A DNA stretch of 64,000 nt from the IMG/VR virus record IMGVR_UViG_3300033463_000025, positions 64,001-128,000 of that record; one strand, 5' to 3'. Of this stretch, positions 1 through 64,000 are shown one piece after another. The translations under genes were made by a program, and so were the position numbers. Origin of the DNA: a virus (taxonomy: Duplodnaviria > Caudoviricetes). The notes below the pieces were generated by a model. It did not search any database. It was not told the DNA's origin and was given only the letters and a program-made list of their open reading frames with translations. How positions within the stretch are numbered: the first letter of the stretch is position 1; each line of letters starts with the position of its first letter.

Positions 1-1044
1 AAACAAAGCGGCATCGGTTTCAACCTGTGACATACAGTAGATAGAAGTTGCAAGTTGATAAACCATTTCTTGACTATCTGTTTCACTTAGGAGCTGACGC
101 ACATAATACTTCGGGTTAGGATTAGCATTATAATCCCATATTGTTTGTACAGAATTGACAATCCAATCAACAGCCTTAATATCCTTATTGCTAAACTTTA
201 ACCTTTTAAGGACAGCCTTCGTCTTCTGTGGGTCTTTGAAATTAAAGAGAATAGCAAGTTTACTGTGAAGCATCAACTTATCTCTTGATATTCTTTTTAG
301 TCCCTCATTAATACGAAGGTAGCTATATCCTCCATCTTTAAATTCGGGAATAATCGGTTCTAAAACATATAACAACTCATCTTTCTTAGTGATAAACCCG
401 TTTAAAGTCTTGACAAGTTCATCGTGAATACGCTCCACAGCTATATTCTTTAATAAATCCCTCTTAGCACAAAGCGTTTCATATGTGCTTGGTTCAATCC
501 AAAAGTCAAGATTATTAGCAAAACGAACAGCTCTAATTATTCTAAGAGCGTCTTCCTCAAATCTCTCTTCGGGATTGCCGACACAACGGATTAGCTTTTT
601 CTTAATATCTCTTTTACCACCATAAGGGTCAACGAATCCATCAACAGGGCTATAAGCCATAGCATTAATAGTGAAGTCACGCCTTACTAAGTCAAGATTA
701 ATGTCATCAGTAAATACTACATCGTCTGGCTGACGGTTGTTAGAATATTTACCATCCATTCTATAAGTAGTAACCTCATACATAACGCCATCGAAAACCA
801 CGCCGATAGTACCAAAGTTTTCTCCGTGGCTGGTGACTTTATAATCGTCGCTAAATAACGCCTTAGTTTCTTCGGGCTTCATGCTGGTACAAATATCCCA
901 ATCGTGAGGCTTCATTTGTCTTAGTGTATCACGCACACAACCTCCGACCACATAAGCGGTATGCCCTGCTTCGTAAATCTTATTTATGATTGTTTCAACC
1001 GCTTCTGGCAGTTGAATATAAAACTTCTTTACATTCGCTTTCAT
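1..1044 (-). CDS. cca: CCA-adding tRNA nucleotidyltransferase / poly(A) polymerase family (3' part runs off window)
   Basis: Manual translation from ATG 1044: MKANVKKFYIQLPEAV...YVVGGCVRD...DWDICT...DLVRRDFTINAMA...FEEDALRIIRAVRF (class II NTase motifs). Not in the ORF track because it is truncated. Confidence 0.9.
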   Translation of the reverse strand, partial: MKANVKKFYIQLPEAVETIINKIYEAGHTAYVVGGCVRDTLRQMKPHDWDICTSMKPEETKALFSDDYKVTSHGENFGTIGVVFDGVMYEVTTYRMDGKYSNNRQPDDVVFTDDINLDLVRRDFTINAMAYSPVDGFVDPYGGKRDIKKKLIRCVGNPEERFEEDALRIIRAVRFANNLDFWIEPSTYETLCAKRDLLKNIAVERIHDELVKTLNGFITKKDELLYVLEPIIPEFKDGGYSYLRINEGLKRISRDKLMLHSKLAILFNFKDPQKTKAVLKRLKFSNKDIKAVDWIVNSVQTIWDYNANPNPKYYVRQLLSETDSQEMVYQLATSIYCMSQVETDAALF

Positions 1045-1045
1045 A

Positions 1046-1315
1046 TTATTCTAACACAAATCCTTCCTCATCAGTAATAGCCCAACGTACATTCTCATCT
1101 TCGTTATACTCTATGTATGCACCATACTTATCGTATTCGATTTTGCCACAGACTATAAACTTTGATGTGTCATAGTTCTGGGTAATAAACTTTTCATATA
1201 TTTCCAACAAAAAAGCCTTTCGTAACTCATTCTTCGCTTCGTCAATATCCTTACATTCAATCGTGCTATTATCTTCATCGCCTAAACAGTTTTCAAAACG
1301 CATTAAACAAATCAT
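1046..1315 (-). CDS. hypothetical protein
   Basis: 89-aa ORF with AAGGAG RBS, abutting cca. Confidence 0.7.
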   Translation of the reverse strand: MICLMRFENCLGDEDNSTIECKDIDEAKNELRKAFLLEIYEKFITQNYDTSKFIVCGKIEYDKYGAYIEYNEDENVRWAITDEEGFVLE

Positions 1316-1386
1316 TCTTTTCTTCTCCTTACAAATTCATAATATTCATTTATTCAAATCCACATCATAAATAACATTACATTAGC

Positions 1387-1518
1387 TTGACAACACCTCG
1401 ATTAACGTGTTAATATAATAAGCGAGATGGGGCTACCCATAGAGTAACCCTATTCACTTATAACTGTAATGTAGTTCTCTCCCGCCAAGTTGATTGCTAC
1501 ATTACAGTTATTCTTTTT
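1387..1518 (+). ncRNA. candidate small RNA with its own promoter and terminator-like hairpin
   Basis: TTGACA 1387-1392, TG-n-TAATAT 1408-1416, perfect 15-bp stem 1460-1474/1497-1511 followed by TCTTTTT; no ORF. Confidence 0.45.
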
Positions 1519-1587
1519 GTCTACACTAATTATTGTAACATCGAAATGTGGACTTGTCAACAGAAAATTAGAATATTTGTTCTAACT

Positions 1588-1800
1588 TTAGCCGACGAAC
1601 GTTCTACAATCTGTAATATTATCTTCAGCATCACAGATTGGTCTACAGTGTTTAGCGGAAACATATTTCCACTCGTTGCCAGTCATAATAAGAAATGTCG
1701 GATAGCCATTCTTGTTCTGCTTTACATCATAGACGGTTGTTTCAAAACAACGCTCAACCGATTCGCCCTTGTTCTTGTATGTATATAATACTCTAAACAT
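1588..1800 (-). CDS. hypothetical protein
   Basis: 70-aa ORF with GGAG RBS, in operon. Confidence 0.6.
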   Translation of the reverse strand: MFRVLYTYKNKGESVERCFETTVYDVKQNKNGYPTFLIMTGNEWKYVSAKHCRPICDAEDNITDCRTFVG

Positions 1801-1802
1801 AA

Positions 1803-2042
1803 TTAAATCTCTCCGTGATAAATATACTTTCCGTAAACTGTATCGTTTCCATATTTGTCAATGTGTCGTTCGTACTGCGTTTCAATATTATACCTGCGAC
1901 GCAGGTTAAAAATGATAGCACTTAACCTTGTGGCGGCGTACAACTCGATAGCTTCTAAACTTGTTATACTCCCATGTTCCTGTAGATGCTGAAGCACTTT
2001 TAGAGCCTTATTGGTCTTTCTGTGTTTTGATTGAGTTTTCAT
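1803..2042 (-). CDS. winged-helix/HTH domain protein
   Basis: VLQHLQEHGSITSLEAIELYAATRLSAIIFNLRR; start moved to ATG 2042 (GAGGT RBS). Confidence 0.65.
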   Translation of the reverse strand: MKTQSKHRKTNKALKVLQHLQEHGSITSLEAIELYAATRLSAIIFNLRRRYNIETQYERHIDKYGNDTVYGKYIYHGEI

Positions 2043-2095
2043 TAGTAACCTCTTGAAAATAAGTATAGTGTGTTTTATAGCGTTTGTCAATAGCC

Positions 2096-2892
2096 TTATT
2101 GACTTATGTTAAAATTTGGATTATTATTTACCCATTTATTGTAAACGAATAATTTTTCTGTTACCTTAAATTGATTATCTTTGTTTCTATCGAGAGTCCT
2201 TGTAAAAGGCTTCTCCCAAATAGCAACAAAGTCATCGGGAGCAACTTGTTCTGAAATAAACATCAAATGGTTTTGACTTACAGTTCGTGCATATTCCCAA
2301 AACGCTTGACTATCAAACACCATTTTGCCATAACCTGTAGTACCGTTGTAAGGTGGGTCTGCGTAAATAACACAGCCTTCTGGTAACTCTACATCACGAT
2401 AATCTCTACAAATGAATTGTGCATCCATAAGTGTAGCCATATCCTTGAGTAAAGATTTCTTGCTTTGTGCGGCATAGTTTGTACCGCCCTTATTACGAGC
2501 ATAACCGCCAAACCATTTACCGCCGAAGCTACAGCCGAATCCAACAAAGCCAGCTAACACCTTATCATCGTTTTTATTGGCTCGAATGTTTTTATAATCT
2601 TCTTCGGATATGTAATCAGGAAGCTCGTAACCGTTCTGAACACCCTGTAACATCGCTATCAGATATTCATGGTTATCGTTCAAAATCTTGTGTTTAAATG
2701 ATGTTAGTTTACTTTCAACAGAACAAGTGCCGCAAAACAAACTGACTAACTCACAGCAGTTTTGCCCCCCCCGTTAGGCGGGAAATAACACTCGCTATTG
2801 ACTTGGAAATTCTTGATTTCCCGCCTTGATAACGCATCTATTTCCTCCGCTATTCTTTTTGCTATACGACTTTTACCGCCTAAATACTGCAT
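2096..2892 (-). CDS. Dam-like (D12 class) DNA adenine methyltransferase, out of frame at a G8 tract (phase-variable, OFF state)
   Basis: Body has LFCG and ADPPY motifs; two YxGGKS N-termini (ATG 2892 and ATG 2837) lie in the other two frames upstream of C8 at 2765-2772. Confidence 0.85.
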
Positions 2893-3227
2893 TACGAAAC
2901 AACAAATTTTTGAATCGCGCTATACAGCTTTTCACTTTCAGAGCCACATACCAGTGTGTTATAATCAACCTCATGTGCGGTATGTTCACGGCTTCTATTC
3001 TTCAAAGCGTTAGCCGCTACGCCAAGCGATGACAGGAATGATTTAGCAGAAATAATCCACTCTTCCCCATTCTCATCAAAGCCCATCAGCTTAACCTTTT
3101 CAGGGATAGCGCAAACAGCCTCATTAAACTCCTTAAAGTCATCGTGGCAGGTAAGTTCAATCTTGTATTCGTAAGTAAACATTTTCATATGCTTGTCCAT
3201 AATTAACCTCATTTCTTTATTGTACAT
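2892..3227 (-). CDS. HPr-like protein (tentative)
   Basis: DFKEFNEAV...IISAKSFL resembles the HPr Ser46 region (xAKS); size fits; no evident His15 motif. Confidence 0.4.
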   Translation of the reverse strand: MYNKEMRLIMDKHMKMFTYEYKIELTCHDDFKEFNEAVCAIPEKVKLMGFDENGEEWIISAKSFLSSLGVAANALKNRSREHTAHEVDYNTLVCGSESEKLYSAIQKFVVS

Positions 3228-3579
3228 TTTCTATTTCTTGTGTATTATCTTCTTCTGTATCGACCCTAAGTATTCTTGCAATTACGAAAACCGTAATTAC
3301 GCAAATAAGTTCAATCGCCAAAAGAATAGATAGGATAATAAGAATAACATTTAGCCATTCAGGAATTGGTATATTCATATTACGAAGTACCGAACTAACG
3401 GTAATGAATATCAAATCAACAAATGGCAGTATAGTAAAAACTTTTGGTAGAATTTTATATAACACTACTTTGTGCCTCCAAACTGGTTTTATAATAAAGC
3501 CTTTTAGCTTTACTTTGAACAATATCCCAATACTTACAATTTGGGATTGAAGTGTTGAGTATTCTTTCAATTTCTTCAT
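3217..3579 (-). CDS. putative membrane protein (start uncertain)
   Basis: Two hydrophobic segments; 5' part overlaps the next ORF. Confidence 0.45.
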   Translation of the reverse strand: MKKLKEYSTLQSQIVSIGILFKVKLKGFIIKPVWRHKVVLYKILPKVFTILPFVDLIFITVSSVLRNMNIPIPEWLNVILIILSILLAIELICVITVFVIARILRVDTEEDNTQEIENVQ

Positions 3580-4354
3580 GCTCCATTAAAGTGTGTTTAA
3601 AAACAAAAGAATACCCTTTGCTTGAATAACATCTCGGATTGCTATGATTTAACTTGGTAATTTCTAATAAATCACCTCGTATATAAATGGTGATAGGATA
3701 ATGAACATTGAAAACACCATAATTCAAATCGTCGCCGTAACTTAATCCATCACCATATTTAGTAATCCATTTATTCTCAATAGCACCATTGACATTCTTG
3801 CTTGCTGTTGGCTCATTCCCATCCCACATATCATAAGTAAAGCCTAAAAACATCGGAAAAGGAATATCGGAATTATCTGTTATTTTCTTTTTTGGCTCAA
3901 ACTTCATTATGGGTTTCCAATCATCGTGAGTTTTCGGCTTTTCATATCGCCACTCAATCCCGTTATTAAAGATACGCAAATCAATATATTCAATGTCAGG
4001 TAAAGACAACAGCCAATCTCGATACTCTTTAGCCGTGTCAAAATTACCACCATGACGTTTAATCCAGCGAAGCAAAGTATTATCAATATCTTCAAGCTGT
4101 AATTGATATTCGGATTTTTGTTTTGCCGCTTCACGAGCCTCTTTTTCTAATTCAAACATTCTCTTAGCAAACAAAACAGCTTTATCATAATCATAGAATA
4201 CATTTGATTTCTTTATATGTGGGTAATCTAAACGACCATATTCGCTTTTAATACTAACCTCATCGCAATATTGGTATTCATACCTGATTTGCCCAGGTAT
4301 AACATCGTAATGCCCTTCGGGTGTTCTATCAACAAAATATATCGTATCGCTCAT
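3455..4354 (-). CDS. hypothetical protein
   Basis: 299-aa ORF, coupled start, GAGG RBS. Confidence 0.75.
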   Translation of the reverse strand: MSDTIYFVDRTPEGHYDVIPGQIRYEYQYCDEVSIKSEYGRLDYPHIKKSNVFYDYDKAVLFAKRMFELEKEAREAAKQKSEYQLQLEDIDNTLLRWIKRHGGNFDTAKEYRDWLLSLPDIEYIDLRIFNNGIEWRYEKPKTHDDWKPIMKFEPKKKITDNSDIPFPMFLGFTYDMWDGNEPTASKNVNGAIENKWITKYGDGLSYGDDLNYGVFNVHYPITIYIRGDLLEITKLNHSNPRCYSSKGYSFVFKHTLMEHEEIERILNTSIPNCKYWDIVQSKAKRLYYKTSLEAQSSVI

Positions 4355-4740
4355 TTACTTATTTCCTCAAGAAATGGTAAGCTATCCATATAACGGTTAT
4401 ACTCTTTTATTAGGTTTTCTAAACAGATAAAGCCTGTAACCTCTTTACCAAAGTTTTCACCATAGAATGGTGTATATGGCTGACAAAAATCCTCATCAAG
4501 AACAATGATGTTATCAAAATCATTCCAGTCCGAAAAATTTTCAGTAAAAGCTATATCAATATCGTAGTCAAACTTATACTTTTTACCTTCAATAATTGAC
4601 GTTATTTCAACATAATGCGTTTTGTAAAGAACACAGCCTTCTTTTATAATCCAAATTGCATTACCCTCTTTACAACCTGCTTTGATGAGGTCGTCTTTGG
4701 TAATGCCATCTTTGAGCTTATACCTTTTAATCTGTGCCAT
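4351..4740 (-). CDS. hypothetical protein
   Basis: 129-aa ORF, GGAGG RBS. Confidence 0.75.
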   Translation of the reverse strand: MAQIKRYKLKDGITKDDLIKAGCKEGNAIWIIKEGCVLYKTHYVEITSIIEGKKYKFDYDIDIAFTENFSDWNDFDNIIVLDEDFCQPYTPFYGENFGKEVTGFICLENLIKEYNRYMDSLPFLEEISK

Positions 4741-5014
4741 TTACTCGCCTCCCGTATTGAAAGTCAGACCAATCCAAAACTTGACCGCAATCTTGACAAC
4801 GCTTATCTCTTACGCGACTACTACTACCGTTGCCGCTTCGTACTCGTCTACCACAAGTTGGGCAACAGCATTGTGTATGACTGCCTAAAACTTTTCTCGG
4901 CGTGAGCATACCAATCACATTATTTAGTGCTATCGTAACATTTACAGGAGCATCGTTAAGCTGTACCATCACAGCCGCGTCTTTTAGGCTATCGAGCAGT
5001 TCAATACTATTCAT
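4727..5014 (-). CDS. zinc-ribbon protein
   Basis: CPTC...CQDCGQVLDWS. Confidence 0.7.
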   Translation of the reverse strand: MNSIELLDSLKDAAVMVQLNDAPVNVTIALNNVIGMLTPRKVLGSHTQCCCPTCGRRVRSGNGSSSRVRDKRCQDCGQVLDWSDFQYGRRVNGTD

Positions 5015-5199
5015 TTTTTATTTATCCCCATTTTATACTTATGGCATTTATATCTGCCATATCTTCTACGTTTCTTACCTTTTGCAATCCGAAACATCAT
5101 AATCGCCACAACGAGCTGAAGGAAATTTAATATACAAATTGTAAACGAATAATTACCTTTCAGCATTTCGTTCACAATGGTCTTAAAATATTCAATCAT
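5011..5199 (-). CDS. small membrane-anchored hypothetical protein
   Basis: One hydrophobic helix and a basic tail. Confidence 0.5.
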   Translation of the reverse strand: MIEYFKTIVNEMLKGNYSFTICILNFLQLVVAIMMFRIAKGKKRRRYGRYKCHKYKMGINKK

Positions 5200-5217
5200 A
5201 TGTATTTGTAATCCTTA

Positions 5218-5724
5218 TCATTTTATTTTTCTTTCAACAACAACTATGGTATCATTGTGCCAACCGCCGTGTGGGACGAGTAACACTTCTTCAATTTCAA
5301 ATCCGTATTTCTTTCCTATACCGCCAGAGTTCCAGCTACAAGTAATAACCTTGCCATTCGATTTTACTATTCGCCCTATCTGTTCTTTTTGTTTAGACCA
5401 GTAACTTGCCTGTGTGGTCTGCATATTCACGGTATAATTCAGTTGTTTATAACACTCGCTCACCTGCCGTGGTGAGAACGGCGGGTCATATAAAACCATA
5501 TCAACAGAGTCATCATCAAATAAAGCCAAAAAGTCTGTAGCGTCCAAATGATAATCTGTATTGTACTGTGTGTCTAAATCATTAGTAACAGTAGCGAGTT
5601 TATTCTTATTAGCAAAAGGGTCGATTATAATGCCCCCCCCGATATGCCGAGCTAACAGCTCTTTAATCGGTGGAACATCAAATGTGTTCTTGCTCGGCAT
5701 AGCCCATTTTCGGCTTATTTTCAT
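5218..5724 (-). CDS. small adenine-specific DNA methyltransferase with in-frame G8 tract (ON state)
   Basis: IIDPFAN and VLYDPPF motifs; C8 at 5633-5640 encodes GGG; ATG 5724 overlaps the metK stop. Confidence 0.85.
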   Translation of the reverse strand: MKISRKWAMPSKNTFDVPPIKELLARHIGGGIIIDPFANKNKLATVTNDLDTQYNTDYHLDATDFLALFDDDSVDMVLYDPPFSPRQVSECYKQLNYTVNMQTTQASYWSKQKEQIGRIVKSNGKVITCSWNSGGIGKKYGFEIEEVLLVPHGGWHNDTIVVVERKIK

Positions 5725-6509
5725 CGAATCAAACCCCATTCGGCAAACTTTTCAAAACCGCCGACGCTTTTAATATATGCACGAGCGACGTTTACAATTT
5801 GCTCATACGGAATACCGTCAATAGACTCATCACCAATAGCGCAACACATTTCGACTGGTTTACCTGTTTCTTGGGCTTTAAGATGAGCGTAAATGTTTAC
5901 ACTTACATCAGCCTTTGAAAAGTCCTTCCCCATTAAGCCGCCGCCTGTGACAGAATCACCCATATCAGAGCCGAGTTTACGATTTGTAGCACCTGTGTCA
6001 ACCTCTACGCCGCCCGTCCAATAACCAAGCGGATTGACGATTGCATCAGGATATAATTTTGCAATATCAAATTTTTCTGCAAAACTTTGACAAATAATCA
6101 GCTTGTCGCCGTTGAGAATATACTTGCCATCGCTACCATACTTGTCATATAAGCGATGTGCTATATCAGATAAAGCCTTCTGTTCTGCCGTTACAGGCAT
6201 ACCCCTAAAGATACCGTTATCGCCACAGCGGATTTTACCATGCTGATTCGCGGCAAGGTGAATATCTTGCGACACAAGACGGAAATCTGTGAGCAGTTTA
6301 TTCCCACCAATGCGATTAACAATATTGTCTGTCTCATCCCAAGTGATATTTACAGAGCTTTCAACTATGATATGGCAAATACCATGACCGATAAGCACTT
6401 CAACCGCAATCCGTGGATTCTCCGCTTTGGAATACGCTAAGTCAACTAATGCGCCAGCAATTCTATCGGCTATCTTATCAGGGTGTGACGGATTAACTTT
6501 CTCGAACAT
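5721..6509 (-). CDS. metK: S-adenosylmethionine synthetase, compact phage type
   Basis: EKVNPSHPDKIADRIA, GDNG, DTGATNRKL, GGGLMGKDFSKADVS match MetK signatures. Confidence 0.9.
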   Translation of the reverse strand: MFEKVNPSHPDKIADRIAGALVDLAYSKAENPRIAVEVLIGHGICHIIVESSVNITWDETDNIVNRIGGNKLLTDFRLVSQDIHLAANQHGKIRCGDNGIFRGMPVTAEQKALSDIAHRLYDKYGSDGKYILNGDKLIICQSFAEKFDIAKLYPDAIVNPLGYWTGGVEVDTGATNRKLGSDMGDSVTGGGLMGKDFSKADVSVNIYAHLKAQETGKPVEMCCAIGDESIDGIPYEQIVNVARAYIKSVGGFEKFAEWGLIR

Positions 6510-6684
6510 CTCTTACTTCCTCTCTTGTAATGATTGTATCTTCTTTTATTTCGCACATTTTTAATAAATCGTCTTGACAGGTACAAGCGCATGAAAGCGA
6601 ACAACCATAACACGGTTTATATGGTTTGCTGTTACATTTAATCATCAACTTTGCAAATTCTTCTTTTGTACAAATGATTTTCAC
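6493..6684 (-). CDS. small Cys-rich hypothetical protein
   Basis: GTG start with GAGG RBS; fills the gap in the operon. Confidence 0.55.
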   Translation of the reverse strand: MKIICTKEEFAKLMIKCNSKPYKPCYGCSLSCACTCQDDLLKMCEIKEDTIITREEVRDVRES

Positions 6685-7432
6685 GCAACATTCCTCGCTT
6701 TATTAATTCGTTCTTTAGCAATCTCATACATCTGTAAATCGTTTTCAATACCAATGAATCTTCTTTTGGTATTGATGCACGCCTCGCCAGTTGAGCCGCT
6801 ACCCATGCAGTTATCAAGGACAACATCATCCTCGTTGGTATATGTATTTATTAACCATTCTAAAAGTGCAACAGGCTTTTGCGTCGGGTGAAGTCTGCTA
6901 CCGTCCCTTGAATAGCTCAATATCGACAAAGGATTTCTCGCTCCGTCAAGCGACTCAGTATAAGCTACACCTCTATCGCCGTAGTTATCAGAAAGACTAC
7001 CGTTTTTAGTTTTCTTATATGGTGTTGAATACCATAGCTGTTTATTATATGTGGGTTTCTTTTTATAGAAGATTGCAATTTCCTCATGGGATTTCAAAGG
7101 TTTCACATTAGCATTAAGAAAATCAGAGCCACGTTGTTTATCCCATATAAGGTTATAACGCCACATCTTTTTATTTGATAACATAAGGTCTGCCATAAAC
7201 AAACCATCGCAAAACAAAGCTATACAACCGTTCTGTTTGATAATTCTGTTGTACTGTTCCCATAGCTTTTCAAATGGAATAACAGTGTCCCATTTATTTC
7301 TTGTCGTTCCGTATGGAAGGTCGCAACAAATCATATCAATACAACCGTCAGGGAGTTGGCTCATAACCGATAAACAATCTTGTCGCCAAAGGCTTACCCC
7401 CCCCGACTCAGAAGATTATTTATATCAAGCAT
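6681..7432 (-). CDS. beta-class N4/N6 DNA methyltransferase, N-terminus out of frame at a G8 tract (OFF state)
   Basis: DLPY, HPTQKP, VLDNCMGSGSTG; ATG 7432 with AAGGAG RBS reads MLDINNLLSRGG* through C8 at 7397-7404; +1 G fuses it to VSLWRQDCLSVMSQLPD. Confidence 0.85.
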
Positions 7433-7718
7433 ACTCTACTCCTTCGGGCGGCTCAGGCAATTCAGCCCAAAAACGCACATTAGTTATTTCATAAAATCCG
7501 TATTCGGAATCATAATCAAACCAACCGCTTTTACCATTCTTATCAGCAAAGTCATATTCATCTACATTAATTAGATTATTAGCGTATTTAGCTATTCTAA
7601 GAAAATAATATCCGCTAAGTGTATAAGACTTCGCAAAAATGAGGTAAGGTCTTCTATCTAACTTTGGAGGGTCTAACTGTGCATCGTGCCAAATTACTTT
7701 TGTAGCATTATCGTTCAT
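7425..7718 (-). CDS. DUF551-like hypothetical protein
   Basis: WH...PP start and VRFWAELPEPP C-terminus, a common phage pattern. Confidence 0.6.
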   Translation of the reverse strand: MNDNATKVIWHDAQLDPPKLDRRPYLIFAKSYTLSGYYFLRIAKYANNLINVDEYDFADKNGKSGWFDYDSEYGFYEITNVRFWAELPEPPEGVEYA

Positions 7719-7743
7719 ATCGTTTCCTTATATTTCTATTGAC

Positions 7744-9278
7744 TTATGTTATAGATTTTAATAAATGGGCTATGACTTCAACAGTCCAGCCGTTACCTAA
7801 ACATTTATATGCTTGTGAGTTGCTAATCACACTAAAGTCATACCATTCTGGTACTGTCTGCAACCGCATACATTCTCTTACTGTTAGTTTACGAATTATG
7901 TAAAAGCCATCAGACAACTTAATCGGATATGTTTTTCCTTTAATTGTTATCTGTCCATTGACAACTTCGTAAACCGTATATACTTTACCATCGGCAAAGC
8001 TCTTAGCTTTTATAGGTATATCATCTTGCCATTCACACGGTTCAGCATAATGTAACGGATTTTGTGTATTAATCGTTACAGCATACAGCCCTGTCTTACC
8101 ACCAAGACCACCACCATTAGCAGACAACGTAACAGATTTGCCATCTTGCGAATATACCCTCATCGCTTGAGAATTATTTGTTTCTCCATTCGATGACGGC
8201 ATACATCCTACCTGTTCAGCTACCATGCTTTTACAGCCTTTTTCTATAGTATGGCTCACATAGTTCCCTATGTTTTCTCCGCTACCGTTTTTATATCCTG
8301 CTGTTAAGCAATAAGATTTATCGTTCTTAGTCATTCCCACTGGCTCTGCAACACCACTCGCGCCATATGTTGAAGTGTATTTACAGATGTTTGCAATACT
8401 CGTTTGTTGATATTGTGCCTTAATAGTTTGTGACTTTCCTTCACCAGTCGTATTCACTGGTTCAATCGTTCGGGCAACAACGTCGCTCGTTGGATTAGAT
8501 GCTAAACAATATGCTTTATCTTTTACACCAACTCTACGATTGCTTAAATCACCAACCATTGAAAACGCTTTAGGTAACGCAACAGGCTCAACCGCCATAT
8601 TTCGTTGATGCCGCTCTATGGTGTTCCACGCAACCGCACCGCCATAAGCTGTGGTTAGCGTCCAGCCTTTTTCGTTGCTCGTCAAATCATCGGCGTTATT
8701 TTCGAGAATATCTCTTAGTAATATTCCTCTATCCTCTGGCTGTTCTATATCCGCCTTTTGATATGTACCATCTTCTTGACGAATACCAACCCAATACAAC
8801 CGCTGACGGTTTTGAGCTGAAACAAGTGCAGAATTTATACAAATCGGCTCAAATCCAAATGTGTCAGAAATGCTGTCATAAATAGCTCTTGACATTGATT
8901 TGTTGTTTTCGTAAAGAAAGTATTTCGGTTTTGCTTCTTTAATAGCTCTTACAAACTGGCTAAACAATTCCCAGCCCATACCGCTTGCTTCTGTTTCGCG
9001 GTTGTTCTTTTGAGCGATGCTCCAAAAAGTACAGGGCGAACCTCCGATAAGATAATCAATACCGTCAAACTGCGTATAGTCTGCATCAAATACATCACCA
9101 CACTGGATGATACTCGGAAAGTTATGCTGGCTAACTTGAATAGCATACTTATCTATCTCATAAGCATAATAGTCTTTGACTTCTATACCAAGTCTTTTGA
9201 ACGCCAACATACCACAAGACATTCCATCAAATAAACTAAGAACAGATACCCCATCTTGTGATGAAATATCTCTTTCAT
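7744..9278 (-). CDS. C5 cytosine DNA methyltransferase (start unresolved)
   Basis: VLSLFDG (motif I, upstream of track start 9222), GGSPC, YENN, QNRQR, GNGW; long variable region. Confidence 0.9.
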
Positions 9279-9477
9279 TACAATAATGTTAGTTACGATT
9301 GGCTTATAATCTGACTTTCTATAAATCGCACACAACTATCAATAATTGTAAGAAGAAAATAACTAACGGAATTATGGGGTGTTTAGTAATATGAATCAGG
9401 ATAAAAGAGATATTTCCTTATACTCGTTTATCCTACAATTACAATTATAACACTATTTATAACATAAGTCAATAGTT

Positions 9478-9792
9478 TTATAAATATTTGTTATTCTGTT
9501 CCATATCTCTTGTTATAAAACGAAAAGTAGGTACAATCCTTAGCTTTTCAGATATTTGAGCTAACTCTAAGCAAGTGAAATCGTATTTACCGCTACACCA
9601 TAGCGTTAGCTTACTTTTGCTGATATTAAAAAATTTACAAACCTGCTTTTTACTTATGCCACACTCATAAAATGATTTTAAATAATCAGTTATATAATCT
9701 GCAACTTGCATTTTCAACTTATCAGCAGTTCTTTCTGGGTGGACATATTCACCTAATAAATCTCTATTTCGGTAATAATCATTAAACAGCAT
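9478..9792 (-). CDS. XRE-like HTH protein
   Basis: GISKKQVCKFFNISKSKLTLWCSG. Confidence 0.6.
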   Translation of the reverse strand: MLFNDYYRNRDLLGEYVHPERTADKLKMQVADYITDYLKSFYECGISKKQVCKFFNISKSKLTLWCSGKYDFTCLELAQISEKLRIVPTFRFITRDMEQNNKYL

Positions 9793-10090
9793 ATCTTATT
9801 GACCGCACCTTTCTATACTTTGTCGCACACATACCTATACACTGTGGAATATAATACATTTCATTGTAAAAGCGTCTAACACAAACATTTCTTGTATCGC
9901 GCCAGCCGATTCTCTCATCGTTAATTTTTCTTTCATCAATAACCAAATCATAAATACCAAATGGAGGCATTTCCCCTTTGCGAGAATAACAGCCTACAAT
10001 ATACTTGAACATTTCTTCTTTTGTTTTAAATTCTTTGGCTTCTACAATAGATTCGGATAACGTTGAACGGTGTGGTCTGTAAATATACAT
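9782..10090 (-). CDS. hypothetical protein
   Basis: 102-aa ORF, GGAG RBS. Confidence 0.7.
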   Translation of the reverse strand: MYIYRPHRSTLSESIVEAKEFKTKEEMFKYIVGCYSRKGEMPPFGIYDLVIDERKINDERIGWRDTRNVCVRRFYNEMYYIPQCIGMCATKYRKVRSIRYAV

Positions 10091-10093
10091 ATG

Positions 10094-10459
10094 TTATCTC
10101 CCTAACATTTTCTTAAATTTTTCAGCTTGTTTAATTATATCTTTTCTATGTTCCCAAAAATAATCAAAGAATATATCCCAATTCATTCTTACTTGTTCGT
10201 ACACATCAACTTTTATTTCATCATCTACTTTTGACGAGAAATTACTAATGATTATCTCCCATTCAAACCTAGACCAATAATAATACGTCAGCTCTCTGCG
10301 GATTTCCTTTTCGAGCTTTTCACGGTCATCTTTATATTTCTTTATCCATTTAGCACTATATAAAAGAAAACTACCGTGATTAAATACATTATGTATTTCA
10401 ATTTTTCGTGTATTTAAATTAAATACAAAAACATTCCACACCACAGGTATATCGGTCAT
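10094..10459 (-). CDS. hypothetical protein
   Basis: 121-aa ORF, coupled. Confidence 0.7.
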   Translation of the reverse strand: MTDIPVVWNVFVFNLNTRKIEIHNVFNHGSFLLYSAKWIKKYKDDREKLEKEIRRELTYYYWSRFEWEIIISNFSSKVDDEIKVDVYEQVRMNWDIFFDYFWEHRKDIIKQAEKFKKMLGR

Positions 10460-10677
10460 AACGCTTCAAATTCCCTTCTCGCTTTTTCATGTTCGCCACG
10501 GTAATAATCTAAAAGGCAATCTCTAACCTCAACTTGTAAAGGCGCAGGTTCAACCAACGACTTTAGAAAAACTACTCCATCCGAATACTCTTCTAAGATA
10601 TTAATAGCCTTTTGACATTCCTCACATCGTTTCAATAATACTTTCGCTTTTTCAAAGGCTTCTATATTCATAATCAT
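10456..10677 (-). CDS. hypothetical protein
   Basis: 73-aa ORF in operon. Confidence 0.6.
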   Translation of the reverse strand: MIMNIEAFEKAKVLLKRCEECQKAINILEEYSDGVVFLKSLVEPAPLQVEVRDCLLDYYRGEHEKARREFEAL

Positions 10678-10703
10678 TCCTCATTCCATATGGGGGGCGG
10701 GGG

Positions 10704-11159
10704 TCAATCCCACAAATTAAAAAACCATTCAGAAAACAATTTAAAAAATTCGTCTTTGGCTTTTTCAACTTTTTCGTCAACTTCTTTATAATTCATTTTC
10801 TCATACTGTTTATCGTTCTCGTCCATAGCACGGCAAAGGTCAATTAATTCGGTAAGAATACTATTCCACTTTTCAGCCGCTTTATCTTGAATTTCCTTAT
10901 CACTAAGCCCTTCACCATATGAATAGAAATCAAGTGAAGCAGGATAACCAATGCCATCGTCACGCAATCTTTCAATAATCTCTGGCATTACAGATGTAAA
11001 CCAATAGTGAACACTCCACGATGCTGACATTGGATAACCGTGTTTTAACAGAAATCTCCTATGCCTAAAATAAGCTGGTATCTGTTTAATATTTCTGAAA
11101 AAGTTACGCCATGTCATATAATAAAATGCGTCCTGTGCAGGCTTGCTTAATTTTATCAT
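10704..11159 (-). CDS. hypothetical protein
   Basis: 151-aa ORF ending WFFNLWD; GGAG RBS. Confidence 0.75.
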   Translation of the reverse strand: MIKLSKPAQDAFYYMTWRNFFRNIKQIPAYFRHRRFLLKHGYPMSASWSVHYWFTSVMPEIIERLRDDGIGYPASLDFYSYGEGLSDKEIQDKAAEKWNSILTELIDLCRAMDENDKQYEKMNYKEVDEKVEKAKDEFFKLFSEWFFNLWD

Positions 11160-11171
11160 AGCACTTCTCCC

Positions 11172-11393
11172 CTATAATTTTTCTGTTAAATCTATCTTTT
11201 CTCCGCAAATACACTTTGCTATAACGATGTCGCCCAGCCCTGTTGGTGTAAACTCAAACGTTGTAGCTCCGCCTATTGCGCCAGCATATCTAATACCGTC
11301 TTTTCGGCAGGAACATTCGTGTGTCTTAACCCACTCTGCGTACTCGTCCCATTTCTTATCACTAATCTTAAAAATCATACTGTTATCCCTCAT
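11172..11393 (-). CDS. hypothetical protein
   Basis: GAIGGATTFEFTPTGLG...CICG, a recurrent phage small-protein pattern. Confidence 0.65.
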   Translation of the reverse strand: MRDNSMIFKISDKKWDEYAEWVKTHECSCRKDGIRYAGAIGGATTFEFTPTGLGDIVIAKCICGEKIDLTEKL

Positions 11394-11449
11394 TATGTAG
11401 CGTTAGGCACAAGTCATATTAACCTGTGCCTAACTGTGTTCTCATATCT

Positions 11450-11947
11450 TTATCCATTCACTCTTCTAACTCTTGCTTTGGGTTTATCATTTAGAGATAT
11501 TTTGCGAATGTTAAAGTCACGATTCTTTCTTATGTATTCTTCAAAGCTAAATTGGTCGGTGTTATAGTCGTACTCAATTTTAAACCTTAAAGAGCGAAAA
11601 CCACTAACGCAAAGTGTAGCAGACATATTGTTACCGATTTTAGAAAACGCGACTATTGCAACCCGAATATCGTCATCGTGGCAAGCATCAACCGCACAAA
11701 CATATTCTTCCTTGACATATTCTGCAACAACGCTTTTAGCGATAAGTGTAAACTCATCAGCCGATGTAATCTTTTGGCTCTTCTCTCTTTCATACACACT
11801 TGCCATATCCTTCAACAAGTCAATGGACGTTCGCCAATAACCAAGCTCGTCCTTCAGAGTAATACCATACTTTGATGATGCTTGAGTAATATCAATAACA
11901 TCATCTAAATCGTTAATTGCTTCAAACAATGCGTCTGCATAACTCAT
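11450..11947 (-). CDS. hypothetical protein
   Basis: 165-aa ORF, GAGG RBS. Confidence 0.7.
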   Translation of the reverse strand: MSYADALFEAINDLDDVIDITQASSKYGITLKDELGYWRTSIDLLKDMASVYEREKSQKITSADEFTLIAKSVVAEYVKEEYVCAVDACHDDDIRVAIVAFSKIGNNMSATLCVSGFRSLRFKIEYDYNTDQFSFEEYIRKNRDFNIRKISLNDKPKARVRRVNG

Positions 11948-12031
11948 AATAAACCTCTATTTTTTACGATGAAATGATAGTTTTATCTTATTTATCGCCG
12001 TTCGTATTTTGTCGAGTTGTCGCCGTAAACT

Positions 12032-12571
12032 TCAAACGCTTTCGGCTTTACATACAGAACGAGCATACGCATCCTCAACATCTGTACTAAACGAAACACC
12101 AATGCGAGGGTATTTCATATCTGCAAAGATTTCTTCGGCAATATCCTGAAGCAGAACGCTCATAATGCCATAAGGACTATCGAGCTGGTCGTTAAAGAAC
12201 TGCACTACACACTTTGTAAACATTACATAGGTAAACGGAACATACCATGTATTTTCAGGAACGACGACACGCGAAAGCGCAGGATTCTTAGAGAACGCAA
12301 CTTCAAACAGCTCTTTTGCCGTTACAAATGCGCGGTTGCTAATCTTCGCACAGTCAACGTCAATAGTCAGAATAATGTTGCCAAACAATTTTTGCTGTGG
12401 CAAAAGCAAAAGTAATGCCGCCGCCTTTTCGGAATTGTTGGTTGCTAAAACAACTTTCAGATTTGAATAGTCAATATTGAAAGCAATCTCAGGGTCACCA
12501 TCAAACATCGCCTGTAACTTGTTAATGTAGGTAATCCAGGGTGGTGAAATCTTTAATCTATTATCGGTCAT
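12032..12571 (-). CDS. hypothetical protein
   Basis: 179-aa ORF, AAGGAG RBS. Confidence 0.75.
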   Translation of the reverse strand: MTDNRLKISPPWITYINKLQAMFDGDPEIAFNIDYSNLKVVLATNNSEKAAALLLLLPQQKLFGNIILTIDVDCAKISNRAFVTAKELFEVAFSKNPALSRVVVPENTWYVPFTYVMFTKCVVQFFNDQLDSPYGIMSVLLQDIAEEIFADMKYPRIGVSFSTDVEDAYARSVCKAESV

Positions 12572-12595
12572 AATAAATCACTCCTTAATATCAAT

Positions 12596-12808
12596 TTAAA
12601 AATATTTGTGAAAAATAGCTCGAAGAGTTTTCTTCCACTTTCCATTTACTAATTCATAGCCGTTAATGTAAACCTTATTATCTATGACGGTGCTATTATA
12701 TCCTCTGCCTGGGAGTTTATATTTAACGTCATTAATAAAATCATAATCATCTTGAATTTTGACGACAGTATTATTATCGCCATTGATGTGAATGTTACTA
12801 TAATTCAA
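12596..12808 (-). CDS. hypothetical protein
   Basis: TTG start with GGAG RBS. Confidence 0.6.
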   Translation of the reverse strand: MNYSNIHINGDNNTVVKIQDDYDFINDVKYKLPGRGYNSTVIDNKVYINGYELVNGKWKKTLRAIFHKYF

Positions 12809-12825
12809 TACTATCTACTCCATTA

Positions 12826-13215
12826 TTAATACCAATCTCCAAAATCAACATTATATTCGGACAAATACTTTCTTACTTCTTTGTCACATTCTGGGCATTT
12901 AGTAGAAGCACAAAAACTATCGGTAAGTTTTGTAACAATAAAAGATTGTGGTGGAACAATAAACTTACAACCGCAACGCCGACATTGAAATTTCATATTC
13001 TTCTTAATCATTTTTATGACTTTACTCGGCTTTACAATAGATTTATTACTACTATCTTCAGCTTTGGCAATAATTTCATCTATCACTTGTTGAATACCGA
13101 TTGTAAACATACCCCTGTCGGTTGTGTTTAATTGAGAAACGAGAATGTAATCCTTTTCCTTTATAATTCTCAACAGTTCATCAGCATCAATAAGTCTGCG
13201 GTGTCGTTTATTCAT
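12826..13215 (-). CDS. hypothetical protein with C-terminal zinc ribbon
   Basis: RLIDADEL N-terminus; CRRC...CPEC. Confidence 0.7.
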   Translation of the reverse strand: MNKRHRRLIDADELLRIIKEKDYILVSQLNTTDRGMFTIGIQQVIDEIIAKAEDSSNKSIVKPSKVIKMIKKNMKFQCRRCGCKFIVPPQSFIVTKLTDSFCASTKCPECDKEVRKYLSEYNVDFGDWY

Positions 13216-13337
13216 TTCAAATCACCTTCGATTATTCTTATTTCTTAACTAAACTCGTCTATCCTGTTTTTAATATCCGAAACAGCCATAGTTTTTAGCA
13301 TTTTTATATGATTAAAAACGGATTTGCCGTAATTAAC

Positions 13338-13589
13338 CTAAGCACTTTCGCTTTGTCTGTACTTATCCCATATATGGTACGCTTCAAACAAACTCGTCGT
13401 TGCCGTCCAAGTGTCAAAATTACACCAAATAATATATACAGGTGAGCTATAGTGAACTCGGTTATCATATTCAAACTCTCTTGTGACTTTATATAATCCA
13501 TTACCACGACTACCTTCAAGCCGAAAGAGAATAGAATTGTTTTCTTCACATAACTTTACCCATTTATCGAAGTGTGTAACTTTATTCAT
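13338..13589 (-). CDS. hypothetical protein
   Basis: 83-aa ORF overlapping the upstream stop. Confidence 0.55.
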   Translation of the reverse strand: MNKVTHFDKWVKLCEENNSILFRLEGSRGNGLYKVTREFEYDNRVHYSSPVYIIWCNFDTWTATTSLFEAYHIWDKYRQSESA

Positions 13590-14394
13590 ATGGTTCTACC
13601 AGAGGAATAATCTCCTTGAAATGACAATAGAATTTTGGTGCTAATGCTCTACCAGTGAAATGTAAATGACCGCCGTGCCATTCCTTAAACTCTAAGCCGT
13701 TATCTAATAGCTCATCAAGATATTTTTCAACAGCATCAGCATCATAGAAGCCAACGAGTGAACAAATACTATGCGGAAATGTATGTGTAAAAACATAATC
13801 AACTTTATATCCGCACTTCTCAAGGTTTTGTTTGCCACGTTCAAATTCTTCTTCTGTTGGGATTTCTCTTTCCCACCAAGACATCTTATTGACGCGAAAA
13901 TACTTACCTTGAGCCTGTCGCCTATTATATGCGTTTACAAATCCTCTACGGTCTTTATAGTCTTCCATTTCCATAATACCGTCTTTAATATCATGTGAGC
14001 TTGCTCCACCCATCACAAAACATTTCTTTCCGTCGAAGTCAAATACATAACCTCGCATAAGATGAAATACTTTATCACGGATTTCATGAGCTTTACCACC
14101 ATGAAAATCAACGATAGGAAATTCATCACTATATAACCGACCGTAATTCTCGTGATTCCCGTCCACAAAACAGGTTACATAAGGTTTATCATTCAACCAA
14201 TCGAGCCAGTAATTCTCTTCTGGGATATTTGCAACGCCAAACCGCCATCTCGCATTTGGGTCATTACACCAAATCCCGCCGAAGTCACCAAGAATAATCA
14301 TTGTATCATTCTCGGTAAGCTCGTTTTGCTCAGGAAAATTGTATTTTGAAAACCTATGAAAATCTGCGTGGGTATCTCCTGTTATGTAAATCAT
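13582..14394 (-). CDS. calcineurin-like metallophosphoesterase
   Basis: TGDTH, LGDFG, DGNHE, THT, GHLH motifs. Confidence 0.9.
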   Translation of the reverse strand: MIYITGDTHADFHRFSKYNFPEQNELTENDTMIILGDFGGIWCNDPNARWRFGVANIPEENYWLDWLNDKPYVTCFVDGNHENYGRLYSDEFPIVDFHGGKAHEIRDKVFHLMRGYVFDFDGKKCFVMGGASSHDIKDGIMEMEDYKDRRGFVNAYNRRQAQGKYFRVNKMSWWEREIPTEEEFERGKQNLEKCGYKVDYVFTHTFPHSICSLVGFYDADAVEKYLDELLDNGLEFKEWHGGHLHFTGRALAPKFYCHFKEIIPLVEPYE

Positions 14395-14846
14395 TAGAAC
14401 GGAAGGTCATCGTCAAGCGGTAATGTTTCAAAACCATCGGAAGACGGTGCTGATACCGATGCTGAAGTCGAAGTCGATGTTGCATTATCACTCACACTAA
14501 TGTTGGGCGCATTACTACCGTTCCGTTTTTCGCCTGTAAAAGATACCTTTTCAACTGCGATACTATATGCAGTACGGTTCTTACCTTCTTTGTCGGTATA
14601 TTTGTTGCTTTGAAGTTGTCCAGCAACAGCAATCATAGCACCCTTACCAAAGTTCCTTGCAATAAACTCTCCCTTTTGTCCCCAAGCTGTACAAGGGATA
14701 AAGTCTGTTGCACGTTCAGTAGAGCCAGCTTTTTGATAATCACGGTCAACCGCTACGGTAAAATTGACAAATGATTTACCGCCGTTCGTGGTCTTCACTT
14801 CTGGCTCTGCTACAATTCTCCCCATACAAATAAACTGATTAAGCAT
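14394..14846 (-). CDS. ssb: single-stranded DNA-binding protein
   Basis: OB-fold motifs and acidic DDDLPF tail. Confidence 0.95.
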   Translation of the reverse strand: MLNQFICMGRIVAEPEVKTTNGGKSFVNFTVAVDRDYQKAGSTERATDFIPCTAWGQKGEFIARNFGKGAMIAVAGQLQSNKYTDKEGKNRTAYSIAVEKVSFTGEKRNGSNAPNISVSDNATSTSTSASVSAPSSDGFETLPLDDDLPF

Positions 14847-14887
14847 TATTATTTATCCTTTCTAATATAGGTTTATTACTTATACTC

Positions 14888-14912
14888 AACTGTTCGGAAT
14901 TTCCGAACAGTT
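14888..14912. repeat. perfect 12-bp inverted repeat downstream of tRNA-Pro
   Basis: AACTGTTCGGAA-T-TTCCGAACAGTT. Confidence 0.7.
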
Positions 14913-14917
14913 TAATA

Positions 14918-14991
14918 TGGTGCAAAATGTCGGAGTCGAACCGCCCTTCTACATCCCAAATGTAGTGTGCTACCGCCACACCCCATTCTGC
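14918..14991 (-). tRNA. tRNA-Pro(TGG)
   Basis: Anticodon arm CTACA-TTTGGGA-TGTAG, GTTCGA T-loop, encoded CCA. Confidence 0.85.
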
Positions 14992-15070
14992 CTGTTAAAC
15001 CCTCTCGACCAAAGAGGGTATTTAGTTTCATCCGAGGTCTTATGTCGTGTCTGAACGCCCCGAAGGTCAT

Positions 15071-15156
15071 TGGTGCTGGTGGAGGGACTTGAACCCTCAC
15101 GCCGTATTGACATCGGAGCTTAAATCCGATGCGTCTGCCAATTCCGCCACACCAGC
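15071..15156 (-). tRNA. tRNA-Leu(TAA)
   Basis: GCTGGTG acceptor, TCGGA-TTTAAGC-TCCGA, long variable arm, encoded CCA. Confidence 0.92.
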
Positions 15157-15175
15157 ATATATGTTCAAGCTGGTG

Positions 15176-15442
15176 CTATGAAACCTTTTTATCAAGCCAT
15201 TTATATAGATTATCTATATCACGTTGGCACTCAATTCTAAACGATACTTCGTAATCGCCGTGCGTAACGCCTCTAAATGTTATACTCCACACTCTTCCAT
15301 CACGGCTGTCAAAGCAAGAGTCAATACATTTTATAGCTCTTCGGTGTCGTATGTGATTTATTTCATACATATGTTCACCCCAAGAGTTATTCTTTTTTAT
15401 GTATTCAAGTAATTTGCAGAATTGTTCAGGTGTCATTTCCAA
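15176..15442 (-). CDS. hypothetical protein
   Basis: 88-aa ORF coupled to the RT stop. Confidence 0.6.
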   Translation of the reverse strand: MEMTPEQFCKLLEYIKKNNSWGEHMYEINHIRHRRAIKCIDSCFDSRDGRVWSITFRGVTHGDYEVSFRIECQRDIDNLYKWLDKKVS

Positions 15443-16530
15443 TTCCTTTTCTTTTTCTTTGCTCTCTTTTCAATTTTTGATATTACAGATTTTTCTACCA
15501 ATTCAAAACCAGCAATATCATTGATTCTGTGGTCTAAGCGTATGCCTACCGTATGACAATCAGCACGAGAAATATGCTCACGCCATGAGTAATAAGATTG
15601 CCTAAACTTTTCAACGGTCAACCTACCTGCGGCGACAAGTTTTGCCATCTTTACATATTTTCTTTGTGCTGTTCGTTTCTTAGAATTATCTAACCTTCGT
15701 ACAATCACGCCGCTATTGGTGATATATGTATGGAATCCTAAGAACGCAATCCCGTTTTTAATAGGAAATATCTGTGTCTTATTATTTAGCTTTAATCCAA
15801 GTGATTCAATAAAGCTCGTAATGGCTTCTAAACAGTATTTAAGATATTCTAAATCGTGATGTACAAGATAGAAGTCATCCATATACCTGCCGAAATAAGC
15901 AATACCAAGTTCGCCAGTTATAAGTTTATCTAATCCATCCAAGTATAATACAGCAAACATCTGATTAACTTGATTGCCTAACGGCAAGCCAACATCTTCC
16001 GTGCTGTCAATAAACTTGTTACACAGCCACACAATTCCTTCGTCATATCCAAAATAGTATTCAACTATATCTTTCAATAAATCATGCGGTATGTTGTAGA
16101 AATATTTAGATATATCACACTTGAGAATATAGCCATTAAGACCGTGCCTTTTATAAAAGTTCTTTAAATGTTTGCTTAATTGATTAAGTGCTAAATCAAT
16201 TCCTTTACCGTCTTGCCCTGCGTAGTTATCTAATAAAAAGATTTCTTTTGAACGCAACTGCAAAACATTATCACACAGGCTATGCTGTACAACATTATCT
16301 TTAAAACCAGCGACTTTGATTTCACGCTCTTTAGGTTCAAAAACTAAAAAGGTATTATAAGCATCAAGTTCATACGTTCTGTTTTCAAGAAGTGATTTGA
16401 TAGTTAGTACACCATCTAACGCACTAATGTCAAACTTAGCTGTACTCTTCTTTTTACCTCTACCACATTTAGCATCCTTAAAAGCGTTATAAATGTTTTT
16501 AAAATCCGTTACTAATTCAAAATCTGTTAT
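15433..16530 (-). CDS. DGR reverse transcriptase (about 365 aa, probable ATA start)
   Basis: Frame open from 16530: ITDFELVTDFKNIY...FEPKEREI...FKDNVVQHSLCD...GKG...LKCDISKYF...GLPLGNQ...RYMDD...FLG. Confidence 0.95.
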   Translation of the reverse strand: MTDFELVTDFKNIYNAFKDAKCGRGKKKSTAKFDISALDGVLTIKSLLENRTYELDAYNTFLVFEPKEREIKVAGFKDNVVQHSLCDNVLQLRSKEIFLLDNYAGQDGKGIDLALNQLSKHLKNFYKRHGLNGYILKCDISKYFYNIPHDLLKDIVEYYFGYDEGIVWLCNKFIDSTEDVGLPLGNQVNQMFAVLYLDGLDKLITGELGIAYFGRYMDDFYLVHHDLEYLKYCLEAITSFIESLGLKLNNKTQIFPIKNGIAFLGFHTYITNSGVIVRRLDNSKKRTAQRKYVKMAKLVAAGRLTVEKFRQSYYSWREHISRADCHTVGIRLDHRINDIAGFELVEKSVISKIEKRAKKKKRNWK

Positions 16531-16639
16531 ACAGCATTACCTCTTTGCTTTTTATCCCTATTGGGAAGGGTCATACATTCTTTTGGCAGTGGTGCATTGA
16601 TTTCCGCCTTTTGCGTACTCTGTCGAGCTATCCACCAAT

Positions 16640-16708
16640 ACGGACGAAGCCCATTCTCGTTGTTGTAGTTGTTGTTGTTGATGTTACCGTGAGGCGACAC
16701 ACAAAGAG
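16640..16708 (-). repeat. DGR template repeat (TR)
   Basis: AAC-rich (CVSPHGNINNNNYNNENGLRP), between avd and RT; differs from both VRs only at adenines. Confidence 0.95.
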
Positions 16709-16735
16709 AAAGGTTACAACGCATAACCCATATAA

Positions 16736-17107
16736 CTACTTGTATTCTGACGTTCTCCACGCAATAGATAAGTGTTTTACATCTTTTACCAAACCACTCC
16801 AATATTCCGCAGACTTGTCTGACAACAATTTAATTTCCATTGAAAGCTCGATATAAAATAATAGTTCATCGCAATATGCAATAGCTTTAGTAATTGCTTC
16901 ACAACGCTCCGCTTTATTGCGTCTATTATCAATTCGATTTGCTTCTAACAGTGTATCAAATATATCTAAACACTTAATTTGTATTTTATCTCCGAGAGAG
17001 TGACGATATTTCTTAGGGTATCTATCGCTATTTGAAGTTATAATATATGTATGTTTCGCAAGCTCTTTGGCTTTAGAAACAACTATCGGTTCATCATTTC
17101 GTGACAT
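16736..17107 (-). CDS. avd: DGR accessory variability determinant (Avd-like four-helix bundle)
   Basis: 123-aa helical protein, YPKKYRHSLGDKI motif, canonical position between target and TR. Confidence 0.85.
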   Translation of the reverse strand: MSRNDEPIVVSKAKELAKHTYIITSNSDRYPKKYRHSLGDKIQIKCLDIFDTLLEANRIDNRRNKAERCEAITKAIAYCDELLFYIELSMEIKLLSDKSAEYWSGLVKDVKHLSIAWRTSEYK

Positions 17108-17730
17108 TAGTTCGTTGGAGATACAAAGATATTAGAGTCAAAGATACAAAACGGACGAAGCCCATACTCGCGGTTGTAGACGTAGTGGTCGATGTCACCG
17201 CGAGGCGACACACACTTTACCCAAGTGCTATCCTCATGCTTAGGTGTGCTAAACGCCGTAACCAGCCACCACCATTTATTGACTTTAAACTTATCAAGAA
17301 TATCGACATACCTACGATACAGGTTTGTGGTAAGCAAAGAAACCTTACGCTTAACCTTGCCATAATCCTTCAGACCATCATCAGAAGTAAGGTCAACCGT
17401 GTGTAAAACAAGATTATCTGCTCCGATAATACTCTCAATTTCTGTGGCGAAAACTTTACAAGCATCATCAGCAAGCGAGCCATCAAAGTTATTGTTCTTG
17501 TTGCTAAACTTTTGGCAATCCTTGAGAAGATTTTTACAGATTACTGCGGTTGTAAAAGCTGAATGTTCAAGTACAATAAACTCGTACTTACCAATCTTGA
17601 ATGTTCTACCTGCTTTCAGACTTCCTAACTGCACAGCACCAATACCGAAACTATCTTGGATTTCAGCTACTTGTGCATCGGTTAAGAAAATCTTTTGACC
17701 GTTAAGCTGAATAAAATTCTTGTTTGCCAT
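17107..17730 (-). CDS. DGR target protein 1 (DUF6273/C-type-lectin-like fold, tentative)
   Basis: WWWLVT...CVSPRG...YGLRPF C-terminus containing VR1; ATG 17730 with GGAGG RBS. Confidence 0.9.
   Translation of the reverse strand: MANKNFIQLNGQKIFLTDAQVAEIQDSFGIGAVQLGSLKAGRTFKIGKYEFIVLEHSAFTTAVICKNLLKDCQKFSNKNNNFDGSLADDACKVFATEIESIIGADNLVLHTVDLTSDDGLKDYGKVKRKVSLLTTNLYRRYVDILDKFKVNKWWWLVTAFSTPKHEDSTWVKCVSPRGDIDHYVYNREYGLRPFCIFDSNIFVSPTN
17151..17214 (-). repeat. DGR variable repeat VR1
   Basis: 64-nt match to TR with 10 mismatches, all at TR adenines. Confidence 0.95.
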
Positions 17731-17771
17731 TTTTGATTTCCTCCAACTATTATTAAAAATTTTCAATATTC

Positions 17772-18110
17772 TCATTTTTTGTTAGCCCTACAAATCGTTC
17801 CGTGGTTCATAAAACCCATAAATGTGTGGAATTGCAAGCTCTCAATCCAACCGTAATGTCTAATTGCATCGCGCAAATAAAACATTGTTTCGCCTTTAGC
17901 TTTTAGTGCTAAATATTCTTCAACACTTTTAATAGGTTCGCCTTTGTAATACCGTCTACGACTTTCTAAATATTCGTTATACTTTTTGTATTTTTCGCAC
18001 TCACGACAAATCTTCGCCTTTTCTCCAAAATCACGAGCATAATATCGCACATTTCCACTTTTATATTGATAGCTATATGCGTACTCGCATTTGTTACACG
18101 GTTTATTCAT
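17772..18110 (-). CDS. hypothetical protein
   Basis: 112-aa ORF with CxxC pairs. Confidence 0.65.
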   Translation of the reverse strand: MNKPCNKCEYAYSYQYKSGNVRYYARDFGEKAKICRECEKYKKYNEYLESRRRYYKGEPIKSVEEYLALKAKGETMFYLRDAIRHYGWIESLQFHTFMGFMNHGTICRANKK

Positions 18111-18111
18111 T

Positions 18112-18453
18112 TTACACCGCCACAGCTCTACTATAATAACTTGTTACTTTGTTATTCAGTGTCTTCAGATGTTCCTGCGTTTCATTATGTAACTTAAACC
18201 TGTTTACCATTTGGAGAACAAGTAAAATCTGTTCAGCGGTTAATCCGTTAAGGTTAATGGATTTGCCATTATTATTCTCTACGACCTTTTCATTTACTTT
18301 GTCTTTCAAAAGTAAAATCTGTGTTGGTGACAACTCGCAGTTTTCGTACTCTCCGAGTCTGTCATAAAGTTGCTTAATCGGAGGACAACTATGCGGAACA
18401 TTTGTACCCTTGCCAACATACCATTTATCTGTCAATCGGTTCATATAGCACAC
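18112..18453 (-). CDS. hypothetical protein
   Basis: RLT...RLGEYE pattern common in Firmicutes phages. Confidence 0.65.
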   Translation of the reverse strand: MCYMNRLTDKWYVGKGTNVPHSCPPIKQLYDRLGEYENCELSPTQILLLKDKVNEKVVENNNGKSINLNGLTAEQILLVLQMVNRFKLHNETQEHLKTLNNKVTSYYSRAVAV

Positions 18454-18459
18454 CCCTTA

Positions 18460-18935
18460 ATTAATGTTAGCCATAAATAAACGCTACAAAAGGACATCAT
18501 TCTCGTAACCTACTCTACGCTCAACTTCTTCGATAGATTGACGTAGCCACTCCATCTTAATAGTCCTTCTTCTTAAATATCTGCCCTCAGAAACAAGACC
18601 GACATCCTTTCGTAACGCTCCGCAAATCTTTTCGTGCTCTTGGTCGAGACCGCTGATGCACCAGTCGTCGGTAAGATTGCATTTTCGCCAAGCCAGTATT
18701 TTATTTCATCACATTTGCATTTCCCCGCATTAACGTAACGGTAGATGAAGTAACGCCGCACCTGTAACGGAACGAGAAACTTGTACCAAAAGTCCTCATA
18801 TATCATTTCATCCGTTCGGCTTCTCGGTTATCCTTTGGTACAGGATAATCAATTTAATATGATTACATATCAACTAAACAGCGGCACACAGTATGGCAAC
18901 TTTGTACTTGATAAAAACGCCGTAAAAATGATATA
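18460..18935 (-). ncRNA. candidate large structured ncRNA
   Basis: About 480 nt without a credible ORF, several complementary segments, near the tRNA cluster. Confidence 0.35.
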
Positions 18936-18943
18936 GTAAACAA

Positions 18944-19138
18944 CTAACCTGTGTAGTAATTTGTCTTTCCGAAAAAGTCTTTTGCTTGCGTGTTATAGCA
19001 TTGGCAAAAATTTTTCGGATTGCGTTTCATTTCTTCACCGCACTCTGGACACATATGCCCTTTGTCGGTATATTCGTGAACAGACATTATTACCTCTTCT
19101 TCATGCTCACATTTGGAGCAAATGAATTTATAAATCAT
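18944..19138 (-). CDS. FmdB-type zinc-ribbon protein
   Basis: MIYKFICSKC...CPECG. Confidence 0.8.
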   Translation of the reverse strand: MIYKFICSKCEHEEEVIMSVHEYTDKGHMCPECGEEMKRNPKNFCQCYNTQAKDFFGKTNYYTG

Positions 19139-19273
19139 TTTTATTCACCTATTGACTTATGTTATAAACTAAAAATATTATGTACTATATATTGTATTTT
19201 TCACATTGTTATACCACTATATATTGTGGTGTAATTGACAATGAAATCACAGTTTTATTAGCATTTTTAAATT

Positions 19274-19351
19274 TGGTGCATCGTCTGGGAGTCGAACCCA
19301 GCACCTGTTGATTATGAGTCAACTGCTCTAAACCTGATGAGCTAACGATAC
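19274..19351 (-). tRNA. tRNA with CAT anticodon (Ile2 or elongator Met)
   Basis: GTTGA-CTCATAA-TCAAC, GTTCGA, encoded CCA. Confidence 0.88.
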
Positions 19352-19451
19352 GTCTTTGTATCGGTCTATTCCCGATTGCCAACTATACACTCAATGAGTG
19401 CATAGATTTTAATGAAAAGAAGTAAGTAATGAATCGTTGTACGAAGACAAC

Positions 19452-19526
19452 TGGCTGGGGAGGCGAGAATCGAACTCACGAATAATCGGGTCAAAGCCGA
19501 GTGCCTTACCGCTTGGCTACTCCCCA
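19452..19526 (-). tRNA. tRNA-Gln(TTG)
   Basis: TGGGGAG acceptor, TCGG-CTTTGAC-CCGA, encoded CCA. Confidence 0.9.
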
Positions 19527-19644
19527 TCAAAGTGTGGTTACGCCACAACCGTTTTGTTACCTTAACTTTTGCCTTGTGCGAACCACACACTCCGATGCTG
19601 AAAATCATTAGAGTTTGTAATTTGAGCCATAAGAATTTCACTTA

Positions 19645-19757
19645 TGGGAGCGTAGGCTGGATTAGGCGGCACCTACCACGCCAGCGAATTTTGACTCTAC
19701 AGTTTTCAAACTGGTCTTTTTACAAGCCTTCTCGTTGAGCCGACTTAATACTACGCT
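19645..19757 (-). ncRNA. tRNA-like RNA (acceptor stem plus CCA, non-canonical interior)
   Basis: AGCGTAG/CTACGCT stem followed by C-CCA; adjacent GCTGG/CCAGC stem. Confidence 0.4.
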
Positions 19758-19976
19758 TTTTCACGTTCCACAATTTTATAATATAGGGGTCAACCTCTTT
19801 CGCAACCTTCCGATACTATCCACACCAAATACGAATTTGTACAGATTCGAGTTTGGCTTGCGCTTGTGGCAAGTTTCCCGTGGCTCTTACCCACACCTCA
19901 ATCTTACGTTTCTTATTATAGCACCATTAACAGCGTTTGTCAATAGCTCTATTGAATTATTTTATAAAATTCTTAA

Positions 19977-20360
19977 TCATTCATTTTGTCCAAGAATAAC
20001 AACAAAATCATCATTATCTTCAGCAAGTAAAGCCATCATATTTCTTGTATCGTCGTCGCAATAATCAACACGCTTTTGAATAATACTAAAACCACGCTCA
20101 AAATATGATTTGCTTGCCTCTAACTCTTCGCAAAACCAGTCCTCATAGTCTTCACCATAGGTATCAAATAAATACTTGCGATAGTCTTCTTCATTCTTAA
20201 ATATACAAGCATCTTCTGTTTCATAATAATACCTATTATTTTCAAAATGAACAAACAATTCGACCATCTTATCAAAATACTTTACGGCAGGATTTTCACG
20301 GTAAGCGATGATAAAACTACTGCTTGAGCTATTTGTTACATAGTCTGTTCTTATTTTCAT
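19977..20360 (-). CDS. 'TNSSSSSF' leader family protein 6
   Basis: MKIRTDYVTNSSSSSF. Confidence 0.85.
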   Translation of the reverse strand: MKIRTDYVTNSSSSSFIIAYRENPAVKYFDKMVELFVHFENNRYYYETEDACIFKNEEDYRKYLFDTYGEDYEDWFCEELEASKSYFERGFSIIQKRVDYCDDDTRNMMALLAEDNDDFVVILGQNE

Positions 20361-20380
20361 ACTATCCTCCGCGTGATTTC

Positions 20381-20932
20381 TTATACTTGTTTATTCCAAT
20401 CAGTAATAGCTTTCTCTCTACTATTTACGAATGAAGTTGTTTCCCAAGCATTACCACATTGACAATTAACCTTATACCCTTTAGATTCATAGCCAGAACC
20501 GTAATCGCCTTCTGATACATAGAGCCATGATGTATTGCATTTAGGGCAAGGTTTGAGCTGTTCTTTAGATTGATTTTTGATATTGCTATCGACAACGATT
20601 CCGACGCAATACAGCTCACCGTCTTCATAGATATTGAACTCGGCGTGTGGCATTTCTGTTTTATAACTCCATGCACAATCGCGTTCTTTATCGCACCATA
20701 CAGCTTCTATAGGTTTTGGCAATCTCTTATCCTCTATAATGCCACCACCAAAACAACCGTATTCGTCACGGAACGCTCCATAGATTTCACAGTTGTCATC
20801 ACTATAACCAGTTACGACAATAAAGCCCAAACTCTTTGCAAGCTCTTCTTCGGCAGGAGATATTTCATTACCGTATTCCCCACCGTTAAGCATTTTTGCA
20901 AAATCATATATAGTCATATCCATATCTATCAC
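20381..20932 (-). CDS. hypothetical protein with C-terminal Lar-like (restriction alleviation) zinc domain
   Basis: EQLKPCPKC...C.CG...EKAITDWN. Confidence 0.6.
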   Translation of the reverse strand: MIDMDMTIYDFAKMLNGGEYGNEISPAEEELAKSLGFIVVTGYSDDNCEIYGAFRDEYGCFGGGIIEDKRLPKPIEAVWCDKERDCAWSYKTEMPHAEFNIYEDGELYCVGIVVDSNIKNQSKEQLKPCPKCNTSWLYVSEGDYGSGYESKGYKVNCQCGNAWETTSFVNSREKAITDWNKQV

Positions 20933-21585
20933 CCCATATGGTTACAGTACAACGATGATACTTTAGCAAGTGATTCTCTTACATAATCGGGAATATAGCA
21001 ACCGTCTTCACCCCAAACAGCATAGTGACCGAATATGCTATATATTACATCTCTGCCTAATTTTCCTTTTATGCTACTGCACGTTAGCTTTTTCGTGTTA
21101 AACCTATAATCTTTTACACAGCAAATATCAGGGTAACACCCACCATCATAGCCGTTATCAAGACAAGGTAAATACCAACCTGCAACGCTGTCCGCCGTGT
21201 CTGTGTCTTTGCTCAAATCGTGAATACTGAAGTCAATATACCATTTCCAATTTTTACCATGCAAAGGCTCAAACTTTTTACGGAAATATGATATGTATTC
21301 ATCATACGTTTCGCATGAATCTATCCAGCTATCATCACACTCTTCGTAAAACAAATCGTATGTTGATATACCATATTTATTTTTAATTCTCGTTTCGTTC
21401 TCATATTTCCAATTCCAATTATCCGCTTTACTGCCATACTTGCTTCTTATCAAATTTGACTTTTCACGATGCTCTCTAAACTTTTCGCGGATAAAAGAAT
21501 AAATATCATCAATAGTCCAGTCATCGCGGCTAATTACGAAAGAAGAACTACTCGAATTTGTTACAAAGTCTGTACGAATTTTCAT
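20929..21585 (-). CDS. 'TNSSSSSF' leader family protein 5
   Basis: MKIRTDFVTNSSSSSF. Confidence 0.85.
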   Translation of the reverse strand: MKIRTDFVTNSSSSSFVISRDDWTIDDIYSFIREKFREHREKSNLIRSKYGSKADNWNWKYENETRIKNKYGISTYDLFYEECDDSWIDSCETYDEYISYFRKKFEPLHGKNWKWYIDFSIHDLSKDTDTADSVAGWYLPCLDNGYDGGCYPDICCVKDYRFNTKKLTCSSIKGKLGRDVIYSIFGHYAVWGEDGCYIPDYVRESLAKVSSLYCNHMG

Positions 21586-21968
21586 TAGCAACCACCCACT
21601 CCTATTACGAGTTTATCATTGTTAATACGGAAGGTATCTAAAAACATATCAAAGTCATTGAGGTAATCATCAGTGTCAATCGTTCTTACATAAGCGATAA
21701 AGTCACCAATCTCAACATTCCAATATCCATTATCAGAAGAAACATAATCAAGAACAATATCCATTAATTCTTCTTTATCTTTCAACCTATCTTTTAACGA
21801 ATATGGCAAATGAGCAAAATAACGCTTCATAGCTTTAACATATCTGCTATACCAATCTTTATCAGATTCAATAAGCTCACGCAGTTCATCACGAGTTACA
21901 TCTTTGCGTTTTGCGATAATGAACGATGAGCTACTTGAATTTGTTACGAAATCAGTTCTAATCTTCAT
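21585..21968 (-). CDS. 'TNSSSSSF' leader family protein 4
   Basis: MKIRTDFVTNSSSSSF. Confidence 0.85.
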   Translation of the reverse strand: MKIRTDFVTNSSSSSFIIAKRKDVTRDELRELIESDKDWYSRYVKAMKRYFAHLPYSLKDRLKDKEELMDIVLDYVSSDNGYWNVEIGDFIAYVRTIDTDDYLNDFDMFLDTFRINNDKLVIGVGGC

Positions 21969-22281
21969 AGAGAGAACCCCTTTCTTCTGGCTTTAGTAAT
22001 ATCCATTTTACAAAAGAAAAAATTGCAACAATTAAAAGTAACAATCCAAATACCAATACCATAAATGCGTCTAATGGAAGAAAAACTATCTGAAACACAA
22101 CTCCGACAATTATTCTTGGTATCAAACGATACTTTTTATTTGATATAAAATAATATGATGATGGTAATGCAGGTGAAATAAATGTATCAATAAAAGGCGA
22201 GTGAGTCAGTTTATATATCATCATCCCGAAAAAAGCGGGAACATAAATAATAATGATTAATTCAAACAAAGTCATCAACAT
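21958..22281 (-). CDS. membrane protein
   Basis: Two to three hydrophobic helices. Confidence 0.7.
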   Translation of the reverse strand: MLMTLFELIIIIYVPAFFGMMIYKLTHSPFIDTFISPALPSSYYFISNKKYRLIPRIIVGVVFQIVFLPLDAFMVLVFGLLLLIVAIFSFVKWILLKPEERGSLYED

Positions 22282-22284
22282 ACC

Positions 22285-22791
22285 TCAATGATGATTATAA
22301 ACACCAACAGTAAAGCCACAACGCGGGAGAATATGATGTTCCAATTCACAACCAACAATATCATCATCGCCAAATGTTACAAGACAAACCAAATCTTTAT
22401 CTTTGATTCTTGCTTTGACTCTTTTTATCTCATCTTGAATACGTTGTTCAATTTCCGCTTTTCCTTCTTCGGTTTTGCTATATTTGTATGCCTCAATATA
22501 AGATGTTCGGTTTTCAATTTCATAGTTATGTCTGACTTCATATTCAGCGTTCCAACGATATTCCTCGTAAACTATCTCATCAATCTTTGCAACATTAAGC
22601 AAACCATTTAATTTATTCTTTAATTCTTCAATAACTGCTGGCTTATACTTTAAATAATCCTCAACAGACCAACAATCCATATAACACTCAACGCTATTCT
22701 GAACTATTTGGTCAATATCATCGCTTGAATTAAACGCTAAAATAAAACTGCTACTGCTACTATTAGTCACAAAGTCTGTGCGGATTTTCAT
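22285..22791 (-). CDS. 'TNSSSSSF' leader family protein 3
   Basis: MKIRTDFVTNSSSSSF, ends YNHH. Confidence 0.85.
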   Translation of the reverse strand: MKIRTDFVTNSSSSSFILAFNSSDDIDQIVQNSVECYMDCWSVEDYLKYKPAVIEELKNKLNGLLNVAKIDEIVYEEYRWNAEYEVRHNYEIENRTSYIEAYKYSKTEEGKAEIEQRIQDEIKRVKARIKDKDLVCLVTFGDDDIVGCELEHHILPRCGFTVGVYNHH

Positions 22792-22816
22792 TTGCAATCA
22801 ACCCCTCTTTTAAAAA

Positions 22817-23191
22817 TCAATGATGACTATAACGTGTCACGGTACAGTATAAATAAGGGAAATATTCATGTTCTAAAAATGATTCTATATCAGTATCATC
22901 TTCAATTTCAATTTTAAAAAACCTATCAAATCCCTTTTTATCAGCAAGTTTTTTAATTCGTTCTACTTCAGCATCGCAATCGCTTCTGTAGTATTCTAAC
23001 ATAGATTTTATATTGTCCGTATCAACAACATCAGAAGCAAACTCAAGCAAATGTTCTACTAAAGTATCAGCAAAATATCTATCAATACTATTTCTAATAG
23101 CATCAAATTTACTATCACATTCTTTTGAATTGTAGCCAATAATAAAACTGCTACTGCTACTATTAGTTACAAAATCTTGTCTAAATTTCAT
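22817..23191 (-). CDS. 'TNSSSSSF' leader family protein 2
   Basis: MKFRQDFVTNSSSSSF, ends YSHH. Confidence 0.85.
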   Translation of the reverse strand: MKFRQDFVTNSSSSSFIIGYNSKECDSKFDAIRNSIDRYFADTLVEHLLEFASDVVDTDNIKSMLEYYRSDCDAEVERIKKLADKKGFDRFFKIEIEDDTDIESFLEHEYFPYLYCTVTRYSHH

Positions 23192-23537
23192 CTAAAATAT
23201 CTCCTAATTCATTATCATCACAATTATACGGATTGCCTGGTAAATCATCTTCATCATAATATATGTGAGAGCTGTCTACTCCAATGGCGCATAGAAAACT
23301 CTCTAAATCAAAATTATCCATTGATGTCCATGCACTAAGATAACGCCCTTCGTCAATAATAGTCCACTCATCTTCAAAATCTGCCCAACCAAAATGATAT
23401 GAACCTCTTTTAAGTAATCTCTTAGCAACCTCAATATGATTTTTGATTGCCCTAATTTGATTTTTAGTTAATCCACGCTTATCAATAATAAAGCTCGACG
23501 ATGATGAATTTGTAACAAAATCTGTTCTGATTTTCAT
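23181..23537 (-). CDS. 'TNSSSSSF' leader family protein 1
   Basis: MKIRTDFVTNSSSSSF, GAGG RBS. Confidence 0.85.
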   Translation of the reverse strand: MKIRTDFVTNSSSSSFIIDKRGLTKNQIRAIKNHIEVAKRLLKRGSYHFGWADFEDEWTIIDEGRYLSAWTSMDNFDLESFLCAIGVDSSHIYYDEDDLPGNPYNCDDNELGDILDEI

Positions 23538-23555
23538 ATGACTACCTCATCAAAA

Positions 23556-23807
23556 TTATTTATCAAATTCTTTCCACTCTATTCTTTTTCCACAATGCCC
23601 ACAATAATTAGAATGTGACCATGACTCTATCGGATATTTACAGCAACTACATTTACCCCAAAACCATTTCCCAAATGCAGTTTGTACTGTATTCATTTCT
23701 TCTGGTGTATTATGAGATATGCGGTAACACTCTGCAATTTCTTCTGTGATATTGTTGATTTCTACTCCTGTGCGAATGTCACGAAACGGATAACTACTAT
23801 TTTTCAT
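23556..23807 (-). CDS. zinc-ribbon protein
   Basis: CSCC...YCGHCGKRIEW. Confidence 0.65.
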   Translation of the reverse strand: MKNSSYPFRDIRTGVEINNITEEIAECYRISHNTPEEMNTVQTAFGKWFWGKCSCCKYPIESWSHSNYCGHCGKRIEWKEFDK

Positions 23808-24064
23808 AAATATATCATCCTCTTTAACAGCTTTATTCCATCGGTATTTAACAGCTTTTCTTTATCCTCATTATCCATGAGCTTTGCATTAACAAGGTAA
23901 TTAACCAAAAAGCTATAATCTCTTATCAAATCTCTGGCGCAAAAGTTTAAATCTTCATATTTACCGAGAGCGTTCCTCAATGCCTGAATCTCATCATATG
24001 GGTTATCATATTCTACGCATGAACCATAATCACCCATAGAAGATTTATAAGTAAGCCTACTCAT
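23804..24064 (-). CDS. hypothetical protein
   Basis: MSRLT...ALGKYED; start moved to 24064. Confidence 0.6.
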   Translation of the reverse strand: MSRLTYKSSMGDYGSCVEYDNPYDEIQALRNALGKYEDLNFCARDLIRDYSFLVNYLVNAKLMDNEDKEKLLNTDGIKLLKRMIYL

Positions 24065-24368
24065 TATCTTCAACCACCATCTTAGAACGTATGCTGTACA
24101 ATCCGCATAGAGCCATTTCAAGTTTTTCAATTCTGCCACGCAAAGACCTAATCGTTTCATCTAAGTCTTTGCCATCAGCCGAATAATAATATCCACGATG
24201 ACAAGAGCAAACCGCAAAACCGTCACTTCTTGCTTCGTTTATATATTGACGAACAGTAAACTCGCTAAGTGAAAATCTGTCACCTAATTCACGACCTATG
24301 ATAGATTTGTCCTTTTCGTTGGCGTAAGTGATAATATAATTAATCAAAGGCATATATCTTTTCATCAT
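24057..24368 (-). CDS. winged-helix protein
   Basis: GRELGDRFSLSEFTVRQYINEAR...RGYYY; start moved to 24368. Confidence 0.7.
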   Translation of the reverse strand: MMKRYMPLINYIITYANEKDKSIIGRELGDRFSLSEFTVRQYINEARSDGFAVCSCHRGYYYSADGKDLDETIRSLRGRIEKLEMALCGLYSIRSKMVVEDNE

Positions 24369-25426
24369 ACACAATCCTTTTCTGCATTGTTGCAAAGTAC
24401 AATTTCTCTGCAAATCGGACAGCCACCAGCACAGCAACCGCGCTTCGGGCAATTCGGACAAGAGTTAGCCAGAGAATATCTAAACTTGTTAAATACTTCT
24501 CCATCCCATGCCTCTTGAATTGTGTGGTTTCGTAGATTAACAAACCATTTAGGATTCTGATTGCCAAAACTACAGGGCATGGCGTTCATATGAGCATCAA
24601 TATACATCGAGAAGCGTCCGCCCTCGCAATAGTCGATACTGTCAAGATTGATTTTTGACGTATTGTTTACGATGCCTGCACAAGAGCAAGAATCAAAACC
24701 GATTTTGAAGTCAAATTTTCCATTGTCTATAATATCGAAAAACTCTTTCACTTTCGGATTGTCGGGCGTTAAGATGTTTTCAATCTTACCTAAACCGATA
24801 GGCTTATAAAGCAGAAAGACAATAGCGTTAATACCCTTATGGAAGCCGTTATTCTTTAAGCGGTCGATAGCATCATCAATACTCTTTGCAGATAAGACGT
24901 AATGGATGTTAGTCTTTACACCAGCCTCGATAAGAAGATTCAATGCTCTTTCGGTATAATCAGCATTGTGCTCAGATACGGCGACCGCGCCACAATACTG
25001 TTTACAAAGCTCCGCCTTTTCTTTTGTAAAAGCGATACCAGATGTAGTAAAGTTCGGTACAACTCCATACTGACGAGAGAGCTTTAAGATTTCTTCAAAG
25101 TGTTCGTGCGTATCAGGGTCGCCAGCTCCACCGAGAGCTACTTGGAACAGCTTGCCTTCTCCCTGTTTCATTATATCTTCGTAATCATCAAGGCTCATAT
25201 TCTCGCCCGTTCTGTCACAAGCCTTTTGGTAACAATCCACTTTACACTTGTGAGCACAAACGCATCTTTCCATTATGCCAATGTCAATAAGCTGTGGGAA
25301 GTTCCGCATAAACGGGTCAACGCCTGTGTCTTTTCCATCCTCAATAACACCTGTTCTCATATAAAAACCTGTGTTCGGGTCAAACTGTTCTACAAACTTG
25401 TTTTTTCTGTCAATATAAACGTTCAT
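24365..25426 (-). CDS. radical SAM protein with SPASM domain
   Basis: CVCAHKCKVDCYQ, ALGGAGDP, FTTSG; C-terminal CEGG...PCSF...CPNC...CAGGCP. Confidence 0.9.
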   Translation of the reverse strand: MNVYIDRKNKFVEQFDPNTGFYMRTGVIEDGKDTGVDPFMRNFPQLIDIGIMERCVCAHKCKVDCYQKACDRTGENMSLDDYEDIMKQGEGKLFQVALGGAGDPDTHEHFEEILKLSRQYGVVPNFTTSGIAFTKEKAELCKQYCGAVAVSEHNADYTERALNLLIEAGVKTNIHYVLSAKSIDDAIDRLKNNGFHKGINAIVFLLYKPIGLGKIENILTPDNPKVKEFFDIIDNGKFDFKIGFDSCSCAGIVNNTSKINLDSIDYCEGGRFSMYIDAHMNAMPCSFGNQNPKWFVNLRNHTIQEAWDGEVFNKFRYSLANSCPNCPKRGCCAGGCPICREIVLCNNAEKDCV

Positions 25427-25436
25427 AACTTACCTC

Positions 25437-26153
25437 TCAAATTTTCCATTGTTTATTTGCATTTTCAAAAATATATGTAAGGCGACGTGGCGCATATTGC
25501 CGTGTCGTCAATCCGTTAATAGCAGACTTCATATCAGCCAACATAACGGAATTAACCTTGCAATCAGAAAGCTGTCCGAGAATAAACAGCTCATCCTTAA
25601 CCTTCCGCCGAGCAATCAGGCGTTCTTTTAGCATCAAACACAGAATGTATGCTTTGTACATATCAAAGTTATTCAACTCAATAAAGTGTTCTATGTCGCT
25701 ATCTTCAAGGTCTATTTCACTTAACGCTTGTCGCAACTTTGTCTTTCGTTCTTCCGCTGTAGTGATAAAGTCAGTTAAAGAATCAACCTCTGCATTTATT
25801 CTATCAATATGAGCACTGTTCAAATCAATGTCCGATATTGATTTTATAGATAACTTTTCAGTTGGCTTTGGAATTTCTTTCTGTACTGGTGTTATCTTTT
25901 CCACTTCAGGCTTTATCTTTTTAATGGTCTGTTCATCACTACTTTCTGTCGTAAGCTCTTTAACGTGATACCTCGCTCTCAAATTCTTATTGATTGAATT
26001 TTGTAGAACGTTCTTGGCTTTATAATAATTATCCCACATCTTTGCTAACATCCAGTTATCAACAGGAATATAATTACCTTGTGCGTCTTCTCTTAGATAA
26101 TGACCATGAGAGTCAACAAGCACAAACTTTCCCAACTTTTCCACCTCTTTCAT
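25437..26153 (-). CDS. coiled-coil hypothetical protein
   Basis: 238-aa ORF, DIEHFIE...RRKVKDE. Confidence 0.75.
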   Translation of the reverse strand: MKEVEKLGKFVLVDSHGHYLREDAQGNYIPVDNWMLAKMWDNYYKAKNVLQNSINKNLRARYHVKELTTESSDEQTIKKIKPEVEKITPVQKEIPKPTEKLSIKSISDIDLNSAHIDRINAEVDSLTDFITTAEERKTKLRQALSEIDLEDSDIEHFIELNNFDMYKAYILCLMLKERLIARRKVKDELFILGQLSDCKVNSVMLADMKSAINGLTTRQYAPRRLTYIFENANKQWKI

Positions 26154-26198
26154 ATCGTTATTTTATCACTCTATTGAGTTATGTTATAAATTATTTTT

Positions 26199-26224
26199 TA
26201 TAGGGGCTGGTTAAGCCCCTATAA
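26199..26224 (-). terminator. intrinsic terminator-like hairpin
   Basis: TATAGGGGCT-GGTTA-AGCCCCTATA downstream of the 26227 ORF. Confidence 0.65.
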
Positions 26225-26226
26225 AA

Positions 26227-27168
26227 TTACACCACGAATGTACTTAATTGTGGTAACAGATTATACATTCTCGCTGGGTTCGCACCGTAATCTCTGAGAT
26301 ACGGAATAAGTACATCATTACTACCTTCACCCGTTACAGCTTTATCAACTACGTCCTTCCCCAACTTACTTACAAGATAATCATACAATCCGCGTTGCCA
26401 CAATCTTGTAGCATTAAATCTTGTATTTGAATACGGGGTAACATCTCTTGAAAACTTAGACCGTGCTCGTAGCACTACATCTTTTAGCGGAATATCCTCA
26501 ATGCTTTCGTCCTTCTCGCTGATGAGTCCCATATAACTTTTATGCCAAGTCAGGTTATAGTATTTACGTCCTCGATATGCTGATACATAAAGCGGCGTAT
26601 AATGTTGCTTCTCAAGCAGTTCCGCCGTTCTATCCGATAAAGTAATAGTCCTTCCTAACAGTTTTATTCTCGGTAAGTCCACCATATCTTCCGTGATACT
26701 ATAAAGCTCATCAAACGATGATATTCCTTCGTAGAACAGTCTAATTGAACACTCTAAATGTTCCGCTGTGCATTTGCCAGACTTGTAGATTTCGTTAATT
26801 ACATACTCAATCTCTTTCTTGTCCAACGGCGACAAGCGTTGTTTTGCACGTTCAAACAATGCTTTTGGCGATAGCTCCGCTTTATTCCACGGATTTCGCA
26901 CAGGCTCGTAAGTGTCAATATAGTATTCAAATACCTGCTTATAGAACCATACATAGGCTCTATACGTTGTTACCGATGTGCCTGGAGGATAAGCGTCCAT
27001 CAATTCGATGCAGTCTTGAACAGTGAAGTCAATGAATTGTTTACCTAATTTTTTCTCGACTTCAAATAGTTCAGGTCGCAAATAGACGTTGCGATTTCTC
27101 CGCACAACCTCATCATTACTTTTGTCGAACACTTCATCAAATAATTGCTGAGTAGAGATAACTGCCAT
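26227..27168 (-). CDS. degenerate tyrosine-recombinase-fold protein, MrpR/YopR-like repressor candidate
   Basis: Core-binding-like N-terminus; RLFYEGISSFDELYSITEDMVD resembles integrase box I but lacks the catalytic Arg; no HxxR. Confidence 0.55.
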   Translation of the reverse strand: MAVISTQQLFDEVFDKSNDEVVRRNRNVYLRPELFEVEKKLGKQFIDFTVQDCIELMDAYPPGTSVTTYRAYVWFYKQVFEYYIDTYEPVRNPWNKAELSPKALFERAKQRLSPLDKKEIEYVINEIYKSGKCTAEHLECSIRLFYEGISSFDELYSITEDMVDLPRIKLLGRTITLSDRTAELLEKQHYTPLYVSAYRGRKYYNLTWHKSYMGLISEKDESIEDIPLKDVVLRARSKFSRDVTPYSNTRFNATRLWQRGLYDYLVSKLGKDVVDKAVTGEGSNDVLIPYLRDYGANPARMYNLLPQLSTFVV

Positions 27169-27243
27169 ACAAATCTCCCCTTTAATTCCATAATAACATT
27201 ATCCACAATAATTGTCAATAGATTTTTTGAATTATTCTATAAA

Positions 27244-27615
27244 TCATATCGCTTGCAAAATAGGAAATTGAATCAGCATCGCTTTCATTATTTCGCCTAC
27301 GATATTCCCTTTTACTTCTCCGATTGGCTTATCCAAATTTTCCATTGGTAATGTACTAATCTGTTCCACCAACAACGTACTTGGCACTCGCAATCCACAT
27401 TCTTTATAATTCCAAATCTCAACGTGAATCGGTAACTTCCGTTTATTCATTTTTGAAGTAATCGGGATAACATTGACAATATCGGCATAAGTGTTATTCA
27501 AATCATTGGAAAGAATAAGCACAGGTCGATAACCACTCTGTACGCTCCCCGCCTTACTCGGCAGTTTGCACAGCCAAATCTGCCCACATTTAGGCTTATC
27601 GTTTTTGCCACACAT
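27244..27615 (-). CDS. PemK/MazF-family endoribonuclease toxin
   Basis: GQIW...GSVQSGYRPVLILSNDLNN...VIPITS...LVEQIST. Confidence 0.9.
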   Translation of the reverse strand: MCGKNDKPKCGQIWLCKLPSKAGSVQSGYRPVLILSNDLNNTYADIVNVIPITSKMNKRKLPIHVEIWNYKECGLRVPSTLLVEQISTLPMENLDKPIGEVKGNIVGEIMKAMLIQFPILQAI

Positions 27616-27759
27616 AAAACCACCTCTCTGCATTGAAATATGTAACACAAATGCAAATGGGTTTTATGCTCGCAATCAGCAATTATCCGTATTTACTTTT
27701 GGTAATTACACATCTCTCCTTTGGCAAAAGTAGTTTCCGTAGCATTATTGGTTTCTGTA

Positions 27760-27975
27760 TTATTCAAGATATTTTGTTTTAAGCTCAACGGGATTCGCCG
27801 CCTTTCCAAGTTTTTCCGCTTTATCATCTACCAGCTTATATAAGAAATATTGACTTCTCTCTATTTTGGAAGTAACAAAATAAGTTGTTCCGTTCGTATG
27901 GTACGTTTCCCACACAATCTCTGTCTTCGGTATTCCCTTAATGGCTTTATTCGGAATAGGGATGCCATCTATCAC
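27760..27975 (-). CDS. hypothetical protein
   Basis: GTG start overlapping the recombinase stop. Confidence 0.6.
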   Translation of the reverse strand: MIDGIPIPNKAIKGIPKTEIVWETYHTNGTTYFVTSKIERSQYFLYKLVDDKAEKLGKAANPVELKTKYLE

Positions 27976-28904
27976 TTAGCTACCCCCTCGGCATAACTGA
28001 ACACATCATTGACAGCTTTAATATGAATTTGCGGGTCAGTAACATTCGCGTTCTGACATCCTGCCTGATATGCCATAGTGATAAGTTCACGCAGGTCGTT
28101 GTTATCAAGCAACATCATGGGCGAGTCTGATTCGGGTGAATAGGTTTTATCACCAAAGATATAATCCTTCCAAAAGTCACCCATATCAGAAGTGTACTTC
28201 TCTGTAGCCTCACGGTCAACGCCTGTATAGCGTCTTGTTACAGCTTCACTTGAATGATTAAAGCCACGGCTTACAATCTGCATAGCATTTGGGTCTGTCT
28301 TATGAAGCTCAATGCTGGTTTTACCAAACGTCTTTCGGGAGCTGTGTGTGCCTAAATTACGTTCGATGTTCAGCTTCTTCATAACGTCCTTCAGCGCATA
28401 CATAGCACCAGAGTAGGACAACACAGAACCTTTGTGCGTTCCAGTAAACTGATAGAACACTTCGCGCTTGTAATCGTCGGTCGCTGGGTCATAACCAACA
28501 GCACAGAGATACTTGCCAATAGCAATCTTGACAGCCTCATTGATTTTTGGGGAAGCATACTTGCCTGTTTTCTGCTCTTTGATAGCCTTCAAGTTTTCTC
28601 TGAAATTACCCGTTTGCGGATTAAAGAAATCTTCCCACGTCAGCTTGCACATATCAGAAAAGCGTCGTGCAAGGTTATAAGACGTAACAAACAGAAGATA
28701 GTGAATCCACTTGTTATTCTGTTCAAAGTATTCTACCACACGCTTAGTGTCTTCGATAGATAACTCGTGAACCTCACAGCTTTTTCCTTTACACTTACTT
28801 GCTTTCTTAGCAACTGGCGTTTCTTCATGCTGAGGGAACAGCTCAATAACATTCCCTCTTGTAACTGTATTCGGATTATAATTTACAATAGCTGGTGCTG
28901 GCAT
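27972..28904 (-). CDS. tyrosine recombinase/integrase
   Basis: Complete catalytic set: RFSD, EQKTGK, HSSRK, HSS, RY; ATG 28904 with AAGGAG RBS. Confidence 0.92.
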   Translation of the reverse strand: MPAPAIVNYNPNTVTRGNVIELFPQHEETPVAKKASKCKGKSCEVHELSIEDTKRVVEYFEQNNKWIHYLLFVTSYNLARRFSDMCKLTWEDFFNPQTGNFRENLKAIKEQKTGKYASPKINEAVKIAIGKYLCAVGYDPATDDYKREVFYQFTGTHKGSVLSYSGAMYALKDVMKKLNIERNLGTHSSRKTFGKTSIELHKTDPNAMQIVSRGFNHSSEAVTRRYTGVDREATEKYTSDMGDFWKDYIFGDKTYSPESDSPMMLLDNNDLRELITMAYQAGCQNANVTDPQIHIKAVNDVFSYAEGVAK

Positions 28905-29109
28905 ATCCTTCAGCTCCTTTCTTAGATTGACTGCATTATACCACAAGGAATAACATTTGTCAATAGGTTTATTGAGTTATTTTATAAAAAGTTTTTCACA
29001 TACATGAATCAAATTTTCCATCAAGCGACTTTTAAACTAAGTTAAAAAAAACGCTATATAGATGTAATATATAATTAATTTATATAGAATACTCTATTAG
29101 TATATAATC

Positions 29110-29204
29110 ATATCTAATATAATCATATACTATATAACCTATTATCAACTATAAGATTATTAACTAATATAATAATTATCTATTAAGTTGATAATAGGTA
29201 CGTC
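29110..29204. repeat. left copy of long inverted repeat (partner 55062-55153)
   Basis: Near-identical reverse complement; internal 14-bp palindromic arms ACCTATTATCAACT/AGTTGATAATAGGT. Confidence 0.9.
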
Positions 29205-29454
29205 ACCTCTTTTTACAATTTTTCCGTATTTTGCAAAATTTCAGTTAAATGAAATGGCTGTTTTATTGTAGAAAGTTTACCTCCCTATCAGCTTCGCCCA
29301 CCCCTCTCGTTCCTCTGTGGCGTTCATATTTTGGTAGGGCACTCAACTTTTCCGTTCAAAGCAATTTAAAATGGAAAGTTGAAGTTCGCAAATATATGAT
29401 TATATCCTATATCATAGGATAGTTCGTTAATTCTATAACAAACTTTTTCAGCAT

Positions 29455-29558
29455 AAAAATAACAGCCCCCTCGGACACAAGGGGCTGTCGGTGTCAAAAG
29501 ACAACAAACAAAGGAGTTAGGGGTAACTATGTTCGCTTGTTACCATCTTTGTTCATTA
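29455..29558 (-). ncRNA. candidate trans-acting antisense sRNA complementary to the shared cassette leaders
   Basis: TTGACA(29592-29587)-17-TATAAT(29569-29564); terminator hairpin 29462-29488 plus U-tract; core AACUCCUUUGUUUGUUGUCUUUUGACAC. Confidence 0.7.
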
Positions 29559-29588
29559 AGCAAATTATACACTACTACTTGCAATATG

Positions 29589-29858
29589 TCAAGTAACATC
29601 TGGCGTAGGATATTCCACGTCGAAATCACCACGAACGGCGGCGAAGGTCAAGGATGAGATATATGCGTCATTTGTTCCGTCGCCTATGGCTATATACATT
29701 CTTGTTTGCGGTCTGATAGTAAATGTCTTATCTTCATTTAGCTTGTAGCTCTTGTGAAATGTAATCACAGCATTTCTAACTTCGTTCTTATTCCGCACGA
29801 ACAAGCCTTTGCCTGTCGTACCAATGGTAATTTCCTTGTCGTTATACAAACTAATCAT
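29589..29858 (-). CDS. hypothetical protein
   Basis: ATG 29858 with GAGGTG RBS. Confidence 0.6.
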   Translation of the reverse strand: MISLYNDKEITIGTTGKGLFVRNKNEVRNAVITFHKSYKLNEDKTFTIRPQTRMYIAIGDGTNDAYISSLTFAAVRGDFDVEYPTPDVT

Positions 29859-29868
29859 AGTACACCTC

Positions 29869-31686
29869 TTATGCAACCGTTTCTTCCAACATGAGCACTT
29901 TGCTTTCGGGAGAAACGATAAAACGCTCACGCTGGGCGAATGTCTGATTGTACGATTCCTCGCCTTCAAATTCATCTATTACTCGGCGTTCTTCTTCGTC
30001 CATAGCTTTGTATGTTTTCTTTCCGTAGGACGGCGGCAACCAGCCCTTCTTCATACAGCCGTAAATGTTAAACTTCTTCAGAACGTCAAGGTCGGTAAAC
30101 TTGATATGAACTGTACCCTTCTTGTACACGTTTACATCGAAATACTTGAAATGCAAATTCTTTGTGGTCTGCGTTTTTTCGTATGCCTCTAACCAATGGT
30201 GAAGGTCGCGCTGAATTTCATTTTCTCCACCATCAAGGAAGTCAAAACACTTTTCAATATCGTCAAGGATTCTGCCGATTTCTCCGTCATAGAAGTTATA
30301 CTTGAATTTACCCCAAATAGAATCCCAACATCTACACCACGGCACAACAACCCTGGGATTGATGATGAAAGCAGAGTTAGATTTCCAACCGCTGAAGTAG
30401 TGAACGTTTCCACTTGCTTCCATTGAATGTTTGTATGTCAGCTTTTCAAAGAGCGATATGATTTTATCCTCGATACCTTGAGCTACAGACTTGAGCATAT
30501 CAATTCTTACAGCGTAGATATTTGACAACGAAAAATCCTTCTTGGCATATTCCTTTATATCGGCAAAATACTGTTCTTTAAGATTGGAAGTAAGATTGCC
30601 GATAAATGCAGGCTTATGTAAAAGCTCATACCAATATTTGTATCTTACGGAATAAACATACTTGTTCCACTCAAAAGCCTTACCTCTTCCGTCTACCAGT
30701 CCGATATGTGCGCCGCGCTTGTATGAAGGCAACTCTTTTTCATCGCTGGCAAAGTATAAAGAAATATGCGGCGATACGGCAAGGTATTCTTCATACAGCC
30801 TCTTCCCCATCGCTATTTCTTTTTTATACATCAGCACAGCTTGACGCATATAATCAGCGGTCACAATTTCAGAAGTGTTATAGTCAGGCTCATCAACAGT
30901 GATTTCCATTTCCTCAAGCTCATCAAGGATTGTGGAATGTGCATTGTTGAACGGCGAAGGAATATCAATACGCACGATTGCACACTCAACATCTGTCTGG
31001 CGTTCAGCCTGTTTGAAAGCACCGCTAACATATTCAATCTCGGCATTGTAGAAGTCGAGCTGTTTCTTCAATTCTTTGCGCCAATTAGAATAGGGATTGT
31101 CAAGAGTCTGACGGTTAAGCAGACAAATAATCTTTCCGCCTGTTTTCTTGGCTACGTTGATTGCGTGAAGAAGATGCTCGTCGCCGTTGCTAAAAGGCGG
31201 ATTCATAATGATTAAGTCGAAGTGTTCATCGCCGTTAAACTCTAAGAAGTCGCTACCAATAACGGTATAATCTTTGTCTTTAAGGATTGCTCTAAGTCCG
31301 TCGTCAACCTCGATACAATTAACGTCTAACTTTTCACATCCCTCACGAATGTCACCAATGAGATAACGCCTTTCATCTTCATCTTGGCTATACTTTCTTT
31401 TGTTATAGTCTGCTATCCATTGAGTAGTCATGTACTTATAAATCATTTCTTCATAAGTAATTTTATAAGCAACATACTCTTCAAAGATAGGGTCTTTATA
31501 ACGATAGCTCCCCATTCTGTGGCTAACGCAGTAACGCATATAGCAAATGAAGTCTGCAATATCACCCTTGCCTGCTGACGGCTCAAGCACACTCTCAATA
31601 TCGGTCAACTTAATGCCTTTAATCATTTCCGCTACAAGTTCTGGCGGAGTCGGATAAAATTCAGTTAATGATTTGTATGTACTCAT
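29869..31686 (-). CDS. N6-adenine methyltransferase with DUF4942-like C-terminus
   Basis: FYPTP, VLEPSAGKG, IMNPPF; YFDVNVYKKGTVHIKF. Confidence 0.88.
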   Translation of the reverse strand: MSTYKSLTEFYPTPPELVAEMIKGIKLTDIESVLEPSAGKGDIADFICYMRYCVSHRMGSYRYKDPIFEEYVAYKITYEEMIYKYMTTQWIADYNKRKYSQDEDERRYLIGDIREGCEKLDVNCIEVDDGLRAILKDKDYTVIGSDFLEFNGDEHFDLIIMNPPFSNGDEHLLHAINVAKKTGGKIICLLNRQTLDNPYSNWRKELKKQLDFYNAEIEYVSGAFKQAERQTDVECAIVRIDIPSPFNNAHSTILDELEEMEITVDEPDYNTSEIVTADYMRQAVLMYKKEIAMGKRLYEEYLAVSPHISLYFASDEKELPSYKRGAHIGLVDGRGKAFEWNKYVYSVRYKYWYELLHKPAFIGNLTSNLKEQYFADIKEYAKKDFSLSNIYAVRIDMLKSVAQGIEDKIISLFEKLTYKHSMEASGNVHYFSGWKSNSAFIINPRVVVPWCRCWDSIWGKFKYNFYDGEIGRILDDIEKCFDFLDGGENEIQRDLHHWLEAYEKTQTTKNLHFKYFDVNVYKKGTVHIKFTDLDVLKKFNIYGCMKKGWLPPSYGKKTYKAMDEEERRVIDEFEGEESYNQTFAQRERFIVSPESKVLMLEETVA

Positions 31687-32054
31687 AATCTTTTCTCCTT
31701 TAACATTATTTTATTTGTCTTTTGACTTATGCTGTACGGTATTTTTTAACCTCAACCAACGATATTATTATAGCCGATTTTCGTTAAATTGTCAAGTGAT
31801 TTTACTTTTTTTTATGGTTTTTAATATTGTGGTTTTCTGTTTTAGTAATATAAATAATTATATACATTACTGCCGCAATTTGTATAAAATCGTTTACATT
31901 ATTTTGTTTTGAAAAATGACACCTTTTTGCGGACATCCGCAAATTGGTCTACAAAAATCCCTTGTTTTTCAAAATAAAACCTTTTTGCCAACGCTGGCAA
32001 AATGGTAAAAGAAAAACCACAACCGAAGCTGTGGTTTTTTATTTATACCTCTAA

Positions 32055-32318
32055 TTAAATCATAGCATATCTCCAACTGGAACACTCAATAGCATTTGTC
32101 TGTACATACACTTCTCCATCATGTGCATATAAATATTTACCTTCAACCCAATCGGAATCCAAAGAATCTTTGACTAAAATACTATCCCCTTCTTGTAATA
32201 CTATTTTATCATCAACAATTACATCTTCAATTCCGACTGAATCGCCGTATGGAGAAAATGTTAAATCTTTTTCTCTGTTATATTTATAAGACACATTATT
32301 ATTTGGAAACACTGTCAC
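32055..32318 (-). CDS. hypothetical protein
   Basis: 87-aa ORF, GAGGG RBS. Confidence 0.6.
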   Translation of the reverse strand: MTVFPNNNVSYKYNREKDLTFSPYGDSVGIEDVIVDDKIVLQEGDSILVKDSLDSDWVEGKYLYAHDGEVYVQTNAIECSSWRYAMI

Positions 32319-32358
32319 GATTACACCCTCTTAAAACCATATTAAATTGCTATTATGT

Positions 32359-32610
32359 TTAATCACTACATATTTCTATTTCGTTAAACCCATTATTATT
32401 AATAACAAGTTTTTTTGCTTTTAATAATTCTGTTGCGCTTTCACAACTACCAATTTTTAAAGAAGGATATCCAACAACATTTCCATACCATACAAATGCA
32501 CCACTTTTACGTTCCCAATATCCAGCATATGTACGACGCAAAGAAGAAGTTAAAACGTCTATGTTTAAATCTTCTTTAATTTTTTTAGATAACTTTTCAA
32601 ATACAGTCAT
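32359..32610 (-). CDS. hypothetical protein
   Basis: 83-aa ORF, GAGG RBS. Confidence 0.65.
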   Translation of the reverse strand: MTVFEKLSKKIKEDLNIDVLTSSLRRTYAGYWERKSGAFVWYGNVVGYPSLKIGSCESATELLKAKKLVINNNGFNEIEICSD

Positions 32611-32644
32611 TTTTTCCTCTTAAAAACTATTGCTTTACCTGTAA

Positions 32645-32935
32645 TCAATCTATATACTTATTTAAAATAATTTTAATCATTCCCAACTTAGCTTCTCTTA
32701 CAACCGAACACACTTCATGTAACTTAGTCATAAGAGTAAGTCCAATATCATCGTATTGAGTATATTCCGCTACAGTTTTAACACATACAATAAACAATTT
32801 TTCATAATCTCTTTCTGTTAAAGCCATAGCCTTTGACTCTGCTTTTCTAATTTCATCAAAATACCCAATCTTAATCATATTCCCGTTATGGTCTACAATC
32901 TTATACTTGACTTCATCTCGTGTATAAATCTGCAT
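32645..32935 (-). CDS. hypothetical protein
   Basis: 96-aa ORF with RBS. Confidence 0.65.
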   Translation of the reverse strand: MQIYTRDEVKYKIVDHNGNMIKIGYFDEIRKAESKAMALTERDYEKLFIVCVKTVAEYTQYDDIGLTLMTKLHEVCSVVREAKLGMIKIILNKYID

Positions 32936-32949
32936 ATTTTCACTTCCTT

Positions 32950-33198
32950 CTACATCACTTCCATAGGGTATATCTCAAATAAATCATAGTCAGCACCGTC
33001 AGCAGACATATACATTTTCACTCTATCAATGTCACCATCATAAAAGTATATATCGCCCTTAGAATTTACAGTCCATTCTAACTGAGAAAGTTCATAGGTT
33101 TTTTCACAGTATTTTTTACATTTCAATAATGAATCAAACACTTTTACTTCTCTTACTCCGCCATATTCATATCCAATAAGCAAAACAAATACTTTCAT
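32950..33198 (-). CDS. hypothetical protein
   Basis: 82-aa ORF, GAGGTG RBS. Confidence 0.65.
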   Translation of the reverse strand: MKVFVLLIGYEYGGVREVKVFDSLLKCKKYCEKTYELSQLEWTVNSKGDIYFYDGDIDRVKMYMSADGADYDLFEIYPMEVM

Positions 33199-33216
33199 AA
33201 TATCACCTCTTGAAAA

Positions 33217-33750
33217 CTACGTTTTATTCAATTCCTCTTCTAACAATAATTTTACTTTTTCAATCTCTTTTGACGTATGTGGCGTACCACCAGTATTCAT
33301 CTCGATATACCATTGTAAAACTTCCGCTTTAGTTTTAAGGTCATTCACATTAAAAAGGAAATCAATCTCAAACGGCAATTTATCTTCAAATTCCTTATAA
33401 TAATGACCAAACGCAGGTATTTCGTTATGCAAAAAGGCAAGCACAGCAGTTAGCCTTTGCAATCCATCCACACAAACAAACTCATCATTAGGACTATATC
33501 TATAATGCCAGTTAGGACAATTAAAATAAATAATCCTTGCAGATTTTCCACCTTGTAAAATAAACTCTACATAGGCAATTTGTTGAACTTTTGTCCACAC
33601 ATGACCTCTTTGAAAATCGGGATTTAATTGCAAATTAAGTTCATTAGTATAATCATCTAAAGTCTTTTCTAAATATCTCCAAGGCACATTAACTTGATAA
33701 TGACCATCTCTTGTAAGTTGAGGTATTTCAGAAAATTTCATTATAATCAC
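33217..33750 (-). CDS. DUF262 (ParB/Srx-like, GmrS N-terminal) domain protein
   Basis: PDFQRGHVW...VDGLQRLT...MNTGG. Confidence 0.85.
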   Translation of the reverse strand: MIIMKFSEIPQLTRDGHYQVNVPWRYLEKTLDDYTNELNLQLNPDFQRGHVWTKVQQIAYVEFILQGGKSARIIYFNCPNWHYRYSPNDEFVCVDGLQRLTAVLAFLHNEIPAFGHYYKEFEDKLPFEIDFLFNVNDLKTKAEVLQWYIEMNTGGTPHTSKEIEKVKLLLEEELNKT

Positions 33751-33777
33751 CTCTTATTCTATATACTTAATAAAATA

Positions 33778-34476
33778 TTATTCATCTATTATTTCAAATT
33801 CAAGCCCTCTTGTATCAACCACTATCTCATCTTCGTTTCTGGTGTTGAAATATGCAAGAGCTTGTGACTTGTTTATTGTGGCTTTCTGTATATAACCTTT
33901 TCCAAACCTATTAGCAAACCATTGTGCTGTTTTAAGATTCTGCGTCCATGATAAACCTTTCGGATTGTGCCCTGGCGTAATACCACGGTACACCGTTATA
34001 GTTTCTGGTAATGCTTTATATACCTCGTAATCTTCCGCGCACATTAATGTTTCTTTATCGGCGTGTTTAAACCATGAAGCAAGAGTCGCAACAGAAACAT
34101 TTACATCCTGATTTGGATTTTCCGACGTAATCCAAGCATCGGCAAGCAGAGAGCTAAAGTCTTTTACTGACACATAGTTCTTGATATACTTTAAGAAAGT
34201 GAGCTTATATGATTTTCTGACAATAACATAAATGTCAATTATATCGCTGGCTGATTTAATGCGATTCTCAAGCTGAGAAGTCGCTTTCTCTAACGTGGTT
34301 TCGTCTTCAAGTATATTGCCAATAGTAAAGTTTCCGTTGTCATTATAAGGGATAAGGGCTGATTCAAAAATCGGGTGCATAACGACAATAGGCGAATATT
34401 CAGTTTCTTCTACTGGCAGATATAAGAACATCAACGCAACTTCTTTTACCTTGTCAAGATTTGTTTCTTTTCTCAT
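33778..34476 (-). CDS. putative ADP-ribosyltransferase-fold protein
   Basis: TVYRG...GLSWT...AQWFA...NEDEIVV (R-S-E pattern). Confidence 0.55.
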   Translation of the reverse strand: MRKETNLDKVKEVALMFLYLPVEETEYSPIVVMHPIFESALIPYNDNGNFTIGNILEDETTLEKATSQLENRIKSASDIIDIYVIVRKSYKLTFLKYIKNYVSVKDFSSLLADAWITSENPNQDVNVSVATLASWFKHADKETLMCAEDYEVYKALPETITVYRGITPGHNPKGLSWTQNLKTAQWFANRFGKGYIQKATINKSQALAYFNTRNEDEIVVDTRGLEFEIIDE

Positions 34477-34491
34477 AAGTAATACCTCTAT

Positions 34492-34698
34492 TTATTTTGA
34501 TTCAGCTTTTTCAAGCCGTGTCCATAGCTTTTCACTCAACCACATTTTGTTAAAGCAGGTTGTTCCAAAGTGTTCAGCCGTTCCGTCAGAGTATTTGACT
34601 GTAACTATTTCTGTTATCCATAATCCGCATTTATCGCAAGTGCAACCGTTGTTTCTTCCAACCTTGTTGGTCGTGATACTTCTAATGCTTTTCATCAC
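34492..34698 (-). CDS. small zinc-finger protein
   Basis: CDKC...GTTC. Confidence 0.55.
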   Translation of the reverse strand: MMKSIRSITTNKVGRNNGCTCDKCGLWITEIVTVKYSDGTAEHFGTTCFNKMWLSEKLWTRLEKAESK

Positions 34699-34706
34699 TT
34701 TTTCCT

Positions 34707-35051
34707 TTACTCTTGTTTTAAATACTTTTCTTTAAAATCAGCCTTGAAAAATTTACATATTTCTTCGGCAATCTCACAAGCTGATTCAACTTCTTTGATA
34801 AATAATTTAACACAATCAGAATTTCCGTTAAGTGATACTGTATTTATTTCATAATTACTATCAAGTTTATTATCATCCGCCATTACATATAAATATATTT
34901 TTGCTCGGCTAACAGGGAATGAATGATTGATATGCACATCAAATGTGCGGTTTTCATACCAAGTAAACCAAAACTGTGTTTCAATATTTAGATTAAATCT
35001 AAAAAATATTCCGTCATCCTCAAGCGATTTTTTATATTCAAGTATGAACAT
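34707..35051 (-). CDS. hypothetical protein
   Basis: 114-aa ORF. Confidence 0.65.
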   Translation of the reverse strand: MFILEYKKSLEDDGIFFRFNLNIETQFWFTWYENRTFDVHINHSFPVSRAKIYLYVMADDNKLDSNYEINTVSLNGNSDCVKLFIKEVESACEIAEEICKFFKADFKEKYLKQE

Positions 35052-35074
35052 TATAAATTCACTTCTTTCTTTAT

Positions 35075-35437
35075 TTAGTTACCGCCTTTTAGCTGTGTTA
35101 AATCATAATTCAAGCGTACCCAATCATCAAAGCCAAGAACGGTATCAGTGTTCTTTTCGACATATTCCTCCATCAATTCTTCTTCAAGTCTGCAACCATC
35201 AACGCTATAATATACCCAATGGAGCTGTCCATATGTGTACATATTATTAATCTCGTTTCTGATTTTTACATCGCTTTCGCCGTAGTATTCCTGTCCTACA
35301 AAATGTTCTAAATCGCCTATATCCTCAAGTCCTGTGTAATAGTCGATTCTGTCATTAATGATAATAGCCAAAACAAATCTGTTGTTATCATCTGGCATCG
35401 TAAACTTTAATACTTTACCAATAGTCGGGTTTTTCAT
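35075..35437 (-). CDS. acidic hypothetical protein
   Basis: 120-aa ORF, AGGAGG RBS. Confidence 0.7.
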   Translation of the reverse strand: MKNPTIGKVLKFTMPDDNNRFVLAIIINDRIDYYTGLEDIGDLEHFVGQEYYGESDVKIRNEINNMYTYGQLHWVYYSVDGCRLEEELMEEYVEKNTDTVLGFDDWVRLNYDLTQLKGGN

Positions 35438-35455
35438 ATAAAATTCCTCCTTTTG

Positions 35456-35965
35456 TTATATATTTTTTCCGTCATTTAGTAAAAAGTAACCTTCATATTT
35501 GCAACCTACGGTCTTTGCAAATTCTTTACGTTCATCGTCGGTCAGCTTGTCGGTCGTTAATCTACGTTCAACGCTCTGAATGTAGTGATGATGATTATAC
35601 TTGCTGATAACGCTTTTAACTGTATCGTTGCTTATTGTTTTGAAGTTAGCTCCTACATCTTTTCCGCTGTTCTGAATTATAACCATGCACATACGTTGCC
35701 AAGCTATACGGTCGCCGTTAATGGCTTTCTTGAGCATTTCGTTTAGGTTATCGCCTTCAATTACCTGCCCATTCTTATTGATGAGCCTCGCAACATATTG
35801 AACACCTGCGATTTTAGCTATTGTTCTAAGCTGTGCTGTGGTAAATTTACCACGCAAACACTTTGTAGAGAAATTAGCGACGCTTGCACCGATAGCTCTT
35901 GCATAGTCGTCAACATTTGTTCCTGTTAAATAGGATAGCATAGCAAATTTCTGTTTGTAATCCAA
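35456..35965 (-). CDS. tandem XRE-like HTH protein
   Basis: YARAIGASVANFSTKCLRGKFTTAQLRTIAKIAG plus a second degenerate unit; own promoter. Confidence 0.65.
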   Translation of the reverse strand: MDYKQKFAMLSYLTGTNVDDYARAIGASVANFSTKCLRGKFTTAQLRTIAKIAGVQYVARLINKNGQVIEGDNLNEMLKKAINGDRIAWQRMCMVIIQNSGKDVGANFKTISNDTVKSVISKYNHHHYIQSVERRLTTDKLTDDERKEFAKTVGCKYEGYFLLNDGKNI

Positions 35966-36139
35966 TCTCTTCGCCTCCTTTTGCTAAATTATACCACACC
36001 TACAAATCTACGTCAAGTATTTTTGCGCTTTCTTTTAATTTTTAATATTCAATTTTTCCGTTAGTTGTAAACAATAAATCTTTGTTTTTCAAAATCGGCT
36101 TTTTCTGCTGGCTAAAACAAAACCGCCGAAGCTCGGCGG

Positions 36140-36496
36140 TCAGTTTAATTCATCAGCATAATTGAAAACATACGGTATTCCGTCACGGTACGGATAAATC
36201 ACAAAGCTATCATAGATTTTCCCTCTAAACTCGCCTTCAGCGAATACTCGCATAGCATGAGGACTTCTTTCTTTACGGACAACAGCTTTATCTTTTCCAT
36301 CAAATAGCATTTTGATTCTATCGGCTGAACAATATCTACATTCAAACTCAATCAGCTCAAAGATGTAGGATTTTTCCGTTTCTTTAACTCGCATCGTGAT
36401 ATAGTACGGGTCAAATACTTCATCGGACGGATTAACACACTTGTAAATCCCAGGCGTTAGCTTGTTCCTTTTCTCGTTGGCTTTCATGTTTTCCAC
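36140..36496 (-). CDS. hypothetical protein
   Basis: 118-aa ORF. Confidence 0.65.
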   Translation of the reverse strand: MENMKANEKRNKLTPGIYKCVNPSDEVFDPYYITMRVKETEKSYIFELIEFECRYCSADRIKMLFDGKDKAVVRKERSPHAMRVFAEGEFRGKIYDSFVIYPYRDGIPYVFNYADELN

Positions 36497-36499
36497 CTA

Positions 36500-36694
36500 C
36501 TATGCAAACTTAGATGCTAAACACCTATAGTAATCTCGCCGTTCTCTTATTTCCTGCCACTTGTTATCTTGTCCGTGTTCGCTTTCATAATCGGTCATCT
36601 TGATAGAGTAATCCTTTGCCGTAAGCATCAGAACGGCGTAAATTTTACTTGATTCTAATTTGGTAAGTTCTACTGTCATACTTTTCCTCCACAT
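36500..36694 (-). CDS. hypothetical protein
   Basis: Short ORF, GGAGG RBS before MTVEL. Confidence 0.55.
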   Translation of the reverse strand: MWRKSMTVELTKLESSKIYAVLMLTAKDYSIKMTDYESEHGQDNKWQEIRERRDYYRCLASKFA

Positions 36695-36729
36695 AAAACA
36701 TAGATAATTAAAACTAAAATTGCCATATA

Positions 36730-37110
36730 TCAGCCCTCCAATGTTAGAACAAAATCAAGAAGTGTGCTGTAGTAATCTTCCGCAACTTCGCCAGCGATGT
36801 AGAAATGGATTTCTCTTATCCACTGGTAAACAAATTCTACATCGTCCTCGTAATCGTGCGCCCATTCCGAGGCTGTGAACGCCTTGAATTTATCCCAATT
36901 CTCGCGGATTAACTTACTCCATTCACATTCAATACTGCAATCGTCGATTTTCTTAATCACGTTTACACGCTTCATCAGCTCGACGCAGAAGCGGTCGTAG
37001 TCATCCTTTGGATTCTCAATATAGCACACTGTAACTTCGCCGCTAATCTCTGTATCGTAGCAATCGTAATCGTTTTCTTCAATCTGCAAGTAATCATACA
37101 GTTTAACCAT
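36730..37110 (-). CDS. acidic hypothetical protein
   Basis: 126-aa ORF, GGAGG RBS. Confidence 0.7.
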   Translation of the reverse strand: MVKLYDYLQIEENDYDCYDTEISGEVTVCYIENPKDDYDRFCVELMKRVNVIKKIDDCSIECEWSKLIRENWDKFKAFTASEWAHDYEDDVEFVYQWIREIHFYIAGEVAEDYYSTLLDFVLTLEG

Positions 37111-37113
37111 AGC

Positions 37114-37959
37114 TCATTCCTCCACTAAGTTTTCGTCAATCAACAGGTTTTTAATTATTTCTTCATTCGCCGCAACCAGACGATAATACTTTCCCCATTC
37201 GCTATACTTATGCTTGAGGTCTAACAAAATGGAATTGTAGAAAGATTTAGCTGTATCGGTCGGCTTGATTTCTTTAAAGCTATAAATAACTTCTTTACCA
37301 AGATAGAGCTTGTAACCAAAAATATCATGTTCAAAGTGTAACAGCTTGCCAATCAGAGAATAGTCAAGGTCATACACATACATATCTGTGTTGGTGATAA
37401 ACTCTTGAATTTCCTCAACCGTCATCAGCTCTGCATTTTCCATGATGTAGTTAATGTTGTTGACGCAGATATTCTTGTCATTGACATCGAGCTTATCTTT
37501 CCAGCTCTCGCCGCAATCTTTTTTCATGTAGTCAGCAGGAGTTAAAGGATTATCATAGTCAAGGTCTGATTCTCCATAATGGATAAACGCATACTTAATA
37601 ACAGGCTCTTCATCTTTTCTTGCAAAAACGTCAATTAAAAGCTGTCCATTGTTATTGCAATAGTCTGTAAAGATATATTCAGGCAGACTCTCGCCGTAGC
37701 CATATTCCAAGTATTCTTTGATGATGTTCGCGCTTATGGCAATATCCTTCATATCAAAGTTTACATCAAAGTATCTACGCAGTTTAATGATTCCAGTATG
37801 GTCTGTGAGCTGTGAATAGATATAATCTTCATAATCTTTGATATACTCAATACCATGTCTTGCTCGGCTTATCATACGCTCGGAATAATTCCACGAATAA
37901 TAATTAGCCACAATAAGTTTTCCATTAAATCTTACATAAATTTGTGAACGCTGTCCCAT
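37114..37959 (-). CDS. hypothetical protein
   Basis: 281-aa first gene of a cassette. Confidence 0.8.
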   Translation of the reverse strand: MGQRSQIYVRFNGKLIVANYYSWNYSERMISRARHGIEYIKDYEDYIYSQLTDHTGIIKLRRYFDVNFDMKDIAISANIIKEYLEYGYGESLPEYIFTDYCNNNGQLLIDVFARKDEEPVIKYAFIHYGESDLDYDNPLTPADYMKKDCGESWKDKLDVNDKNICVNNINYIMENAELMTVEEIQEFITNTDMYVYDLDYSLIGKLLHFEHDIFGYKLYLGKEVIYSFKEIKPTDTAKSFYNSILLDLKHKYSEWGKYYRLVAANEEIIKNLLIDENLVEE

Positions 37960-38208
37960 AATATACTTCCTTTCTGTATTTTGTTATCTTTTGACTGCTC
38001 TTAAATTATAGCATAACTCAATAGAATTGTCAACTTATTTTATAGAATTTAATAATTTTTAATATTGAAATTAATTGCAGTTTTTTCACCGATTATGTTC
38101 ATTTTTCAAAACGCAGAAAATTTGTAGCACACAAAAACAGCACCGCAAATTGCGATGCCGTTTGATAGATTTGAGGTATTTTGTTTGACAGATTTGAGAT
38201 GCTATATG

Positions 38209-38454
38209 TTACATAGTATCAAGTAAGAAATCCCAAGTATGAACATATTGCTGTGCTTCTCGTATAGTCTGAAATTTTGGAGCTTCCCAATCAAGAACAT
38301 TATACAGAAGATTGTTTAATCCGTCTTTGTTATAAAAAGCCAACTGATATTTTTCTTTCTCTGTTTTTCTGTCTGTCTTAGGTACGTCAACAACTATATA
38401 CTTTTTACCGTTGAATGAAAATACCCTATTAGATGTGACGGGTGTAATTGTCAT
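38209..38454 (-). CDS. hypothetical protein
   Basis: 81-aa ORF. Confidence 0.6.
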   Translation of the reverse strand: MTITPVTSNRVFSFNGKKYIVVDVPKTDRKTEKEKYQLAFYNKDGLNNLLYNVLDWEAPKFQTIREAQQYVHTWDFLLDTM

Positions 38455-38470
38455 ATCATACCTTTTGGCG

Positions 38471-38920
38471 TTAAAGCCTTTCCTTTAATTCGTCGGTTGC
38501 TCTTTCCATAATCTCGTGATAATCAGGCTTGTCCTTTAATGTATCTGTGTCATATGCCGCGCAGTCGAGTTCCGCGATGATTCGCGCTAAGTCTTCTTTG
38601 CTAAACGATGTATAGTGTTGCATGATATAATCACAGAGATTTGCGTTTCTCATGGCTTTAATAAGACCACGGCGAACGCGGATATAATCGGGATGCTCTA
38701 CATAATAGATTGTATTTGAAAATTCATCTTCTGTCGGGTCGATGTCTTTTCCTCGCATTTCGGGCATAAGTTCAAGTGCGCGATATACAGCGTCTTTCGT
38801 TTCGGTAATCCCTTCAAATTTATGCTCAAGAATTGTACGGGCAAGATGTTCTAATTCTGTGTCGTTCTCGTCGCGTGTGTTCTCTTCAAACGTCAGGCGA
38901 TAAAGTCCTTCATATGTCAT
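38471..38920 (-). CDS. hypothetical protein
   Basis: 149-aa ORF, AAGGAGG RBS. Confidence 0.75.
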   Translation of the reverse strand: MTYEGLYRLTFEENTRDENDTELEHLARTILEHKFEGITETKDAVYRALELMPEMRGKDIDPTEDEFSNTIYYVEHPDYIRVRRGLIKAMRNANLCDYIMQHYTSFSKEDLARIIAELDCAAYDTDTLKDKPDYHEIMERATDELKERL

Positions 38921-38944
38921 TGTGGTAGCCTCCTTATGATTGTG

Positions 38945-39232
38945 TTAAAAGTAGCCTGTTGTCCATTCAAATTTCCAATCATCATATTCGTCTTCTTTAT
39001 TCCATCTCCATTTGGTATCTCGCAAGTATTCTAAAACAGCAGGAGAGTTTCTTCTGTATCTAAAGGGCTTTACTCCTTCTGTTGATGCTCGTTCTTGTTC
39101 ATCTGTTTTGATAAAGTCGAATATGATTTCTAATGCAAGTTCTTTTTCCTCTGGCGTTAAATCATCATAATCTCTCACGGGAAATTGCTGATACTTAACA
39201 GGTAGGTTTTCCATAGTTTCATTTAGTTTCAT
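38945..39232 (-). CDS. hypothetical protein
   Basis: Start moved to ATG 39232. Confidence 0.65.
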   Translation of the reverse strand: MKLNETMENLPVKYQQFPVRDYDDLTPEEKELALEIIFDFIKTDEQERASTEGVKPFRYRRNSPAVLEYLRDTKWRWNKEDEYDDWKFEWTTGYF

Positions 39233-39445
39233 ATTAGCCACCTTTTTAAACCTCCTAAGTTTGTTTATTTTGCCTTTCGACACCACTATTATATCAAATT
39301 ATTTTTGTTTTGTCAAGTTATTTTCATGTTTTTATTAATTTTTAATATTGTATTTTTCTGCTATATACAGAAAATTGTTGTTTTGCAAAATCAAGTTTTC
39401 CATTATTATAAAACAAAAAGCCTTGAAAATCAAGGCTCTGTCTGT

Positions 39446-39865
39446 TTATAATTCTATTCCATCGAGATAATATATTTCTTCGTAGAATCCGCCACAAGCA
39501 ATAGCGATATTCTGAAGGTCGTCTACAATAAATCTTCCCTTGCTCACACGTTCAAAAGCGTTCTGTCTTGAGTGCATCATGCCTTTATCTGCAAGCACAG
39601 CATAACTCGTGCCCGTCTTTTCCATTAGCTCTTTAATCATAGCAGTAAAGCTAATACCTGTTATGGTTTTTCCACCAATAACAAACTGTGATGTATAGGT
39701 CAACTCTAAAATTTCAGCCAGTTTGTCTATTTCTTCCTTTGTATATAACTCTTTGCCGATTATATAACTCATCTTGCTTTTATCAACACCGTATAATTCC
39801 GCAAGTTTCGGTACTTTCATTCCGCGTATTTTCATAGCCGCTTTGAATTTTTCCGTTCGTGCCAT
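39446..39865 (-). CDS. tandem XRE-like HTH protein
   Basis: Two HTH-like halves (KLAELYGVDKSKMS; AVLADKGMMHSRQNAFERVSKGRF..DDLQNIA); similar layout to 35456..35965. Confidence 0.7.
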   Translation of the reverse strand: MARTEKFKAAMKIRGMKVPKLAELYGVDKSKMSYIIGKELYTKEEIDKLAEILELTYTSQFVIGGKTITGISFTAMIKELMEKTGTSYAVLADKGMMHSRQNAFERVSKGRFIVDDLQNIAIACGGFYEEIYYLDGIEL

Positions 39866-40104
39866 AATGATACCTCTTATACATATGATGATTGTTTTTC
39901 AAAATTAAATATTTCTGTGAAGCGTAAACAGCTTTCCTTAATTTTTCAAAATTGTATTTTCCTGTAAAAGAGTATATCAAATCCGCGCTGGTTTGTCAAG
40001 CGGTATTAGTATATCATTTACTTTTTAATATTAAGTTTTCCGACAATTAAAAGAGGACAGCCGAAGCCGTCCTCAATTAGTCTTGACGTATTTTTGTCAA
40101 TTAA

Positions 40105-40542
40105 TTATGTTATTGACGTTTTATAGTCAACTGTCGGAAGTTTAGATACCCACGTTATAAGTTCCGATAAACAATGTAACTTCTCTTTTTCAAACTCTTC
40201 TTCCGTAGTCGCTCTGATAATGTATTCAATTACATTATCCTTCTTGTTGTGGTATTCAAACGGATAAGGAGGCTGATATTCCGCAGTCGTAAAGAGTTCA
40301 TAATCCAAATGAAAAGATACATAAATGTTGATGTTTCCGTTGTAATGTGACTCACAACAGCTCGCAGTCTTATATCCTTTTTCATTCAAAAGCCTTATGA
40401 TTCCTTGCATATTCTGGTCTATAAAGATTAACTCCCACGGCGGATAAAGTTCGCAAGTGCATCTGTTTAACTGCTGAAAACAGTACGGGCATACATAGTT
40501 TAGGTAATCTTTCTTTGCAGGTCTATGTCGATTCAACGCCAT
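40105..40542 (-). CDS. hypothetical protein
   Basis: CPYC, ID..M..II.LLNEKGYKTASCCESH motif. Confidence 0.75.
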   Translation of the reverse strand: MALNRHRPAKKDYLNYVCPYCFQQLNRCTCELYPPWELIFIDQNMQGIIRLLNEKGYKTASCCESHYNGNINIYVSFHLDYELFTTAEYQPPYPFEYHNKKDNVIEYIIRATTEEEFEKEKLHCLSELITWVSKLPTVDYKTSIT

Positions 40543-40574
40543 ATAATCGCCCCTTTGCTCTGGTTATACCACCA

Positions 40575-41078
40575 TTATACCACAGCTTTTGAAGCCTTGC
40601 AAGGATTGTATTGATTATATTCTGTAGGGTTTTTGACGCTTTCTCGAACAGCTTTCATAATATGATTCGGTGTGATTCCAAAATCTTCACAGCCCTGAAC
40701 AATTCCGTAGAAGTAAGTCGCCGCAGGCGGAGCGATACCCTTTCGCTCCTTAGTCATAACATAAACGGTAGCTTCTACGAGTTCGCCATCTTCAGTAATG
40801 ACGTTCACTTTCTCGCGGGTATAGTATTTCGGATAACCTTCATACATATCAAGCCTTCCCCACTCTGACGGGTTAATGTCCCAAAGAGCTACAGGCAGAA
40901 CATCCTTGTCGTCGCCTGTCGGGATAATATCAGCGTGAATATTGAATACCAACTTGTAACCTTTGAGATATGCTTTACCAATGGGCACAGATAACGGGCA
41001 ACGCCATCTCATCTGCTCTAAATTCATATTCGAGCCATACGCAACATAATAATTTTTCTTTGTCTTTTTCTTAGCCAT
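40575..41078 (-). CDS. gamma-glutamylcyclotransferase (AIG2-like) family protein
   Basis: YVAYGSNMN...RCP...LDMYEGYP..Y. Confidence 0.9.
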   Translation of the reverse strand: MAKKKTKKNYYVAYGSNMNLEQMRWRCPLSVPIGKAYLKGYKLVFNIHADIIPTGDDKDVLPVALWDINPSEWGRLDMYEGYPKYYTREKVNVITEDGELVEATVYVMTKERKGIAPPAATYFYGIVQGCEDFGITPNHIMKAVRESVKNPTEYNQYNPCKASKAVV

Positions 41079-41111
41079 AATCTATTCCTCCATTTCTTTT
41101 AATACAAATAC

Positions 41112-41423
41112 TTAATTTGACGCAAGATTTTCTTCAATCTTTGCGATACATTCTTCTATGGACTTATAAAAGCCCTTGCAACTTGTTTCTTTTAAATTGT
41201 TATCTTTTGTAAGCAAATAATCAACGATTTCAAAATGACTAAATTCGCCATCATATTTGATTCGGCAAGGTCTAACTATATGATAATAACCTTTCTGGTT
41301 CATATAGTAATAGAATTTACCTTCAGCAGATTTATAATACTTATTGATTGTAAATCTGGTTCTTTTTCCAGTCATACGGTCAATAGTTTCATGCGCTTCT
41401 TGTGAATAACTCGGCAACATCAT
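41112..41423 (-). CDS. hypothetical protein
   Basis: 103-aa ORF, GGAGG RBS. Confidence 0.65.
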   Translation of the reverse strand: MMLPSYSQEAHETIDRMTGKRTRFTINKYYKSAEGKFYYYMNQKGYYHIVRPCRIKYDGEFSHFEIVDYLLTKDNNLKETSCKGFYKSIEECIAKIEENLASN

Positions 41424-41427
41424 TGTG

Positions 41428-41745
41428 CTATACCTCCTTAATTGTTATATCATATTTTCCCCATTCATTACTTTTACTTGCTATAATGGATAATCTTTTC
41501 AGCTTGGTAATATTGCCAGCATCATCAAATTCGACGATAGAGAATTTATCCTCTAAATAATAATCCCCCATCGTTTGTAACAGCTTATTTAACGATGCTT
41601 TAGCTGTCCCAATCTTACTAAACAACTTTTCGGGTTTTAACAATTCTGCTTTCTCCCAAAACACTTGATACTTATTCCAACCGTTTATTAAATAATAAGT
41701 TCCTTCTGGTGATTCACTCTTTATTGTGTACCTCATATTTTCCAA
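41428..41745 (-). CDS. hypothetical protein
   Basis: TTG start, AAGGAG RBS, own promoter. Confidence 0.7.
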   Translation of the reverse strand: MENMRYTIKSESPEGTYYLINGWNKYQVFWEKAELLKPEKLFSKIGTAKASLNKLLQTMGDYYLEDKFSIVEFDDAGNITKLKRLSIIASKSNEWGKYDITIKEV

Positions 41746-41982
41746 CTCCTTTTTGTAGTTTGTCTATATTATAGCGTGTTGCAATAATTTTGTCAAGTTA
41801 TTTCACTGTATCTATTGATTTTTAATATTGTGTTTTTCTGTTCTGCCTGCACGAAGAATTATTGTTTTGCAAAATTATACTTTTCTGTTAATGGGTAGCA
41901 GAAATTTTCCATTTCAAAAAATAATATAACTAAAATAAAACCGTCGTTTCATCAACAAACGACGGTCATATTTTCCATCTTA

Positions 41983-43449
41983 TTAGGCGGCAATAACGGC
42001 TTCTTTTAACTTGAACAGATAGTCGTTAAGTGTTGTTGAGCCTTTTGATTTTCCGCGTCTGAAATAGGTATAGCCAACTCCACCGTTATGATTAAAGTCA
42101 ACCTCGTGCAACTTGTCATTAACAAAACCTTGCACCTTCAGCGGAACAGAAATATCATACTTGCGGAACAGATAATTGAAGATAGAATACTCATTTGCTT
42201 TGTAATCAAATTCTCCATCATCAGAAGTCTTTTTATAAATAGTGATATATTTATTACGGAGCGTTCCGCCGTTCTTTATCGTTTCAATAGCTTCTGCGAT
42301 TTCTTCCTCGGACAGTCTTACACCGTCCTCAAATTCAGTCTTTCTTTTTCTTTCCGCTTCTGCTTTTCTCTCGGCTCTCTTATCCTCTTGCGCCTGTCTG
42401 TAATTCTTTCGAGCCTCCCAAGCTCCTGCCTCAAGGTCGGGGAAGGCAACTTTAATAAATTCAACATGGACAAGATGCAACCATTTATTATTAGCAATCA
42501 TATCTTCATACCAAGCGCGAAGGCAAGGTAATGAGTTAATATCTGACGTAGTGCGTTCAACTGTTTCTTTCACAGTACGGTCGGCGTATTCTTTATAAAT
42601 CCACATACCAGTTTCATACTCGTCAAAGATAACATAAATGTCACACATTTTATTCCAGCCGTCACTTTCAGCCTCACCAACATAAAGTGTATCGCTGATT
42701 TTACGGACTTTCTTCTTATGAATAACAGCCTTGTTTCCATCTCTGCCGAACATAATCAGCCGTCGAGTTTCAGCCTTGCTCTTAACGTCGCTCAGCTTTG
42801 TATCAGGCGTTACCTCTACAACAGGTTCTTCGGGAGTTTCTACAACTTCCGCTTTCGGGTCGTAGTTTTCAACGTCTTCCAGCGTGAACACAATAGCGTT
42901 GGTGTTACAATCATCATAGCGCATCGGGCACAGAATAGCGGATATACCGTTCTTAGTGTTGTATTCTGTATCGCAGAGCACAATAGGCTTCAGCGGCTTA
43001 CCAACACAAATAAACGCTTCCTTTTCGCCTATGATTTCCAGCAGGTCAAGAACATACTCTGCGTTCATATAAGCATCGCCAATATGAAGGACAATGCGCG
43101 AATATTTATTAGTACGCTCGCGCTTCTTAGTCGTCAGGAATTTTTTATACTTTGCCTTGTTTACTTGATAGGTCGTAAACTTTTCTGTATCGTCGGCAAA
43201 GTCGGTCAGTCTGTCGTGCATCAGCTTTGCTAATGATTGTACCCTGGATTTGCCGTTAGCGTCGAGGCTTTCATATGTTGCGAAGTCGTCATCGCAGGTC
43301 AGATTTGACAGAGCTGATTTAACCAATCTAAAACCATCTGTAATATAGGCTTCGTTTTCGTAAATCAAAATCTGTCTGAATACTTTGGTCTTATCTGTTT
43401 TGTTGTTGTGTAAAATCCTTGTGTACGCGGCTTTGTTTAACTTTTTCAT
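41983..43449 (-). CDS. multidomain hypothetical protein, N-terminus resembles beta sliding-clamp motifs
   Basis: ITDGFRLV...MNAEYVLDLL...KPIVL...ILCPMR. Confidence 0.6.
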   Translation of the reverse strand: MKKLNKAAYTRILHNNKTDKTKVFRQILIYENEAYITDGFRLVKSALSNLTCDDDFATYESLDANGKSRVQSLAKLMHDRLTDFADDTEKFTTYQVNKAKYKKFLTTKKRERTNKYSRIVLHIGDAYMNAEYVLDLLEIIGEKEAFICVGKPLKPIVLCDTEYNTKNGISAILCPMRYDDCNTNAIVFTLEDVENYDPKAEVVETPEEPVVEVTPDTKLSDVKSKAETRRLIMFGRDGNKAVIHKKKVRKISDTLYVGEAESDGWNKMCDIYVIFDEYETGMWIYKEYADRTVKETVERTTSDINSLPCLRAWYEDMIANNKWLHLVHVEFIKVAFPDLEAGAWEARKNYRQAQEDKRAERKAEAERKRKTEFEDGVRLSEEEIAEAIETIKNGGTLRNKYITIYKKTSDDGEFDYKANEYSIFNYLFRKYDISVPLKVQGFVNDKLHEVDFNHNGGVGYTYFRRGKSKGSTTLNDYLFKLKEAVIAA

Positions 43450-43837
43450 GGTGTAAACCTCCTTATATTCTGTGGGTCTTTTGACAATATAAATATACCA
43501 CAGCTCGCGGTTTATGTCAAGTTATTTTATATTATTTATTACTTTTTAATATTGACAAATTTTGAATTGAATTATGGATTTGCCAGTCGTCAAGGATTCC
43601 TTGACAGCTAAATCTTTATTTTACAAAATCAAGATTTCTTGTAATTTGTAAAGTGGATAGAGCTGTAACAAAATAGCTTTTTACTATTTTTCAAAATTAA
43701 TTTTTTCTGCTGTGTCAGAACAGAAAAATTGAATATTTAAAAATAAGTTATTATCGGCATATGCGGATATTAAGTTTTGAAATATTAACTTTTTCTGTTG
43801 TGGAAGGCAAAACGAAAACCGCCTTTCGGCGGTTCGT

Positions 43838-44065
43838 TTAAATCTTTCGTTTTTCCAAGTATTTTGATATTGAATTATTTAATCCCTTTAAACATTCATC
43901 ACATAAAACCATAAGTCGCGGACTGTGTACTCTTCCAATCCAAATTTCATTCAATGAGTCAACTCTCTTTTGTGGTAATCCACTGTCAAAAGTAATACCT
44001 CCACAATGTTCACAAGTTCCGATAAGTTCACTCGCTTCTTTGACTTTCATTTCTATATTATCCAT
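43838..44065 (-). CDS. small zinc-finger protein
   Basis: CEHC...LCDEC; own TTTACA-17-TATAAT promoter. Confidence 0.65.
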   Translation of the reverse strand: MDNIEMKVKEASELIGTCEHCGGITFDSGLPQKRVDSLNEIWIGRVHSPRLMVLCDECLKGLNNSISKYLEKRKI

Positions 44066-44140
44066 TAGTCGCCCTCCAATAATACTTTATAAAATTATTA
44101 TACCAAATTGTTATGATGTTGTAAAGCTAATAAAAAAAAG

Positions 44141-44353
44141 TTAGTTAATATACCTACCAACATTTGAAAGCACTTTGCGTAACTCTTCCGAAAAGTAACC
44201 ATAAACTTTTGTTTTTAGTTCCATCATTTCTTTGTAAGTAATTACTTCGTTTATATAAAGAATATCAAGCTGTACTAAGTTTGCTCTGGTCGTATGCTGA
44301 AGGATTCCCAAGTCACCGTTATAAGAAAACTGAACATTAATCAAATCGGTCAT
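44141..44353 (-). CDS. hypothetical protein
   Basis: ATG 44353 with GAGG RBS. Confidence 0.55.
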   Translation of the reverse strand: MTDLINVQFSYNGDLGILQHTTRANLVQLDILYINEVITYKEMMELKTKVYGYFSEELRKVLSNVGRYIN

Positions 44354-44354
44354 A

Positions 44355-44654
44355 TTAAAAACCTCGCTTTTCTTTGTAATAAAGTCTATCAAGTGCTTCA
44401 ATGATTATCTTTGATTTATCTTTTGCATAATTACAAAGTTCTGTAAAAACGCTTCCACAATCGTTCATCATCGCAACAATATTGCTACACAAATTAAACT
44501 GAGCTATATAATAGCTTGCATTAAGATAACAAGTTTCAATGCGCTTGCCGTTTGACGGTTTATTATTGATAATTTCCATCACCTCGGCATATGCAAAATC
44601 AATACATTCTTTTGCTTTATTGGTGAAGTATTCAATGTTAAAAGTATTATCCAT
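44355..44654 (-). CDS. hypothetical protein
   Basis: 99-aa ORF, GGAGG RBS. Confidence 0.65.
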   Translation of the reverse strand: MDNTFNIEYFTNKAKECIDFAYAEVMEIINNKPSNGKRIETCYLNASYYIAQFNLCSNIVAMMNDCGSVFTELCNYAKDKSKIIIEALDRLYYKEKRGF

Positions 44655-44670
44655 TATTTTTAACCTCCTA

Positions 44671-44943
44671 TCATTTGCACTCGTCTAAGAAATTATATTT
44701 TGATAACTTGCCGAAGTGAGTTAAATATTCATCATTCATAAACGCGGCAACTTCTCTAAATTCAACTTCTTCAATAAGGTCTGATACAAAGTAACAGAAC
44801 ATATCTTTGCTGTTATGCTGATGCAGTAAACCATAAGTGATTATGTTTTCTACTGTAGCTCTGAACATGAAATTTTCCAAACCGTTATATTCGCTTTGCA
44901 GGTATTCCATAAAACCTTGTTTGTTAAAACCTCTGTCATTCAT
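44671..44943 (-). CDS. hypothetical protein
   Basis: ATG 44943 after the cassette leader. Confidence 0.7.
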   Translation of the reverse strand: MNDRGFNKQGFMEYLQSEYNGLENFMFRATVENIITYGLLHQHNSKDMFCYFVSDLIEEVEFREVAAFMNDEYLTHFGKLSKYNFLDECK

Positions 44944-45164
44944 TGTAATTACTCCTTTCATTTCTTTGTCTTTTGACGTTTTAATTATATCAAATCGGGC
45001 GGATGTTGTCAAGATATTTTACGTTGTATATTATTTTTTAATATTAAATTTTTCTGTCAAGTTTTCCATCTACTATACACATTATCTTTGTTTTTCAAAA
45101 TCAAAGTTTCTTGTTGAGGCAAAAGAAAACCGTCAAGCCGAAGCCTGACGGTTAGCAATTACTG

Positions 45165-45548
45165 TTACTGGACAAGTAAAGGACAATGGTTTTTATCTCC
45201 AATCCAAACGATTACTTTTCCTGTTTCGGTATTTCTTTCTGCAAAGCAATAACTAAAGCCATCAGCACAGTAAATCCATTCCTTGTCTTTTGTTTTCTTT
45301 GCGGTATTTATAGTTTCACGATAACATTCATAGTTTCCATTTTTCCAAAAGTATTCAACGCAAATAGAAGCTGTGTTTTTATCTGATTTTAATTCGATAA
45401 ATTTAATATTGATTTTATAATTGTTCATCTTTTTATGTGATTCTATGACGATTTTTCTAATTAAATCTACATCTTTCGGATAATTTTTCATGCTGATAAC
45501 CTCCAATCTTTTTATACTAAGTCGGATTGCCCGTATTTCTTTTTCCAT
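45165..45548 (-). CDS. hypothetical protein (start probably at MKNYPK)
   Basis: ORF in operon. Confidence 0.6.
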   Translation of the reverse strand: MEKEIRAIRLSIKRLEVISMKNYPKDVDLIRKIVIESHKKMNNYKINIKFIELKSDKNTASICVEYFWKNGNYECYRETINTAKKTKDKEWIYCADGFSYCFAERNTETGKVIVWIGDKNHCPLLVQ

Positions 45549-45730
45549 TCCTCACACTGTTTTTCAAGAACAGCCCTGTCATCGCTTCCGCCTCTGATTT
45601 CATCATCGCCTGCAACTCTTTCTCCACCAGGGAAGCGGTAACACGGGAAGCCGTGGTCAACTTCTGTGAATATCCCAATATACTCACAGCATCTAACATA
45701 TTTCGGATATTTCATTTTGATAACCTCCAA
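45512..45730 (-). CDS. hypothetical protein
   Basis: GGAGG RBS before MKYPK. Confidence 0.55.
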   Translation of the reverse strand: MEVIKMKYPKYVRCCEYIGIFTEVDHGFPCYRFPGGERVAGDDEIRGGSDDRAVLEKQCEEWKKKYGQSDLV

Positions 45731-46201
45731 TCAATACCAATTATTAGCGTCAGCGTCTTTTAAAAATCTTTCCTTTGCTCTCTTGAACGCATCTATTGTG
45801 TCTTTTCCATAGCCTGCCTCGGTCAGATATTCAGCATACCCATACCCATTCACAAACTCACATTCTTTGAAGCAACTGCAAACGTCATAGTCGCCCTGAT
45901 AGTTTATATGGTATTCATGGTTTGCCATTTCAGAATAGAAAGCACCCTCGGCAAAGTCAGCGTCCTTCATAAGCTCATCAAGCGGGTCTTCCTTATGAAG
46001 CCAAGCCCTAATAATCGGCGCATCTTTCTTGAGATAGAAGCCGCCTCCGCTAATCTTATAGATTTTGTCCGTGTCGTGAATTGTTAAGCCGCGCTCATTC
46101 ATCGCCTTTTCAAACTGCTTATTGCTAAAAGCAAAGAATATCGGAAGCTCGTTAAATTCCTTTTGTCTCGCAGTTTTGTAGTCGTCGTAAGTAATAGTCA
46201 T
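45731..46201 (-). CDS. hypothetical protein
   Basis: FFAFSNKQFE...GGGFY...YSEMANHEY; first gene of a cassette. Confidence 0.8.
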   Translation of the reverse strand: MTITYDDYKTARQKEFNELPIFFAFSNKQFEKAMNERGLTIHDTDKIYKISGGGFYLKKDAPIIRAWLHKEDPLDELMKDADFAEGAFYSEMANHEYHINYQGDYDVCSCFKECEFVNGYGYAEYLTEAGYGKDTIDAFKRAKERFLKDADANNWY

Positions 46202-46535
46202 CAGATTTTCCTCCTTTATTATATTGTTGTATCTTTTGACAATATAAGTATAGCATTTTCCTGTTGTGGTGTCAAGATATTTTCCTTCGTTTATTAGTTT
46301 TTAATATTAGTAAAATCTGTTTCTGATTATCCTCTTTGCACTGCATTGTTCAGTTCGGTTTGGTGTAATGCAAGCTAAACTGAATAATCCGATATTGCAA
46401 AATCATAATTTAGTAAATCGTAATTTTGCAAAATTGAGTTTTTCTGTTTGGCTAATACAGAAAAACTTGATATTGAAAATTAAAGTCGTAAAGAAAAAAA
46501 CCGCCTGTTACAGCGGATTTTTTCTATTATACTTT

Positions 46536-46748
46536 TTACCATTCTTCAAATTTTCGTTTTGGTCTCTCGTCATAAAACAAGGTGTAGCCGTTAATATATG
46601 GCTCAAATGTTTTCCGTTCTTTTACGTTTGTCCATTCAATAGTTTCTGTTACACCGTCAGCAAACTTTAAGTCAGCAATAGGTGTTACGTTGTACTCATT
46701 AAAATAAATTCTTACTGCAACAATATGGCGCATTAAAGTGTTATTCAT
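46536..46748 (-). CDS. hypothetical protein
   Basis: 70-aa ORF followed by a terminator. Confidence 0.55.
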   Translation of the reverse strand: MNNTLMRHIVAVRIYFNEYNVTPIADLKFADGVTETIEWTNVKERKTFEPYINGYTLFYDERPKRKFEEW

Positions 46749-46778
46749 AACTTAATTACCCCTTTTATTTTTTTTGGT

Positions 46779-47399
46779 TTAGTCAATAGGAGATACAAAG
46801 ATAGTAGATTTGAAGATAAAAAACGGACGAAGCCCAATCACGCCGTAGTAGCTGACGTAGTAGATGCTACCGAGAGGCGACACACAAAGAGCTAATGAAC
46901 TATCATAGTGAGGTAGTGTGCTCCAAGCCGTTGCAAGCCACCACCAAATATCTAACTTATATTTGTCAAAAATTTCTGTGTTTGCGCGGTAGAAGTCAAG
47001 AGTCGCAAGGCTGATTCGTGAAGTCATAGTGCCAAATACCTTTAACCCATCAAGAGTAGTCAGGTCTGTGGTAAATTCTAAAACATTATCATCACCAACA
47101 GCGGCAATTACCTGCGGCAGATATTCTTCCTTGAGAAGCGTTAATGCGTGACTCTTGCTAAAGTCGTTTGTGTTGTCGTCAAACTTTTCATCAGTATAAA
47201 CTGCGTCTTTAGTCATAACAACAGCTTTTCCATCGCTCTCGGAGAACTTAATAAATGTGATTCCGCCAATCTCAAAAGTGCTTCCATCTTCGATTTTTGA
47301 AAGCTGGACGGTTTTTCTGTTTGCTTTGTTTACGAGGCTCAGAAGGTTTGCTCTTTCCTCTTCAGTCAGGTTATCCATATTGATTGTGATAGTTTCCAT
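46779..47399 (-). CDS. DGR target protein 2 (remote paralog of 17107..17730)
   Basis: DLTTLDGLK, WWWLAT, CVSPLG...GLRPF; contains VR2; ATG 47399 with AAGGAG RBS. Confidence 0.9.
   Translation of the reverse strand: METITINMDNLTEEERANLLSLVNKANRKTVQLSKIEDGSTFEIGGITFIKFSESDGKAVVMTKDAVYTDEKFDDNTNDFSKSHALTLLKEEYLPQVIAAVGDDNVLEFTTDLTTLDGLKVFGTMTSRISLATLDFYRANTEIFDKYKLDIWWWLATAWSTLPHYDSSLALCVSPLGSIYYVSYYGVIGLRPFFIFKSTIFVSPID
46823..46891 (-). repeat. DGR variable repeat VR2
   Basis: 69-nt match to TR with 12 mismatches, all at TR adenines. Confidence 0.95.
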
Positions 47400-47675
47400 A
47401 ATGCTTACTCCTTTGTAATATAGTATTTGTCTTTGTGACATCCTTATTATAACATAATTCAATAGTTTAGTCAAGTTATGTTATAATTTTTATAATTACC
47501 TTTTTCTGTTCAGATTCATCAAGAAATAATAGTTTTTCAAAAATAGATTTTTCTGAAATTTTCCACCAACTATTATTATTTTGCAAAATTGATTATTCTT
47601 GCGCCATGACGCAGAATTGTTCAATATCAAAAACTAAAAGCCACAACAGAAAACCCGCCTTTCGGCGGGTAACTG

Positions 47676-48179
47676 TTAATCCTCATACTCCCTTGAGAGT
47701 ATAAAGTCATATCGTTCGCAGTCGTCTACAAAATCTGTGTCGGGATTATAAATCAGGTAAGTCAGCATCAGTGTACCGTCACTAATAGGAATACCCAAAT
47801 CAAAGTATGAAATATAATTGTATTCTGATTCCGTGTTCAATATTCTCCCGTCACCTTTGGTTTTATTAACAACTTTTCCGATAACTCTTTCAACTATAAG
47901 CGTATTGCTTGCCGTTCTGGTTTCGAGGATTTCAGCGGTCAGCTCATCGGGATTATAAATCTTGAAATTTTCCAAATCTAATATGAAGTTTTCCTCTAAT
48001 GGTTTATAGGGATATTGTTCATCAAGTGTGATTTCATCCATTGTGGTTTGCTCGGCTGGTTCGTTTACTTGCCCAACAGCATTGAAAATCGCGCCAACTG
48101 TTCCCAATAAAGACATCACAACTAATAGTGTTGCAAAAATAATAATAAATACCATAGTAAATTTATTCATGGTCTGCAC
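47676..48179 (-). CDS. membrane-anchored hypothetical protein
   Basis: N-terminal hydrophobic helix, acidic body. Confidence 0.7.
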   Translation of the reverse strand: MQTMNKFTMVFIIIFATLLVVMSLLGTVGAIFNAVGQVNEPAEQTTMDEITLDEQYPYKPLEENFILDLENFKIYNPDELTAEILETRTASNTLIVERVIGKVVNKTKGDGRILNTESEYNYISYFDLGIPISDGTLMLTYLIYNPDTDFVDDCERYDFILSREYED

Positions 48180-48184
48180 CTCCT

Positions 48185-48439
48185 TTATAATCTCACGCCG
48201 TAATTCATGTTGATTTCAATATCTGTGCCGTCGAAATTGCCGCCCTGCTTTTTGAAGTGTTCCTTGCAATACTCAATAGCTTCATCCTCAGACTTGGTAA
48301 AGCGTCCGATTCCGCAGTAATAATATGTTTTGCCTGCATCAACACTTGTGTAAACCTGTGCATTGTGTGTGTACCCGTCAACAGGGAAGTACATTTTCTC
48401 GATTCCGTATCTGAATTTTATTTTGCTCATGTTTTCCAA
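48185..48439 (-). CDS. hypothetical protein
   Basis: First gene of a cassette. Confidence 0.7.
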   Translation of the reverse strand: MENMSKIKFRYGIEKMYFPVDGYTHNAQVYTSVDAGKTYYYCGIGRFTKSEDEAIEYCKEHFKKQGGNFDGTDIEINMNYGVRL

Positions 48440-48755
48440 CTCCTTAATATATTATGTCTTTTGACAATCTAATTATAGCAAATCGTCGGTTGTTCTGTCA
48501 AGTATTTTCCCGCGTTTTATTAATTTTTAATATCTCAAATTCCTGCGTGATTTTCCTCTGCCTGGTCTGCTCGGCGCAGGATTCCTTTGTTTTCCAAAAT
48601 CAAACTTTTCTGTTGAGCAAAACAGTTTTTCTTAATATTTCAAAATCAAATTTTCCACCAACTATATAACCCAATAAACGAAAATCACCAGAGCCGAAGC
48701 CCTGGTGATTCCCGCAAATAGAAAGGAGATTTATGAAAACAAATAAAAGTGGATG

Positions 48756-49052
48756 TCAAATTGTAAAAGCCTGCCCAATCTGCTCATAGTCAGTAGCAAT
48801 AAATGGTTTCTGAAGATATGCTTCGATGCCGTTCATCAGAGCCTTCTCGATTGCGTCCTCATTATACTTGCCCTGTTTGTAACTATAGCCCCAGCGAAAA
48901 ATCTTCATCAGCTCCGCAACTTTTTCAGCGGTAGTGCTCTTGTCAAAAACTCTTTTTAAAAAATCACAGTGCGCCAGCGCATAGTTATAAGCGATTTTCT
49001 GTTCGGCTGAACATACTCTAATGCTAACTTTAGATATTTTGTGCAACTTCAT
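48756..49052 (-). CDS. hypothetical protein
   Basis: ATG 49052 with GGGAG RBS; own promoter and terminator. Confidence 0.7.
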   Translation of the reverse strand: MKLHKISKVSIRVCSAEQKIAYNYALAHCDFLKRVFDKSTTAEKVAELMKIFRWGYSYKQGKYNEDAIEKALMNGIEAYLQKPFIATDYEQIGQAFTI

Positions 49053-49348
49053 TTTGGTTTGCTCCCTTCGGTTTATTACAATCGTATTGTAGCACGTCCG
49101 CGTTATTTTGTCAAGATATTTTCCGCTATTCATTACTTTTTAATATCAGCGTTTTCTGCTCTCCGTGCGGTCGGCAAAGAGTTTTAATTTTGCAAAATCA
49201 TATTTTTCTGTTGCTCCTGCGGATGCCAGCACAGAAATTTTCCATTTTTCAAAATTAAGATTTTCCGTTACTAATAAGCAATAAGAAAAACGCCGCCTGT
49301 TGGCGACGTTCTTCTTCTGCTCAACTATATCTTTTCTCTTTAGGAGGA

Positions 49349-49681
49349 TTAATCTATTGTACGGTAAAAATAATCGAGCTGTTCACCCTTCAGATTTTCC
49401 CTTGCATAATTGTCGGCGGTCTCCCAGAGTTCATTGTAAACTTCCGCGTAGGCTTTATGCCCTGCGTTATAATGCTCCCAAATTTTCCAATTAAGAGCCA
49501 TTACTAACTCTGTTAAGTAGATGTGGTTATTTTTCCAAGCTCTCATCGCTCTGCGGTAAGTGTCGCGGATTGCGGGGATGCCGAATCGGTCAGCGATAGA
49601 AAAGTCCATGTAGAAAGTAGTCTGAGGCTTGTAACCTGTGATTGCCTCGATATTCCAGTCTTTGTAAGTCATTGTAGCCAT
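49349..49681 (-). CDS. hypothetical protein
   Basis: TTFYMDFSIADRFG...YLTELVMALNWKIWEHY; single-gene cassette. Confidence 0.8.
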   Translation of the reverse strand: MATMTYKDWNIEAITGYKPQTTFYMDFSIADRFGIPAIRDTYRRAMRAWKNNHIYLTELVMALNWKIWEHYNAGHKAYAEVYNELWETADNYARENLKGEQLDYFYRTID

Positions 49682-50021
49682 TTGTCAAATCTCCTTTGTT
49701 ATAGTTTATTTTGTCTTTTGACAACCTTATTATAACAAATAGGTTTTTATTTGTCAAGATATTTTCCGCTATTTAATAATTTTTAATATTGCGTTTTTCT
49801 GTTGCCATGGTTCTGTCGCGGCTCGCCCAGCGCAAGGAATCTTTGTTTTTCAAAATCACGATTTTCTGTGGAGCTTCAACAGAAAAATCAAATTTTCCAA
49901 AATAAAGAATTATAGCGCGGTCGCGCAGAAAAGTGGGATATTTCAAAATCAAGTTTTCCGTTTACTATTAGCGGCAAAAAAAACAACCCGCCTTTCGGCG
50001 GGTCTGCTTTTGTGTTTTTCC

Positions 50022-50516
50022 TTATGCTGTAATTCTCGCTTGCTCTTCGGTCTCAACTTCCTGACTGCCCCAAAGATTTCTAATTTCATTCATTGTATAG
50101 GTTTTCTTGCCCTTCTTCACATAGTCCTCAGTGTGATAATACCATGCAGACTTGTTTTTGCTCCATCTGAACTTTAATTCCTTCAAGATTTCCTTGTACG
50201 GTTTAGTGTTACCAGAGAGCCAGAGCCACGAGCCGCAAATCTCAATAAGCACGTTTTCAAAGTGAATCAGCTTGTTGATGATTTCGATAAATTCAGCAGG
50301 CTTTTCCTTTACCTCGGTGTCGGTCGTGTAGACTTCACCCTTCGCGTTGGTGTGGGTATTCTTGAGCAGGTGGAATAATGTCTGATACTCGTTGTTGATT
50401 TCTTTCATGTCCTGTTCAAGTCCGCCAATGTCGGGATGATGCTCCATCGCTAACTTGCGGTACTGCTTCTTCAGCTCTTCCAGTGTACGCGGATTTTCAA
50501 ACCATTTTGTTCTCAT
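50022..50516 (-). CDS. DnaJ (J-domain) protein
   Basis: ELKKQYRKLAMEHHPD.GG....MKEINNEY. Confidence 0.88.
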   Translation of the reverse strand: MRTKWFENPRTLEELKKQYRKLAMEHHPDIGGLEQDMKEINNEYQTLFHLLKNTHTNAKGEVYTTDTEVKEKPAEFIEIINKLIHFENVLIEICGSWLWLSGNTKPYKEILKELKFRWSKNKSAWYYHTEDYVKKGKKTYTMNEIRNLWGSQEVETEEQARITA

Positions 50517-50872
50517 AATGACAACTCCTTTAAAAATATTTTATTGTCTTTTGACATCTATATTATAATGCCGCCCGTTCGTATTGTCAAGTATTTTTGC
50601 TGTGTTTATTGATTTTTAATATTTCATTTTTCTGTCCTGGTGCCTCGGTCGCCAGAGCGTCCGCAGGTCAGCAGGATTGCTTTGTTTTTCAATATTGAGA
50701 TTTTTTGCTGAAGCTCCGCCTCGCGGTCGCTGGATTCCTTTATTTTGCAAAATCAAGAAAAACTGTTGCTCCCCAGCACGGGAGAACAGAAAAGTATAAT
50801 TTTGAAAAATTAAGTTTTTCTGCGATGCCAGGCAAAAAGAAAAGCCGCCTCGGTCGGCGGCTCTCGCGTTGG

Positions 50873-51106
50873 TTAAATATCATACACTCCGTTCTCTTCT
50901 TGTCTCGCTAAGATAGCATCTTCATAATCAGGATAACTACAATTATAAGCGTTATAAGGTGAAGTCTTATAGCCTCTCAATCCATCGGTGCAAATCTTGC
51001 CGTTCGTGATAGCGTAACAGTTATTACACAGTCCATCGCAAATCTGATTCTTCCATTTACATTTAGTGCCGTAAATATCTTTTACATAGTCTGGTATAAT
51101 AGTCAT
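50873..51106 (-). CDS. small Cys-rich hypothetical protein
   Basis: ATG 51106 with AAGGAGG RBS. Confidence 0.6.
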   Translation of the reverse strand: MTIIPDYVKDIYGTKCKWKNQICDGLCNNCYAITNGKICTDGLRGYKTSPYNAYNCSYPDYEDAILARQEENGVYDI

Positions 51107-51120
51107 TGTTATAACCTCCT

Positions 51121-51390
51121 TTATATGTATTGAAGTCTTTTTAATCCCCAATCAGTTATTCTTTCTTTAACGTATTTTAATTCCCAATCTTCAAAACCCT
51201 CTTTGAATAAGTAGCCGAAAATCATCAAGGAATAATCAACTGCATCTTCAAATTGTAAAAACGGGTCGAATCTGTTAATCTCTTCGCCTGTCTCGTGTCC
51301 TTCGTGCATTAAGCAAACGAGGCAAGCGATTAGCTTTTCCGTATTAAGTGTATAAATACTTGCTCTTTCTTGAATTTCTTTTGTAGTCAT
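51121..51390 (-). CDS. hypothetical protein
   Basis: ATG 51390 with AAGGAG RBS; own promoter. Confidence 0.7.
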   Translation of the reverse strand: MTTKEIQERASIYTLNTEKLIACLVCLMHEGHETGEEINRFDPFLQFEDAVDYSLMIFGYLFKEGFEDWELKYVKERITDWGLKRLQYI

Positions 51391-52310
51391 AATCAAAATC
51401 TCCTTTGACAAATTTATTGTGGTTATAATATATCATAGACTTTGATATGCTGTCAAGTATTTTCAGTAAATCTATTAATTTTTAATATTCAAGTTTTCTG
51501 TTGCTCCTTCCCTGGTGCATGGTGCTTCAGGTTTCCTTTGTTTTGCAAAATTCAATTTTTCCGTTATACCCATATGCACGGTAGCAATTAATCTTTATTT
51601 TTCAAAATTAAGATTTATTGTTTACTCTCCACTGGTTGATGCAGAAATTATCCATATTGAAAAATATTGTTTTTTTGAATAATAGTATTTTCCTCTGGTC
51701 AGATAACTTGTCATATATTGCAAATTATCTTTTATATCGCCGTTTAACTTGCAGTATTTTACAAATTAACTACAATGGTTTTTCTCGCGTCCTCTCGCGC
51801 TCTCTGTCTCTGTTTTACGCTTTAATAATATCCAGTTATTCTTTTATTGATTCGTTCAATACAGGGCAATTCTCGCAATAATAAAGCTATGGTTTCACGG
51901 CTCAAATTTTCCATCAAGGGCAGGCAGTAAAAGAAGATTCAAATTTTCCATCAAGGCGGATGCTCCAAACTCTTTAACCTCGGTGATACAATAAATCTTT
52001 ATTTTTCAAAATTATATTTTTCTGTTGCATTATCTTTTCCATAGTCGCCAATGAATATGATGTTATATAGTATATTATATCTTCCTCTTTTTTCCTCTTC
52101 CCTCTCTCGCTCGCCGTTCCACTGGTTGCCGTCCGCGTTTTCCTTGCTCGCCGTCGGTCGGTCAGAATTTCCCAATATTGCAAAATGAATTTTTCCAAAG
52201 TCGCCATAACAGATAATTATAATTTTCCAATATAGTGAATTTTTGTTCAGTGAAGTTTTCTTCAGCATAAGTAAAGCCCCGCAGGATTTTCCCGCAGGGC
52301 TGTCGGTCGG

Positions 52311-52613
52311 TTAGGCTGTTTTCTTTTTCCTCGGCTCAAATTTTCCTATTGCCAGCATAAAGCCAATAATAAATATTATTACTATAGCAGTAATATCTGT
52401 TTTTCCGTTCACCGTGTCAAGTATTCCACTAAATGATAATAGGATTGCAGAAGTCATAACAATTATTCCAGCCAGCCGCGTATAACGTGCAAGTCGTTTT
52501 TTTCTTTTGCTTTCTAACTTTCTTCGGCGGCTCTTGCGCTGAAGCTCAAGAAATTTCCGCCTCTCGTCAAGTCTGATATTTTCCAAGTCAAGGTCGTTTA
52601 AATAGTAGGTCAT
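52311..52613 (-). CDS. membrane protein with two transmembrane helices
   Basis: Basic stretch then two hydrophobic helices; single-gene cassette. Confidence 0.7.
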   Translation of the reverse strand: MTYYLNDLDLENIRLDERRKFLELQRKSRRRKLESKRKKRLARYTRLAGIIVMTSAILLSFSGILDTVNGKTDITAIVIIFIIGFMLAIGKFEPRKKKTA

Positions 52614-53047
52614 AATTTCCAGCTCCTTTGATTTCTGTTTGGTTTCTGTTTGTCTTTTGACATTTTCCATTATAATGCCGTAAAAGAATTTTGTCAAGAT
52701 ATTTTCCGTAAATCATTATTTTTTAATATCAAATTTTCCTGTTTGTCACAGCTCAAATTTTCCAAAATGATTGCCTGGTCAGATTTTCCTTCTTGACATC
52801 TTCCGCCAAGCAATATATGATTATTTTTAGAAATTGAAATTTTCTGCTTGCTCAGGTTGCTCCGCCGCAAATTTCCGCGATTTTGAAAAATAAAGAAATT
52901 CTGTAGGGACGCAGGCTGAAGCCAGGGAGAAGCCACAGAAAAAGATAATTTTGCAAAATTGAAAATTTTTGCGGATGCAGGCGGCTCAGACGCAGAAAAA
53001 TTGAATTTTGAAAAATAAAGTTTTTCTGCGGGAGCACAAAAAAAAAT

Positions 53048-53066
53048 GACCCGCCTTTCGGCGGGT
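53048..53066 (-). terminator. intrinsic terminator; near-identical copies near 43817, 47652, 49985
   Basis: ACCCGCC-TTTC-GGCGGGT hairpin (GAAA loop on the minus strand) followed by a U-tract. Confidence 0.8.
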
Positions 53067-53078
53067 CTGTCGGTCTGA

Positions 53079-53957
53079 TTAGCGGCTGATGTACTTGTTG
53101 TAGATTTTGACTAACTTCTGAGCTGTGACCTGTGCTTTGTGCTTCCTGTAGCTGGTCTTGTTGGGGTATCTGGTGCTGTCCTTCGGCTCGTCGTTGAAGT
53201 GCAGGATGAAGTTGTTGATGATTGCGTCAACCATCTCGGTACAACATTTCGCCGCCTTCATGTACTGCTTCGCGCTGATGAACTTGCAGATTCTGAACTC
53301 GATTCTGTTGTCGTGCTGGAGGTTGATGAAGTTGCGGTGCTCGCTCGCGCTGGTGTACACGCTATAGCCGCAAGCCCAGCCGCCCAGTGCTCTTCCGAAC
53401 AGCTCTGCTGTTGCTGTCCTGTTAGCTTCCATCGCTTCGGTGAGCGGTACGAACAGGCTGTTGCAGAATCGGCGGATATAGTCAACGGTGACTTCGTTGA
53501 TGTGCTCTGTGTCGCCTATGTTCAAGTGAGTGCCGCAGTTGCTGTGGATGGTGTTGAAGTCGCCTGTTGCGTTGAGTCGCTCGACGGTCTCGCAGTCCTT
53601 GCTCAGTGCGTTGAGTCCGCGATAGATAGCAGTCTTGTACTCGATAGCAACAGTGCTGTCAGAAGTCGCCAGCCAGCCGCGCCCCAGGAACTCGATTCTT
53701 GCGCGCTCTGAGTCAGCCATAGACTCAAATTCAACGCCGTAGGTTTTGTTGTTGGCTTTGACTTTGCCGTGAATAGTCGTAGACTCAGCGTAGTAGCTGT
53801 CACGCCTGGAGGCGCAGTACGGACACAGGTACGCCGCGCCCATGCCGTGAGCGTCCGCGTATAAGCCGCCGCGGTCGTTTTTGTAGACGCGAACCATGCG
53901 CTCTACGTTGTCAGTGTGATGGCAGTTAGGATTGATACAGGTTGCAGTGATTTTCAT
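53079..53957 (-). CDS. putative amidoligase (COOH-NH2 ligase) family protein
   Basis: YGVEFE, DSTV..EYKT, CGTHLNIG, RIEFR motifs. Confidence 0.85.
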   Translation of the reverse strand: MKITATCINPNCHHTDNVERMVRVYKNDRGGLYADAHGMGAAYLCPYCASRRDSYYAESTTIHGKVKANNKTYGVEFESMADSERARIEFLGRGWLATSDSTVAIEYKTAIYRGLNALSKDCETVERLNATGDFNTIHSNCGTHLNIGDTEHINEVTVDYIRRFCNSLFVPLTEAMEANRTATAELFGRALGGWACGYSVYTSASEHRNFINLQHDNRIEFRICKFISAKQYMKAAKCCTEMVDAIINNFILHFNDEPKDSTRYPNKTSYRKHKAQVTAQKLVKIYNKYISR

Positions 53958-55061
53958 AGCTAATCTCCTTTGCTTTGGCTCCCGTCGTGGGAGGCGGTTT
54001 GTTGTGCTTTCGACACCATTATCTTAGCACGAGCCGCGCCCAGATGTCAAGCTAAATTTTGCAAAATCCTGATTTTTTGCTTATATTCGTGCAATTTGAA
54101 CAGTTGACACGGTTTATTTTTGCGGTCTTTTGTGCAATATTCACAAAGCCTCTTTCGTCAATTTGCACAATTAGCAGGTAGGTTATTTGTGCAGTTTGCT
54201 ATCTGTCATCGCCCTGGTGCCTGAGCGCGAACACGGGCGTAAATTTGCTATTAGTTTTATTATAATAACATAATTTGCACAAAAATTTTGGTCTGTCGCA
54301 AGCCCTGGTGAAGTCGTCAAAGTACGAAAAACGGTACTCTGAAAAGCGAGAAAATGTGAAGATTTTTCACCAAAACGAACCAGACGAAAAAAGACAGGAG
54401 AGCTATTTAAAATTTATTTTAAATAGCTCAACTTCGGTGGATGTGAAAATTTTTCACCACTTCCCGAAGCAAAAAATCTTGATTTTTCAAAATCAAGAAA
54501 TTCTGATGAAATCCCTGTTTTATTACCTACGGTAATAACTCTCGGTAACTGAAGGTTTTGCAAAAGGCTACAGTTACCACGGAATTATGACGGTTAGCTT
54601 TAGCTAACCGCTCACGAACCAACCTACGACGGGGGTAGGTTTACATCTCCAACCTTTCTTCTACCCTTAAACCTCTTAATAGGAGCTATCCCCTAAACTC
54701 CCAAAAATTCACTTCTCTCCGATTCTCTTTTCCTTATTCCTCACTATCCCAAAAAATGATAGGTTGCAACTTAAAAACGAAGCCACAAACCGAATAAAAA
54801 TAACCTACCGTAAAAATGGCAGGTTGATTTTTCTCATCGGCTGATGCTCGGCAAAGCCGTAAAATACAGGTCGAAGGTTTATTCTTTTAGCTTATACCCT
54901 TAATTTAACTTGCAAGCTGTAAAAGTCTGATATAATTATACGCCCGAAAATTGAGTAATCGGGCTTAATTTTTTACCTCGTGTTTCTTGTGGTTTGGAAT
55001 AGGATTGCCAGCTTTTTGATTCAAATTCAGCTCGAATTTGCAAAATTGAATTTCCGAAGTG

Positions 55062-55153
55062 GACGTACCTATTATCAACTTTAGTTAATTATTATATTAG
55101 TTAATAATCTCAAGTTGATAATAGGTTATATAGTATATGATTATATTAGATAT
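55062..55153. repeat. right copy of long inverted repeat (partner 29110-29204)
   Basis: Reverse complement of the left copy; same internal palindrome. Confidence 0.9.
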
Positions 55154-55297
55154 AATAATTAACTAATAAGGTATTCTATTATAATATATTATATATACCT
55201 ATATATATGTCATTTTTGGCGTGAGTTTGTACGCAAGTTTGGCGTGTTTTTGTTTTCAGAAATACGCAACTTTTTATAAAATATTTTTATTATACTA

Positions 55298-55325
55298 TTG
55301 ACATTTGCTGTAATTGTGATATAAT
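55298..55325 (+). promoter_or_regulatory. sigma-A-type promoter upstream of the RNA polymerase gene
   Basis: TTGACA 55298-55303, TATAAT 55320-55325. Confidence 0.7.
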
Positions 55326-55478
55326 ATTAGTGGAGGAACGTCTACTTTTTCTCCCTGTGGCTTCTGTGCCACATTTATTTTGAGTTATAACATATTTTTA
55401 TTGAACAATAAAGTTTTGTTATTATGTGCTGTTGGCACATCTGTAAAGAACGAAAGAACGAATGGAGGTGGATAGCCG

Positions 55479-58277
55479 TTGGAACAGAAGGCGAGCTTAA
55501 AGCTGATTTATAAATTGCACACTTCTCAATTAAAGAAGGCTAAGTGGAATTTGACCCTACCCCTTACTGTTGCTATGCGTGACTATCCTGAGAACGTGGT
55601 ATCAATAAGCGATAGCCAACTGCTTCGCTTTATTGACGAACTTAATGGAGTAGTAGACTATGACGTTAAAGTTAAGTCGCTTCAGAACAGAATTAAGCGT
55701 GAAAAGAAAAGAGCTAAGACCGCTACGGACTTAGCCAAATGCAGAGCGAACATTAGAAGTTTGTATGAACAGCTCTATTCTTTGCAATTCCAACCTGACT
55801 ATCTCTGTGTGGTGATGGATAAACCAAAGGACTACGATAAGGCTGAACTCGGATTTAAAGTAAACGGCATTTCATATAAGCGTTTTCTCGGAACGAACGG
55901 CGGAGTTAAAAAGCGTACTATCACCTACGTTAATGTGAAATTGTATGATGAGCTTAAACGGCGAATGGATAACGGACGAAATATGAATGTCCCTCTTGTA
56001 CCTGCAAAGCTCGAAGCCTATCAAGGCTTGCTGTGTTCTGGCTCTACCCCTATTCCTGAACCTGCTGGCATTATTGTTGTTAAAGATTGCATCACGCATT
56101 TCAAAGATAACGTGATAATGATTAATGACGAACAGGCAGGCGACCCCGTTTTAACTAAGGTTGACGGTTACGAGGTCGAACACAATGATTCTGACGGATA
56201 TGGTTTAATGCTCCCATCTTATTCTCGTAAGGTCAATAAATATCTTACTGGCGTTGACGACACCATATCGGGTATGAATACTCGATACGCATGGACTAAG
56301 GGCATGGTTTACACCTTCGACTTTGTTGAGTTTGCGGAACAGGTTGCAGACACATACGAGATTGTTGACGTTTGGGGAACAAAGCGTGACGTTCGTAATG
56401 CGGAGGTCATACTTACGGAATCCATGCTCAAGCTGTGGGATAGTTATGATAGCTGGGAGGACTTCTACCGTAACTGTCAAGAAAACCATTACCAATTCTC
56501 TACTCCAAAGATAACGCCTGATAAATTAGAGAACGTTCGCAATACAAATTATCAATTCCTTCAAAGCTATGAATTTACGGACGAGGAACTTCAAGAACTT
56601 TGCAAACCAACGATTGACGAGATTGCTGACGTATTAGGACTTGACTATCGCAAGAGCTTAACATTTCTTGCTGGCTTTGGTCTTAATATCAATAACGTTA
56701 TGTGTGGTGAACTTGACCCTTGCATTAAAGCGTTGATGATTGACCGCCGTTTGATTAATGACTCTTATATTCGCCACAAGATTTGGAACATGATAATGAA
56801 GCGTATAGAAATGGCAAAACGCGGCGCAATTAAGATTGACGCTAACTTTGCTATGATTTCTGGCGACCCCTATGCTTTGGCACAAAGTATGTTTGGGATT
56901 GAAATTACTGGTCTGCTTAAAGCTGGGGAACTTTATCACAAGTATTGGATTGATAAGGGCGCAACAGAGCTTGCTTGTTTCCGCGCTCCGATGACGTGTC
57001 ACAATAACGTTCGCAAACTGCGTTTGGCAAATACGGAACAGATGGCGCATTGGTATCAATATATCAAGACGGCTATTATTCTTAATGCGTGGGACACTAC
57101 TTGCGACGCTATGAACGGTTCGGACAAGGACGGCGATACAAACATGGACACGGATAATCCCATAATCTTGAAGCGCACAAGAAATGACCCTACTATCATT
57201 TGCGTCCAACGTAAGGCTGAAAAGAAAATCGTAGAAGAGTGTGACTTTATTTCTGCGAACAAACTTGCCTTTAATGACGACATTGGTACGGTTACGAATT
57301 ATGTGACCTCGATGTTTGAAGTCAGAGCAGGATTTGAAAAAGGAACACTTGAGTACGAAGAACTTACATACCGCATTATGTGTGGGCAACTCCTTCAGCA
57401 AAATTGTATTGACCGCGCAAAAGGAATTATTGCAAAGTCTATGCCTGAGTATTGGTACAGTATAAGAGATAATCTGCCTAAAGACGGTGACGATGCAGAT
57501 ACTTTGAAGCGCAAAGAATTTGACCTTAGAATATCTGCGGCTCATAAACCCTATTTTATGACCTATGTATATCCTCGACTGAGAACACGCAATCGGCAGT
57601 ATATGTCTAACAATGACTATGGTGCTGTTATGCGCTTTGGCGAATACGGTATAGACTCCATTAGTGACTTATATTCTTATTCGCCCAAGACTCCTGAAAT
57701 GGTTGATTATTTGTACCACTACGAGGATAACGTAACTGTGGGATATAACCCTTGTGTGGTAAACCGTATCTGCTGGATATTTGAAAAGCGTTTTAATAAC
57801 TACCTTCGTAAAGAACCGCCTGCGGCTCACTTTGATTCTAACTCTTTGAAAAGCGGAGAGCAGTATAGCCGCGCTAATTATGATTCTATTTTGAAGTTGC
57901 ACAAAGAATATCAGAATCGAATAATCAATATTCAAAGCAACGCATCAGCCGAGAAAGACGATAATGACCTGTCTGTTCGTATGCAGTTTGATATTTTGGC
58001 AAGAGAGTTTAGACGCGAGTGTGAACAAATCTGTCCTAATGAAAATGAGCTTTGCGATATTATTATCGACATTTGCTATTCCAAAGAAGGCTCAAAACAA
58101 TTCGTATGGGATATGTGTGGAGAAACTATCGTGACAAACTTACTTAAAAAGTTTGATGGAATTTACCACTATCCCCAACATACTGACGATGATGAATACG
58201 ACTTTACATACTGCGGTGAACGTTTTGTGATGGTTGAAGGTAAGATGGAGGATGACGATGAGAATTATATTGAATGA
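55479..58277 (+). CDS. YonO-like single-subunit DNA-dependent RNA polymerase (RdRP-related two-barrel fold)
   Basis: 932 aa; SDGYG, KGMV, FRAP and catalytic NGSDKDGD (DxDGD); precedes late genes; GGAGG RBS with TTG start. Confidence 0.88.
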   Translation: MEQKASLKLIYKLHTSQLKKAKWNLTLPLTVAMRDYPENVVSISDSQLLRFIDELNGVVDYDVKVKSLQNRIKREKKRAKTATDLAKCRANIRSLYEQLYSLQFQPDYLCVVMDKPKDYDKAELGFKVNGISYKRFLGTNGGVKKRTITYVNVKLYDELKRRMDNGRNMNVPLVPAKLEAYQGLLCSGSTPIPEPAGIIVVKDCITHFKDNVIMINDEQAGDPVLTKVDGYEVEHNDSDGYGLMLPSYSRKVNKYLTGVDDTISGMNTRYAWTKGMVYTFDFVEFAEQVADTYEIVDVWGTKRDVRNAEVILTESMLKLWDSYDSWEDFYRNCQENHYQFSTPKITPDKLENVRNTNYQFLQSYEFTDEELQELCKPTIDEIADVLGLDYRKSLTFLAGFGLNINNVMCGELDPCIKALMIDRRLINDSYIRHKIWNMIMKRIEMAKRGAIKIDANFAMISGDPYALAQSMFGIEITGLLKAGELYHKYWIDKGATELACFRAPMTCHNNVRKLRLANTEQMAHWYQYIKTAIILNAWDTTCDAMNGSDKDGDTNMDTDNPIILKRTRNDPTIICVQRKAEKKIVEECDFISANKLAFNDDIGTVTNYVTSMFEVRAGFEKGTLEYEELTYRIMCGQLLQQNCIDRAKGIIAKSMPEYWYSIRDNLPKDGDDADTLKRKEFDLRISAAHKPYFMTYVYPRLRTRNRQYMSNNDYGAVMRFGEYGIDSISDLYSYSPKTPEMVDYLYHYEDNVTVGYNPCVVNRICWIFEKRFNNYLRKEPPAAHFDSNSLKSGEQYSRANYDSILKLHKEYQNRIINIQSNASAEKDDNDLSVRMQFDILAREFRRECEQICPNENELCDIIIDICYSKEGSKQFVWDMCGETIVTNLLKKFDGIYHYPQHTDDDEYDFTYCGERFVMVEGKMEDDDENYIE

Positions 58278-59121
58278 GAAATCTTTTGCTGAAGAATGTA
58301 TTGAAAATAAGACGCTGGGCGAAAAACCATACTACACGCTCGGTGTGTTAGCAAAGTATTATTATAAATATCACAACTTACGCAAGGTTAAGATTATTAA
58401 GACGCTCACAGCTTTTATAGAGAATTACTATCCCCCATATCACTATTCAAAAGCTATGTGGGATGAATCCATTGAACGAATTGCAAAACACGCTGGCAAA
58501 TATCCCCTCTATGAGATTGATGGCGTATGGGTAACAGACAAAGAACTTGCAAAGATAGATGAGCTTCCTAATAAGGTGTTGCGTAGATTAGCCTTTACCC
58601 TACTTTGTCTTGCAAAGCTCAATCATATTCGTACATATAGTAATCACGGTTGGGTCAATCAAGATGCAAAAATCATTTTTGAGTTGGCGCGAATTGACTG
58701 CCCAAAGATTGAACGCTATCGAAAGCTGGGAGAGCTTCGTCAGCTCGGTTATCTTGAATTACCAAAGGCAAATGATAACTTGAGCGTGAGAGTGACCTAC
58801 ATGGACGAAGATGCAAAAGACGGTTTATTTATTTCAGACTTTCGTGAACTCGGCTATGAGTATATGAAACTAAAAGGCGTTAATCTTATTCGATGCGCTG
58901 AATGTGGTGTGCTTACTCGTGGCAATAAGAACGGCACAAGAAAGTATTGTAAGAATTGTGCAACATATAAACCAAAGGATTATAAGACCGTTACTTGTAT
59001 TGACTGCGGAAAAACCTTTAATGTATTAGGCAATAATCGGCGTACAAAGAGATGTTCAGACTGTCAAAACAGTGCAAACAAAGAGAAAAAGCGTGTATGG
59101 AAACAGCAGAATAATTCTTGA
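58258..59121 (+). CDS. hypothetical DNA-binding protein with C-terminal zinc fingers
   Basis: Four CxxC pairs; coupled to the RNAP gene. Confidence 0.75.
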   Translation: MRIILNEKSFAEECIENKTLGEKPYYTLGVLAKYYYKYHNLRKVKIIKTLTAFIENYYPPYHYSKAMWDESIERIAKHAGKYPLYEIDGVWVTDKELAKIDELPNKVLRRLAFTLLCLAKLNHIRTYSNHGWVNQDAKIIFELARIDCPKIERYRKLGELRQLGYLELPKANDNLSVRVTYMDEDAKDGLFISDFRELGYEYMKLKGVNLIRCAECGVLTRGNKNGTRKYCKNCATYKPKDYKTVTCIDCGKTFNVLGNNRRTKRCSDCQNSANKEKKRVWKQQNNS

Positions 59122-59403
59122 GTAGAAATTTATATTTTGAGATGGCTATTTTTATTTGTGCATTTTGCATAACGATTGTTCCCATATTTAGGGCATTTTC
59201 AACAACGTTATACTATATGTAGAAAAAATACCCCCTTTCTAATATGAAGGGAATAATAATAAATAAAATCCCTTGTTGTTCTCATTTCTTTATTCTTTCT
59301 CTTTTTTTTTCTTTGTGAAGGGTAGCTGGTGTGGCAATAGTTGCATCAGCTACGACACTAATTATAAATTGAATTGTATCATCACAGTGATACGATTATA
59401 TAT

Positions 59404-59479
59404 CGCGGGATGGAGCAGAGGTAGCTCGTCAGGTTCATGTCCTGAAGGTCGTGTGGTTCAAGTCCCACTCCCGCCTCCA
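59404..59479 (+). tRNA. tRNA-Met(CAT), initiator-like
   Basis: CGCGGGA...TCCCGCC with 1:72 mismatch, GGAGCAG D-arm, TCAGG-TTCATGT-CCTGA, encoded CCA. Confidence 0.85.
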
Positions 59480-59747
59480 ATAATACAATACCCTTTGCGG
59501 GTCATATAAATCTCGCCATTATTGGCGATAAACTAAGTCAAATATAAAAATTAATTAAGGATGTGTTCATTATCAAACAGATTACTAAGGAAGAAATGAA
59601 GAAGTTAATTGAGAACGGTTACATTTACAATACAGCAAGAGGCTTTAAAGACAGCCGTGGTAGAGAAGTTGGTTTTCGTAATACTCGCAATAAGAAATTC
59701 ATTGATGATAAGTTTGCGAATATTGCAAAACAATTATGAGGTGTTAA

Positions 59748-60359
59748 ATGATTTTTGATGATTATTCTGTTGCATATAGTCTCACGTTAAGTGATAAGTA
59801 TGAGATTGAGGACGTTGAAAACCGTAGACTTCGTTTGAACGATACAGTTGACGATGGGGTATTAGATACTATTGCCTATCTCATTCTTAGATATAATCGC
59901 TTAGACGAGAATATTGAGCCGCAGGAACGCCAGCCGATTATTCTTTATATCAATTCCGATGGTGGTGAAACATCAGCGGGATTCGGTTTGATTGATATTA
60001 TTCTCAACAGTAAAACTCCTATATATACTGTTAATCTTGCTAAAAGCCATTCTATGGCTTGCTTAATCTTCTTAGCTGGTGATAAGCGATATGCTCTTAG
60101 TCATTCTACGTTCTTACTTCACGATGGTAGTGCTGGGCTTTTTAGCTCGGTTGGTAAGATGCAGAATTTTATGGACTTTATCAAAAACCATCTTGAGAAA
60201 GAAACGAAAGATTTTGTACTGTTAAGAAGTAAGATTAGTGATGAAGAATACGATAAGAAATATTATAACGATTGGTGGTTTTCAGCCCAAGAGGGAAAAG
60301 ATATTGGTGTAGTTGATTATATCATAGGCGAAGATTGTCCTATGTCCGATGTTGTGTAA
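59748..60359 (+). CDS. ClpP-like peptidase
   Basis: ILYINSDGG, SHSMA (Ser), LLHDG (His), DWWFSAQE. Confidence 0.85.
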   Translation: MIFDDYSVAYSLTLSDKYEIEDVENRRLRLNDTVDDGVLDTIAYLILRYNRLDENIEPQERQPIILYINSDGGETSAGFGLIDIILNSKTPIYTVNLAKSHSMACLIFLAGDKRYALSHSTFLLHDGSAGLFSSVGKMQNFMDFIKNHLEKETKDFVLLRSKISDEEYDKKYYNDWWFSAQEGKDIGVVDYIIGEDCPMSDVV

Positions 60360-60393
60360 GCCTCCATATTGTGAAATTAGGGAGGAAGAATTT

Positions 60394-61626
60394 GTGATTG
60401 ATGCGAATGATTATTTATTTACACAGCTAAAAGACGGAGAGACAGAGCTTGAATACTTATGGCGATTAGGACAAGCTAAAGATAATGGATTAATCAATAT
60501 TGATTGGAACGATGTCGCTGACCTTATCAATAAGGCTTTTCGGAGCGACGAGAGCGAATACCGCACAGAGGCTTCCTATCGCAAACCTTATCAGCAGGCG
60601 AATCGTTTTTATCTTGCTGGAATATTTAACAAGTTTTCTGAAGAAGAATACTTGAAGTGGCTTGAGGACGCTAAATACGAGATACGCAAAGAAAAGTATC
60701 AAATGCACGATGAACGTGTAGCTCGGAATCGTATTGAGCGTGAAGAAGCTCGGCGTATATCAATGGTTGACATTGTGAAAAGTGCCATTGATACATACAA
60801 GCCTATTAACTTTGACTATACGCCAAATCACGTTAAGGACAGTGATAAAGATTTAATCATTCACTTAACAGATATTCATTATGGCGTTGATATAGATACA
60901 CCACTTAACAAATGTAATTCAGATATAATTGCTGATAGATTAAAACTATTCCTTGATGAAATTGCTGATGCTGTGGAGCTGTATAAGCCACAGAAAGCAT
61001 ATCTCATTATTGGCGGCGACCTTATTCAAGGATTGATACACCTTAATGCGCGATTAGAAGCTAAGGAACATATTGTAGACCAAATAATTCACGTTTCGGA
61101 TTTAGTAAGCAACTTTATATTTGAATTAAGCAAGATGTTTCAATCTGTCGAGGTTCATTCTACCGCTGGCAATCATTCACGAGTAACAGAAAGCAAGGAA
61201 CATACTTCGCATGGCGAAAACTTTGATATGCTTGTGCCGTACACTTGCAAGAAAGATTTGAAAAATGTCGAGAATGTTCATTTTGTAGATAACTACCTTG
61301 ACTACGATATTGCAAACTTCACTGTGCGCGGTTGGAACGTTTATGCAACTCACGGCGACAAAGACACACAAAAGTCTGTAGTTTACAATATGACAAAGTT
61401 TGCTCGTAAGGCAAGACTGCCATTACCTGATATGTGCTATCTTGGACACAGACATAAAAACGGATATGACACAGTAGATGACGTTAAGGTTATCGAATCG
61501 GGTTGTGTTGACGGCATGGATAACTATGCGATTTCAAAACGATTAGTTGGTATGCCAGAACAGACGATAACTGTTGTGACAGAACAAAACAGAATAAAAG
61601 CACTTATTGATGTGCAACTATATTAA
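60394..61626 (+). CDS. metallophosphoesterase-fold nuclease
   Basis: TDIHYG, GGDLI, AGNHSR, THGD, LGHRH; GTG start with GGAGG RBS. Confidence 0.85.
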   Translation: MIDANDYLFTQLKDGETELEYLWRLGQAKDNGLINIDWNDVADLINKAFRSDESEYRTEASYRKPYQQANRFYLAGIFNKFSEEEYLKWLEDAKYEIRKEKYQMHDERVARNRIEREEARRISMVDIVKSAIDTYKPINFDYTPNHVKDSDKDLIIHLTDIHYGVDIDTPLNKCNSDIIADRLKLFLDEIADAVELYKPQKAYLIIGGDLIQGLIHLNARLEAKEHIVDQIIHVSDLVSNFIFELSKMFQSVEVHSTAGNHSRVTESKEHTSHGENFDMLVPYTCKKDLKNVENVHFVDNYLDYDIANFTVRGWNVYATHGDKDTQKSVVYNMTKFARKARLPLPDMCYLGHRHKNGYDTVDDVKVIESGCVDGMDNYAISKRLVGMPEQTITVVTEQNRIKALIDVQLY

Positions 61627-61631
61627 GTAAC

Positions 61632-61678
61632 AGACCCCAGCAAGCCTCTTGACAATGCTCAAACTGCTGGGGTTTTTT
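61632..61678 (+). terminator. intrinsic terminator
   Basis: ACCCCAGCA...TGCTGGGGT followed by a T-tract. Confidence 0.7.
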
Positions 61679-61715
61679 ATATTTATTATGAAAGAATAAA
61701 GGGGATAAGTTCAAT

Positions 61716-62003
61716 ATGACAAAGAAAGAAATGATTGACCGTATTGCCATTTCGACCTTCTTACCAAAAGACGATTGTGAAAGGGTAATTGACGGTTTTA
61801 TAGATGAGGTTATTAATTCTTTACTTAATGATGACAAAATCGTGATTAAGGGATTTATGACTATGGAGACAGGACGACTTGCCGAAAGAAAGATTTACAA
61901 TCCAAACAAAGGCAAGCTGACTATTGCACCAGCCAAAAAGACGGTGCATTGTAAGATGAGCAAAAGTATAATTGATATTTTGAATAAAGAGGATGAGGAT
62001 TAA
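61716..62003 (+). CDS. HU-family DNA-binding protein
   Basis: MTKKEMIDRIA...IVIKGF...ERKIYNP. Confidence 0.85.
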   Translation: MTKKEMIDRIAISTFLPKDDCERVIDGFIDEVINSLLNDDKIVIKGFMTMETGRLAERKIYNPNKGKLTIAPAKKTVHCKMSKSIIDILNKEDED

Positions 62004-62005
62004 GA

Positions 62006-62512
62006 ATGACTGTATTACAAATACGCCAGATTGAAACACTGGCTGAATATATGATTGCGGGAGCGCGAAATGGTAAGTATATCGTTTCCGTGCTTTTCTA
62101 TTATGAAGCGATAGATTTAATGCGAGAGCTTATGCGATACAAGGAGATTGTTCCTGTATCATTTGAAATCACTGAGCCTGAATGTAAAGGCTATGACGGT
62201 GAATATTATGTGTCGCTTTATGGTTATGATAACGAATATGATGATAGCATTTATCTCAGTGTTGAGCCAGTGTTTTACAAAGGCAAAATGCTCAAGGCAG
62301 AAGCGGAAGTGACTTTAATTGACGGCGATGCTCGTAGTTCAATTCTTAAAGACGTTCCCGATGATTCTTGCCTGCAATTAGATTTTGACGCATATAAGGA
62401 AGAGTGTGAAAACATAACAAGCAAGAGTGACGCAAAAGACCCATACGGAGCTTGTATAATGCTATTCAAGTGTAATGACAATGATATACAAAGTATTAAA
62501 GAATTATTTTAA
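62006..62512 (+). CDS. acidic hypothetical protein
   Basis: 168-aa ORF, GAGG RBS. Confidence 0.75.
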   Translation: MTVLQIRQIETLAEYMIAGARNGKYIVSVLFYYEAIDLMRELMRYKEIVPVSFEITEPECKGYDGEYYVSLYGYDNEYDDSIYLSVEPVFYKGKMLKAEAEVTLIDGDARSSILKDVPDDSCLQLDFDAYKEECENITSKSDAKDPYGACIMLFKCNDNDIQSIKELF

Positions 62513-62579
62513 TTAGTTGAAAATGAATTTAGGCTTTTGCCTTTCGGTTTTAGTTGAGAATTAAAGGGAGGTGCTTAGT

Positions 62580-63545
62580 ATGGCAAAAAAGAAAAATAAT
62601 TCTACTCAAGATGAAAATGAAGTAAGTTGTTCGTGTTATCATTGTGGAATAGAATTGGAACAAGATAGATTCCATACATCAAACAGCACTTTCTTTGAGG
62701 GCTTGGGTTATCTGCCAGTTTGTAAAGATTGTTTACAGAGAATCTTTAGCCATTACATTATAAAATACGGTGATACAAAGCGAGCCATACAGCGTGTCTG
62801 CATGGCTTTTGATTTATATTATGACGAGCGAATTTTCAAAAGCACTGATACTGGACAGCCCGATATGCTGGGGGCGTACATTAAACAATGTAATATGGTT
62901 CAGTATAGAGGAAAGACTTTTGATACATCGTTGGAAAAAGGATTTTTATTTGCCGATGAAAAGACAGCCGAGGCAGTCGAAACAGCTATTGAAGAGTCGC
63001 CAATTATTGACGAGCCTGATAATGATATTGGTATTGATAGTAAGGACGATAGCGGCGGTAAGGTTAAACAGGTTGACATCAAACGATGGGGCGACGATTT
63101 TGACCCCATAGATTATACTACGTTAAATAGTCAGTACAAGCTATTGAAACAAGCAAATCCAAAATGTGATAGCAACCAAGAGAACGGTATTATTGATTTA
63201 TGCTACATTCAAATGTTAAAGATGAAAGCATTACGAGAAGGCAACATTAGCGACTTTAATAAATTATCGGAAAACTACCGTAAAACATTTTCTCAGCTCG
63301 GTTTGAAAGTTGGCGAAGAGGAAGAAAAGAACGAAAACGACACTTGGGGAACTCTTGTACAACAAGTCGAGCAATATGTTCCCGCTGAAATTTATGTCAA
63401 TCAAAAGCTGTATAAGGACATTGATGATTTAGATTATTATGGAAGATTTGTAGGTCGTCCACGAGATAATATTCTTCAGAAAACTACGGAGCGTGACCCA
63501 GAATATTACGTCCACGAGGAAGACGGTGATATTGATGTTGACTGA
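62580..63545 (+). CDS. zinc-finger protein preceding terminase (possible small subunit)
   Basis: CYHC...PVCKDC; overlaps the terminase start. Confidence 0.6.
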   Translation: MAKKKNNSTQDENEVSCSCYHCGIELEQDRFHTSNSTFFEGLGYLPVCKDCLQRIFSHYIIKYGDTKRAIQRVCMAFDLYYDERIFKSTDTGQPDMLGAYIKQCNMVQYRGKTFDTSLEKGFLFADEKTAEAVETAIEESPIIDEPDNDIGIDSKDDSGGKVKQVDIKRWGDDFDPIDYTTLNSQYKLLKQANPKCDSNQENGIIDLCYIQMLKMKALREGNISDFNKLSENYRKTFSQLGLKVGEEEEKNENDTWGTLVQQVEQYVPAEIYVNQKLYKDIDDLDYYGRFVGRPRDNILQKTTERDPEYYVHEEDGDIDVD

Positions 63546-64000
63546 TATTGATTTAGCTCAACGTAAAGAATATAAGCCGTCCGAATTATTTGATGAATTT
63601 CAGTTAGATGCTTATAAGCAAATGGCATCGACAAGCTATCTGAGCGATAAACAATTCTTTCTTAACTTTATTGAATGGAATACTTTTTTTCGTAGAAACT
63701 TCCATAGGTATGCTATGGACGGATTAAAGATACCGTTATACCCTTATCAATCGCTAACAATGTATGAATTGGGTATAAACAACAGTAATGTTATTGTCGC
63801 CGCCCGTGGTGATGCTAAGTCACTGTTGATTGCTTTGTACGGCTGTGAGCGAAGCATACTTTATCCAGGTAGTAAGACTTTGCTAACGTCCGCAACAAAA
63901 GGTCAGAGTGAACTTATTGTAACCGAAAAGATAGAAAGCGAACTTATGGCATGGTCTCCGATGTTAGCGCGAGAGATTGAAAGCATAAAGAGCAACCAAA
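63535..64000 (+). CDS. terminase large subunit (5' part; runs off window)
   Basis: Manual translation: ...IPLYPYQ...VAARGDAKS (Walker A)...LYPGSK...SATKGQS. Confidence 0.85.
   Translation, partial: MLTDIDLAQRKEYKPSELFDEFQLDAYKQMASTSYLSDKQFFLNFIEWNTFFRRNFHRYAMDGLKIPLYPYQSLTMYELGINNSNVIVAARGDAKSLLIALYGCERSILYPGSKTLLTSATKGQSELIVTEKIESELMAWSPMLAREIESIKSNQ

Follow-up and report, generated by a model that had tools for sequence, protein, structure and literature searches.

The window, which is the whole 64,000-nucleotide stretch of phage DNA analysed here, corresponds to positions 64001-128000 of an IMG/VR virus record that is 143,758 bases long and has direct terminal repeats, and originates from bovine gut metagenomes (rumen phage). 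Its minus strand carries the gene of a predicted Dam-like DNA adenine methyltransferase, at whose 5' end two N-terminal modules, each with a start of its own, precede a run of eight G and the catalytic body (Table 1).

Table 1. Features of the methyltransferase locus, in coordinates of the window
Feature	Position	Strand	Remarks
N-terminal module, copy 1	2838..2892	-	Start 1, ATG 2892-2890; YxGGKS and helix; 18 codons + 1 nt
Ribosome-binding site GGAGG of start 2	2844..2848	-	Inside the copy 1 coding sequence; 6 nt before ATG 2837
N-terminal module, copy 2	2773..2837	-	Start 2, ATG 2837-2835; YxGGKS again, in the other frame
G8 homopolymer, frame selector	2765..2772	-	Exactly 8 G, between the N-terminal modules and the body
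Catalytic body, predicted D12-class (Dam-like) N6-adenine DNA methyltransferase	2096..2764	-	SLFCG motif I, DPPY motif IV; stop 2098-2096
Stop codons of both short ORFs when the tract is G8	2746..2753	-	TGA 2753-2751 (start 2), TAG 2748-2746 (start 1)
TAA in the body frame	2774..2776	-	Just 5' of the tract; shuts the third frame

The preliminary description of this DNA had read a YxGGKS N-terminus at each of the two ATGs in different frames, a GGAGG belonging to start 2 alone, and a Dam body in the third frame with a TAA directly before the tract. Reading, ORF listing and translation confirm the two N-termini, the GGAGG is present where it was expected, and the body is supported both by its match to Pfam PF02086 and by its DPPY motif. 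The single nucleotide left over after the 18 codons of copy 1 sets the two starts 55 nt apart, which is 1 mod 3. The ATG of start 1 shares bases with the stop of an upstream 111-aa ORF (TAATG) and is without a Shine-Dalgarno site, and in the window start 1 is dependent on coupling to that ORF. The DNA of copy 2, when read in the frame of start 1, forms a stop-free linker of about 22 codons. Because the TAA closes the third frame, no third start is possible.

The frame arithmetic that had been proposed for the tract likewise holds in translation. Tract lengths of 1 mod 3 (7, 10) fuse start 2 to the body and give a short form, a length of 0 mod 3 (9) fuses start 1 to the body and gives a long form, and a length of 2 mod 3 (8, as sequenced) leaves both starts out of the body frame, so that the gene is OFF. 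In this G8 state the ORF from start 1 has 48 aa and ends at 2746 (by ORF listing and translation), and that from start 2 has 28 aa and ends at 2751. Removal of one G joins start 2 and body in a product of 246 aa; translation in the G9 frame (read as G6) joins start 1 and body in one of 264 aa. The expected masses of the short and long forms are about 28.5 and 30.5 kDa. A promoter and terminator scan of positions 1700-4500 remained at background level and was uninformative on the switch.

The body scored 50.7 bits against Pfam PF02086 (D12 class N6-adenine methyltransferases; cut-off 22), this domain is present in all homologues listed, and DPPY and SLFCG are invariant in the homologue alignments. 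The family profile matched T4 Dam (1yf3) with an E value of 2.9e-6, with motif I aligned to FVDLFCGG of T4 Dam. Structural comparison by VIA-align of a model of one relative's natural long form (L016) gave Z scores of 15.5 (2g1p), 14.9 (1yf3) and 12.9 (2dpm) over about 200 residues, the alignments starting where model residue 3 corresponds to residue 10 of E. coli Dam and residue 7 of T4 Dam, and a Foldseek search with the model of the window's own long form returned Dam enzymes first (E 3.6e-8 to 1e-5). The profile, motifs I and IV, the N-terminal Y/W-x-G-G/N-K motif (found twice) and the Dam fold thus all place the protein in the D12 class, and the gene is predicted to encode an orphan Dam-like DNA adenine methyltransferase of the phage. 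T4 Dam, E. coli Dam and DpnM (1yf3, 2g1p, 2dpm) share with the phage enzyme the Pfam family, the fold and the motif order Y/W-x-G-G/N-K, FxGxG-like, DPPY, at about 20% identity, but have a single N-terminus and no repeat.

Counting of homopolymers revealed that the Dam tract has counterparts in the window. On the plus strand of the 64 kb, runs of 5 C occur five times and runs of exactly 8 C three times, with nothing at the lengths 6 and 7; matches of G7 or longer number 6 against 0.69 expected, a count reached in none of 100 shuffles, and the G8 tracts of the window are more than chance would provide. Each of the three G8 runs, the other two being at 5633-5640 and 7397-7404, lies in the 5' end of a DNA methyltransferase gene encoded on the minus strand. 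That of the Dam gene is OFF, that of a small amino-methyltransferase-like gene (5218-5739) is in frame, and that of a gene for a PF01555 N6/N4 enzyme separates an upstream ATG at 7431 from the rest of its frame. A SAM-synthetase-like gene and a C5 methylase gene without an in-frame start are also found nearby. These neighbours would fit a methylation cassette that can be switched. The two ORFs flanking the Dam gene that were scanned contained no recognised nuclease family, one being the 111-aa ORF upstream, which has no Pfam match, and the other encoding a winged-helix protein; the ORF list of positions 1-9500 contained no res or hsd genes.

Whether both N-termini are retained in homologues had been proposed as a check, and the outcome was strongly positive. 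Among GenBank phages, blastn with positions 2000-3300 returned as sole match 74 nt in a Bacillus phage Dam gene and no close cultured relative, and viral contigs searched with the short-form protein alone gave no matches; an alignment-based scan was needed to find relatives. A homologue search with the short form found 2273 sequences, with 63-77% identity among the best 120 of the 2273. Their aligned N-termini fall into two forms. The short one is collinear with the start 2 product. The long one matches the start 1 product over its first 18 residues and then has an extra 20-30 residues that correspond to copy 2 of the window as translated out of its own frame, and the residues just before SLFCG in the homologues are glycines or alternating Arg-Glu, i.e., polyG or (AG)n in the DNA. 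When 80 viral contigs and 46 loci of bacterial (Clostridia) genomes, about 125 in all, were fetched and scanned in all frames, both N-terminal modules were present in 84 loci, representing 73 distinct sequences. Cultured carriers are Ruminococcus sp. YE282, which is short-ON, and Acutalibacter caecimuris M00118 and Flintibacter muris DSM 110149, both long-ON; further carriers include many MAGs of Oscillospiraceae and other Clostridia from rumen, gut and caecum.

The arrangement of the starts is maintained in these relatives. For the first 59 scored, start-to-start spacing was 55 nt (30 relatives), 58 (15), 85 (5), 67 (3) or 88 (1), values that differ by multiples of 3 and are each 1 mod 3; the few exceptions, at 74-80 nt, all come from one clade in which another G tract separates the modules. 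At the tract site the relatives have G6-G13 or (AG)n. A Shine-Dalgarno-like site precedes start 1 in 63 of 74 relatives and start 2 in 57 of the 74, and both starts look usable. Start 1 is ATG in 44 of these relatives, GTG in 13, ATT in 12, TTG in 4 and ATA in 1, while start 2 is ATG in 72, and this codon usage hints that the two forms would be translated unequally.

Conservation of the two modules was evaluated over the 73 distinct sequences. Pairwise differences at the first, second and third codon positions number 13250/6559/24809 for copy 1 and 12043/7594/23609 for copy 2, each in its own frame, and eight residues, Y3, G5, G6, K7, S8, R9, I10 and I14, never vary in either copy; on this pattern of substitution both modules are judged to be under purifying selection. 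Recent duplication or gene conversion of the modules was considered and is excluded by the 56% DNA identity of copy 1 and copy 2 inside one locus, and, because the copies share just this fraction of their bases, the duplication is an old one that has been maintained. Between start 2 and the repeat, stops occur in the start-1 frame in 2 of 63 loci, in the start-2 frame in none, and in the third frame in all 63. With the start-1 frame thus open and the third shut, the DNA of copy 2 is likely dual-coding by selection. The dual-start design as a whole appears to be selected for, and the earlier proposal, in which the gene is ON in two of its three length classes of the tract and any single slip from OFF restores an enzyme, is correct as a description of the design, judging by the relatives.

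These same observations bear on the idea that copy 1 is a recombination scar and the gene a decaying pseudogene, the scar being the first codons of a previous methylase gene that remained after insertion of a new one equipped with a ribosome-binding site. Phage genomes are mosaic, the flanks of identical Dam genes differ widely, and a low identity of 56% between the copies would fit such an origin. A scar, however, would not keep eight invariant residues together with third-position variation, nor would it hold its frame relation through five spacing classes or preserve an open overlapping frame, and copy 1 persists in 73 distinct sequences of a family whose proteins diverge by up to about 40%; a scar is therefore an extremely improbable explanation.

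Tract states were taken from assembled sequences; long homopolymers can be miscalled in metagenome assemblies. The 71 distinct dual loci with a full body comprise 28 short-ON, 16 long-ON, 4 that are both and 23 OFF, so that 68% are ON, which is near the two thirds that free movement among the three frames would give. Of 13 single-start relatives, 11 are ON. On a tree of the bodies (a quick tree with modest supports) the three states are mixed among identical or near-identical tips, and the repeat type has been swapped between G and AG several times. Three sets of loci have identical flanks and differing tracts (L008/L010/L011 and L041; L048/L051 and L061; L064/L065 and L089), the differences being G7 short-ON versus G8 OFF, (AG)14 short-ON versus (AG)12 long-ON and, in the third set, G8+G10 OFF versus G8+G9. 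Over 2726 aligned bases L064 and L089 are separated by one substitution and three indels, every indel being in a G/C homopolymer and one of them in the Dam tract. An invariant tract in reads and relatives was among the observations that, according to the preliminary description, would speak against switching; in the relatives, lengths differ on near-identical DNA. In a few relatives the tract is interrupted and apparently fixed, either short-ON (L007, L009) or long-ON (L044).

For the phage of the window itself, G8 was present, with no differences, in two runs of the source sample (as Logan contigs, which drop minority variants). The same length was read from a contig of 311 nt that belongs to another sample and another study, and from a JGI contig of 88.8 kb with identical sequence. 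Exact look-ups found no record of the short-ON (G7) product of this phage, nor of its long-form product as read in the G6 frame (which is not the G9 sequence itself), and the remaining member of the protein cluster is a 214-aa call from the identical G8 contig. Because all assemblies have G8 and the short-ON product is without a record, this particular lineage may be stably OFF, or its gene may be decaying.

A homopolymer assembly error, concealing a real phage with G7, G9 or G10 and an intact gene, could also produce an OFF reading, homopolymers being error-prone and the record being a metagenome assembly of which consensus contigs were examined. It is nevertheless quite unlikely, as the same G8 recurs in the two source-sample runs, the contig of the second sample and study and the separate JGI contig, OFF is also the state of 23 of the 71 distinct relatives, and the two other tracts of the window are likewise exactly G8, one of them in frame. 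An error, even if real, would leave the conserved dual-start design untouched.

Enzyme might alternatively be made from every genotype, by ribosomal frameshifting or transcriptional slippage, with the tract tuning its level and no change in the DNA. Polymerase slippage is possible on runs of 8 or more identical bases, the tract has that length, and in the frame of start 1 it forms a G GGG GGC heptamer. No stimulatory structure was found in the 95 nt 3' of the tract, however, where the minimum free energy is -13.4 kcal/mol (z +1.02 versus shuffles); programmed frameshifting was rejected as the main mechanism on the ground that this segment folds no better than shuffled sequence. In addition, the (AG)n relatives have an equivalent repeat that is not a frameshift heptamer, and tract length itself differs between identical backgrounds, all of which makes production from every genotype very unlikely.

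The long form inserts about 20-25 residues between motif X and motif I. In the AlphaFold2 model of the natural long form L016 (mean pLDDT 76), computed with 19 other long forms, the body is well folded, helix 8-23 has a pLDDT of about 88 and residues 26-47 fall below 50. The model of the window's own long form is similar in having a confident helix 8-22, a linker (26-44) below 50 and a well-folded body. Both models are consistent with the copy-1 helix occupying the canonical N-terminal position of Dam and the out-of-frame copy 2 being looped out. A model that AlphaFold builds from aligned long forms is, however, no proof of their activity. Catalytic activity of the long form is plausible, judging from conservation, the one interrupted-tract variant and structure prediction.

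A simpler account would have the short form from start 2 as the sole enzyme and the start-1 ORF as a leader or coupling ORF or a small peptide, the tract then being an ordinary ON/OFF/OFF switch. It can draw on the linker, which puts motif I twice as far from motif X, on the weakness of the start 1 codon in 30 of the 74 relatives against ATG at start 2 in nearly all of them (72 of 74), and on the missing Shine-Dalgarno site at start 1 of the window. Yet copy 1 keeps the Dam N-terminal residues exactly as copy 2 does, with variation at third positions, and this conservation makes sense only for a methylase N-terminus. Further observations speak against a leader as well: the start-1 frame is open through copy 2 in 61 of the 63 loci as compared with none for the third frame, changes in spacing between the starts are always multiples of 3, long-ON was assembled in 16 of the 71 distinct loci, including the one with an interrupted, fixed tract, and in the models the helix of copy 1 takes the place that it has in Dam. 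A leader role for the start-1 ORF is accordingly held to be unlikely.

The preferred reading is that of a three-state, two-isoform repeat switch, which is probably the design of the family, as suggested by the sequence comparisons and structural models. The locus would be a three-state contingency switch that works by a simple sequence repeat and controls an orphan Dam-like methyltransferase of the phage, in which an essential N-terminal module (YxGGKS and the next helix, before the SAM-binding SLFCG strand) is present in tandem, each copy with its own start, and the G8 between copy 2 and the body would decide which frame runs on into the body. At lengths of 1 mod 3 the canonical short enzyme would be made from start 2; at 0 mod 3 a long enzyme would be made from start 1, with copy 2 serving as a floppy linker of about 20-25 residues; and at 2 mod 3 no full-length enzyme would result. 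Slipped-strand mispairing during phage or prophage replication would change the tract length and hence the state, which would cycle with tract growth through short-ON (7, 10), OFF (8, 11) and long-ON (9, 12). Any one-base slip out of OFF would yield an enzyme, and two thirds of genomes would be ON at equilibrium, the copy in the window having been caught in OFF.

The pay-off of such a switch would be progeny of mixed adenine methylation, as a bet-hedge against host restriction in which the mark would block the restriction enzymes of some hosts and trigger the methyl-directed nucleases of others; in the prophage or lysogen, epigenetic variation of the host is a further possible benefit. In this model we infer how fast the gene switches, that the long form is active, and what benefit the switch brings. 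More tentatively, the two ON forms could be non-equivalent in the level or a property of methylation, so that the tract exerts a three-level control and, together with three further switches, yields up to about two dozen heritable methylation types, an extension that is possible but doubtful. The three further switches in that extended reading are the two other G8-gated methyltransferases and a candidate flip-switch on the C5 methylase. If true, a single phage population would carry a combinatorial epigenetic bet-hedge against both restriction and methyl-directed restriction in unpredictable hosts.

Since the design is conserved across phage and prophage Dam genes of gut and rumen Clostridia, phage methylation is probably a stochastic, heritable variable, with bearing on phage host range, restriction escape and methylation-based host assignment in metagenomes. 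Gene calling would be affected as well, because such genes are routinely annotated as truncated or frameshifted. The overlap of copy 2 with the linker frame furnishes a clean natural case of apparently selected dual-coding DNA, and the cultured carriers make the design directly testable.

Among known systems, phasevarions are bacterial repeat-switched methyltransferases, of Type III (mod) or Type I (hsdM/hsdS) (PMC5909438, PMC7383803, PMC2667262). They and the phage Dam gene both have a simple repeat in a methyltransferase frame, with a change in methylation that is stochastic, heritable and reversible, as predicted from sequence for the phage. Phasevarions control a regulon and are two-state, chromosomal components of restriction-modification systems in host-adapted pathogens, whereas the phage gene encodes a predicted orphan, Type II-like D12 enzyme of gut Clostridia phages and prophages, with three states and two predicted isoforms; by its enzyme class, its scanned neighbours and the ORF list of positions 1-9500, it is not a member of a Type I or Type III restriction-modification system. 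Phase-variable methyltransferases have been known as regulators and defences of bacteria, and here the attacker would use the same logic, in a more elaborate manner. In phages of Campylobacter, polyG tracts reportedly sit within genes for receptor-binding and other structural proteins, which they turn ON or OFF. Such hypermutable contingency tracts create phenotypic diversity in Campylobacter phage populations (Sorensen et al. 2021, cited in PMC12823448), and that citation mentions neither a methyltransferase among the targets nor the duplication of an N-terminus. In full-text literature of incomplete coverage, no description was found of a phage Dam whose N-terminus is doubled in two frames.

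The closest precedent for the frame logic is licA of H. influenzae, in which a (CAAT)n repeat is combined with alpha/beta and gamma initiation codons, so that two classes of repeat number are ON and the third is OFF (PMC2212159); a multi-start repeat switch is likewise cited as established for lic2A of H. influenzae (Dixon et al. 2007, cited in PMC6625227). In licA as in the phage Dam gene a 5' coding repeat selects the in-frame start, and starts lie in two of the three frames, an arrangement that, with the third frame closed, is found also in 63 distinct relatives of the phage gene. The two differ in the repeat (polyG or (AG)n in the phage gene, a tetranucleotide in licA) and in the gene affected (a phage DNA methyltransferase rather than a bacterial LPS enzyme). 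They differ also in what is doubled, for in licA the segment before the repeat is dispensable and the start codons alone are doubled, whereas in the phage Dam gene a functional module (motif X and helix) is duplicated and one copy is dual-coding, serving also as a linker for the other. The principle is thus known from licA; what is new is that the doubling affects a functional enzyme module and gives each frame a copy of its own, with one copy acting also as linker, that the carrier gene is an orphan Dam of Clostridia phages and prophages, and that the design is family-wide.

Among relatives of the Dam gene, a D12-class methylase whose two frame-offset N-terminal modules (copy 1 and copy 2) precede a G8 tract, two loci (L064 and L089) differ, over 2726 nt aligned, by a single substitution and, besides the Dam tract itself, by the unequal lengths of two flanking C8-C10 runs, being otherwise identical; there are thus several hypermutable tracts in one phage region. 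In three other loci (L007, L009 and L044) a G-to-A change breaks up the tract, and each of the two N-terminal modules is still intact. L007 and L009 look like alleles fixed with the second start joined to the methylase body (short-ON), and L044 looks like an allele fixed with the first start so joined (long-ON).

Comparison of 5.7-kb loci showed that the Dam genes of three pairs (L008/L041, L048/L061 and L002/L017) are identical or nearly so, with flanks that are hundreds of substitutions and many indels apart. The switch-bearing gene is therefore a mosaic module that moves between phage backgrounds.

One clade of Dam loci carries an extra polyG tract separating copy 1 from copy 2. Its members are L024, L026, L027, L029, L034, L036, L086, L091, L093, L100, L105 and L107, and L028, L030, L064, L065, L089 and L092 were also assigned to it. 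Because this tract lies between the two copies, the start-to-start spacing is itself variable in the clade, and additional states arise, for example one in which both N-terminal modules stand in tandem in one frame, as one protein.

Two further G8 tracts are found in the window. The amino-methyltransferase-like gene is in frame at G8 and is thus ON. In the N6/N4 methylase gene, the reading frame from ATG 7431 meets a stop immediately past the tract at G8, and one additional G would link it to a typical N-terminus; an internal start, ATG 7364, gives a truncated product of 227 aa.

Features in the window accompanying the Dam gene
Feature	Position	Strand	Details
Small winged-helix gene	1803-2042	minus	PF14090
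Promoter-like site, near-consensus	2062-2090	minus	TTGACA, 17 nt, TATACT; 11/12
Amino-methyltransferase-like gene, 173 aa	5218-5739	minus	weak PF10237 match, DPPF motif
G8 tract, second in window	5633-5640	minus	near codon 34 of gene 5218-5739
S-adenosylmethionine-synthetase-like gene, short, 262 aa	5721-6509	minus	PF00438, 40.5 bits
N6/N4 DNA methylase gene	6681-7431	minus	PF01555
G8 tract, third in window	7397-7404	minus	between ATG 7431 and methylase body
C5 cytosine methylase	7744-9222	minus	upstream region 9222-9292

The frame of the C5 methylase is open upstream as far as a TAA near 9292, and this open stretch contains no start codon ahead of motif I; ATG 9276 and ATG 9253 are in another frame, beside a G4 run. 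The promoter-like site is immediately 3' of the Dam stop and 5' of the winged-helix gene. Located among the methyltransferase genes, the S-adenosylmethionine-synthetase-like gene, its match restricted to the N-terminal domain, would be a methyl-donor source for the methyltransferase cassette.

Follow-up and report, generated by a model that had tools for sequence, protein, structure and literature searches.

Three poly-G tracts as candidate contingency loci in the DNA methyltransferase genes of a large phage

Methyltransferase genes and poly-G tracts

The window, a stretch of 64,000 nt that was analysed together with the complete 143,758-bp phage genome to which it belongs, contains five candidate DNA methyltransferase (MTase) genes, a MetK-family gene and a candidate invertible segment:

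2096–2892, minus strand: MT1, D12/Dam-class N6-adenine DNA methyltransferase, frame-broken at G8 (OFF), body at 2096–2764
2765–2772, minus strand: poly-G tract 1 (G8), in a variable linker that joins the N-terminal YxGGK motif to the body (..VSLFCG..)
2835–2837, minus strand: MT1 start 2, ATG, with GGAGG at 2844–2848; reads MRYQGGKSRISK... in a different frame from start 1, body in frame at G7/G10
2890–2892, minus strand: MT1 start 1, ATG, TAATG-coupled to the upstream ORF; reads MQYLGGKSRIAK..., body in frame at G6/G9/G12
5218–5739, minus strand: MT2, small (~168–173 aa) DPPF-type N6-adenine-like DNA methyltransferase, in frame (ON)
5633–5640, minus strand: poly-G tract 2 (G8), encoding GGG just before motif I (IIIDPFAN); ON at G5/G8/G11
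5721–6509, minus strand: compact MetK-family (methionine adenosyltransferase-like) protein, 262 aa, PF00438 40.5 bits
6681–7432, minus strand: MT3, PF01555 N6/N4 DNA methyltransferase, frame-broken at G8 (OFF)
7397–7404, minus strand: poly-G tract 3 (G8), codons 10–12; MT3 ON at G6/G9
7744–9290, minus strand: C5 cytosine DNA methyltransferase, PF00145 136.6 bits, without poly-G
9263–9416, no strand assigned: candidate invertible segment bounded by 16-nt inverted repeats, OFF as assembled
29869–31686, minus strand: fifth MTase-like gene, DUF4942 and a weak Dam/MTS domain, tract-free

The G8 runs lie on the coding (minus) strand at 2765–2772, 5633–5640 and 7397–7404 (C8 on the plus strand), one each in the 5' portions of three different DNA methyltransferase genes, of the D12/Dam class, the small N6-A type and PF01555. 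They are the only G/C runs of at least 7 in the window and in the complete genome, in which the next longest are two G6. The initial annotation had reported G8 in three MTase genes in the states OFF/ON/OFF, which matches exactly in positions and frames, and no comparable G/C run in the window, which holds for the whole 143,758-bp genome too. G/C runs of at least 8 number three against 0.16–0.21 expected from order-1 and order-3 estimates (Poisson P ~1e-3), and the genome-wide count of runs of at least 7 that had been proposed as a check places all three within MTase genes (P ~5e-5), the five candidates making up 3.8% of the genome, with the tract-free fifth gene as an internal control gene. 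A/T runs of 8–9 are, by a rough estimate, not above the composition-based expectation. The MTase ORFs of this 143.7-kb genome carry mutable repeats above chance, as in an SSR contingency locus. Frame arithmetic and read-through translations indicate that a change of one unit switches each of the three genes between ON and OFF, the assembled states being MT1 OFF, MT2 ON and MT3 OFF. The exact G8 at all three sites is slightly odd for repeats drifting freely.

The start of MT2 lies within the end of the MetK-like gene. The MT2 protein matches the phrog_11619 DNA methyltransferase (1.8e-49) and, weakly, PF10237 (19.8 bits, under the 23.2 cut-off), with visible DPFA and DPPF motifs. Among 80 MT2-homologous IMG/VR loci no G/C run of at least 7 was found; these loci read ..YA[TI]GKIVDPFAN, with codons that are not G-rich. 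Absent from these loci, the MT2 tract is a derived, lineage-specific creation. The true start of MT3 is ATG 7432, with an AAGGAG RBS at 7439–7444, while the 227-aa product given by gene callers begins at the internal ATG 7364. Its read-through translation matches PF01555 (118.7 bits, profile positions 1–221) and contains CDLPY and NCMGSGSTG; the protein relatives, which include near-identical truncated gene calls, show FGGG or FGG within the same N-terminal leader. The MT3 product first proposed for one added G, ...SRGGVSLW, is the G6 reading, +1 G giving ...SRGGGVSLW. MT2 and MT3 would be simple one-in-three switches, ON at G8 and at G9/G6, respectively.

A fourth methylase, the C5 MTase, appears to be switched by an inverton and not by poly-G. 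As assembled, no in-frame start was found upstream of its motif I, where the upstream frame reads *HYCNERDISSQDGVSVLSLFDG, and an in-silico flip of 9263–9416 gives the gene an RBS and an ATG (MNQDKRDISSQDGVSVLSLFDG...). This inverton-type switch, the alternative N-termini of MT1 and the fifth MTase-like gene were absent from the initial annotation.

Two starts in MT1 and tract lengths in relatives

The read-through translation of MT1 matches PF02086 (57.7 bits vs a cut-off of 22) and the phrog_56 DNA methyltransferase, and the catalytic DPPY motif (YADPPYNG) lies in its body. Upstream of the repeat, starts are present in two of the three reading frames and the third frame is closed; the gene is ON at G7 or G9 and OFF at G8, so that +1 and −1 slips are both productive. 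The two N-termini are homologous (M[QR]Y.GGKSRI), ~55 nt apart and in different frames. The N-terminus of start 1 is kept in 18 relatives, with a third-codon-position wobble of 0.41 vs 0.18/0.13, and that of start 2 shows the wobble pattern of its own frame (0.37 vs 0.12/0.08). Judged by these codon patterns, both N-termini and the two-start architecture are under purifying selection. MT1 would act as a three-state switch, with a long-N-terminus enzyme at G6/G9, a short-N-terminus enzyme at G7/G10 and no enzyme at G8/G11.

The two-start-plus-repeat design was recovered in 24 of ~38 MT1-family loci from gut/rumen metagenomes and bacterial genomes, with 10 ON and 13 OFF alleles among the two-start loci. 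The repeat at the MT1 site in relatives is G6–G11, (AG)4-17, (GA)7 or (AT)9, and sets with the same flanks vary in length (G7/8/8/9/9, G9/11/9, G10/11 and G9/8); distant homologues with a single start and without a repeat are all ON. On this survey, the two-start design is common to dozens of Clostridia (pro)phages.

The starts in two of three frames in MT1 (ATG 2892 and ATG 2837) recall the multi-start arrangement of licA of Haemophilus influenzae, in which start codons also occupy two of three frames before the repeat, with two repeat phases productive and one silent (PMC2212159). Nevertheless, the alternative leaders of licA are dispensable peptides before a CAAT repeat (PMC2212159), whereas in MT1 a conserved catalytic-domain motif (YxGGKSRI) is present at each start in a separate copy. 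MT1 further differs from licA in its internal GGAGG RBS, in the purifying selection on both copies, and in the turnover of the repeat type at its site, G(n), (AG)n or (AT)n instead of CAAT. Slippage switches are themselves a known type, but the three-state design with a frame-offset duplicated N-terminus is previously undescribed, and its overlapping code is compactly engineered, with product from two of the three repeat phases.

Two phage contigs from two samples (L188 and L189) have zero mismatches over 18.8 kb and differ at three poly-G sites only, in a C5 MTase (G6/G11), in the MT3 homologue (G11/G9) and in a PAPS-reductase-like gene (G7 vs GGGTGGGGG). Among the ~100-kb phages of one clade, tracts of G5–G9 stand at the same sites between identical 9-nt flanks, the PAPS-like gene being ON at G7 in 12 cases and OFF at G8 in 8, and the N6_N4 MTase ON in 13 and OFF in 5. 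Over all relatives, homologous same-flank tracts are G5 to G11 long and include ON as well as OFF alleles, although part of the G9–G11 length differences between assemblies may stem from errors in sequencing or assembly. In the relatives' whole records, most tracts lie in DNA-modification loci (4/4 in a complete 105.6-kb genome); they are not exclusive to MTases, being present in PAPS-reductase-like, DUF2800 nuclease and radical-SAM-like genes and in unknown ones too. These comparisons, in which poly-G is the only difference between near-identical relatives and alleles of both states occur, support real slippage switches. The first interpretation of the tracts, as homopolymer frame switches by which the phage can vary its methylome combinatorially, is supported by these relatives.

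Known systems and alternative readings

Phase-variable methyltransferases are a textbook bacterial strategy. The bacterial phasevarions (Type III mod and Type I hsd of Haemophilus, Neisseria, Helicobacter and Moraxella) resemble the present genes in having an SSR in the MTase ORF and in reversible ON/OFF switching by slipped-strand mispairing, with epigenetic heterogeneity across the population (PMC5149525, PMC12707154). However, mod and hsd are chromosomal, R-M-linked regulators, whereas the genes described here are orphan type-II-like phage MTases, presumably self-protective, with several independent switches in one cassette. They fall outside Type I/III R-M systems: their families are PF02086 (D12), PF01555 and the small DPPF type, PF02384 is absent from the phage genome, and the ORFs neighbouring the MTases have no nuclease match in Pfam or PHROG.

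The closest precedent is the bpm adenine methyltransferase of the Bordetella phages BPP-1, BIP-1 and BMP-1, also a phage-borne PF01555-type MTase with a coding-strand poly-G. In the sequences that we checked, the bpm tract is G8 (in frame), G9 and G10, respectively, in a stretch of at least 99.8% identity, and it is the only G/C run of at least 7 in that 42.5-kb genome. BPP-1, in contrast, has a single MTase with a single tract and one start, without MetK, and its tract sits just before motif I and not in an N-terminal leader; here, three MTases of three families each have a tract, in addition to the inverton. The bpm tract (Liu et al. 2004, via bioRxiv 10.1101/2025.10.21.683753) was mentioned in passing and is not known to have been studied as a switch, and this remark on BPP-1 would be the record of phage methylase switching so far. 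Phage contingency loci have been studied only recently, in Campylobacter phage receptor-binding proteins (2021) and in T2/T4 (2025; bioRxiv 10.1101/2025.10.21.683753). The poly-G of Campylobacter Fletchervirus (Sorensen et al. 2021) and the T2/T4 loci are likewise hypermutable homopolymers that serve phage bet-hedging, but their targets are receptor-binding proteins or genes such as agt, instead of DNA methyltransferases in a Clostridia phage.

Among other readings of the tracts, a prophage phasevarion, in which ON/OFF states in lysogens would alter host methylation and thereby expression, induction or superinfection exclusion, and not virion protection, seems to us improbable as the main account. 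Phase-variable MTases are well established as regulators in bacteria (PMC12707154), long bacterial contigs harbour many of the MT1 relatives, some of them in isolates (Acutalibacter caecimuris, with a 259-kb contig, Ruminococcus sp. YE282 and Flintibacter muris), and a tyrosine-recombinase-like C-terminus spans the ends of the phage genome. Nevertheless, orphan type-II-like MTases in a multi-MTase, anti-restriction-style cassette adjoining a MetK-like gene form the layout typical of phage self-protection, and the two readings are compatible, not exclusive.

Homopolymer runs of at least 8 can provoke RNA polymerase slippage in bacteria. Such slippage-prone runs would suit a non-heritable decoding, in which the G8 OFF alleles are expressed via transcriptional slippage or ribosomal frameshifting and the tract tunes the level, and the two-frame N-termini of MT1 would capture slipped transcripts as well. 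We hold this very unlikely, as length differences are seen directly in the DNA of near-identical relatives and known slippage sites are mostly A/T runs. An artefact of sequencing or assembly, or pseudogenes decaying by chance at G runs, is more doubtful still: homopolymers are error-prone and two of the three tract genes are broken, but errors would not make G8 in MTase genes alone, downstream of the tracts the gene bodies are conserved and have intact open frames, both MT1 N-termini and their two-start architecture are under purifying selection, and the 14 bp between the genome's 143,758- and 143,772-bp contigs (three sources) would fit a 127- vs 141-base end overlap with equal tracts.

The MetK-family gene and a proposed switching of the methylome

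The initial annotation placed a MetK-like gene among the MTases, and the PF00438 match at 5721–6509, MAT motifs and fold bear this out. Residues 3–70 and 156–213 align to MetK (PDB phmmer), and the HPDK, DxGxTxRK and GGGxxGKDxxKxDxS motifs are kept. All top Foldseek matches of its AF2 model (pTM 0.71) are MATs (E ~1e-11, TM 0.5–0.6). The protein corresponds to phrog_1569, labelled 'unknown function' in PHROGs, and of the three MAT domains only the N-domain (PF00438) passes, with no Pfam match to PF02772 or PF02773. It shares with MetK/MAT (e.g. PDB 6RK5, 1FUG) the N-domain signature, the triphosphate/methionine-binding motifs and the overall fold, but with 262 aa, vs ~380–410 aa, it lacks about one third of the chain. 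The protein occurs in hundreds of phage contigs and may be the smallest natural MAT. Translationally coupled to MT2, the gene probably supplies or safeguards SAM.

We consider it probable that the three G8 runs are contingency loci in orphan MTase genes, kept by selection and including the three-state MT1. In what would be a large phage infecting Clostridia of the gut or rumen, slipped-strand mispairing in phage or prophage replication would add or remove one G, placing start codon and catalytic body in the same frame or in different ones, and each MTase would switch heritably and reversibly. Together, the poly-G MTases and the inverton-controlled C5 MTase would allow at least 16–24 methylation phasotypes, and many different DNA-methylation patterns can probably coexist in the phage population. 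Switching rate, methylation targets, SAM synthesis and benefit are all aspects that we infer; the benefit would probably be bet-hedging across hosts whose restriction is blocked by, or (as in type IV systems) dependent on, particular methyl marks, a plausible rationale that the initial annotation had also put forward.

These observations suggest that uncultured gut phages may switch their own DNA modification gene by gene. If true, the host range of phages and their escape from restriction would have to be read anew, as would the metagenomic 'pseudogenes' of phage genomes: an MTase gene with a broken frame would be an OFF allele and not junk. We give even chances to a broader picture, in which large phages and prophages of gut/rumen Clostridia share a widespread 'methylome shuffler', each modification gene having its own switch (poly-G, dinucleotide repeat or inverton), with a three-state MT1 and a minimal MetK feeding the system, and in which a virion population would at any time comprise dozens of methylation types that match the hosts' diverse, partly methylation-dependent restriction. 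The assembled consensus of the four switchable MTases is OFF/ON/OFF/OFF. The 143,758- and 143,772-bp contigs are probably re-assemblies of one sample, with the same tract lengths.

A cassette of tract-bearing methyltransferase genes

The three G8 tracts reported in the initial annotation are found at their positions, reading as C8 on the + strand at 2765-2772, 5633-5640 and 7397-7404, that is, as G8 in the coding sense, with all genes within 2096-9300 located on the - strand. Each tract belongs to one methyltransferase (MTase) gene, MT1, MT2 and MT3, respectively, and the genes considered here are the following.

1-1044 (window edge), - strand: CCA-adding / poly(A) polymerase-family nucleotidyltransferase (PF01743 and PF12627)
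2096-2892, - strand: MT1, D12/Dam-class MTase (PF02086)
2892-5199, - strand: six small ORFs between MT1 and MT2 (111, 120, 299, 129, 95 and 62 aa)
5218-5739, - strand: MT2, small DPPF-type MTase (phrog_11619, weak PF10237)
5721-6509, - strand: MetK-family protein, 262 aa (phrog_1569, listed as "unknown function")
6681-7432, - strand: MT3, full-length PF01555 MTase
7744-9222 (also delimited as 7744-9290), - strand: C5 MTase (PF00145)
29869-31686, - strand: candidate fifth MTase-like gene, 605 aa (DUF4942 and a weak Dam/MTS-like domain)

The window covers bases 64001-128000 of one IMG/VR virus record of 143,758 bp (127-bp terminal overlap, CheckV completeness of 100%, 37% G+C), in which the three G8 are the only G/C runs of at least 7, and the next longest are two G6. 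The genome-wide count places all of these runs (3/3) inside MTase genes. Three runs of at least 8 are observed against 0.16-0.21 expected from analytic order-1 and order-3 estimates (P ~1e-3), and the probability that all three fall inside the five MTase-like genes, which represent 3.8% of the genome, is ~5e-5. A whole-genome repeat search retrieved no other notable non-A/T repeats, and the fifth MTase-like gene has neither a tract nor any repeat. PF01555, PF02086 and PF00145 have one member apiece in the genome, while a profile search for PF02384 found none. The same genome is present in three sources as 143,758- and 143,772-bp contigs, and the 14-bp difference would be consistent with unequal end overlaps, the tracts being identical. 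No match was obtained when 2000-9300 was searched by megablast among INPHARED phages.

No restriction endonuclease partner was recognisable among the cassette ORFs using Pfam and PHROGs, which is negative evidence only. The small ORFs of 111, 120, 299, 129 and 95 aa have no Pfam match, and PHROGs searches with those of 111, 299, 129 and 95 aa gave a sole, weak match for the 95-aa ORF (phrog_27132, unknown function, E 5e-4), a Cys-rich, zinc-ribbon-like sequence.

Frame arithmetic confirms the OFF, ON and OFF states first assigned to MT1, MT2 and MT3 at G8. With its G8 tract, MT2 is in frame, and lengths of G5 or G11 would likewise leave it ON. The true start of MT3 is ATG 7432, preceded by an AAGGAG ribosome-binding site; ON requires G9 or G6, and at G8 a stop is met immediately past the tract. 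Gene callers propose a 227-aa MT3 product from the internal ATG 7364 (protein P0004), a rescue that we rejected because this ATG has no Shine-Dalgarno and loses the ..DCLxVM.. leader conserved in full-length relatives.

Origin and length variation of the tracts

The idea that the tracts merely encode conserved glycines can be discarded: the MT2 homologues have xGx at this position with non-G-rich codons, and at the MT1 site the relatives carry (AG)n or (AT)n. MT2 homologues of 66-81% identity were compared at 80 IMG/VR loci totalling 916 kb: G/C runs of at least 7 are absent throughout, and in place of the ..RHIGGGIIIDPFAN of the window these homologues have ..KYA[TI]GKIVDPFAN. These comparisons show the tracts to be derived features. 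In the MT3 homologue of the related locus L092, the tract is found elsewhere, between CIEVMS and IPDKS, and this different position indicates that tracts arise repeatedly in tolerant loops.

Variation in tract length is directly visible between close relatives. Two IMG/VR loci from two samples, L188 (IMGVR 3300018430_000066) and L189 (3300018427_000033), align over 18.8 kb without a single mismatch, the sole differences being at three poly-G sites: in a C5 MTase (G6 vs G11), in the MT3 homologue (G11 vs G9, OFF vs ON) and in a PAPS-reductase-like gene (G7 vs GGGTGGGGG). Similarly, a clade of ~100-kb phages (L202-L251) presents G5 to G9 at shared sites whose 9-nt flanks are identical, where the N6_N4 MTase is ON in 13 loci (G7) and OFF in 5, the PAPS-like gene ON in 12 (G7) and OFF in 8 (G8), and the gamma-type N6A MTase ON in 9 and OFF in 6. 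The closest relatives of MT3 show FGGG or FGG within this N-terminal leader, and near-identical truncated calls beginning at the internal Met are also present (P0005 vs P0020/P0024); the closest protein relatives, among them P0005, P0010 and P0020, have about 80% identity. The near-identical MTases P0059 and P0099/P0101, also MT3 relatives, diverge over the N-terminal ~15 residues (MIDIKNGDCLELMPYIPPQS vs MILRMAIALNLCPISPPQS); this may be another switch variant, explicable by a frame change restored near a C-run.

Assigning the tract-bearing families of relatives by Pfam on the flanking frames recovered C5, D12, N6_N4 and MT-A70 MTases, together with a gamma-type N6A MTase identified by motifs only. 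The tracts are not exclusive to MTases, as relatives also carry them in PAPS-reductase-like (IbrA-like), DUF2800/PD-(D/E)XK nuclease, radical-SAM-like and a few unknown genes. By hand counts from tract coordinates in five relatives' records, 4/4, ~11/13, ~12/15, ~12/15 and 3/9 tracts lie in DNA-modification loci, and the second clusters of tracts are found around C5 MTase genes. The enrichment in DNA-modification genes is strong, without being exclusive. Of 162 tracts, 133 have their G on what is presumed to be the coding strand.

The PAPS-reductase-like tracts show mixed ON/OFF alleles (L204 ~6922, L241 ~9884 and ~10565, L086 12108, L299 ~5681), which suggests that this type of switch also governs a second DNA-modification function, one other than methylation. 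In L188/L189 (400-1800), and also in L325 and L326, the C5 MTase regions are split into many short frames with 6-9 poly-G tracts at 125-260 nt spacing, and the C5 cores of L325 and L326 look permuted, with RKLTPxEC ahead of motifs I-VI. To judge by this layout, each such region resembles a row of target-recognition modules that could be switched one by one.

Two starts and two N-termini in MT1

In MT1, the first start (ATG 2892, MQYLGGKSRIAK...) is in frame with the catalytic body at G6/G9, and a second one (ATG 2837), with its own GGAGG upstream, reads MRYQGGKSRISK... in another frame and meets the body at G7/G10. With the third upstream frame closed, MT1 is OFF only at G8-type lengths, so that a slip in either direction would turn it ON, with two isoforms.

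An IMG/VR search with the MT1 read-through (P0001) gave no match; the relatives analysed come from six metagenome loci (L267-L272) and 48 bacterial genome contigs, mostly of gut/rumen Clostridia (Ruminococcus, Oscillospiraceae, Acutalibacter caecimuris, Flintibacter muris, Oscillibacter). They have in common start 1, a GGAGG that is likewise conserved, start 2 ~55 nt on in another frame, a variable linker that includes a simple repeat, and finally the conserved body ..VSLFCG... Depending on the lineage, the repeat is G6 to G11, (AG)4 to (AG)17, (GA)7 or (AT)9. MT1 is ON via start 1 in L267, ON via start 2 in L270, L271, L281 and L296, and OFF in the window, L268, L269, L272 and others. Altogether, loci with two starts and a repeat comprise 10 ON and 13 OFF, and the more distant homologues that have a single start and lack a repeat are ON without exception. 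Sets with the same flanks differ in tract length alone (G7/8/8/9/9, G9/11/9, G10/11 and G9/8).

Over 18 loci, both N-terminal peptides are kept, with variation mainly at own-frame third codon positions, of 0.41 vs 0.18/0.13 for start 1 and 0.37 vs 0.12/0.08 for start 2. This own-frame variation indicates that both N-termini are translated and under purifying selection. In one MT1 subclade (L284-L290, L295, L298, L302; about 5908 and about 5988), start 1 and start 2 are separated by a second poly-G; the long isoform would thus cross two tracts and the short one a single tract, making the table of states more complex.

Probable contingency switching, a candidate C5 inverton and the MetK-family protein

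The tracts are best read as probable contingency switches of the slipped-strand type within orphan MTase genes of a phage. Campylobacter phages are known to have poly-G tracts in their receptor-binding proteins. SSR-switched MTases are classic in bacteria (PMC12707154; see also PMC5149525), contingency loci are known in T2/T4, and a poly-G in a BPP-1 methylase is mentioned in the same work (bioRxiv 10.1101/2025.10.21.683753). Checking these sequences directly, we found that bpm, of PF01555 type, is the site of the only G/C run of at least 7 in BPP-1, and that its tract is G8 in BPP-1, G9 in BIP-1 and G10 in BMP-1; as in the window, the poly-G is inside a phage MTase gene. Haemophilus influenzae licA resembles MT1 in having start codons in two of three frames (PMC2212159), although its alternative starts, unlike those of MT1, are without a duplicated functional motif. 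Our literature search found no paper on multi-MTase poly-G cassettes or on a two-frame N-terminus in gut phages.

The C5 MTase could be a fourth switch. As assembled, its reading frame lacks a start ahead of motif I, and a 16-nt inverted repeat bounds a ~150-bp segment (9263-9416) whose in-silico inversion supplies GGGGTG-N9-ATG and the frame MNQDKRDISSQDGVSVLSLFDG... to the gene. It would then be a candidate inverton-type switch, OFF as assembled, and the cassette would stand at OFF/ON/OFF/OFF (MT1/MT2/MT3/C5). Slipped-strand changes in separate MTases would produce a combinatorial methylome. The interpretation initially offered is supported in part: poly-G switching is backed by the tract-length variation in relatives, and the proposed rationale, hedging between methylation-blocked and methylation-dependent restriction, is a reasonable hypothesis. 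A prophage phasevarion, with the switches acting in lysogens, is a live alternative because many relatives are located in bacterial contigs.

The MetK-like gene that had been noted amid the tract-bearing MTases is upheld by matches to the methionine adenosyltransferase (MAT) family and fold. Two motifs, DxGxTxRK and GGGxxGKDxxKxDxS, are retained in the 262-aa protein along with the N-domain of MATs, and Foldseek searches with its AlphaFold model (pTM 0.71) retrieved methionine adenosyltransferases only (E ~1e-11). "MetK-like" therefore holds at the family and fold level, for a putative MAT. With relatives (~70% identity) on >560 IMG/VR contigs of 26% to 58% G+C, including L001-L080, it appears to be a widespread minimal MAT-like phage protein. 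In L092 (3663-5438), the catalytic loop of the MetK-like gene is interrupted precisely at GGG|GKD by an insert of ~330 aa; this insert has no Pfam intein match and is intein-like in its first residue, C, and its last, N followed by C.

Follow-up and report, generated by a model that had tools for sequence, protein, structure and literature searches.

A 144-kb gut or rumen phage (genome 143,758 bp) carries a genuine DGR that, judged from its repeats and genes, is of the known BPP-1 type and has two paralogous targets. Position by position, the repeats show that VR1 and VR2, the latter 30 kb away, were both rewritten from the TR of their own lineage. Taken as a whole, an account in which a genuine DGR with two small lectin targets and a low-level reverse transcriptase (RT) supplies binders that work off the virion is, in our judgement, reasonably probable. 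The window analysed is a 64,000-nucleotide stretch of this genome, and its relevant features are collected in Table 1.

The course of events from TR, RT and Avd through cDNA to VR is established DGR knowledge. Here, the TR would be transcribed, and the RT with Avd would make cDNA from it with errors at adenines; this cDNA would then be substituted for the VR that each target gene has at its 3' end. Recognition of the VR would depend on its GC-rich 3' end (GGGCTTCGTCCG) and on a conserved 34-nt element that follows the VRs and is missing after the TR. The two targets would be soluble proteins that bind a ligand, translated from transcripts of the early or replication modules.

Table 1. Features of the DGR and its two target loci, in window coordinates
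Feature	Position	Strand	Basis
SSB gene, just downstream of the cassette	14394..14846	-	PF00436 3.5e-27
DGR reverse transcriptase, 365 open codons, ATA at the start position (16530-16528)	15433..16530	-	phrog_1423 4.6e-91; RVT_1 2e-13
TR-RT spacer with RBS AAAGAGG	16531..16639	-	sequence conserved across relatives
TR core, 63 nt, 20 adenines, AAC-rich, encodes CVSPHGNINNNNYNNENGLRP	16640..16702	-	repeat alignment
avd, accessory variability determinant, 123 aa	16736..17107	-	phrog_3206 'Avd protein of DGR' 1.2e-21; PF22296 bAvd 7.5e-7
Target 1, 207 aa, predicted stand-alone DUF6273 / C-type-lectin protein	17107..17730	-	phrog_9958 6e-34; weak PF19789; AF2
Post-VR1 element, 34 nt, IMH-like candidate (15-mer at 17117-17131)	17117..17150	-	synonymous-site conservation in relatives
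VR1, 63 nt	17151..17213	-	10 mismatches to TR, all at TR adenines
Predicted terminator hairpin after target 2 and a 70-aa ORF (46536-46748)	46501..46516	-	terminator-like
Target 2, 206 aa, paralog of target 1 (41% identity)	46779..47399	-	phrog_9958; paralog alignment
Post-VR2 element, 34 nt, IMH-like candidate (15-mer at 46789-46803)	46789..46822	-	synonymous-site conservation in relatives
VR2, 63 nt	46823..46885	-	12 mismatches to TR, all at TR adenines
Predicted target-2 promoter, TTGACT-17-TATAAT with TG extension, 11/12 consensus	47446..47474	-	consensus match
Predicted terminator hairpin ending the upstream gene, isolates the target-2 unit	47653..47670	-	terminator-like

Template and variable repeats

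Repeat finding, alignment and a position-by-position count gave three repeat copies on the minus strand. An earlier, sequence-only reading had described a short TR, with 10 differences to VR1 and 12 to VR2 that all fall on TR adenines; the count bears this out for a core of 63 nt, and the three peptides quoted for TR, VR1 and VR2 were reproduced as given. At the non-A positions of the core, both VRs are identical to the TR (43/43). If mismatches were placed at random on bases, the chance of this outcome would be about (1/3)^10 for VR1 and (1/3)^12 for VR2. The base next to the core is A in the TR and T in both VRs, and counting it brings the differences to 11 (VR1) and 13 (VR2). Homology of VR2 to the TR continues 6 nt further 5' of the core, and a GC-rich 12-mer is common to the TR and the VRs. 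A scan of the whole genome (143,758 bp) with A replaced by N found TR, VR1 and VR2 and no further copies.

Since paralogous genes such as the two targets should resemble each other somewhat at their 3' ends, the three repeats might be explained without a DGR, as plain paralogy through a frozen duplicate or as chance similarity. This is extremely improbable and already refuted. The third copy sits in non-coding DNA, with avd on one side and an RT on the other; core mismatches fall at TR adenines in 22/22 cases; and the same A-only TR/VR pattern recurs in 19/20 related IMG/VR cassettes examined, mostly with two targets each. Before the VR, the paralogs share 47% DNA identity and 32% at third positions, which are saturated, against 100% at non-A VR sites. 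Because all non-A positions match the own-lineage TR while the surrounding paralog DNA is so diverged, neither VR1 nor VR2 is, on this comparison, a frozen duplicate. The claim of two paralogous targets, one 30 kb from the RT, stands, with a TR-derived VR in each.

Cassette and reverse transcriptase

The gene order target1-avd-TR-RT, as first read, agrees with the phrog_3206, phrog_1423 and RVT_1 matches. Target 1 starts with an ATG at 17730 behind GGAGG, and its stop codon shares bases with the avd start (TAATG). The match of avd to PF22296 bAvd scores 30 bits, under the 40-bit gathering cut-off. In the TR-RT spacer, a small hairpin is retained in this genome through compensatory change. The RT has the motifs ILKCDISKYF, LGNQVNQ and YMDD, of which LGNQVNQ is a clade variant of the [I/L/V]GxxxSQ-type motif (LGNQINQ, LGNQISQ or LGNQSSQ in relatives).

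The element had been called intact. Its RT frame is open and the catalytic motifs are kept, but the description is not supported by the RT start codon, which is ATA here and ATG in 27 relatives; every relative with an intact RT has ATG. An ATG at 16537 was also discarded as a start for the RT, since it opens a different frame (MLYNRF*) and leaves only 1-2 nt to the RBS.

We lean slightly towards a DGR that is active at present, its RT still being made at a low level from the near-cognate ATA start. A rather doubtful, though substantial, alternative is that the DGR died recently: the change from ATG to ATA would have abolished RT synthesis, leaving VR1 and VR2 as fixed records of past retrohoming. 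The conserved start does hold ATA, with no in-frame ATG, GTG or TTG in the first 90 codons, and 11/85 RT positions invariant among relatives are altered, including P92L, G114A and D165G; these substitutions may be early decay or just lineage depth. A decayed relative (L027) is also known, which lacks the ATG, has a truncated RT and shows no VR of the A-only kind. On the other hand, the frame is open across 365 codons in AT-rich DNA (36-40% GC) and keeps the catalytic motifs, and the RBS and its distance to the ATA match those of relatives. No damage is seen in the TR, the spacer, avd, either VR or either post-VR element, and non-A mismatches are absent. AUA initiation in E. coli reaches only 1-2% of AUG (10.1101/063800), and low RT abundance may suffice.

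Relatives and natural variation

The same cassette is present in 27 IMG/VR loci and 5 MAG loci. In relatives, both small targets lie directly upstream of avd, and target 2 is the ortholog of their second tandem target. Between two of these loci, L024 and L026, 18 sites differ in 6.5 kb and 15 of them are inside the VR, a concentration from which we conclude that the cassette family is active in nature. L024/L026 is the sole informative pair on VR turnover, since the other near-identical pairs (L003/L004, L010/L011, L013/L014, L002/L005 and L007/L008) show 100% identity that extends through the VRs.

For the phage itself, the TR pattern with A replaced by N gave 0 matches to the same phage with other VRs in metagenome contigs and viral contigs. 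These scans and the homolog search of target 1 found no near-identical genome, the closest non-self homolog of target 1 being 67% identical. A DNA search of a phage collection returned a single short 70% match.

The element after the variable repeats

A 34-nt element begins directly at the end of each VR and is present after the VRs only, not after the TR. Ortholog codon identity is 0.98 in this post-VR stretch vs 0.56 elsewhere in the gene (Mann-Whitney p=1.7e-7). Because it is conserved at synonymous sites across relatives, the element, which is new here, looks IMH-like and is a candidate target-recognition signal for the clade. The sequence-only reading had proposed an IMH-like 15-mer, TATCTTTGTATCTCC, that has exactly two occurrences in the window (0.03 expected) and was not found after the TR. 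A cis element after the VR is supported, but the 15-mer is not its extent. It was rejected as a stand-alone IMH, being the distal end of the longer conserved stretch and also coding for a conserved IFVS strand. No GC-rich cruciform was found downstream of the VR, and a weak 6-bp hairpin is confined to the VR end.

The target proteins

Profile matches and the predicted fold show both targets to be small stand-alone C-type-lectin (DUF6273, phrog_9958) proteins. Their phrog_9958 matches reach 6e-34 and 2e-36; Pfam DUF6273 (PF19789) is sub-threshold in both (15.4 and 13.7 bits vs 23.5). The AF2 model (pLDDT 94) has a C-type-lectin fold, with Foldseek matches to 9qa6 (the DUF6273 N-terminal domain of the T. 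ramosa IgA peptidase), the Lcl C-terminal domain, 8q4e and many C-type lectins. Its BFVD matches are DUF6273 phage proteins, some annotated as receptor-binding or tail. In the model, VR residues 173-193 cover strands E180-184 and E188-191, and the roughly 12 variable residues sit on a C-terminal surface beta-hairpin, as reported for the class (PMC10743442). Ahead of the lectin domain there is only a short hairpin and helix (residues 1-30), and many homologs lack the first 45 residues. The model contains no Mtd-type N-terminal attachment or trimerisation domains (beta-prism, beta-sandwich), and Mtd was not matched in PDB sequence or fold searches.

Genomic setting and a second DGR

As had been claimed, neither target is located in a recognisable structural module, and the predicted strong sigma70-type site before target 2 does fall inside a promoter array; such predicted promoters cluster at window 24-56 kb on the minus strand. 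One small target forms its own predicted promoter-to-terminator unit, 30 kb from the RT. The family has a consistent SSB and methyltransferase neighbourhood, which is new here: SSB is next to it in 38 related loci, and SSB and methyltransferase neighbours together are seen in >50 loci. A PHROG scan of ten neighbours of the two targets identified only a metallophosphoesterase, and Pfam and PHROG searches of the 70-aa ORF, an 88-aa ORF and the plus-strand arm were uninformative.

By blastn, a second DGR lies outside the window. This DGR and its target, a 2,455-aa protein ending in DUF6273, are new here; size and strand are what suggest that the protein is fibre-like. The second RT is about 30% identical to the cassette RT. 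Its action in trans on VR1 and VR2 is unlikely because its own TR differs from the cassette TR. The genome physically separates two jobs, with one DGR for the giant DUF6273-tipped protein and another with two small targets only, and so offers a clean case for asking what such small targets bind.

Role of the targets

The usual interpretation of phage DGRs is that they switch tropism. To our knowledge, all DGR C-lectin targets with a known role bind outside the cell. The proposal that the present targets are intracellular anti-defence binders draws its support from gene neighbourhood only and was overstated, and the missing signal peptide cited as a pointer to location is uninformative because virion proteins are without one too. 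Nor is the idea of an intracellular target novel, as small DUF6273 second targets and the non-structural Quimbyvirus target are already published. Gene neighbourhood does make an intracellular non-virion role plausible. In our view, the chances are even that the targets work away from the virion, whether inside the infected cell or once it has lysed, rather than as the main receptor-binding protein.

A reading that falls a little short of even chances makes the two small lectins accessory virion proteins with an Mtd-like role in receptor binding or adhesion, the DGR serving attachment to host or environment as in BPP-1. They would dock on tail or capsid via the short N-terminal hairpin-helix and merely be encoded outside the structural module. 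The fold, with its VR on a surface hairpin as in Mtd and tentaclins, is consistent with this, as are the annotated BFVD neighbours and the match of the VR region to phrog_10993 ('Hoc-like head decoration'). Cellular DUF6273 is extracellular, e.g. in the secreted IgA peptidase (PMC12402451). A receptor-binding role is also favoured by the authors who described nd4_tgt2, where it is assumed to be Mtd-like, and Toutatis gp24 (PMC10743442; 10.1101/2024.10.15.618418). Against it stand the lack of a fibre-attachment domain like the Mtd beta-prism or beta-sandwich, an N-terminus that many homologs do without, and the same-strand replication and methyltransferase genes beside the family across distant phages. 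The position of target 2 behind a predicted host-type promoter, and a separate DGR already in place for the giant protein, likewise argue for off-virion binders.

A more specific version of the off-virion role is tentative and, as a whole, unlikely. In gut Clostridia phages and, by homology, in those of the nd4, Toutatis and Lelie types, the DGR would maintain across the population a library of small lectin-fold binders that are expressed early and act in the cytoplasm, each neutralising or sensing a rapidly evolving factor of the host, for instance a defence protein. It would form an antibody-like counter-defence arm beside anti-restriction methyltransferases, apart from the DGR for the fibre-like protein. 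If the small targets do act inside the cell, DGRs would be phage counter-defence diversifiers, beyond their use as host-range devices.

Comparison with known systems

Small lectin-fold DGR targets in early or replication modules are a growing and already published class. Two-target DGRs, remote-target DGRs and a non-structural target by methyltransferases (Quimbyvirus) have all been described (PMC10743442, 10.1101/2024.10.15.618418, PMC11792537, PMC8008677). Homology by tblastn, with 83-90% query coverage for nd4, Toutatis and Lelie, shows that the targets here belong, at the sequence level, to the class of small second DGR targets formed by nd4_tgt2, FP_Toutatis gp24 and Lelie. In the nd4 and Toutatis regions, methyltransferase, SSB, DnaC and replication-initiator genes surround the match.

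The homolog nd4_tgt2 (Baykov et al. 2023, PMC10743442) is 30% identical to target 1 over 90% and, like the targets here, has a single DUF6273 / C-lectin domain with a C-terminal VR on a beta-hairpin. It lies among replication genes (SSB, DnaC). The two-target DGRs of the gut phages nd4 and nd12 also use one TR for two targets; the other nd4 target is a large 'tentaclin' (DUF6273 and Ig domains), whereas both targets here are small paralogs. Gp24 of the Faecalibacterium phage FP_Toutatis (Egorov et al. 2024, 10.1101/2024.10.15.618418), 27% identical to target 1, is a small DUF6273 second target among methyltransferase, replication-initiator and antiterminator genes, 17.5 kb from its TR compared with 30 kb here. 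Toutatis is a 55-kb temperate phage whose first target is Hoc-like, in contrast to the 144-kb genome with a second independent DGR studied here. The small targets of Lelie (found by tblastn) and CP11 fall in the same grouping as gp24 (PMC11792537).

Quimbyvirus (Benler et al. 2021, PMC8008677) likewise has a single DGR for two C-lectin targets, of which one lies at a distance from the structural module, beside four methyltransferases. The authors interpret this remote target as a non-structural protein linked to defence or counter-defence (PMC8008677). The Quimbyvirus RT has frameshifts yet is apparently active (PMC8008677); the anomaly of the RT here is a non-AUG start. Quimbyvirus has a Bacteroidetes host and one target in the tail module, whereas neither target here is in the tail module.

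The DGR of Bordetella phage BPP-1 is reported (Liu 2002; Doulatov 2004, cited in PMC8008677) to have the order mtd-avd-TR-brt, A-specific mutagenesis and a C-lectin target whose gene carries the VR at its 3' end. The present DGR shares this gene order, A-only mutagenesis and 3'-end VR, and also the layout of a GC-rich VR end followed by VR-specific sequence not in the TR (in BPP-1, IMH vs IMH*). It differs in having two targets, in lacking the GC-rich cruciform downstream, and in targets without the trimerisation and attachment domains of Mtd. Its TR of 63 nt is also shorter than that of BPP-1, which exceeds 100 nt. At least one published pipeline requires a 90-nt repeat alignment (PMC11792537); a 63-nt TR is below this requirement, and such cassettes may therefore be under-counted.

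A DGR with two targets rewritten from one template

The window carries a real DGR, and both of its targets (two small paralogous proteins) have been live in its lineage. The contig, of which the window covers positions 64001-128000, has 143,758 bp (~37% GC) and, since its ends overlap, it represents a complete circular phage genome. Every part of the DGR, namely target 1, avd, the template repeat (TR), the reverse transcriptase (RT) and target 2, lies on the minus strand, and the stop codon of target 1 overlaps the start of avd (TAATG).

Features of the two DGRs (window positions unless marked genome)
Feature	Position	Strand	Description
Target 1	17730-17107	minus	207 aa; ATG preceded by GGAGG
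avd	17107-16736	minus	phrog_3206 'Avd protein of DGR' (1.2e-21); Pfam bAvd below threshold
VR1	17213-17151	minus	10 differences from TR
TR core	16702-16640	minus	63 nt, 20 A
TR-RT spacer	between TR and RT	minus	109 nt
RT frame	16530-15433	minus	phrog_1423 (4.6e-91); RVT_1 (2e-13)
Target 2	47399-46779	minus	206 aa
VR2	46885-46823	minus	12 differences from TR
Second DGR	genome 20369-30400 (locus handle L083, 1370-11401)	plus	outside the window; separate from the window's DGR

Repeat finding alone clusters TR and the variable repeats of the two targets (VR1 and VR2) as one family. Within the core, all differences fall at TR adenines (10/10 in VR1 and 12/12 in VR2), and the non-adenine positions are identical to TR in both repeats (43/43 each). 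This position count bears out the sequence-only reading, which had confined the differences to TR adenines and had also quoted the TR, VR1 and VR2 peptides correctly. The base just after the core is A in TR and T in both VRs, and VR2 and TR have 6 more bases in common on the 5′ side of the core. A genome-wide scan with TR adenines set to any base found no copy besides TR, VR1 and VR2.

VR2 could, in principle, be a frozen duplicate. The two targets are 41% identical in protein, and their DNA ahead of the VR is 47% identical, with third positions at 32%, which equals saturation. Yet both VRs have their own lineage's TR base at all non-adenine sites (e.g. GGGCTTCGTCCG versus GGCGTCCGCCCG in relatives). 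Because the paralogous DNA is saturated while the VRs still match their own TR, VR2 is not frozen: although 30 kb from the RT, it has been rewritten from the window's TR since this lineage diverged from every relative sampled.

The start codon and state of the RT

The DGR had been described as intact, which is too strong given that the RT start codon is ATA. With ATG, GTG and TTG all missing from its first 90 codons, ORF calling starts the RT only at an internal TTG. The start position reads ATA ACA GAT TTT after AAAGAGG, spaced as in relatives; the homologous start is ATG ACC GAT TTT, 7-8 nt after a GGAG-type RBS, in 19 of the 20 IMG/VR cassettes checked (the exception being L027, a related viral contig), and ATG is also found at the aligned position in eight MAG relatives, five of them with the same cassette. 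An ATG at 16537 was rejected as the start, being out of frame and too near the RBS. In E. coli, AUA initiation reaches 1-2% of that from AUG (10.1101/063800).

The RT is otherwise open over 365 codons and keeps ILKCDISKYF and YMDD, and its DGR signature LGNQVNQ is the clade's form (LGNQINQ or LGNQISQ in relatives). It branches deepest, sharing no more than 63% identity with any relative, and deviates at 11 of the 85 positions invariant among relatives. Conservation extends to the TR-RT spacer, whose small hairpin is preserved in the window by a compensatory GC-to-CG change. Our reading is that the RT is either made at a low level or was silenced very recently.

L027 (IMGVR_UViG_3300032038_002225, 4775-6910) carries a decayed version of the same cassette, with no ATG at the RT start, an RT cut to 230 aa and no adenine-only VR; it adjoins a homolog (63% identity) of the window gene at 24365-25426. 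An 88-aa ORF (15176-15442) begins 10 nt ahead of the RT stop codon, so its translation is probably coupled to that of the RT; it has no Pfam hit, and tblastn against IMG/VR loci gave no match. On the same strand, tRNA genes flank the operon (14918-15156, 19274-19526): those for Pro and Leu follow shortly after the RT, and those for Met and Gln lie upstream. An additional tRNA-Met lies at 59404-59479.

A conserved element after the variable repeats

In both VRs, the GC-rich end is followed by an AT-rich stretch that TR lacks, with the consensus TTTTGTATCTTAAAATCTAATATCTTTGTATC in target-1 orthologs. Among these orthologs (~60% identical in protein), the codon of a conserved residue is shared by 56% of sequences on average, rising to 98% over the ten scored post-VR codons (residues 193-203; Mann-Whitney p=1.7e-7). 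The same codon pattern is found in target-2-type proteins, and third-position agreement between the window's paralogs is 75% in this stretch versus 32% elsewhere. As TR cannot homogenise the stretch, the constraint acts on the DNA itself, which fits a candidate IMH-like recognition signal. The 15-mer first proposed for this role does follow each VR (exactly two occurrences, 0.03 expected), but makes up only the distal half of the conserved stretch. The GC-rich 3′ end of the VRs (ATGGGCTTCGTCCGT; 17151-17165, 46824-46836) can fold into a weak 5-6-bp hairpin with a T run after it, which a scanner marks as terminator-like inside both target genes; TR has the same bases without the T run.

The targets and their relatives

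Both targets match phrog_9958 (6e-34 and 2e-36), with a weak match to DUF6273; a further match of both, to the 'Hoc-like' phrog_10993, is confined to the VR region. An AF2 target model built from a 40-sequence alignment (pLDDT 94) places variable residues 177-189 on a hairpin of strands 180-184 and 188-191. Foldseek matched it to the DUF6273 N-terminal domain of the T. ramosa IgA peptidase (9qa6; domain name from PMC12402451), the C-terminal domain of Legionella Lcl, many C-type lectins and, in BFVD, DUF6273 phage proteins. A profile search of PDB sequences also returned 9qa6.

By tblastn, the targets match proteins of phage nd4 (tgt2), FP_Toutatis (gp24) and phage Lelie. Small DUF6273-only second targets with a C-lectin fold have already been described (PMC10743442), as have the small targets of Lelie and CP11 (PMC11792537) and the two-target DGR of FP_Toutatis, whose small target is 17.5 kb away (10.1101/2024.10.15.618418). 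The window's DGR belongs to a published kind: two-target and remote-target DGRs whose small DUF6273 targets sit within replication modules. What is worth keeping is the ATA start of its RT, the conserved post-VR element, the presence of two DGRs in one phage with labour split between them, and the consistent placement of the small-target family in an early module.

A search of 5.8 billion proteins returned more than 1,300 homologs (~202 aa; best non-self 67% identical). The same cassette occurs on 27 viral contigs and five Clostridia MAG contigs (Congzhengia, Ca. Ornithomonoglobus and others), mostly with one target of each type in tandem immediately ahead of avd. The window's target 2 best matches the second tandem copy, so two targets are ancestral and one has moved in the window. 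Adenine-only TR/VR matches are found in 19 of the 20 IMG/VR cassettes examined; in one (L022), a second VR lies 6.4 kb distant. Two contigs of IMG/VR sample 3300045988 (L024 and L026) are 99.7% identical across 6.5 kb; of the 18 differences between them, 15 fall inside the 67-nt VR, direct evidence that the cassette family is active in nature. Another five locus pairs, drawn from different samples, show 100% identity that extends to their VRs.

A second DGR and the role of the small targets

The second DGR has a 2,455-aa target with DUF6273 at its end (VR at genome 27569-27707). After the target come, in order, a 266-aa gene that occupies the place of Avd and has no Pfam or PHROG hit, a 136-nt TR (genome 28657-28792) that differs from the VR by 11 adenine-specific changes and a 3-nt indel, and a 442-aa RT with ~30% identity to that of the window.

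The small targets have other company. Their neighbours in the window are SSB, a metallophosphoesterase, tRNAs and small genes without assignment, and SSB and methyltransferase homologs lie alongside the target family, on its strand, in more than 50 loci. The genes around gp24 in FP_Toutatis encode DNA methyltransferases, antiterminator Q and a replication initiator, and the small target of nd4 precedes SSB and DnaC. Some 50 nd4-like viral contigs (L029-L080) share a fixed order of small DUF6273 target, 262-aa homolog, 227-aa homolog and SSB, sometimes also with a C5 methyltransferase. None has an RT within 6 kb of the small target, yet its VR-equivalent residues vary among loci; these proteins are targeted remotely, by an RT located in another part of the genome. 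Target 2 is flanked on both sides by terminator-like hairpins and has a promoter-like site at 47446-47474, a consensus match (TG-extended TTGACT-17-TATAAT). Strong promoters of the sigma70 type are concentrated at 24-56 kb of the window's minus strand, with few in the plus-strand arms.

Authors describing nd4 and FP_Toutatis prefer a receptor-binding role (PMC10743442; 10.1101/2024.10.15.618418). Given these neighbours, the promoters and terminators, and a second DGR with a giant target, we favour an early, non-virion role, like that proposed by Benler et al. for the distal Quimbyvirus target beside four methyltransferases (PMC8008677). That the small targets act off the virion has, in our judgement, about an even chance, the basis being gene neighbourhood. 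The earlier view of intracellular, non-structural targets has the same basis: it retains the early/replication-type setting and target 2's own promoter, while the missing signal peptide does not discriminate.

The motif (C)TATTGAnTTATGTTATAA supplies the -10 region of the promoter of target 2; the surrounding array instead has TTGACA-17-TATAAT with an upstream AATATTAAAAA. There are 13-16 copies genome-wide, on both strands (window 2097, 7737, 9474, 19150, 19950, 26172, 28970, 38023 and 47464), and the motif could denote an operator or a second class of promoter.

Follow-up and report, generated by a model that had tools for sequence, protein, structure and literature searches.

A radical SAM/SPASM enzyme paired with a portable N-terminal tag: a probable protein-maturation system of phages and gut bacteria

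The pairing of a radical SAM/SPASM enzyme with a short tag at the N-terminus of otherwise dissimilar proteins is found again in hundreds of phages and gut bacteria; because it matches no described family, it is probably an uncharacterised protein-modification system. The likely explanation is a two-component maturation system in which the enzyme binds, and probably modifies, the portable tag. Computation established the linkage of the two partners, the portability of the tag, their co-variation and a confident docking model. The original prediction of tag-directed maturation is supported; we infer the covalent modification, its target residue and a chemistry like that of sulfatase maturation.

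Tag proteins and their locus

Within the window (the whole 64,000-nucleotide stretch of rumen-phage DNA analysed), six ORFs, all on the minus strand, open with MK[I/F]R[T/Q]D[F/Y]VTNSSSSSF (Table 1). All six predicted ORFs were located, and 13 of their first 16 columns are invariant. A six-frame scan of the window found no further tag copies, and the whole 143,758-bp virus record holds the same six only. The Ser run is written with mixed codons (TCA, TCG, TCT, AGC and AGT, in an order that differs between genes), so the conservation is, as had been claimed, at the protein level. A Shine-Dalgarno-like GGAG/GAGG precedes every one of the six tag genes.

Table 1. Genes and signals at the enzyme–tag locus of the window
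Feature	Coordinates	Strand	Remarks
Terminator-like hairpin	26196-26226	-	sole strong one; upstream
Radical SAM/SPASM enzyme, 353 aa	24365..25426	-	presumed maturase; upstream of tag genes
Small winged-helix protein, 103 aa from ATG at 24368	24057..24368	-	Pfam HTH_11 2.3e-6
Two small genes, ~86 aa and 83 aa (CxxC...CxxC)	23556..24064	-	between HTH gene and tag array; not conserved with system
Tag protein 1, 118 aa	23181..23537	-	body cluster 3
Tag protein 2, 124 aa	22817..23191	-	short member of HH-ending body family, cluster 0
Tag protein 3, 168 aa	22285..22791	-	HH-ending body family; 79 homologs
Small hydrophobic protein, 107 aa	21958..22281	-	tagless, interspersed; not conserved with system
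Tag protein 4, 127 aa	21585..21968	-	singleton body cluster
Tag protein 5, 218 aa	20929..21585	-	Cys-rich body ending NHMG, cluster 5
Gene with phrog_25176 domain and Lar-like zinc ribbon	20381..20932	-	tagless, interspersed; not conserved with system
Tag protein 6, 127 aa	19977..20360	-	body cluster 1; most acidic, pI 4.25
Promoter-like site, 12/12	19915-19943	-	after last tag gene

The genes of the locus lie on a single strand and several overlap or abut; co-transcription of the tag genes with the radical SAM gene is plausible from this sequence. The winged-helix gene sits directly after the enzyme gene, has homologs in 25 related loci and possibly encodes a regulator. It lies outside the conserved core of the system.

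The bodies that follow the tag (118-218 aa in the window) had been described as acidic and divergent. Their pI values are 4.25-5.27, and hhalign detected no mutual similarity between the large body clusters (probability below 8%). The C-terminal HH in two proteins and NHMG in one were also read correctly, and members of body cluster 5, to which tag protein 5 belongs, end in MG. Counted over all loci, at least 22 unrelated bodies, all of them acidic, carry the tag, the long ones being LRR_5 domains of the BspA type; this agrees with the idea of one tag on a diversified set of proteins. Across phages the bodies fall into conserved families. The commonest is the HH-ending family, present in 57 loci, with a conserved C-terminal D..D..G.ELEHH..P...HH. 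Cys is absent from the tag and no Cys pattern is common to the bodies.

The 168-aa protein matched phrog_7397 (4.5e-8), a family annotated 'unknown function'; among the remaining five, four gave weaker, leader-only matches and the 218-aa protein gave none at E <= 0.01. A monomer model of the 168-aa protein was obtained with an AF2 pLDDT of 91.3, and no fold match for it was found in the PDB.

The enzyme and its linkage to the tag

The cluster loop of the enzyme reads C-V-C-A-H-K-C-K-V-D-C (C55-x5-C61-x3-C65), which bears out the atypical motif noticed at the outset; the canonical CxxxCxxC spacing of the Radical SAM superfamily (PF04055), whose three Cys after strand 1 ligate a [4Fe-4S] cluster, is absent. 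The loop of a sister group reads C-x7-C-x6-C, while distant clade members (L086, L088, L090 and L252) retain C-x3-C-x2-C at the same place. Since the three Cys are kept throughout the clade, the odd spacing is best described as an insertion variant of CxxxCxxC and not as a loss. The SAM motif of the window enzyme is ALGGAGD (residues 97-103), and an alignment of 19 homologs gave ALGG[A/R]GD for the clade instead of GGE. Because of the noncanonical loop and the GGAGD in place of GGE, activity of the window enzyme is an assumption, made from the three conserved Cys and the relatives with canonical loops.

Pfam Radical_SAM scored 26.8 bits (6.9e-6), just under its cut-off of 29.5, and Pfam SPASM (PF13186) scored 28.8 bits (1.6e-6), above its cut-off of 21.5, in agreement with the predicted Cys-rich SPASM domain. 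SPASM domains were called from Cx9-17GxxxxC followed by CxxCx5Cx3C in a C-terminal Cys-rich domain, and the enzyme has both motifs: C267...C285, then CxxCx5(C)Cx3C. In the alignment of 19 homologs, C267-E-G-G-R...P-C285 and CPNCPKRGCCAGGC are conserved. TIGR04085 gave 20 bits for the window enzyme (cut-off 27) and 29.4 bits for the homolog at L134. The second SPASM motif is missing in L086, L088 and L090, which are therefore twitch-like.

The enzyme model (AF2 pLDDT 90.6) has an N-terminal β-sheet extension at residues 1-45. Its best Foldseek matches were SuiB (4.6e-13), anSMEcpe (1.3e-12) and PqqE, and its only PDB sequence matches were PqqE (5.4e-5) and SkfB (3.1e-3). As modelled, the fold matches many radical SAM structures and is closest to those of peptide- and protein-modifying SPASM enzymes. 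No curated family was reached, every match to NCBIfam equivalog or subfamily models being far below cut-off; the enzyme matched phrog_7293 (1.6e-28), which is annotated 'unknown function'. With the PADLOC defence profiles, the window tag proteins were unmatched, the enzyme showed weak generic radical-SAM similarity to pVip only (2.4e-7) and a bacterial 124-aa tag protein gave one weak match, to PDC-M01B (E 0.001). Judged by these profiles, the system does not appear to belong to a known anti-phage defence system.

The expected co-occurrence of the leader with this radical SAM clade was found from both sides. In 76 of 79 viral loci found by the tag, an enzyme homolog (blastp, E <= 1e-56) lay 0-6 kb upstream on the same strand, and bacterial or MAG loci had one on the same strand within a few kb in 73 of 80; searching with the enzyme profile instead gave 1-8 tag ORFs in 74 of 79 viral loci. 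Many of the loci are related phages, so these counts overstate the number of independent events. The three viral loci without enzyme were one 4-kb fragment and two records 72-78% complete. Of the five enzyme loci without tag, three break off some 1.2-1.5 kb downstream of the enzyme match, and the remaining two are on contigs 5-7 kb long. In three fully flanked bacterial tag loci (L097, L099 and L143) the enzyme was more than 8 kb away or absent.

In phages the enzyme gene comes first and the tag genes follow. In about 45 loci of Lachnospiraceae and Oscillospiraceae the order is tag, then enzyme, with unrelated flanks; this bacterial form is a two-gene cassette on Clostridia chromosomes. The linkage thus survives rearrangement, as the gene order is flipped in the cassettes. 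The description 'phage-encoded' is correct for the window but fails as a restriction, the system being equally a chromosomal one. A divergent sub-family, MKxRxGFVSNSSSSSF, which includes a marine-sediment contig, also adjoins the same enzyme clade (E 6.6e-42 and 2.8e-59). The tag profile detected 15,744 protein clusters (E <= 0.001, 50% identity level) from rumen, gut and sediment samples, none of them annotated; almost all of the 150 representatives listed carry the tag at residue 1. The pair lies in the accessory region of phages and, in bacterial chromosomes, in variable or mobile regions, a setting that loosely points to phage–host conflict.

Reading of the tag by the enzyme

Residues 4 and 6 of the tag co-vary with the N-terminal segment of the enzyme. 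G6 tags pair with enzymes that have no five-residue loop after R24, K4 tags with enzymes having TGFE..GI, and R4/D6 tags with all others; this co-variation represents about two evolutionary events. In keeping with the predicted recognition of the leader, the complex model has tag residues 1-22 threaded into the enzyme, with an ipSAE of 0.88, the best control scoring 0.01. Three runs gave 0.86, 0.88 and 0.90, with at least 98% of contacts shared and partner pLDDT of at least 75. Of 80 solved complexes 58 reached the benchmark mark for ipSAE, as did 2 of 110 mismatched pairs; these counts apply only roughly here, since the alignments were custom-made and riding ligands were included. The ipSAE is a confidence estimate by the model itself, which the solved anSME–peptide and SuiB–peptide complexes could bias.

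On the enzyme side the modelled interface comprises residues 19-37, Y66, 95-100 (the SAM motif), 123-127, 146-149, 243-247, 267-269 and 285-287. In the model the tag contacts the same N-terminal segment that co-varies with it, and the small β-sheet of enzyme residues 1-45 pairs with tag residues 2-4.

It is conceivable, but unlikely, that the tag serves only as a docking handle. Each body would then bind a different third-party target (a host protein or nucleic acid, for example) and present it to the enzyme, making the tag proteins interchangeable specificity subunits and not substrates. The diversity of the bodies, which include dedicated protein-binding LRR domains, and the many bodies per enzyme at a locus would suit this arrangement, as would the model's support for binding, with modification only predicted. 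In the model, nevertheless, the tag fills the barrel and touches both the strand of the SAM motif and the residue after the last cluster Cys; because it occupies the barrel, any other substrate would be blocked. The most invariant residues, T9-S13, are moreover placed inside the enzyme, beyond residues 2-4 that pair with its sheet.

Alternatively, the tag could have a function within the clients, for instance as a Ser-rich loop after the first strand that binds phosphate or metal, or as an oligomerisation strand, with the enzyme linked in some other way, for example as the source of a cofactor or ligand for the clients. Many ligand-binding sites have a Ser/Gly-rich loop after a strand, and the conserved D/E/H motifs of the HH-ending family suggest a metal site. 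In the monomer model of the 168-aa protein, the first strand of the body is made up of residues 13-20, which gives part of the tag a structural role as well. Residues 1-10 are unpacked (pLDDT below 50), and for this reason the objection that the leader is just a buried strand fails. The occurrence of the same 16 residues on dissimilar bodies, LRR solenoids among them, together with the co-variation and the confidence of the docking model relative to controls, makes an intrinsic role improbable as the explanation.

For the tag-directed maturation system, we infer catalysis, a modified residue, a product and a role of the modified proteins. The enzyme would bind the extreme N-terminus of each client. 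K2-R4 of the tag would extend the enzyme's own N-terminal β-sheet by one strand, the sheet acting in the role of the RRE (the PqqD-like leader-binding domain, fused or stand-alone, of RiPP maturases), and D6-S15 would reach into the barrel, next to SAM and the iron-sulfur clusters. Hydrogen would probably be abstracted within the invariant T9-N10-S11-S12-S13 and that residue then modified, most likely before or during folding of the client, since residues 13-20 double as the first strand of the body. The best chemical precedent would be oxidation of Ser to formylglycine, the reaction of anaerobic sulfatase maturases; epimerisation or an internal cross-link of the tag would be just as possible. 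As the tag is portable across unrelated bodies, one enzyme could serve one to ten clients per locus.

Relation to known systems and significance

Radical SAM/SPASM enzymes are known above all as tailoring enzymes of short peptides, and cases in which whole proteins are acted on are few (sulfatases, QhpC and CrpA). Anaerobic sulfatase maturases (AtsB, ChuR, anSMEcpe) share with the present enzyme the SPASM domain, the lack of an RRE (here, of a Pfam match to one), whole-protein substrates (here presumed) with a short N-proximal motif containing Ser or Cys, a substrate peptide threaded through the barrel (here in the model) and the fold (Foldseek TM 0.61 to 4k38). Differences are the position of the tag at residue 1, its length of 16 residues, the additional N-terminal β-sheet of the present enzyme, predicted to pair with the tag, and the spacing of the cluster loop. 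Identity with these maturases was rejected: no anSME model was among the NCBIfam matches of the enzyme, and neither a sulfatase domain nor the (C/S)-x-(P/A)-x-R motif was found in the tag proteins.

The RiPP SPASM maturases (SuiB/StrB, PqqE, MftC, CteB and SkfB) are likewise encoded beside one or several substrate genes that share an N-terminal recognition sequence, and SuiB is the best fold match of the enzyme. Here, in contrast, no Pfam match to PqqD or an RRE was found in the enzyme or the neighbouring small proteins, a variable folded protein of 100-490 aa takes the place of the short core peptide, and in the model it is the conserved part that reaches the active site. No protease, transporter, exporter or other tailoring gene is conserved with the pair.

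PqqA is the precursor of PQQ and MftA that of mycofactocin, and an invariant core is typical of such cofactor-type systems. With an invariant tag, and with PqqE and mycofactocin-type maturases among the nearest sequence and fold relatives, the N-terminal peptide might be a core that is modified, cut off and released as a cofactor or small product, the bodies being carriers. We consider this very improbable. The missing protease and tailoring genes argue against it, it is hard to see why carriers should number up to ten different, well-folded bodies at one locus, and those bodies are themselves conserved as families.

The internal proteins of phage T4 have a short common N-terminal capsid-targeting sequence, read by the prohead scaffold and protease, on polymorphic bodies. 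A capsid-targeting or export signal with incidental synteny of the radical SAM gene, brought to mind by the identical N-terminus on fast-evolving, small acidic proteins of a phage accessory locus and by the often extracellular LRR_5 domains, is highly improbable given that the tag lacks a hydrophobic signal-peptide core, also occurs in non-phage two-gene cassettes with unrelated flanks and no phage structural genes nearby, stays linked to the enzyme when gene order is inverted and, from co-variation and docking, has the enzyme as its reader.

A precedent for RiPP-like chemistry on proteins is CrpC of Methanococcus voltae, a SPASM radical SAM enzyme that was shown experimentally to modify a protein-sized substrate of the same cluster, CrpA (PMC13692751). 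CrpC has a predicted RRE and forms thioether cross-links in a Cys-rich protein (PMC13692751); the tag of the present pair is free of Cys.

The tag-directed maturation system ties one enzyme clade to a portable N-terminal tag on about 15,700 protein clusters, and with two genes and a 20-residue peptide it is directly testable. As a tentative extension, it may be a general module for writing on any protein, an undescribed radical-mediated modification of Thr-Asn-Ser5 with the tag fused to thousands of unrelated binding or effector bodies, which would form diversified arsenals of phages and gut Clostridia in phage–host or inter-bacterial conflict. If the tag is modified, it would represent a new post-translational modification, a new recognition mode in which the enzyme's N-terminal sheet replaces the RRE, and a ready-made short tag for enzymatic protein modification, comparable to the formylglycine tags of biotechnology. 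It would also define a large unexplored class of phage accessory proteins, whose acidic, fast-diversifying bodies and LRR fusions suggest host-targeting roles.

Organization of the tag array

The complete virus record is 143,758 bp with direct terminal repeats, the window being bases 64,001–128,000, and the window DNA is contained in bovine gut metagenome runs, with no RNA run listed for it. A minus-strand gene block extends from about 26.15 kb to 19.98 kb of the window, with a strong terminator-like hairpin immediately upstream (26196–26226). Directly past the last tag gene, ahead of two of the five tRNA genes, is a promoter-like site (12/12 perfect). A separate ribosome-binding site precedes each tag gene. 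Five different codons spell the Ser run of the six tags, in an order that varies between genes, and the bodies that follow are acidic (pI 4.25–5.27). The sequence details of the array and enzyme in the original prediction were all correct, with tag starts, mixed Ser codons and acidic bodies re-derived. One untagged product within the array has a zinc ribbon similar to Lar restriction alleviation proteins (PF14354 at 2.2e-5, under the cut-off).

Features of the gene block and its surroundings in the window
Feature	Coordinates	Strand	Remarks
DNA methyltransferase-like gene, large	7744-9222	-	phrog_116, 3.8e-50
Five tRNA genes	14918-15156, 19274-19526, 59404-59479		Pro-TGG, Leu-TAA, Met-CAT, Gln-TTG, second Met-CAT
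Diversity-generating retroelement	15433-17775	-	about 2 kb downstream of tag array
Reverse transcriptase of retroelement	15433-16263	-	RVT_1, 2.3e-13
Template repeat	16636-16703
bAvd-like accessory protein of retroelement	16736-17107	-
Retroelement target gene	17107-17775	-	222 aa
3' variable region of target	17147-17214		84% identity to template repeat
Six tag genes	within block	-	products begin MK[I/F]R[T/Q]D[F/Y]VTNSSSSSF
Untagged gene	20381-20932	-	in tag array; phrog_25176 domain, C-terminal zinc ribbon
Untagged small membrane protein gene			interspersed in tag array
HTH_11 protein and two other small genes	within block	-	between enzyme gene and tag array
Radical SAM/SPASM gene	24365-25426	-	first of listed block members
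Tyrosine-recombinase-like gene	26227-27168	-	phrog_1, weak
PemK/MazF-like toxin gene	27244-27648	-	PF02452, 4e-22
Candidate antitoxin, small upstream ORF	27760-27975
Tyrosine-recombinase-like gene	27972-28946	-	Phage_integrase 3.8e-8, phrog_216
DNA methyltransferase-like gene, large	29869-31686	-	phrog_32703, phrog_6263

The variable region and template repeat of the retroelement differ at 11 positions, each of them at a template T on the plus strand, which reads A on the coding strand; adenine-directed mutagenesis predicts this pattern. Both tyrosine-recombinase-like genes of this 144-kb, terminally repeated phage lie just upstream of the tag operon. At about 52000–55000 the genes change from minus-strand to plus-strand orientation and the GC skew reverses sign, with the cumulative skew minimum near 52 kb and a local GC maximum of 0.45 at 52–54 kb. 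The region may mark a replication origin or a point where transcription diverges.

The tag, its bodies and its genetic partner

The window and some 80 related loci together yielded 201 distinct tag proteins. T9, N10, S11, S12 and S13 are invariant in this set; M1, K2, R4, F7, V8, S14, S15 and F/Y16 are nearly so, and position 6 is D or G. Past residue 20 the same sequences fall into 22 BLAST clusters, and profile–profile comparison of the twelve largest gave probabilities below 8% for all pairs except one. The six proteins of the window are spread over five clusters, with two in the commonest, which has conserved D/E/H motifs and a C-terminal HH. Other bodies include BspA-type leucine-rich repeats (314–494 aa, in bacterial loci) and some of zinc ribbon-like appearance. 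The body pI is below 5.5 in 95%, and none is basic.

The body of the commonest, HH-ending family was modelled confidently by AlphaFold (pLDDT 91.3). Foldseek found no PDB match to it at E <= 0.001, a wide VIA-align comparison reached a best Z of 5.3 confined to a 37-residue helix hairpin, and the ESM Atlas returned unnamed viral and Bacillota clusters only. The six window proteins had no significant match in Pfam, NCBIfam or PADLOC.

A 36-column tag profile, searched against 1.84 billion cluster representatives (50% identity level), matched 15,744 of them at E <= 0.001. Among the 150 matches listed, nearly all begin at residue 1, and a few are tandem fusions or hold an internal tag copy. The sequences thus compared indicate that the tag is a portable module rather than the beginning of a single protein family. 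Two copies were seen in some database proteins (P0080–P0083, P0093, P0107 and P0141), the second usually opening on a Met of its own, which resembles the outcome of a fusion between tandem genes or of stop-codon readthrough. In P0081 an internal copy is missing the MKxR part.

The original prediction hinged on the tag and this radical SAM clade occurring together across genomes, and they were found to do so in viruses, searched in both directions, and in bacteria. Among 79 viral loci found through the tag family, 76 carry an enzyme homolog (E <= 1e-56, 37–78% identity to the window enzyme) on the same strand, 0–6 kb upstream. The remainder are one 4-kb fragment and two incomplete records (L055 and L056, 72–78% complete), in which no homolog was found. 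Conversely, 74 of 79 new viral loci found by the enzyme profile have one to eight tag ORFs. In two viral loci (L012:3960-6305 and L033:4998-7364) the enzyme-homolog open frame runs to about 780 codons, roughly twice the usual length, which may reflect an N-terminal fusion or simply an open frame extending far upstream.

A search of prokaryotes at one genome per species yielded 80 bacterial tag loci, most of them in Clostridia of the gut or rumen such as Lachnospiraceae and Oscillospiraceae. The enzyme adjoins the tag gene in 73; four of the other seven are explained by contig ends (three) or by an enzyme in an overlapping locus (one). About 45 are a bare two-gene cassette in reversed order, a ~124-aa tag protein and then the enzyme, with unrelated, non-phage flanks (two-component systems, ABC transporters, diol dehydratase, recombinases, a restriction-modification methylase). 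Divergent tags of the form MKxRxGFVSNSSSSSF, one on a marine-sediment contig, adjoin the same enzyme clade. Across phage and bacterial loci no conserved third gene (protease, exporter or RRE) accompanied the pair; the only recurring neighbours were an Xre-type HTH protein (23 bacterial loci) and the HTH_11 protein (25 phage loci).

The enzyme and its predicted reading of the tag

In Pfam the window enzyme scored above cut-off for SPASM and just under it for Radical_SAM. The generic SPASM-domain model of NCBIfam alone exceeded its cut-off, in one bacterial homolog; the specific family models were all far below theirs. A PDB sequence search gave weak matches to PqqE and SkfB only. The AlphaFold model (pLDDT 90.6) has SuiB, anSMEcpe and PqqE as nearest folds (TM about 0.6), all of them SPASM enzymes that modify peptides or proteins.

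The atypical Cys spacing first noted in the radical SAM loop proved real on homolog alignment. The loop is C-x5-C-x3-C in the window group and C-x7-C-x6-C in a sister group, while in distant clade members it is the canonical C-x3-C-x2-C, with YQG following. Since these relatives are canonical and the three Cys are kept throughout, residues appear to have been inserted into the cluster loop. For the same reasons an inactive 'pseudo' radical SAM protein, which the odd spacing suggested, was rejected as the main reading. The SAM motif is ALGG[A/R]GD. The most distant members of the clade have no final SPASM Cys motif, which makes them twitch-like.

Two lines of evidence point directly to recognition of the tag by the enzyme: sequence co-variation and a predicted complex. 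Tags with R4/D6 pair with enzymes bearing T-G-x-Y-x-R-[S/T]-G-[V/I]-...-G-K-D-T-G, those with G6 with enzymes short of five residues after R24, and those with K4 with enzymes that read T-G-F-E-...-G-I and have a six-residue gap.

The enzyme–leader complex was modelled with SAM and three clusters, from the enzyme (26-row alignment) and tag residues 1–40 (66-row alignment). The model gave an ipSAE of 0.88 (three runs: 0.86, 0.88, 0.90), a prediction rather than a measurement, with at least 98% of contacts shared between runs and partner pLDDT of at least 75. Three controls gave 0.00–0.01. Among solved complexes 58 of 80 attained this ipSAE mark, as did 2 of 110 mismatched pairs; both counts are only approximate here, since the alignments were our own and ligands were included. 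The pass may also partly reflect likeness to the solved anSME–peptide and SuiB–peptide complexes. In the model, tag residues 2–4 pair with enzyme residues 20–24, the co-varying segment, while F7 and T9 contact barrel strands (95, 123–125 and 146–149). Further parts of the interface are Y66, adjacent to the final cluster Cys, strand 97–100 of the SAM motif, and SPASM residues 243–247, 267–269 and 285–287.

When the 168-aa client, a member of the HH-ending family, is modelled alone, residues 1–10 have pLDDT below 50, and the far N-terminus is free for reading in this model. Residues 13–20 form the first body strand; a target in the Ser run would therefore need to be accessed before the body folds or as it does so.

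Proposed maturation and related systems

The best reading, and in our judgement a probable one, is that a dedicated maturase would bind the N-terminal tag and carry out radical chemistry within T9–S15. By analogy, Ser-to-formylglycine conversion is the simplest precedent, although that specific chemistry is doubtful at best. It is improbable that the tag serves as an adaptor whose sole role is to hold exchangeable targeting bodies on the enzyme. Still less probable is a tag intrinsic to the clients, for ligand binding or oligomerisation, with the enzyme linked for another reason, and a cofactor precursor ranks just behind it. A capsid-targeting or export signal is the least credible, as both the chromosomal cassettes and the enzyme–tag co-variation count against it.

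The array lies in a phage accessory region together with the Lar-like protein, the MazF/PemK toxin, the two tyrosine-recombinase-like genes, DNA methyltransferases and the diversity-generating retroelement; the bacterial cassette is located in variable regions. Such placement fits conflict systems and is not evidence for them.

In the searchable literature no relevant paper was found for the tag motif, and none on radical SAM/SPASM proteins and phage described this enzyme–tag system. Curated families cover neither partner, and the PHROGs of the enzyme (phrog_7293) and tag proteins (phrog_7397) are both annotated 'unknown function'. The closest experimentally characterised analogue is anSME and, for protein-sized SPASM substrates, CrpC/CrpA (PMC13692751). 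As a class, the system belongs among radical SAM/SPASM maturases with genetically linked substrates. To this class it adds a portable N-terminal tag on folded, unrelated proteins, a predicted mode of recognition that would be RRE-less, an expanded cluster loop in the enzyme, and the scale of the tag family.
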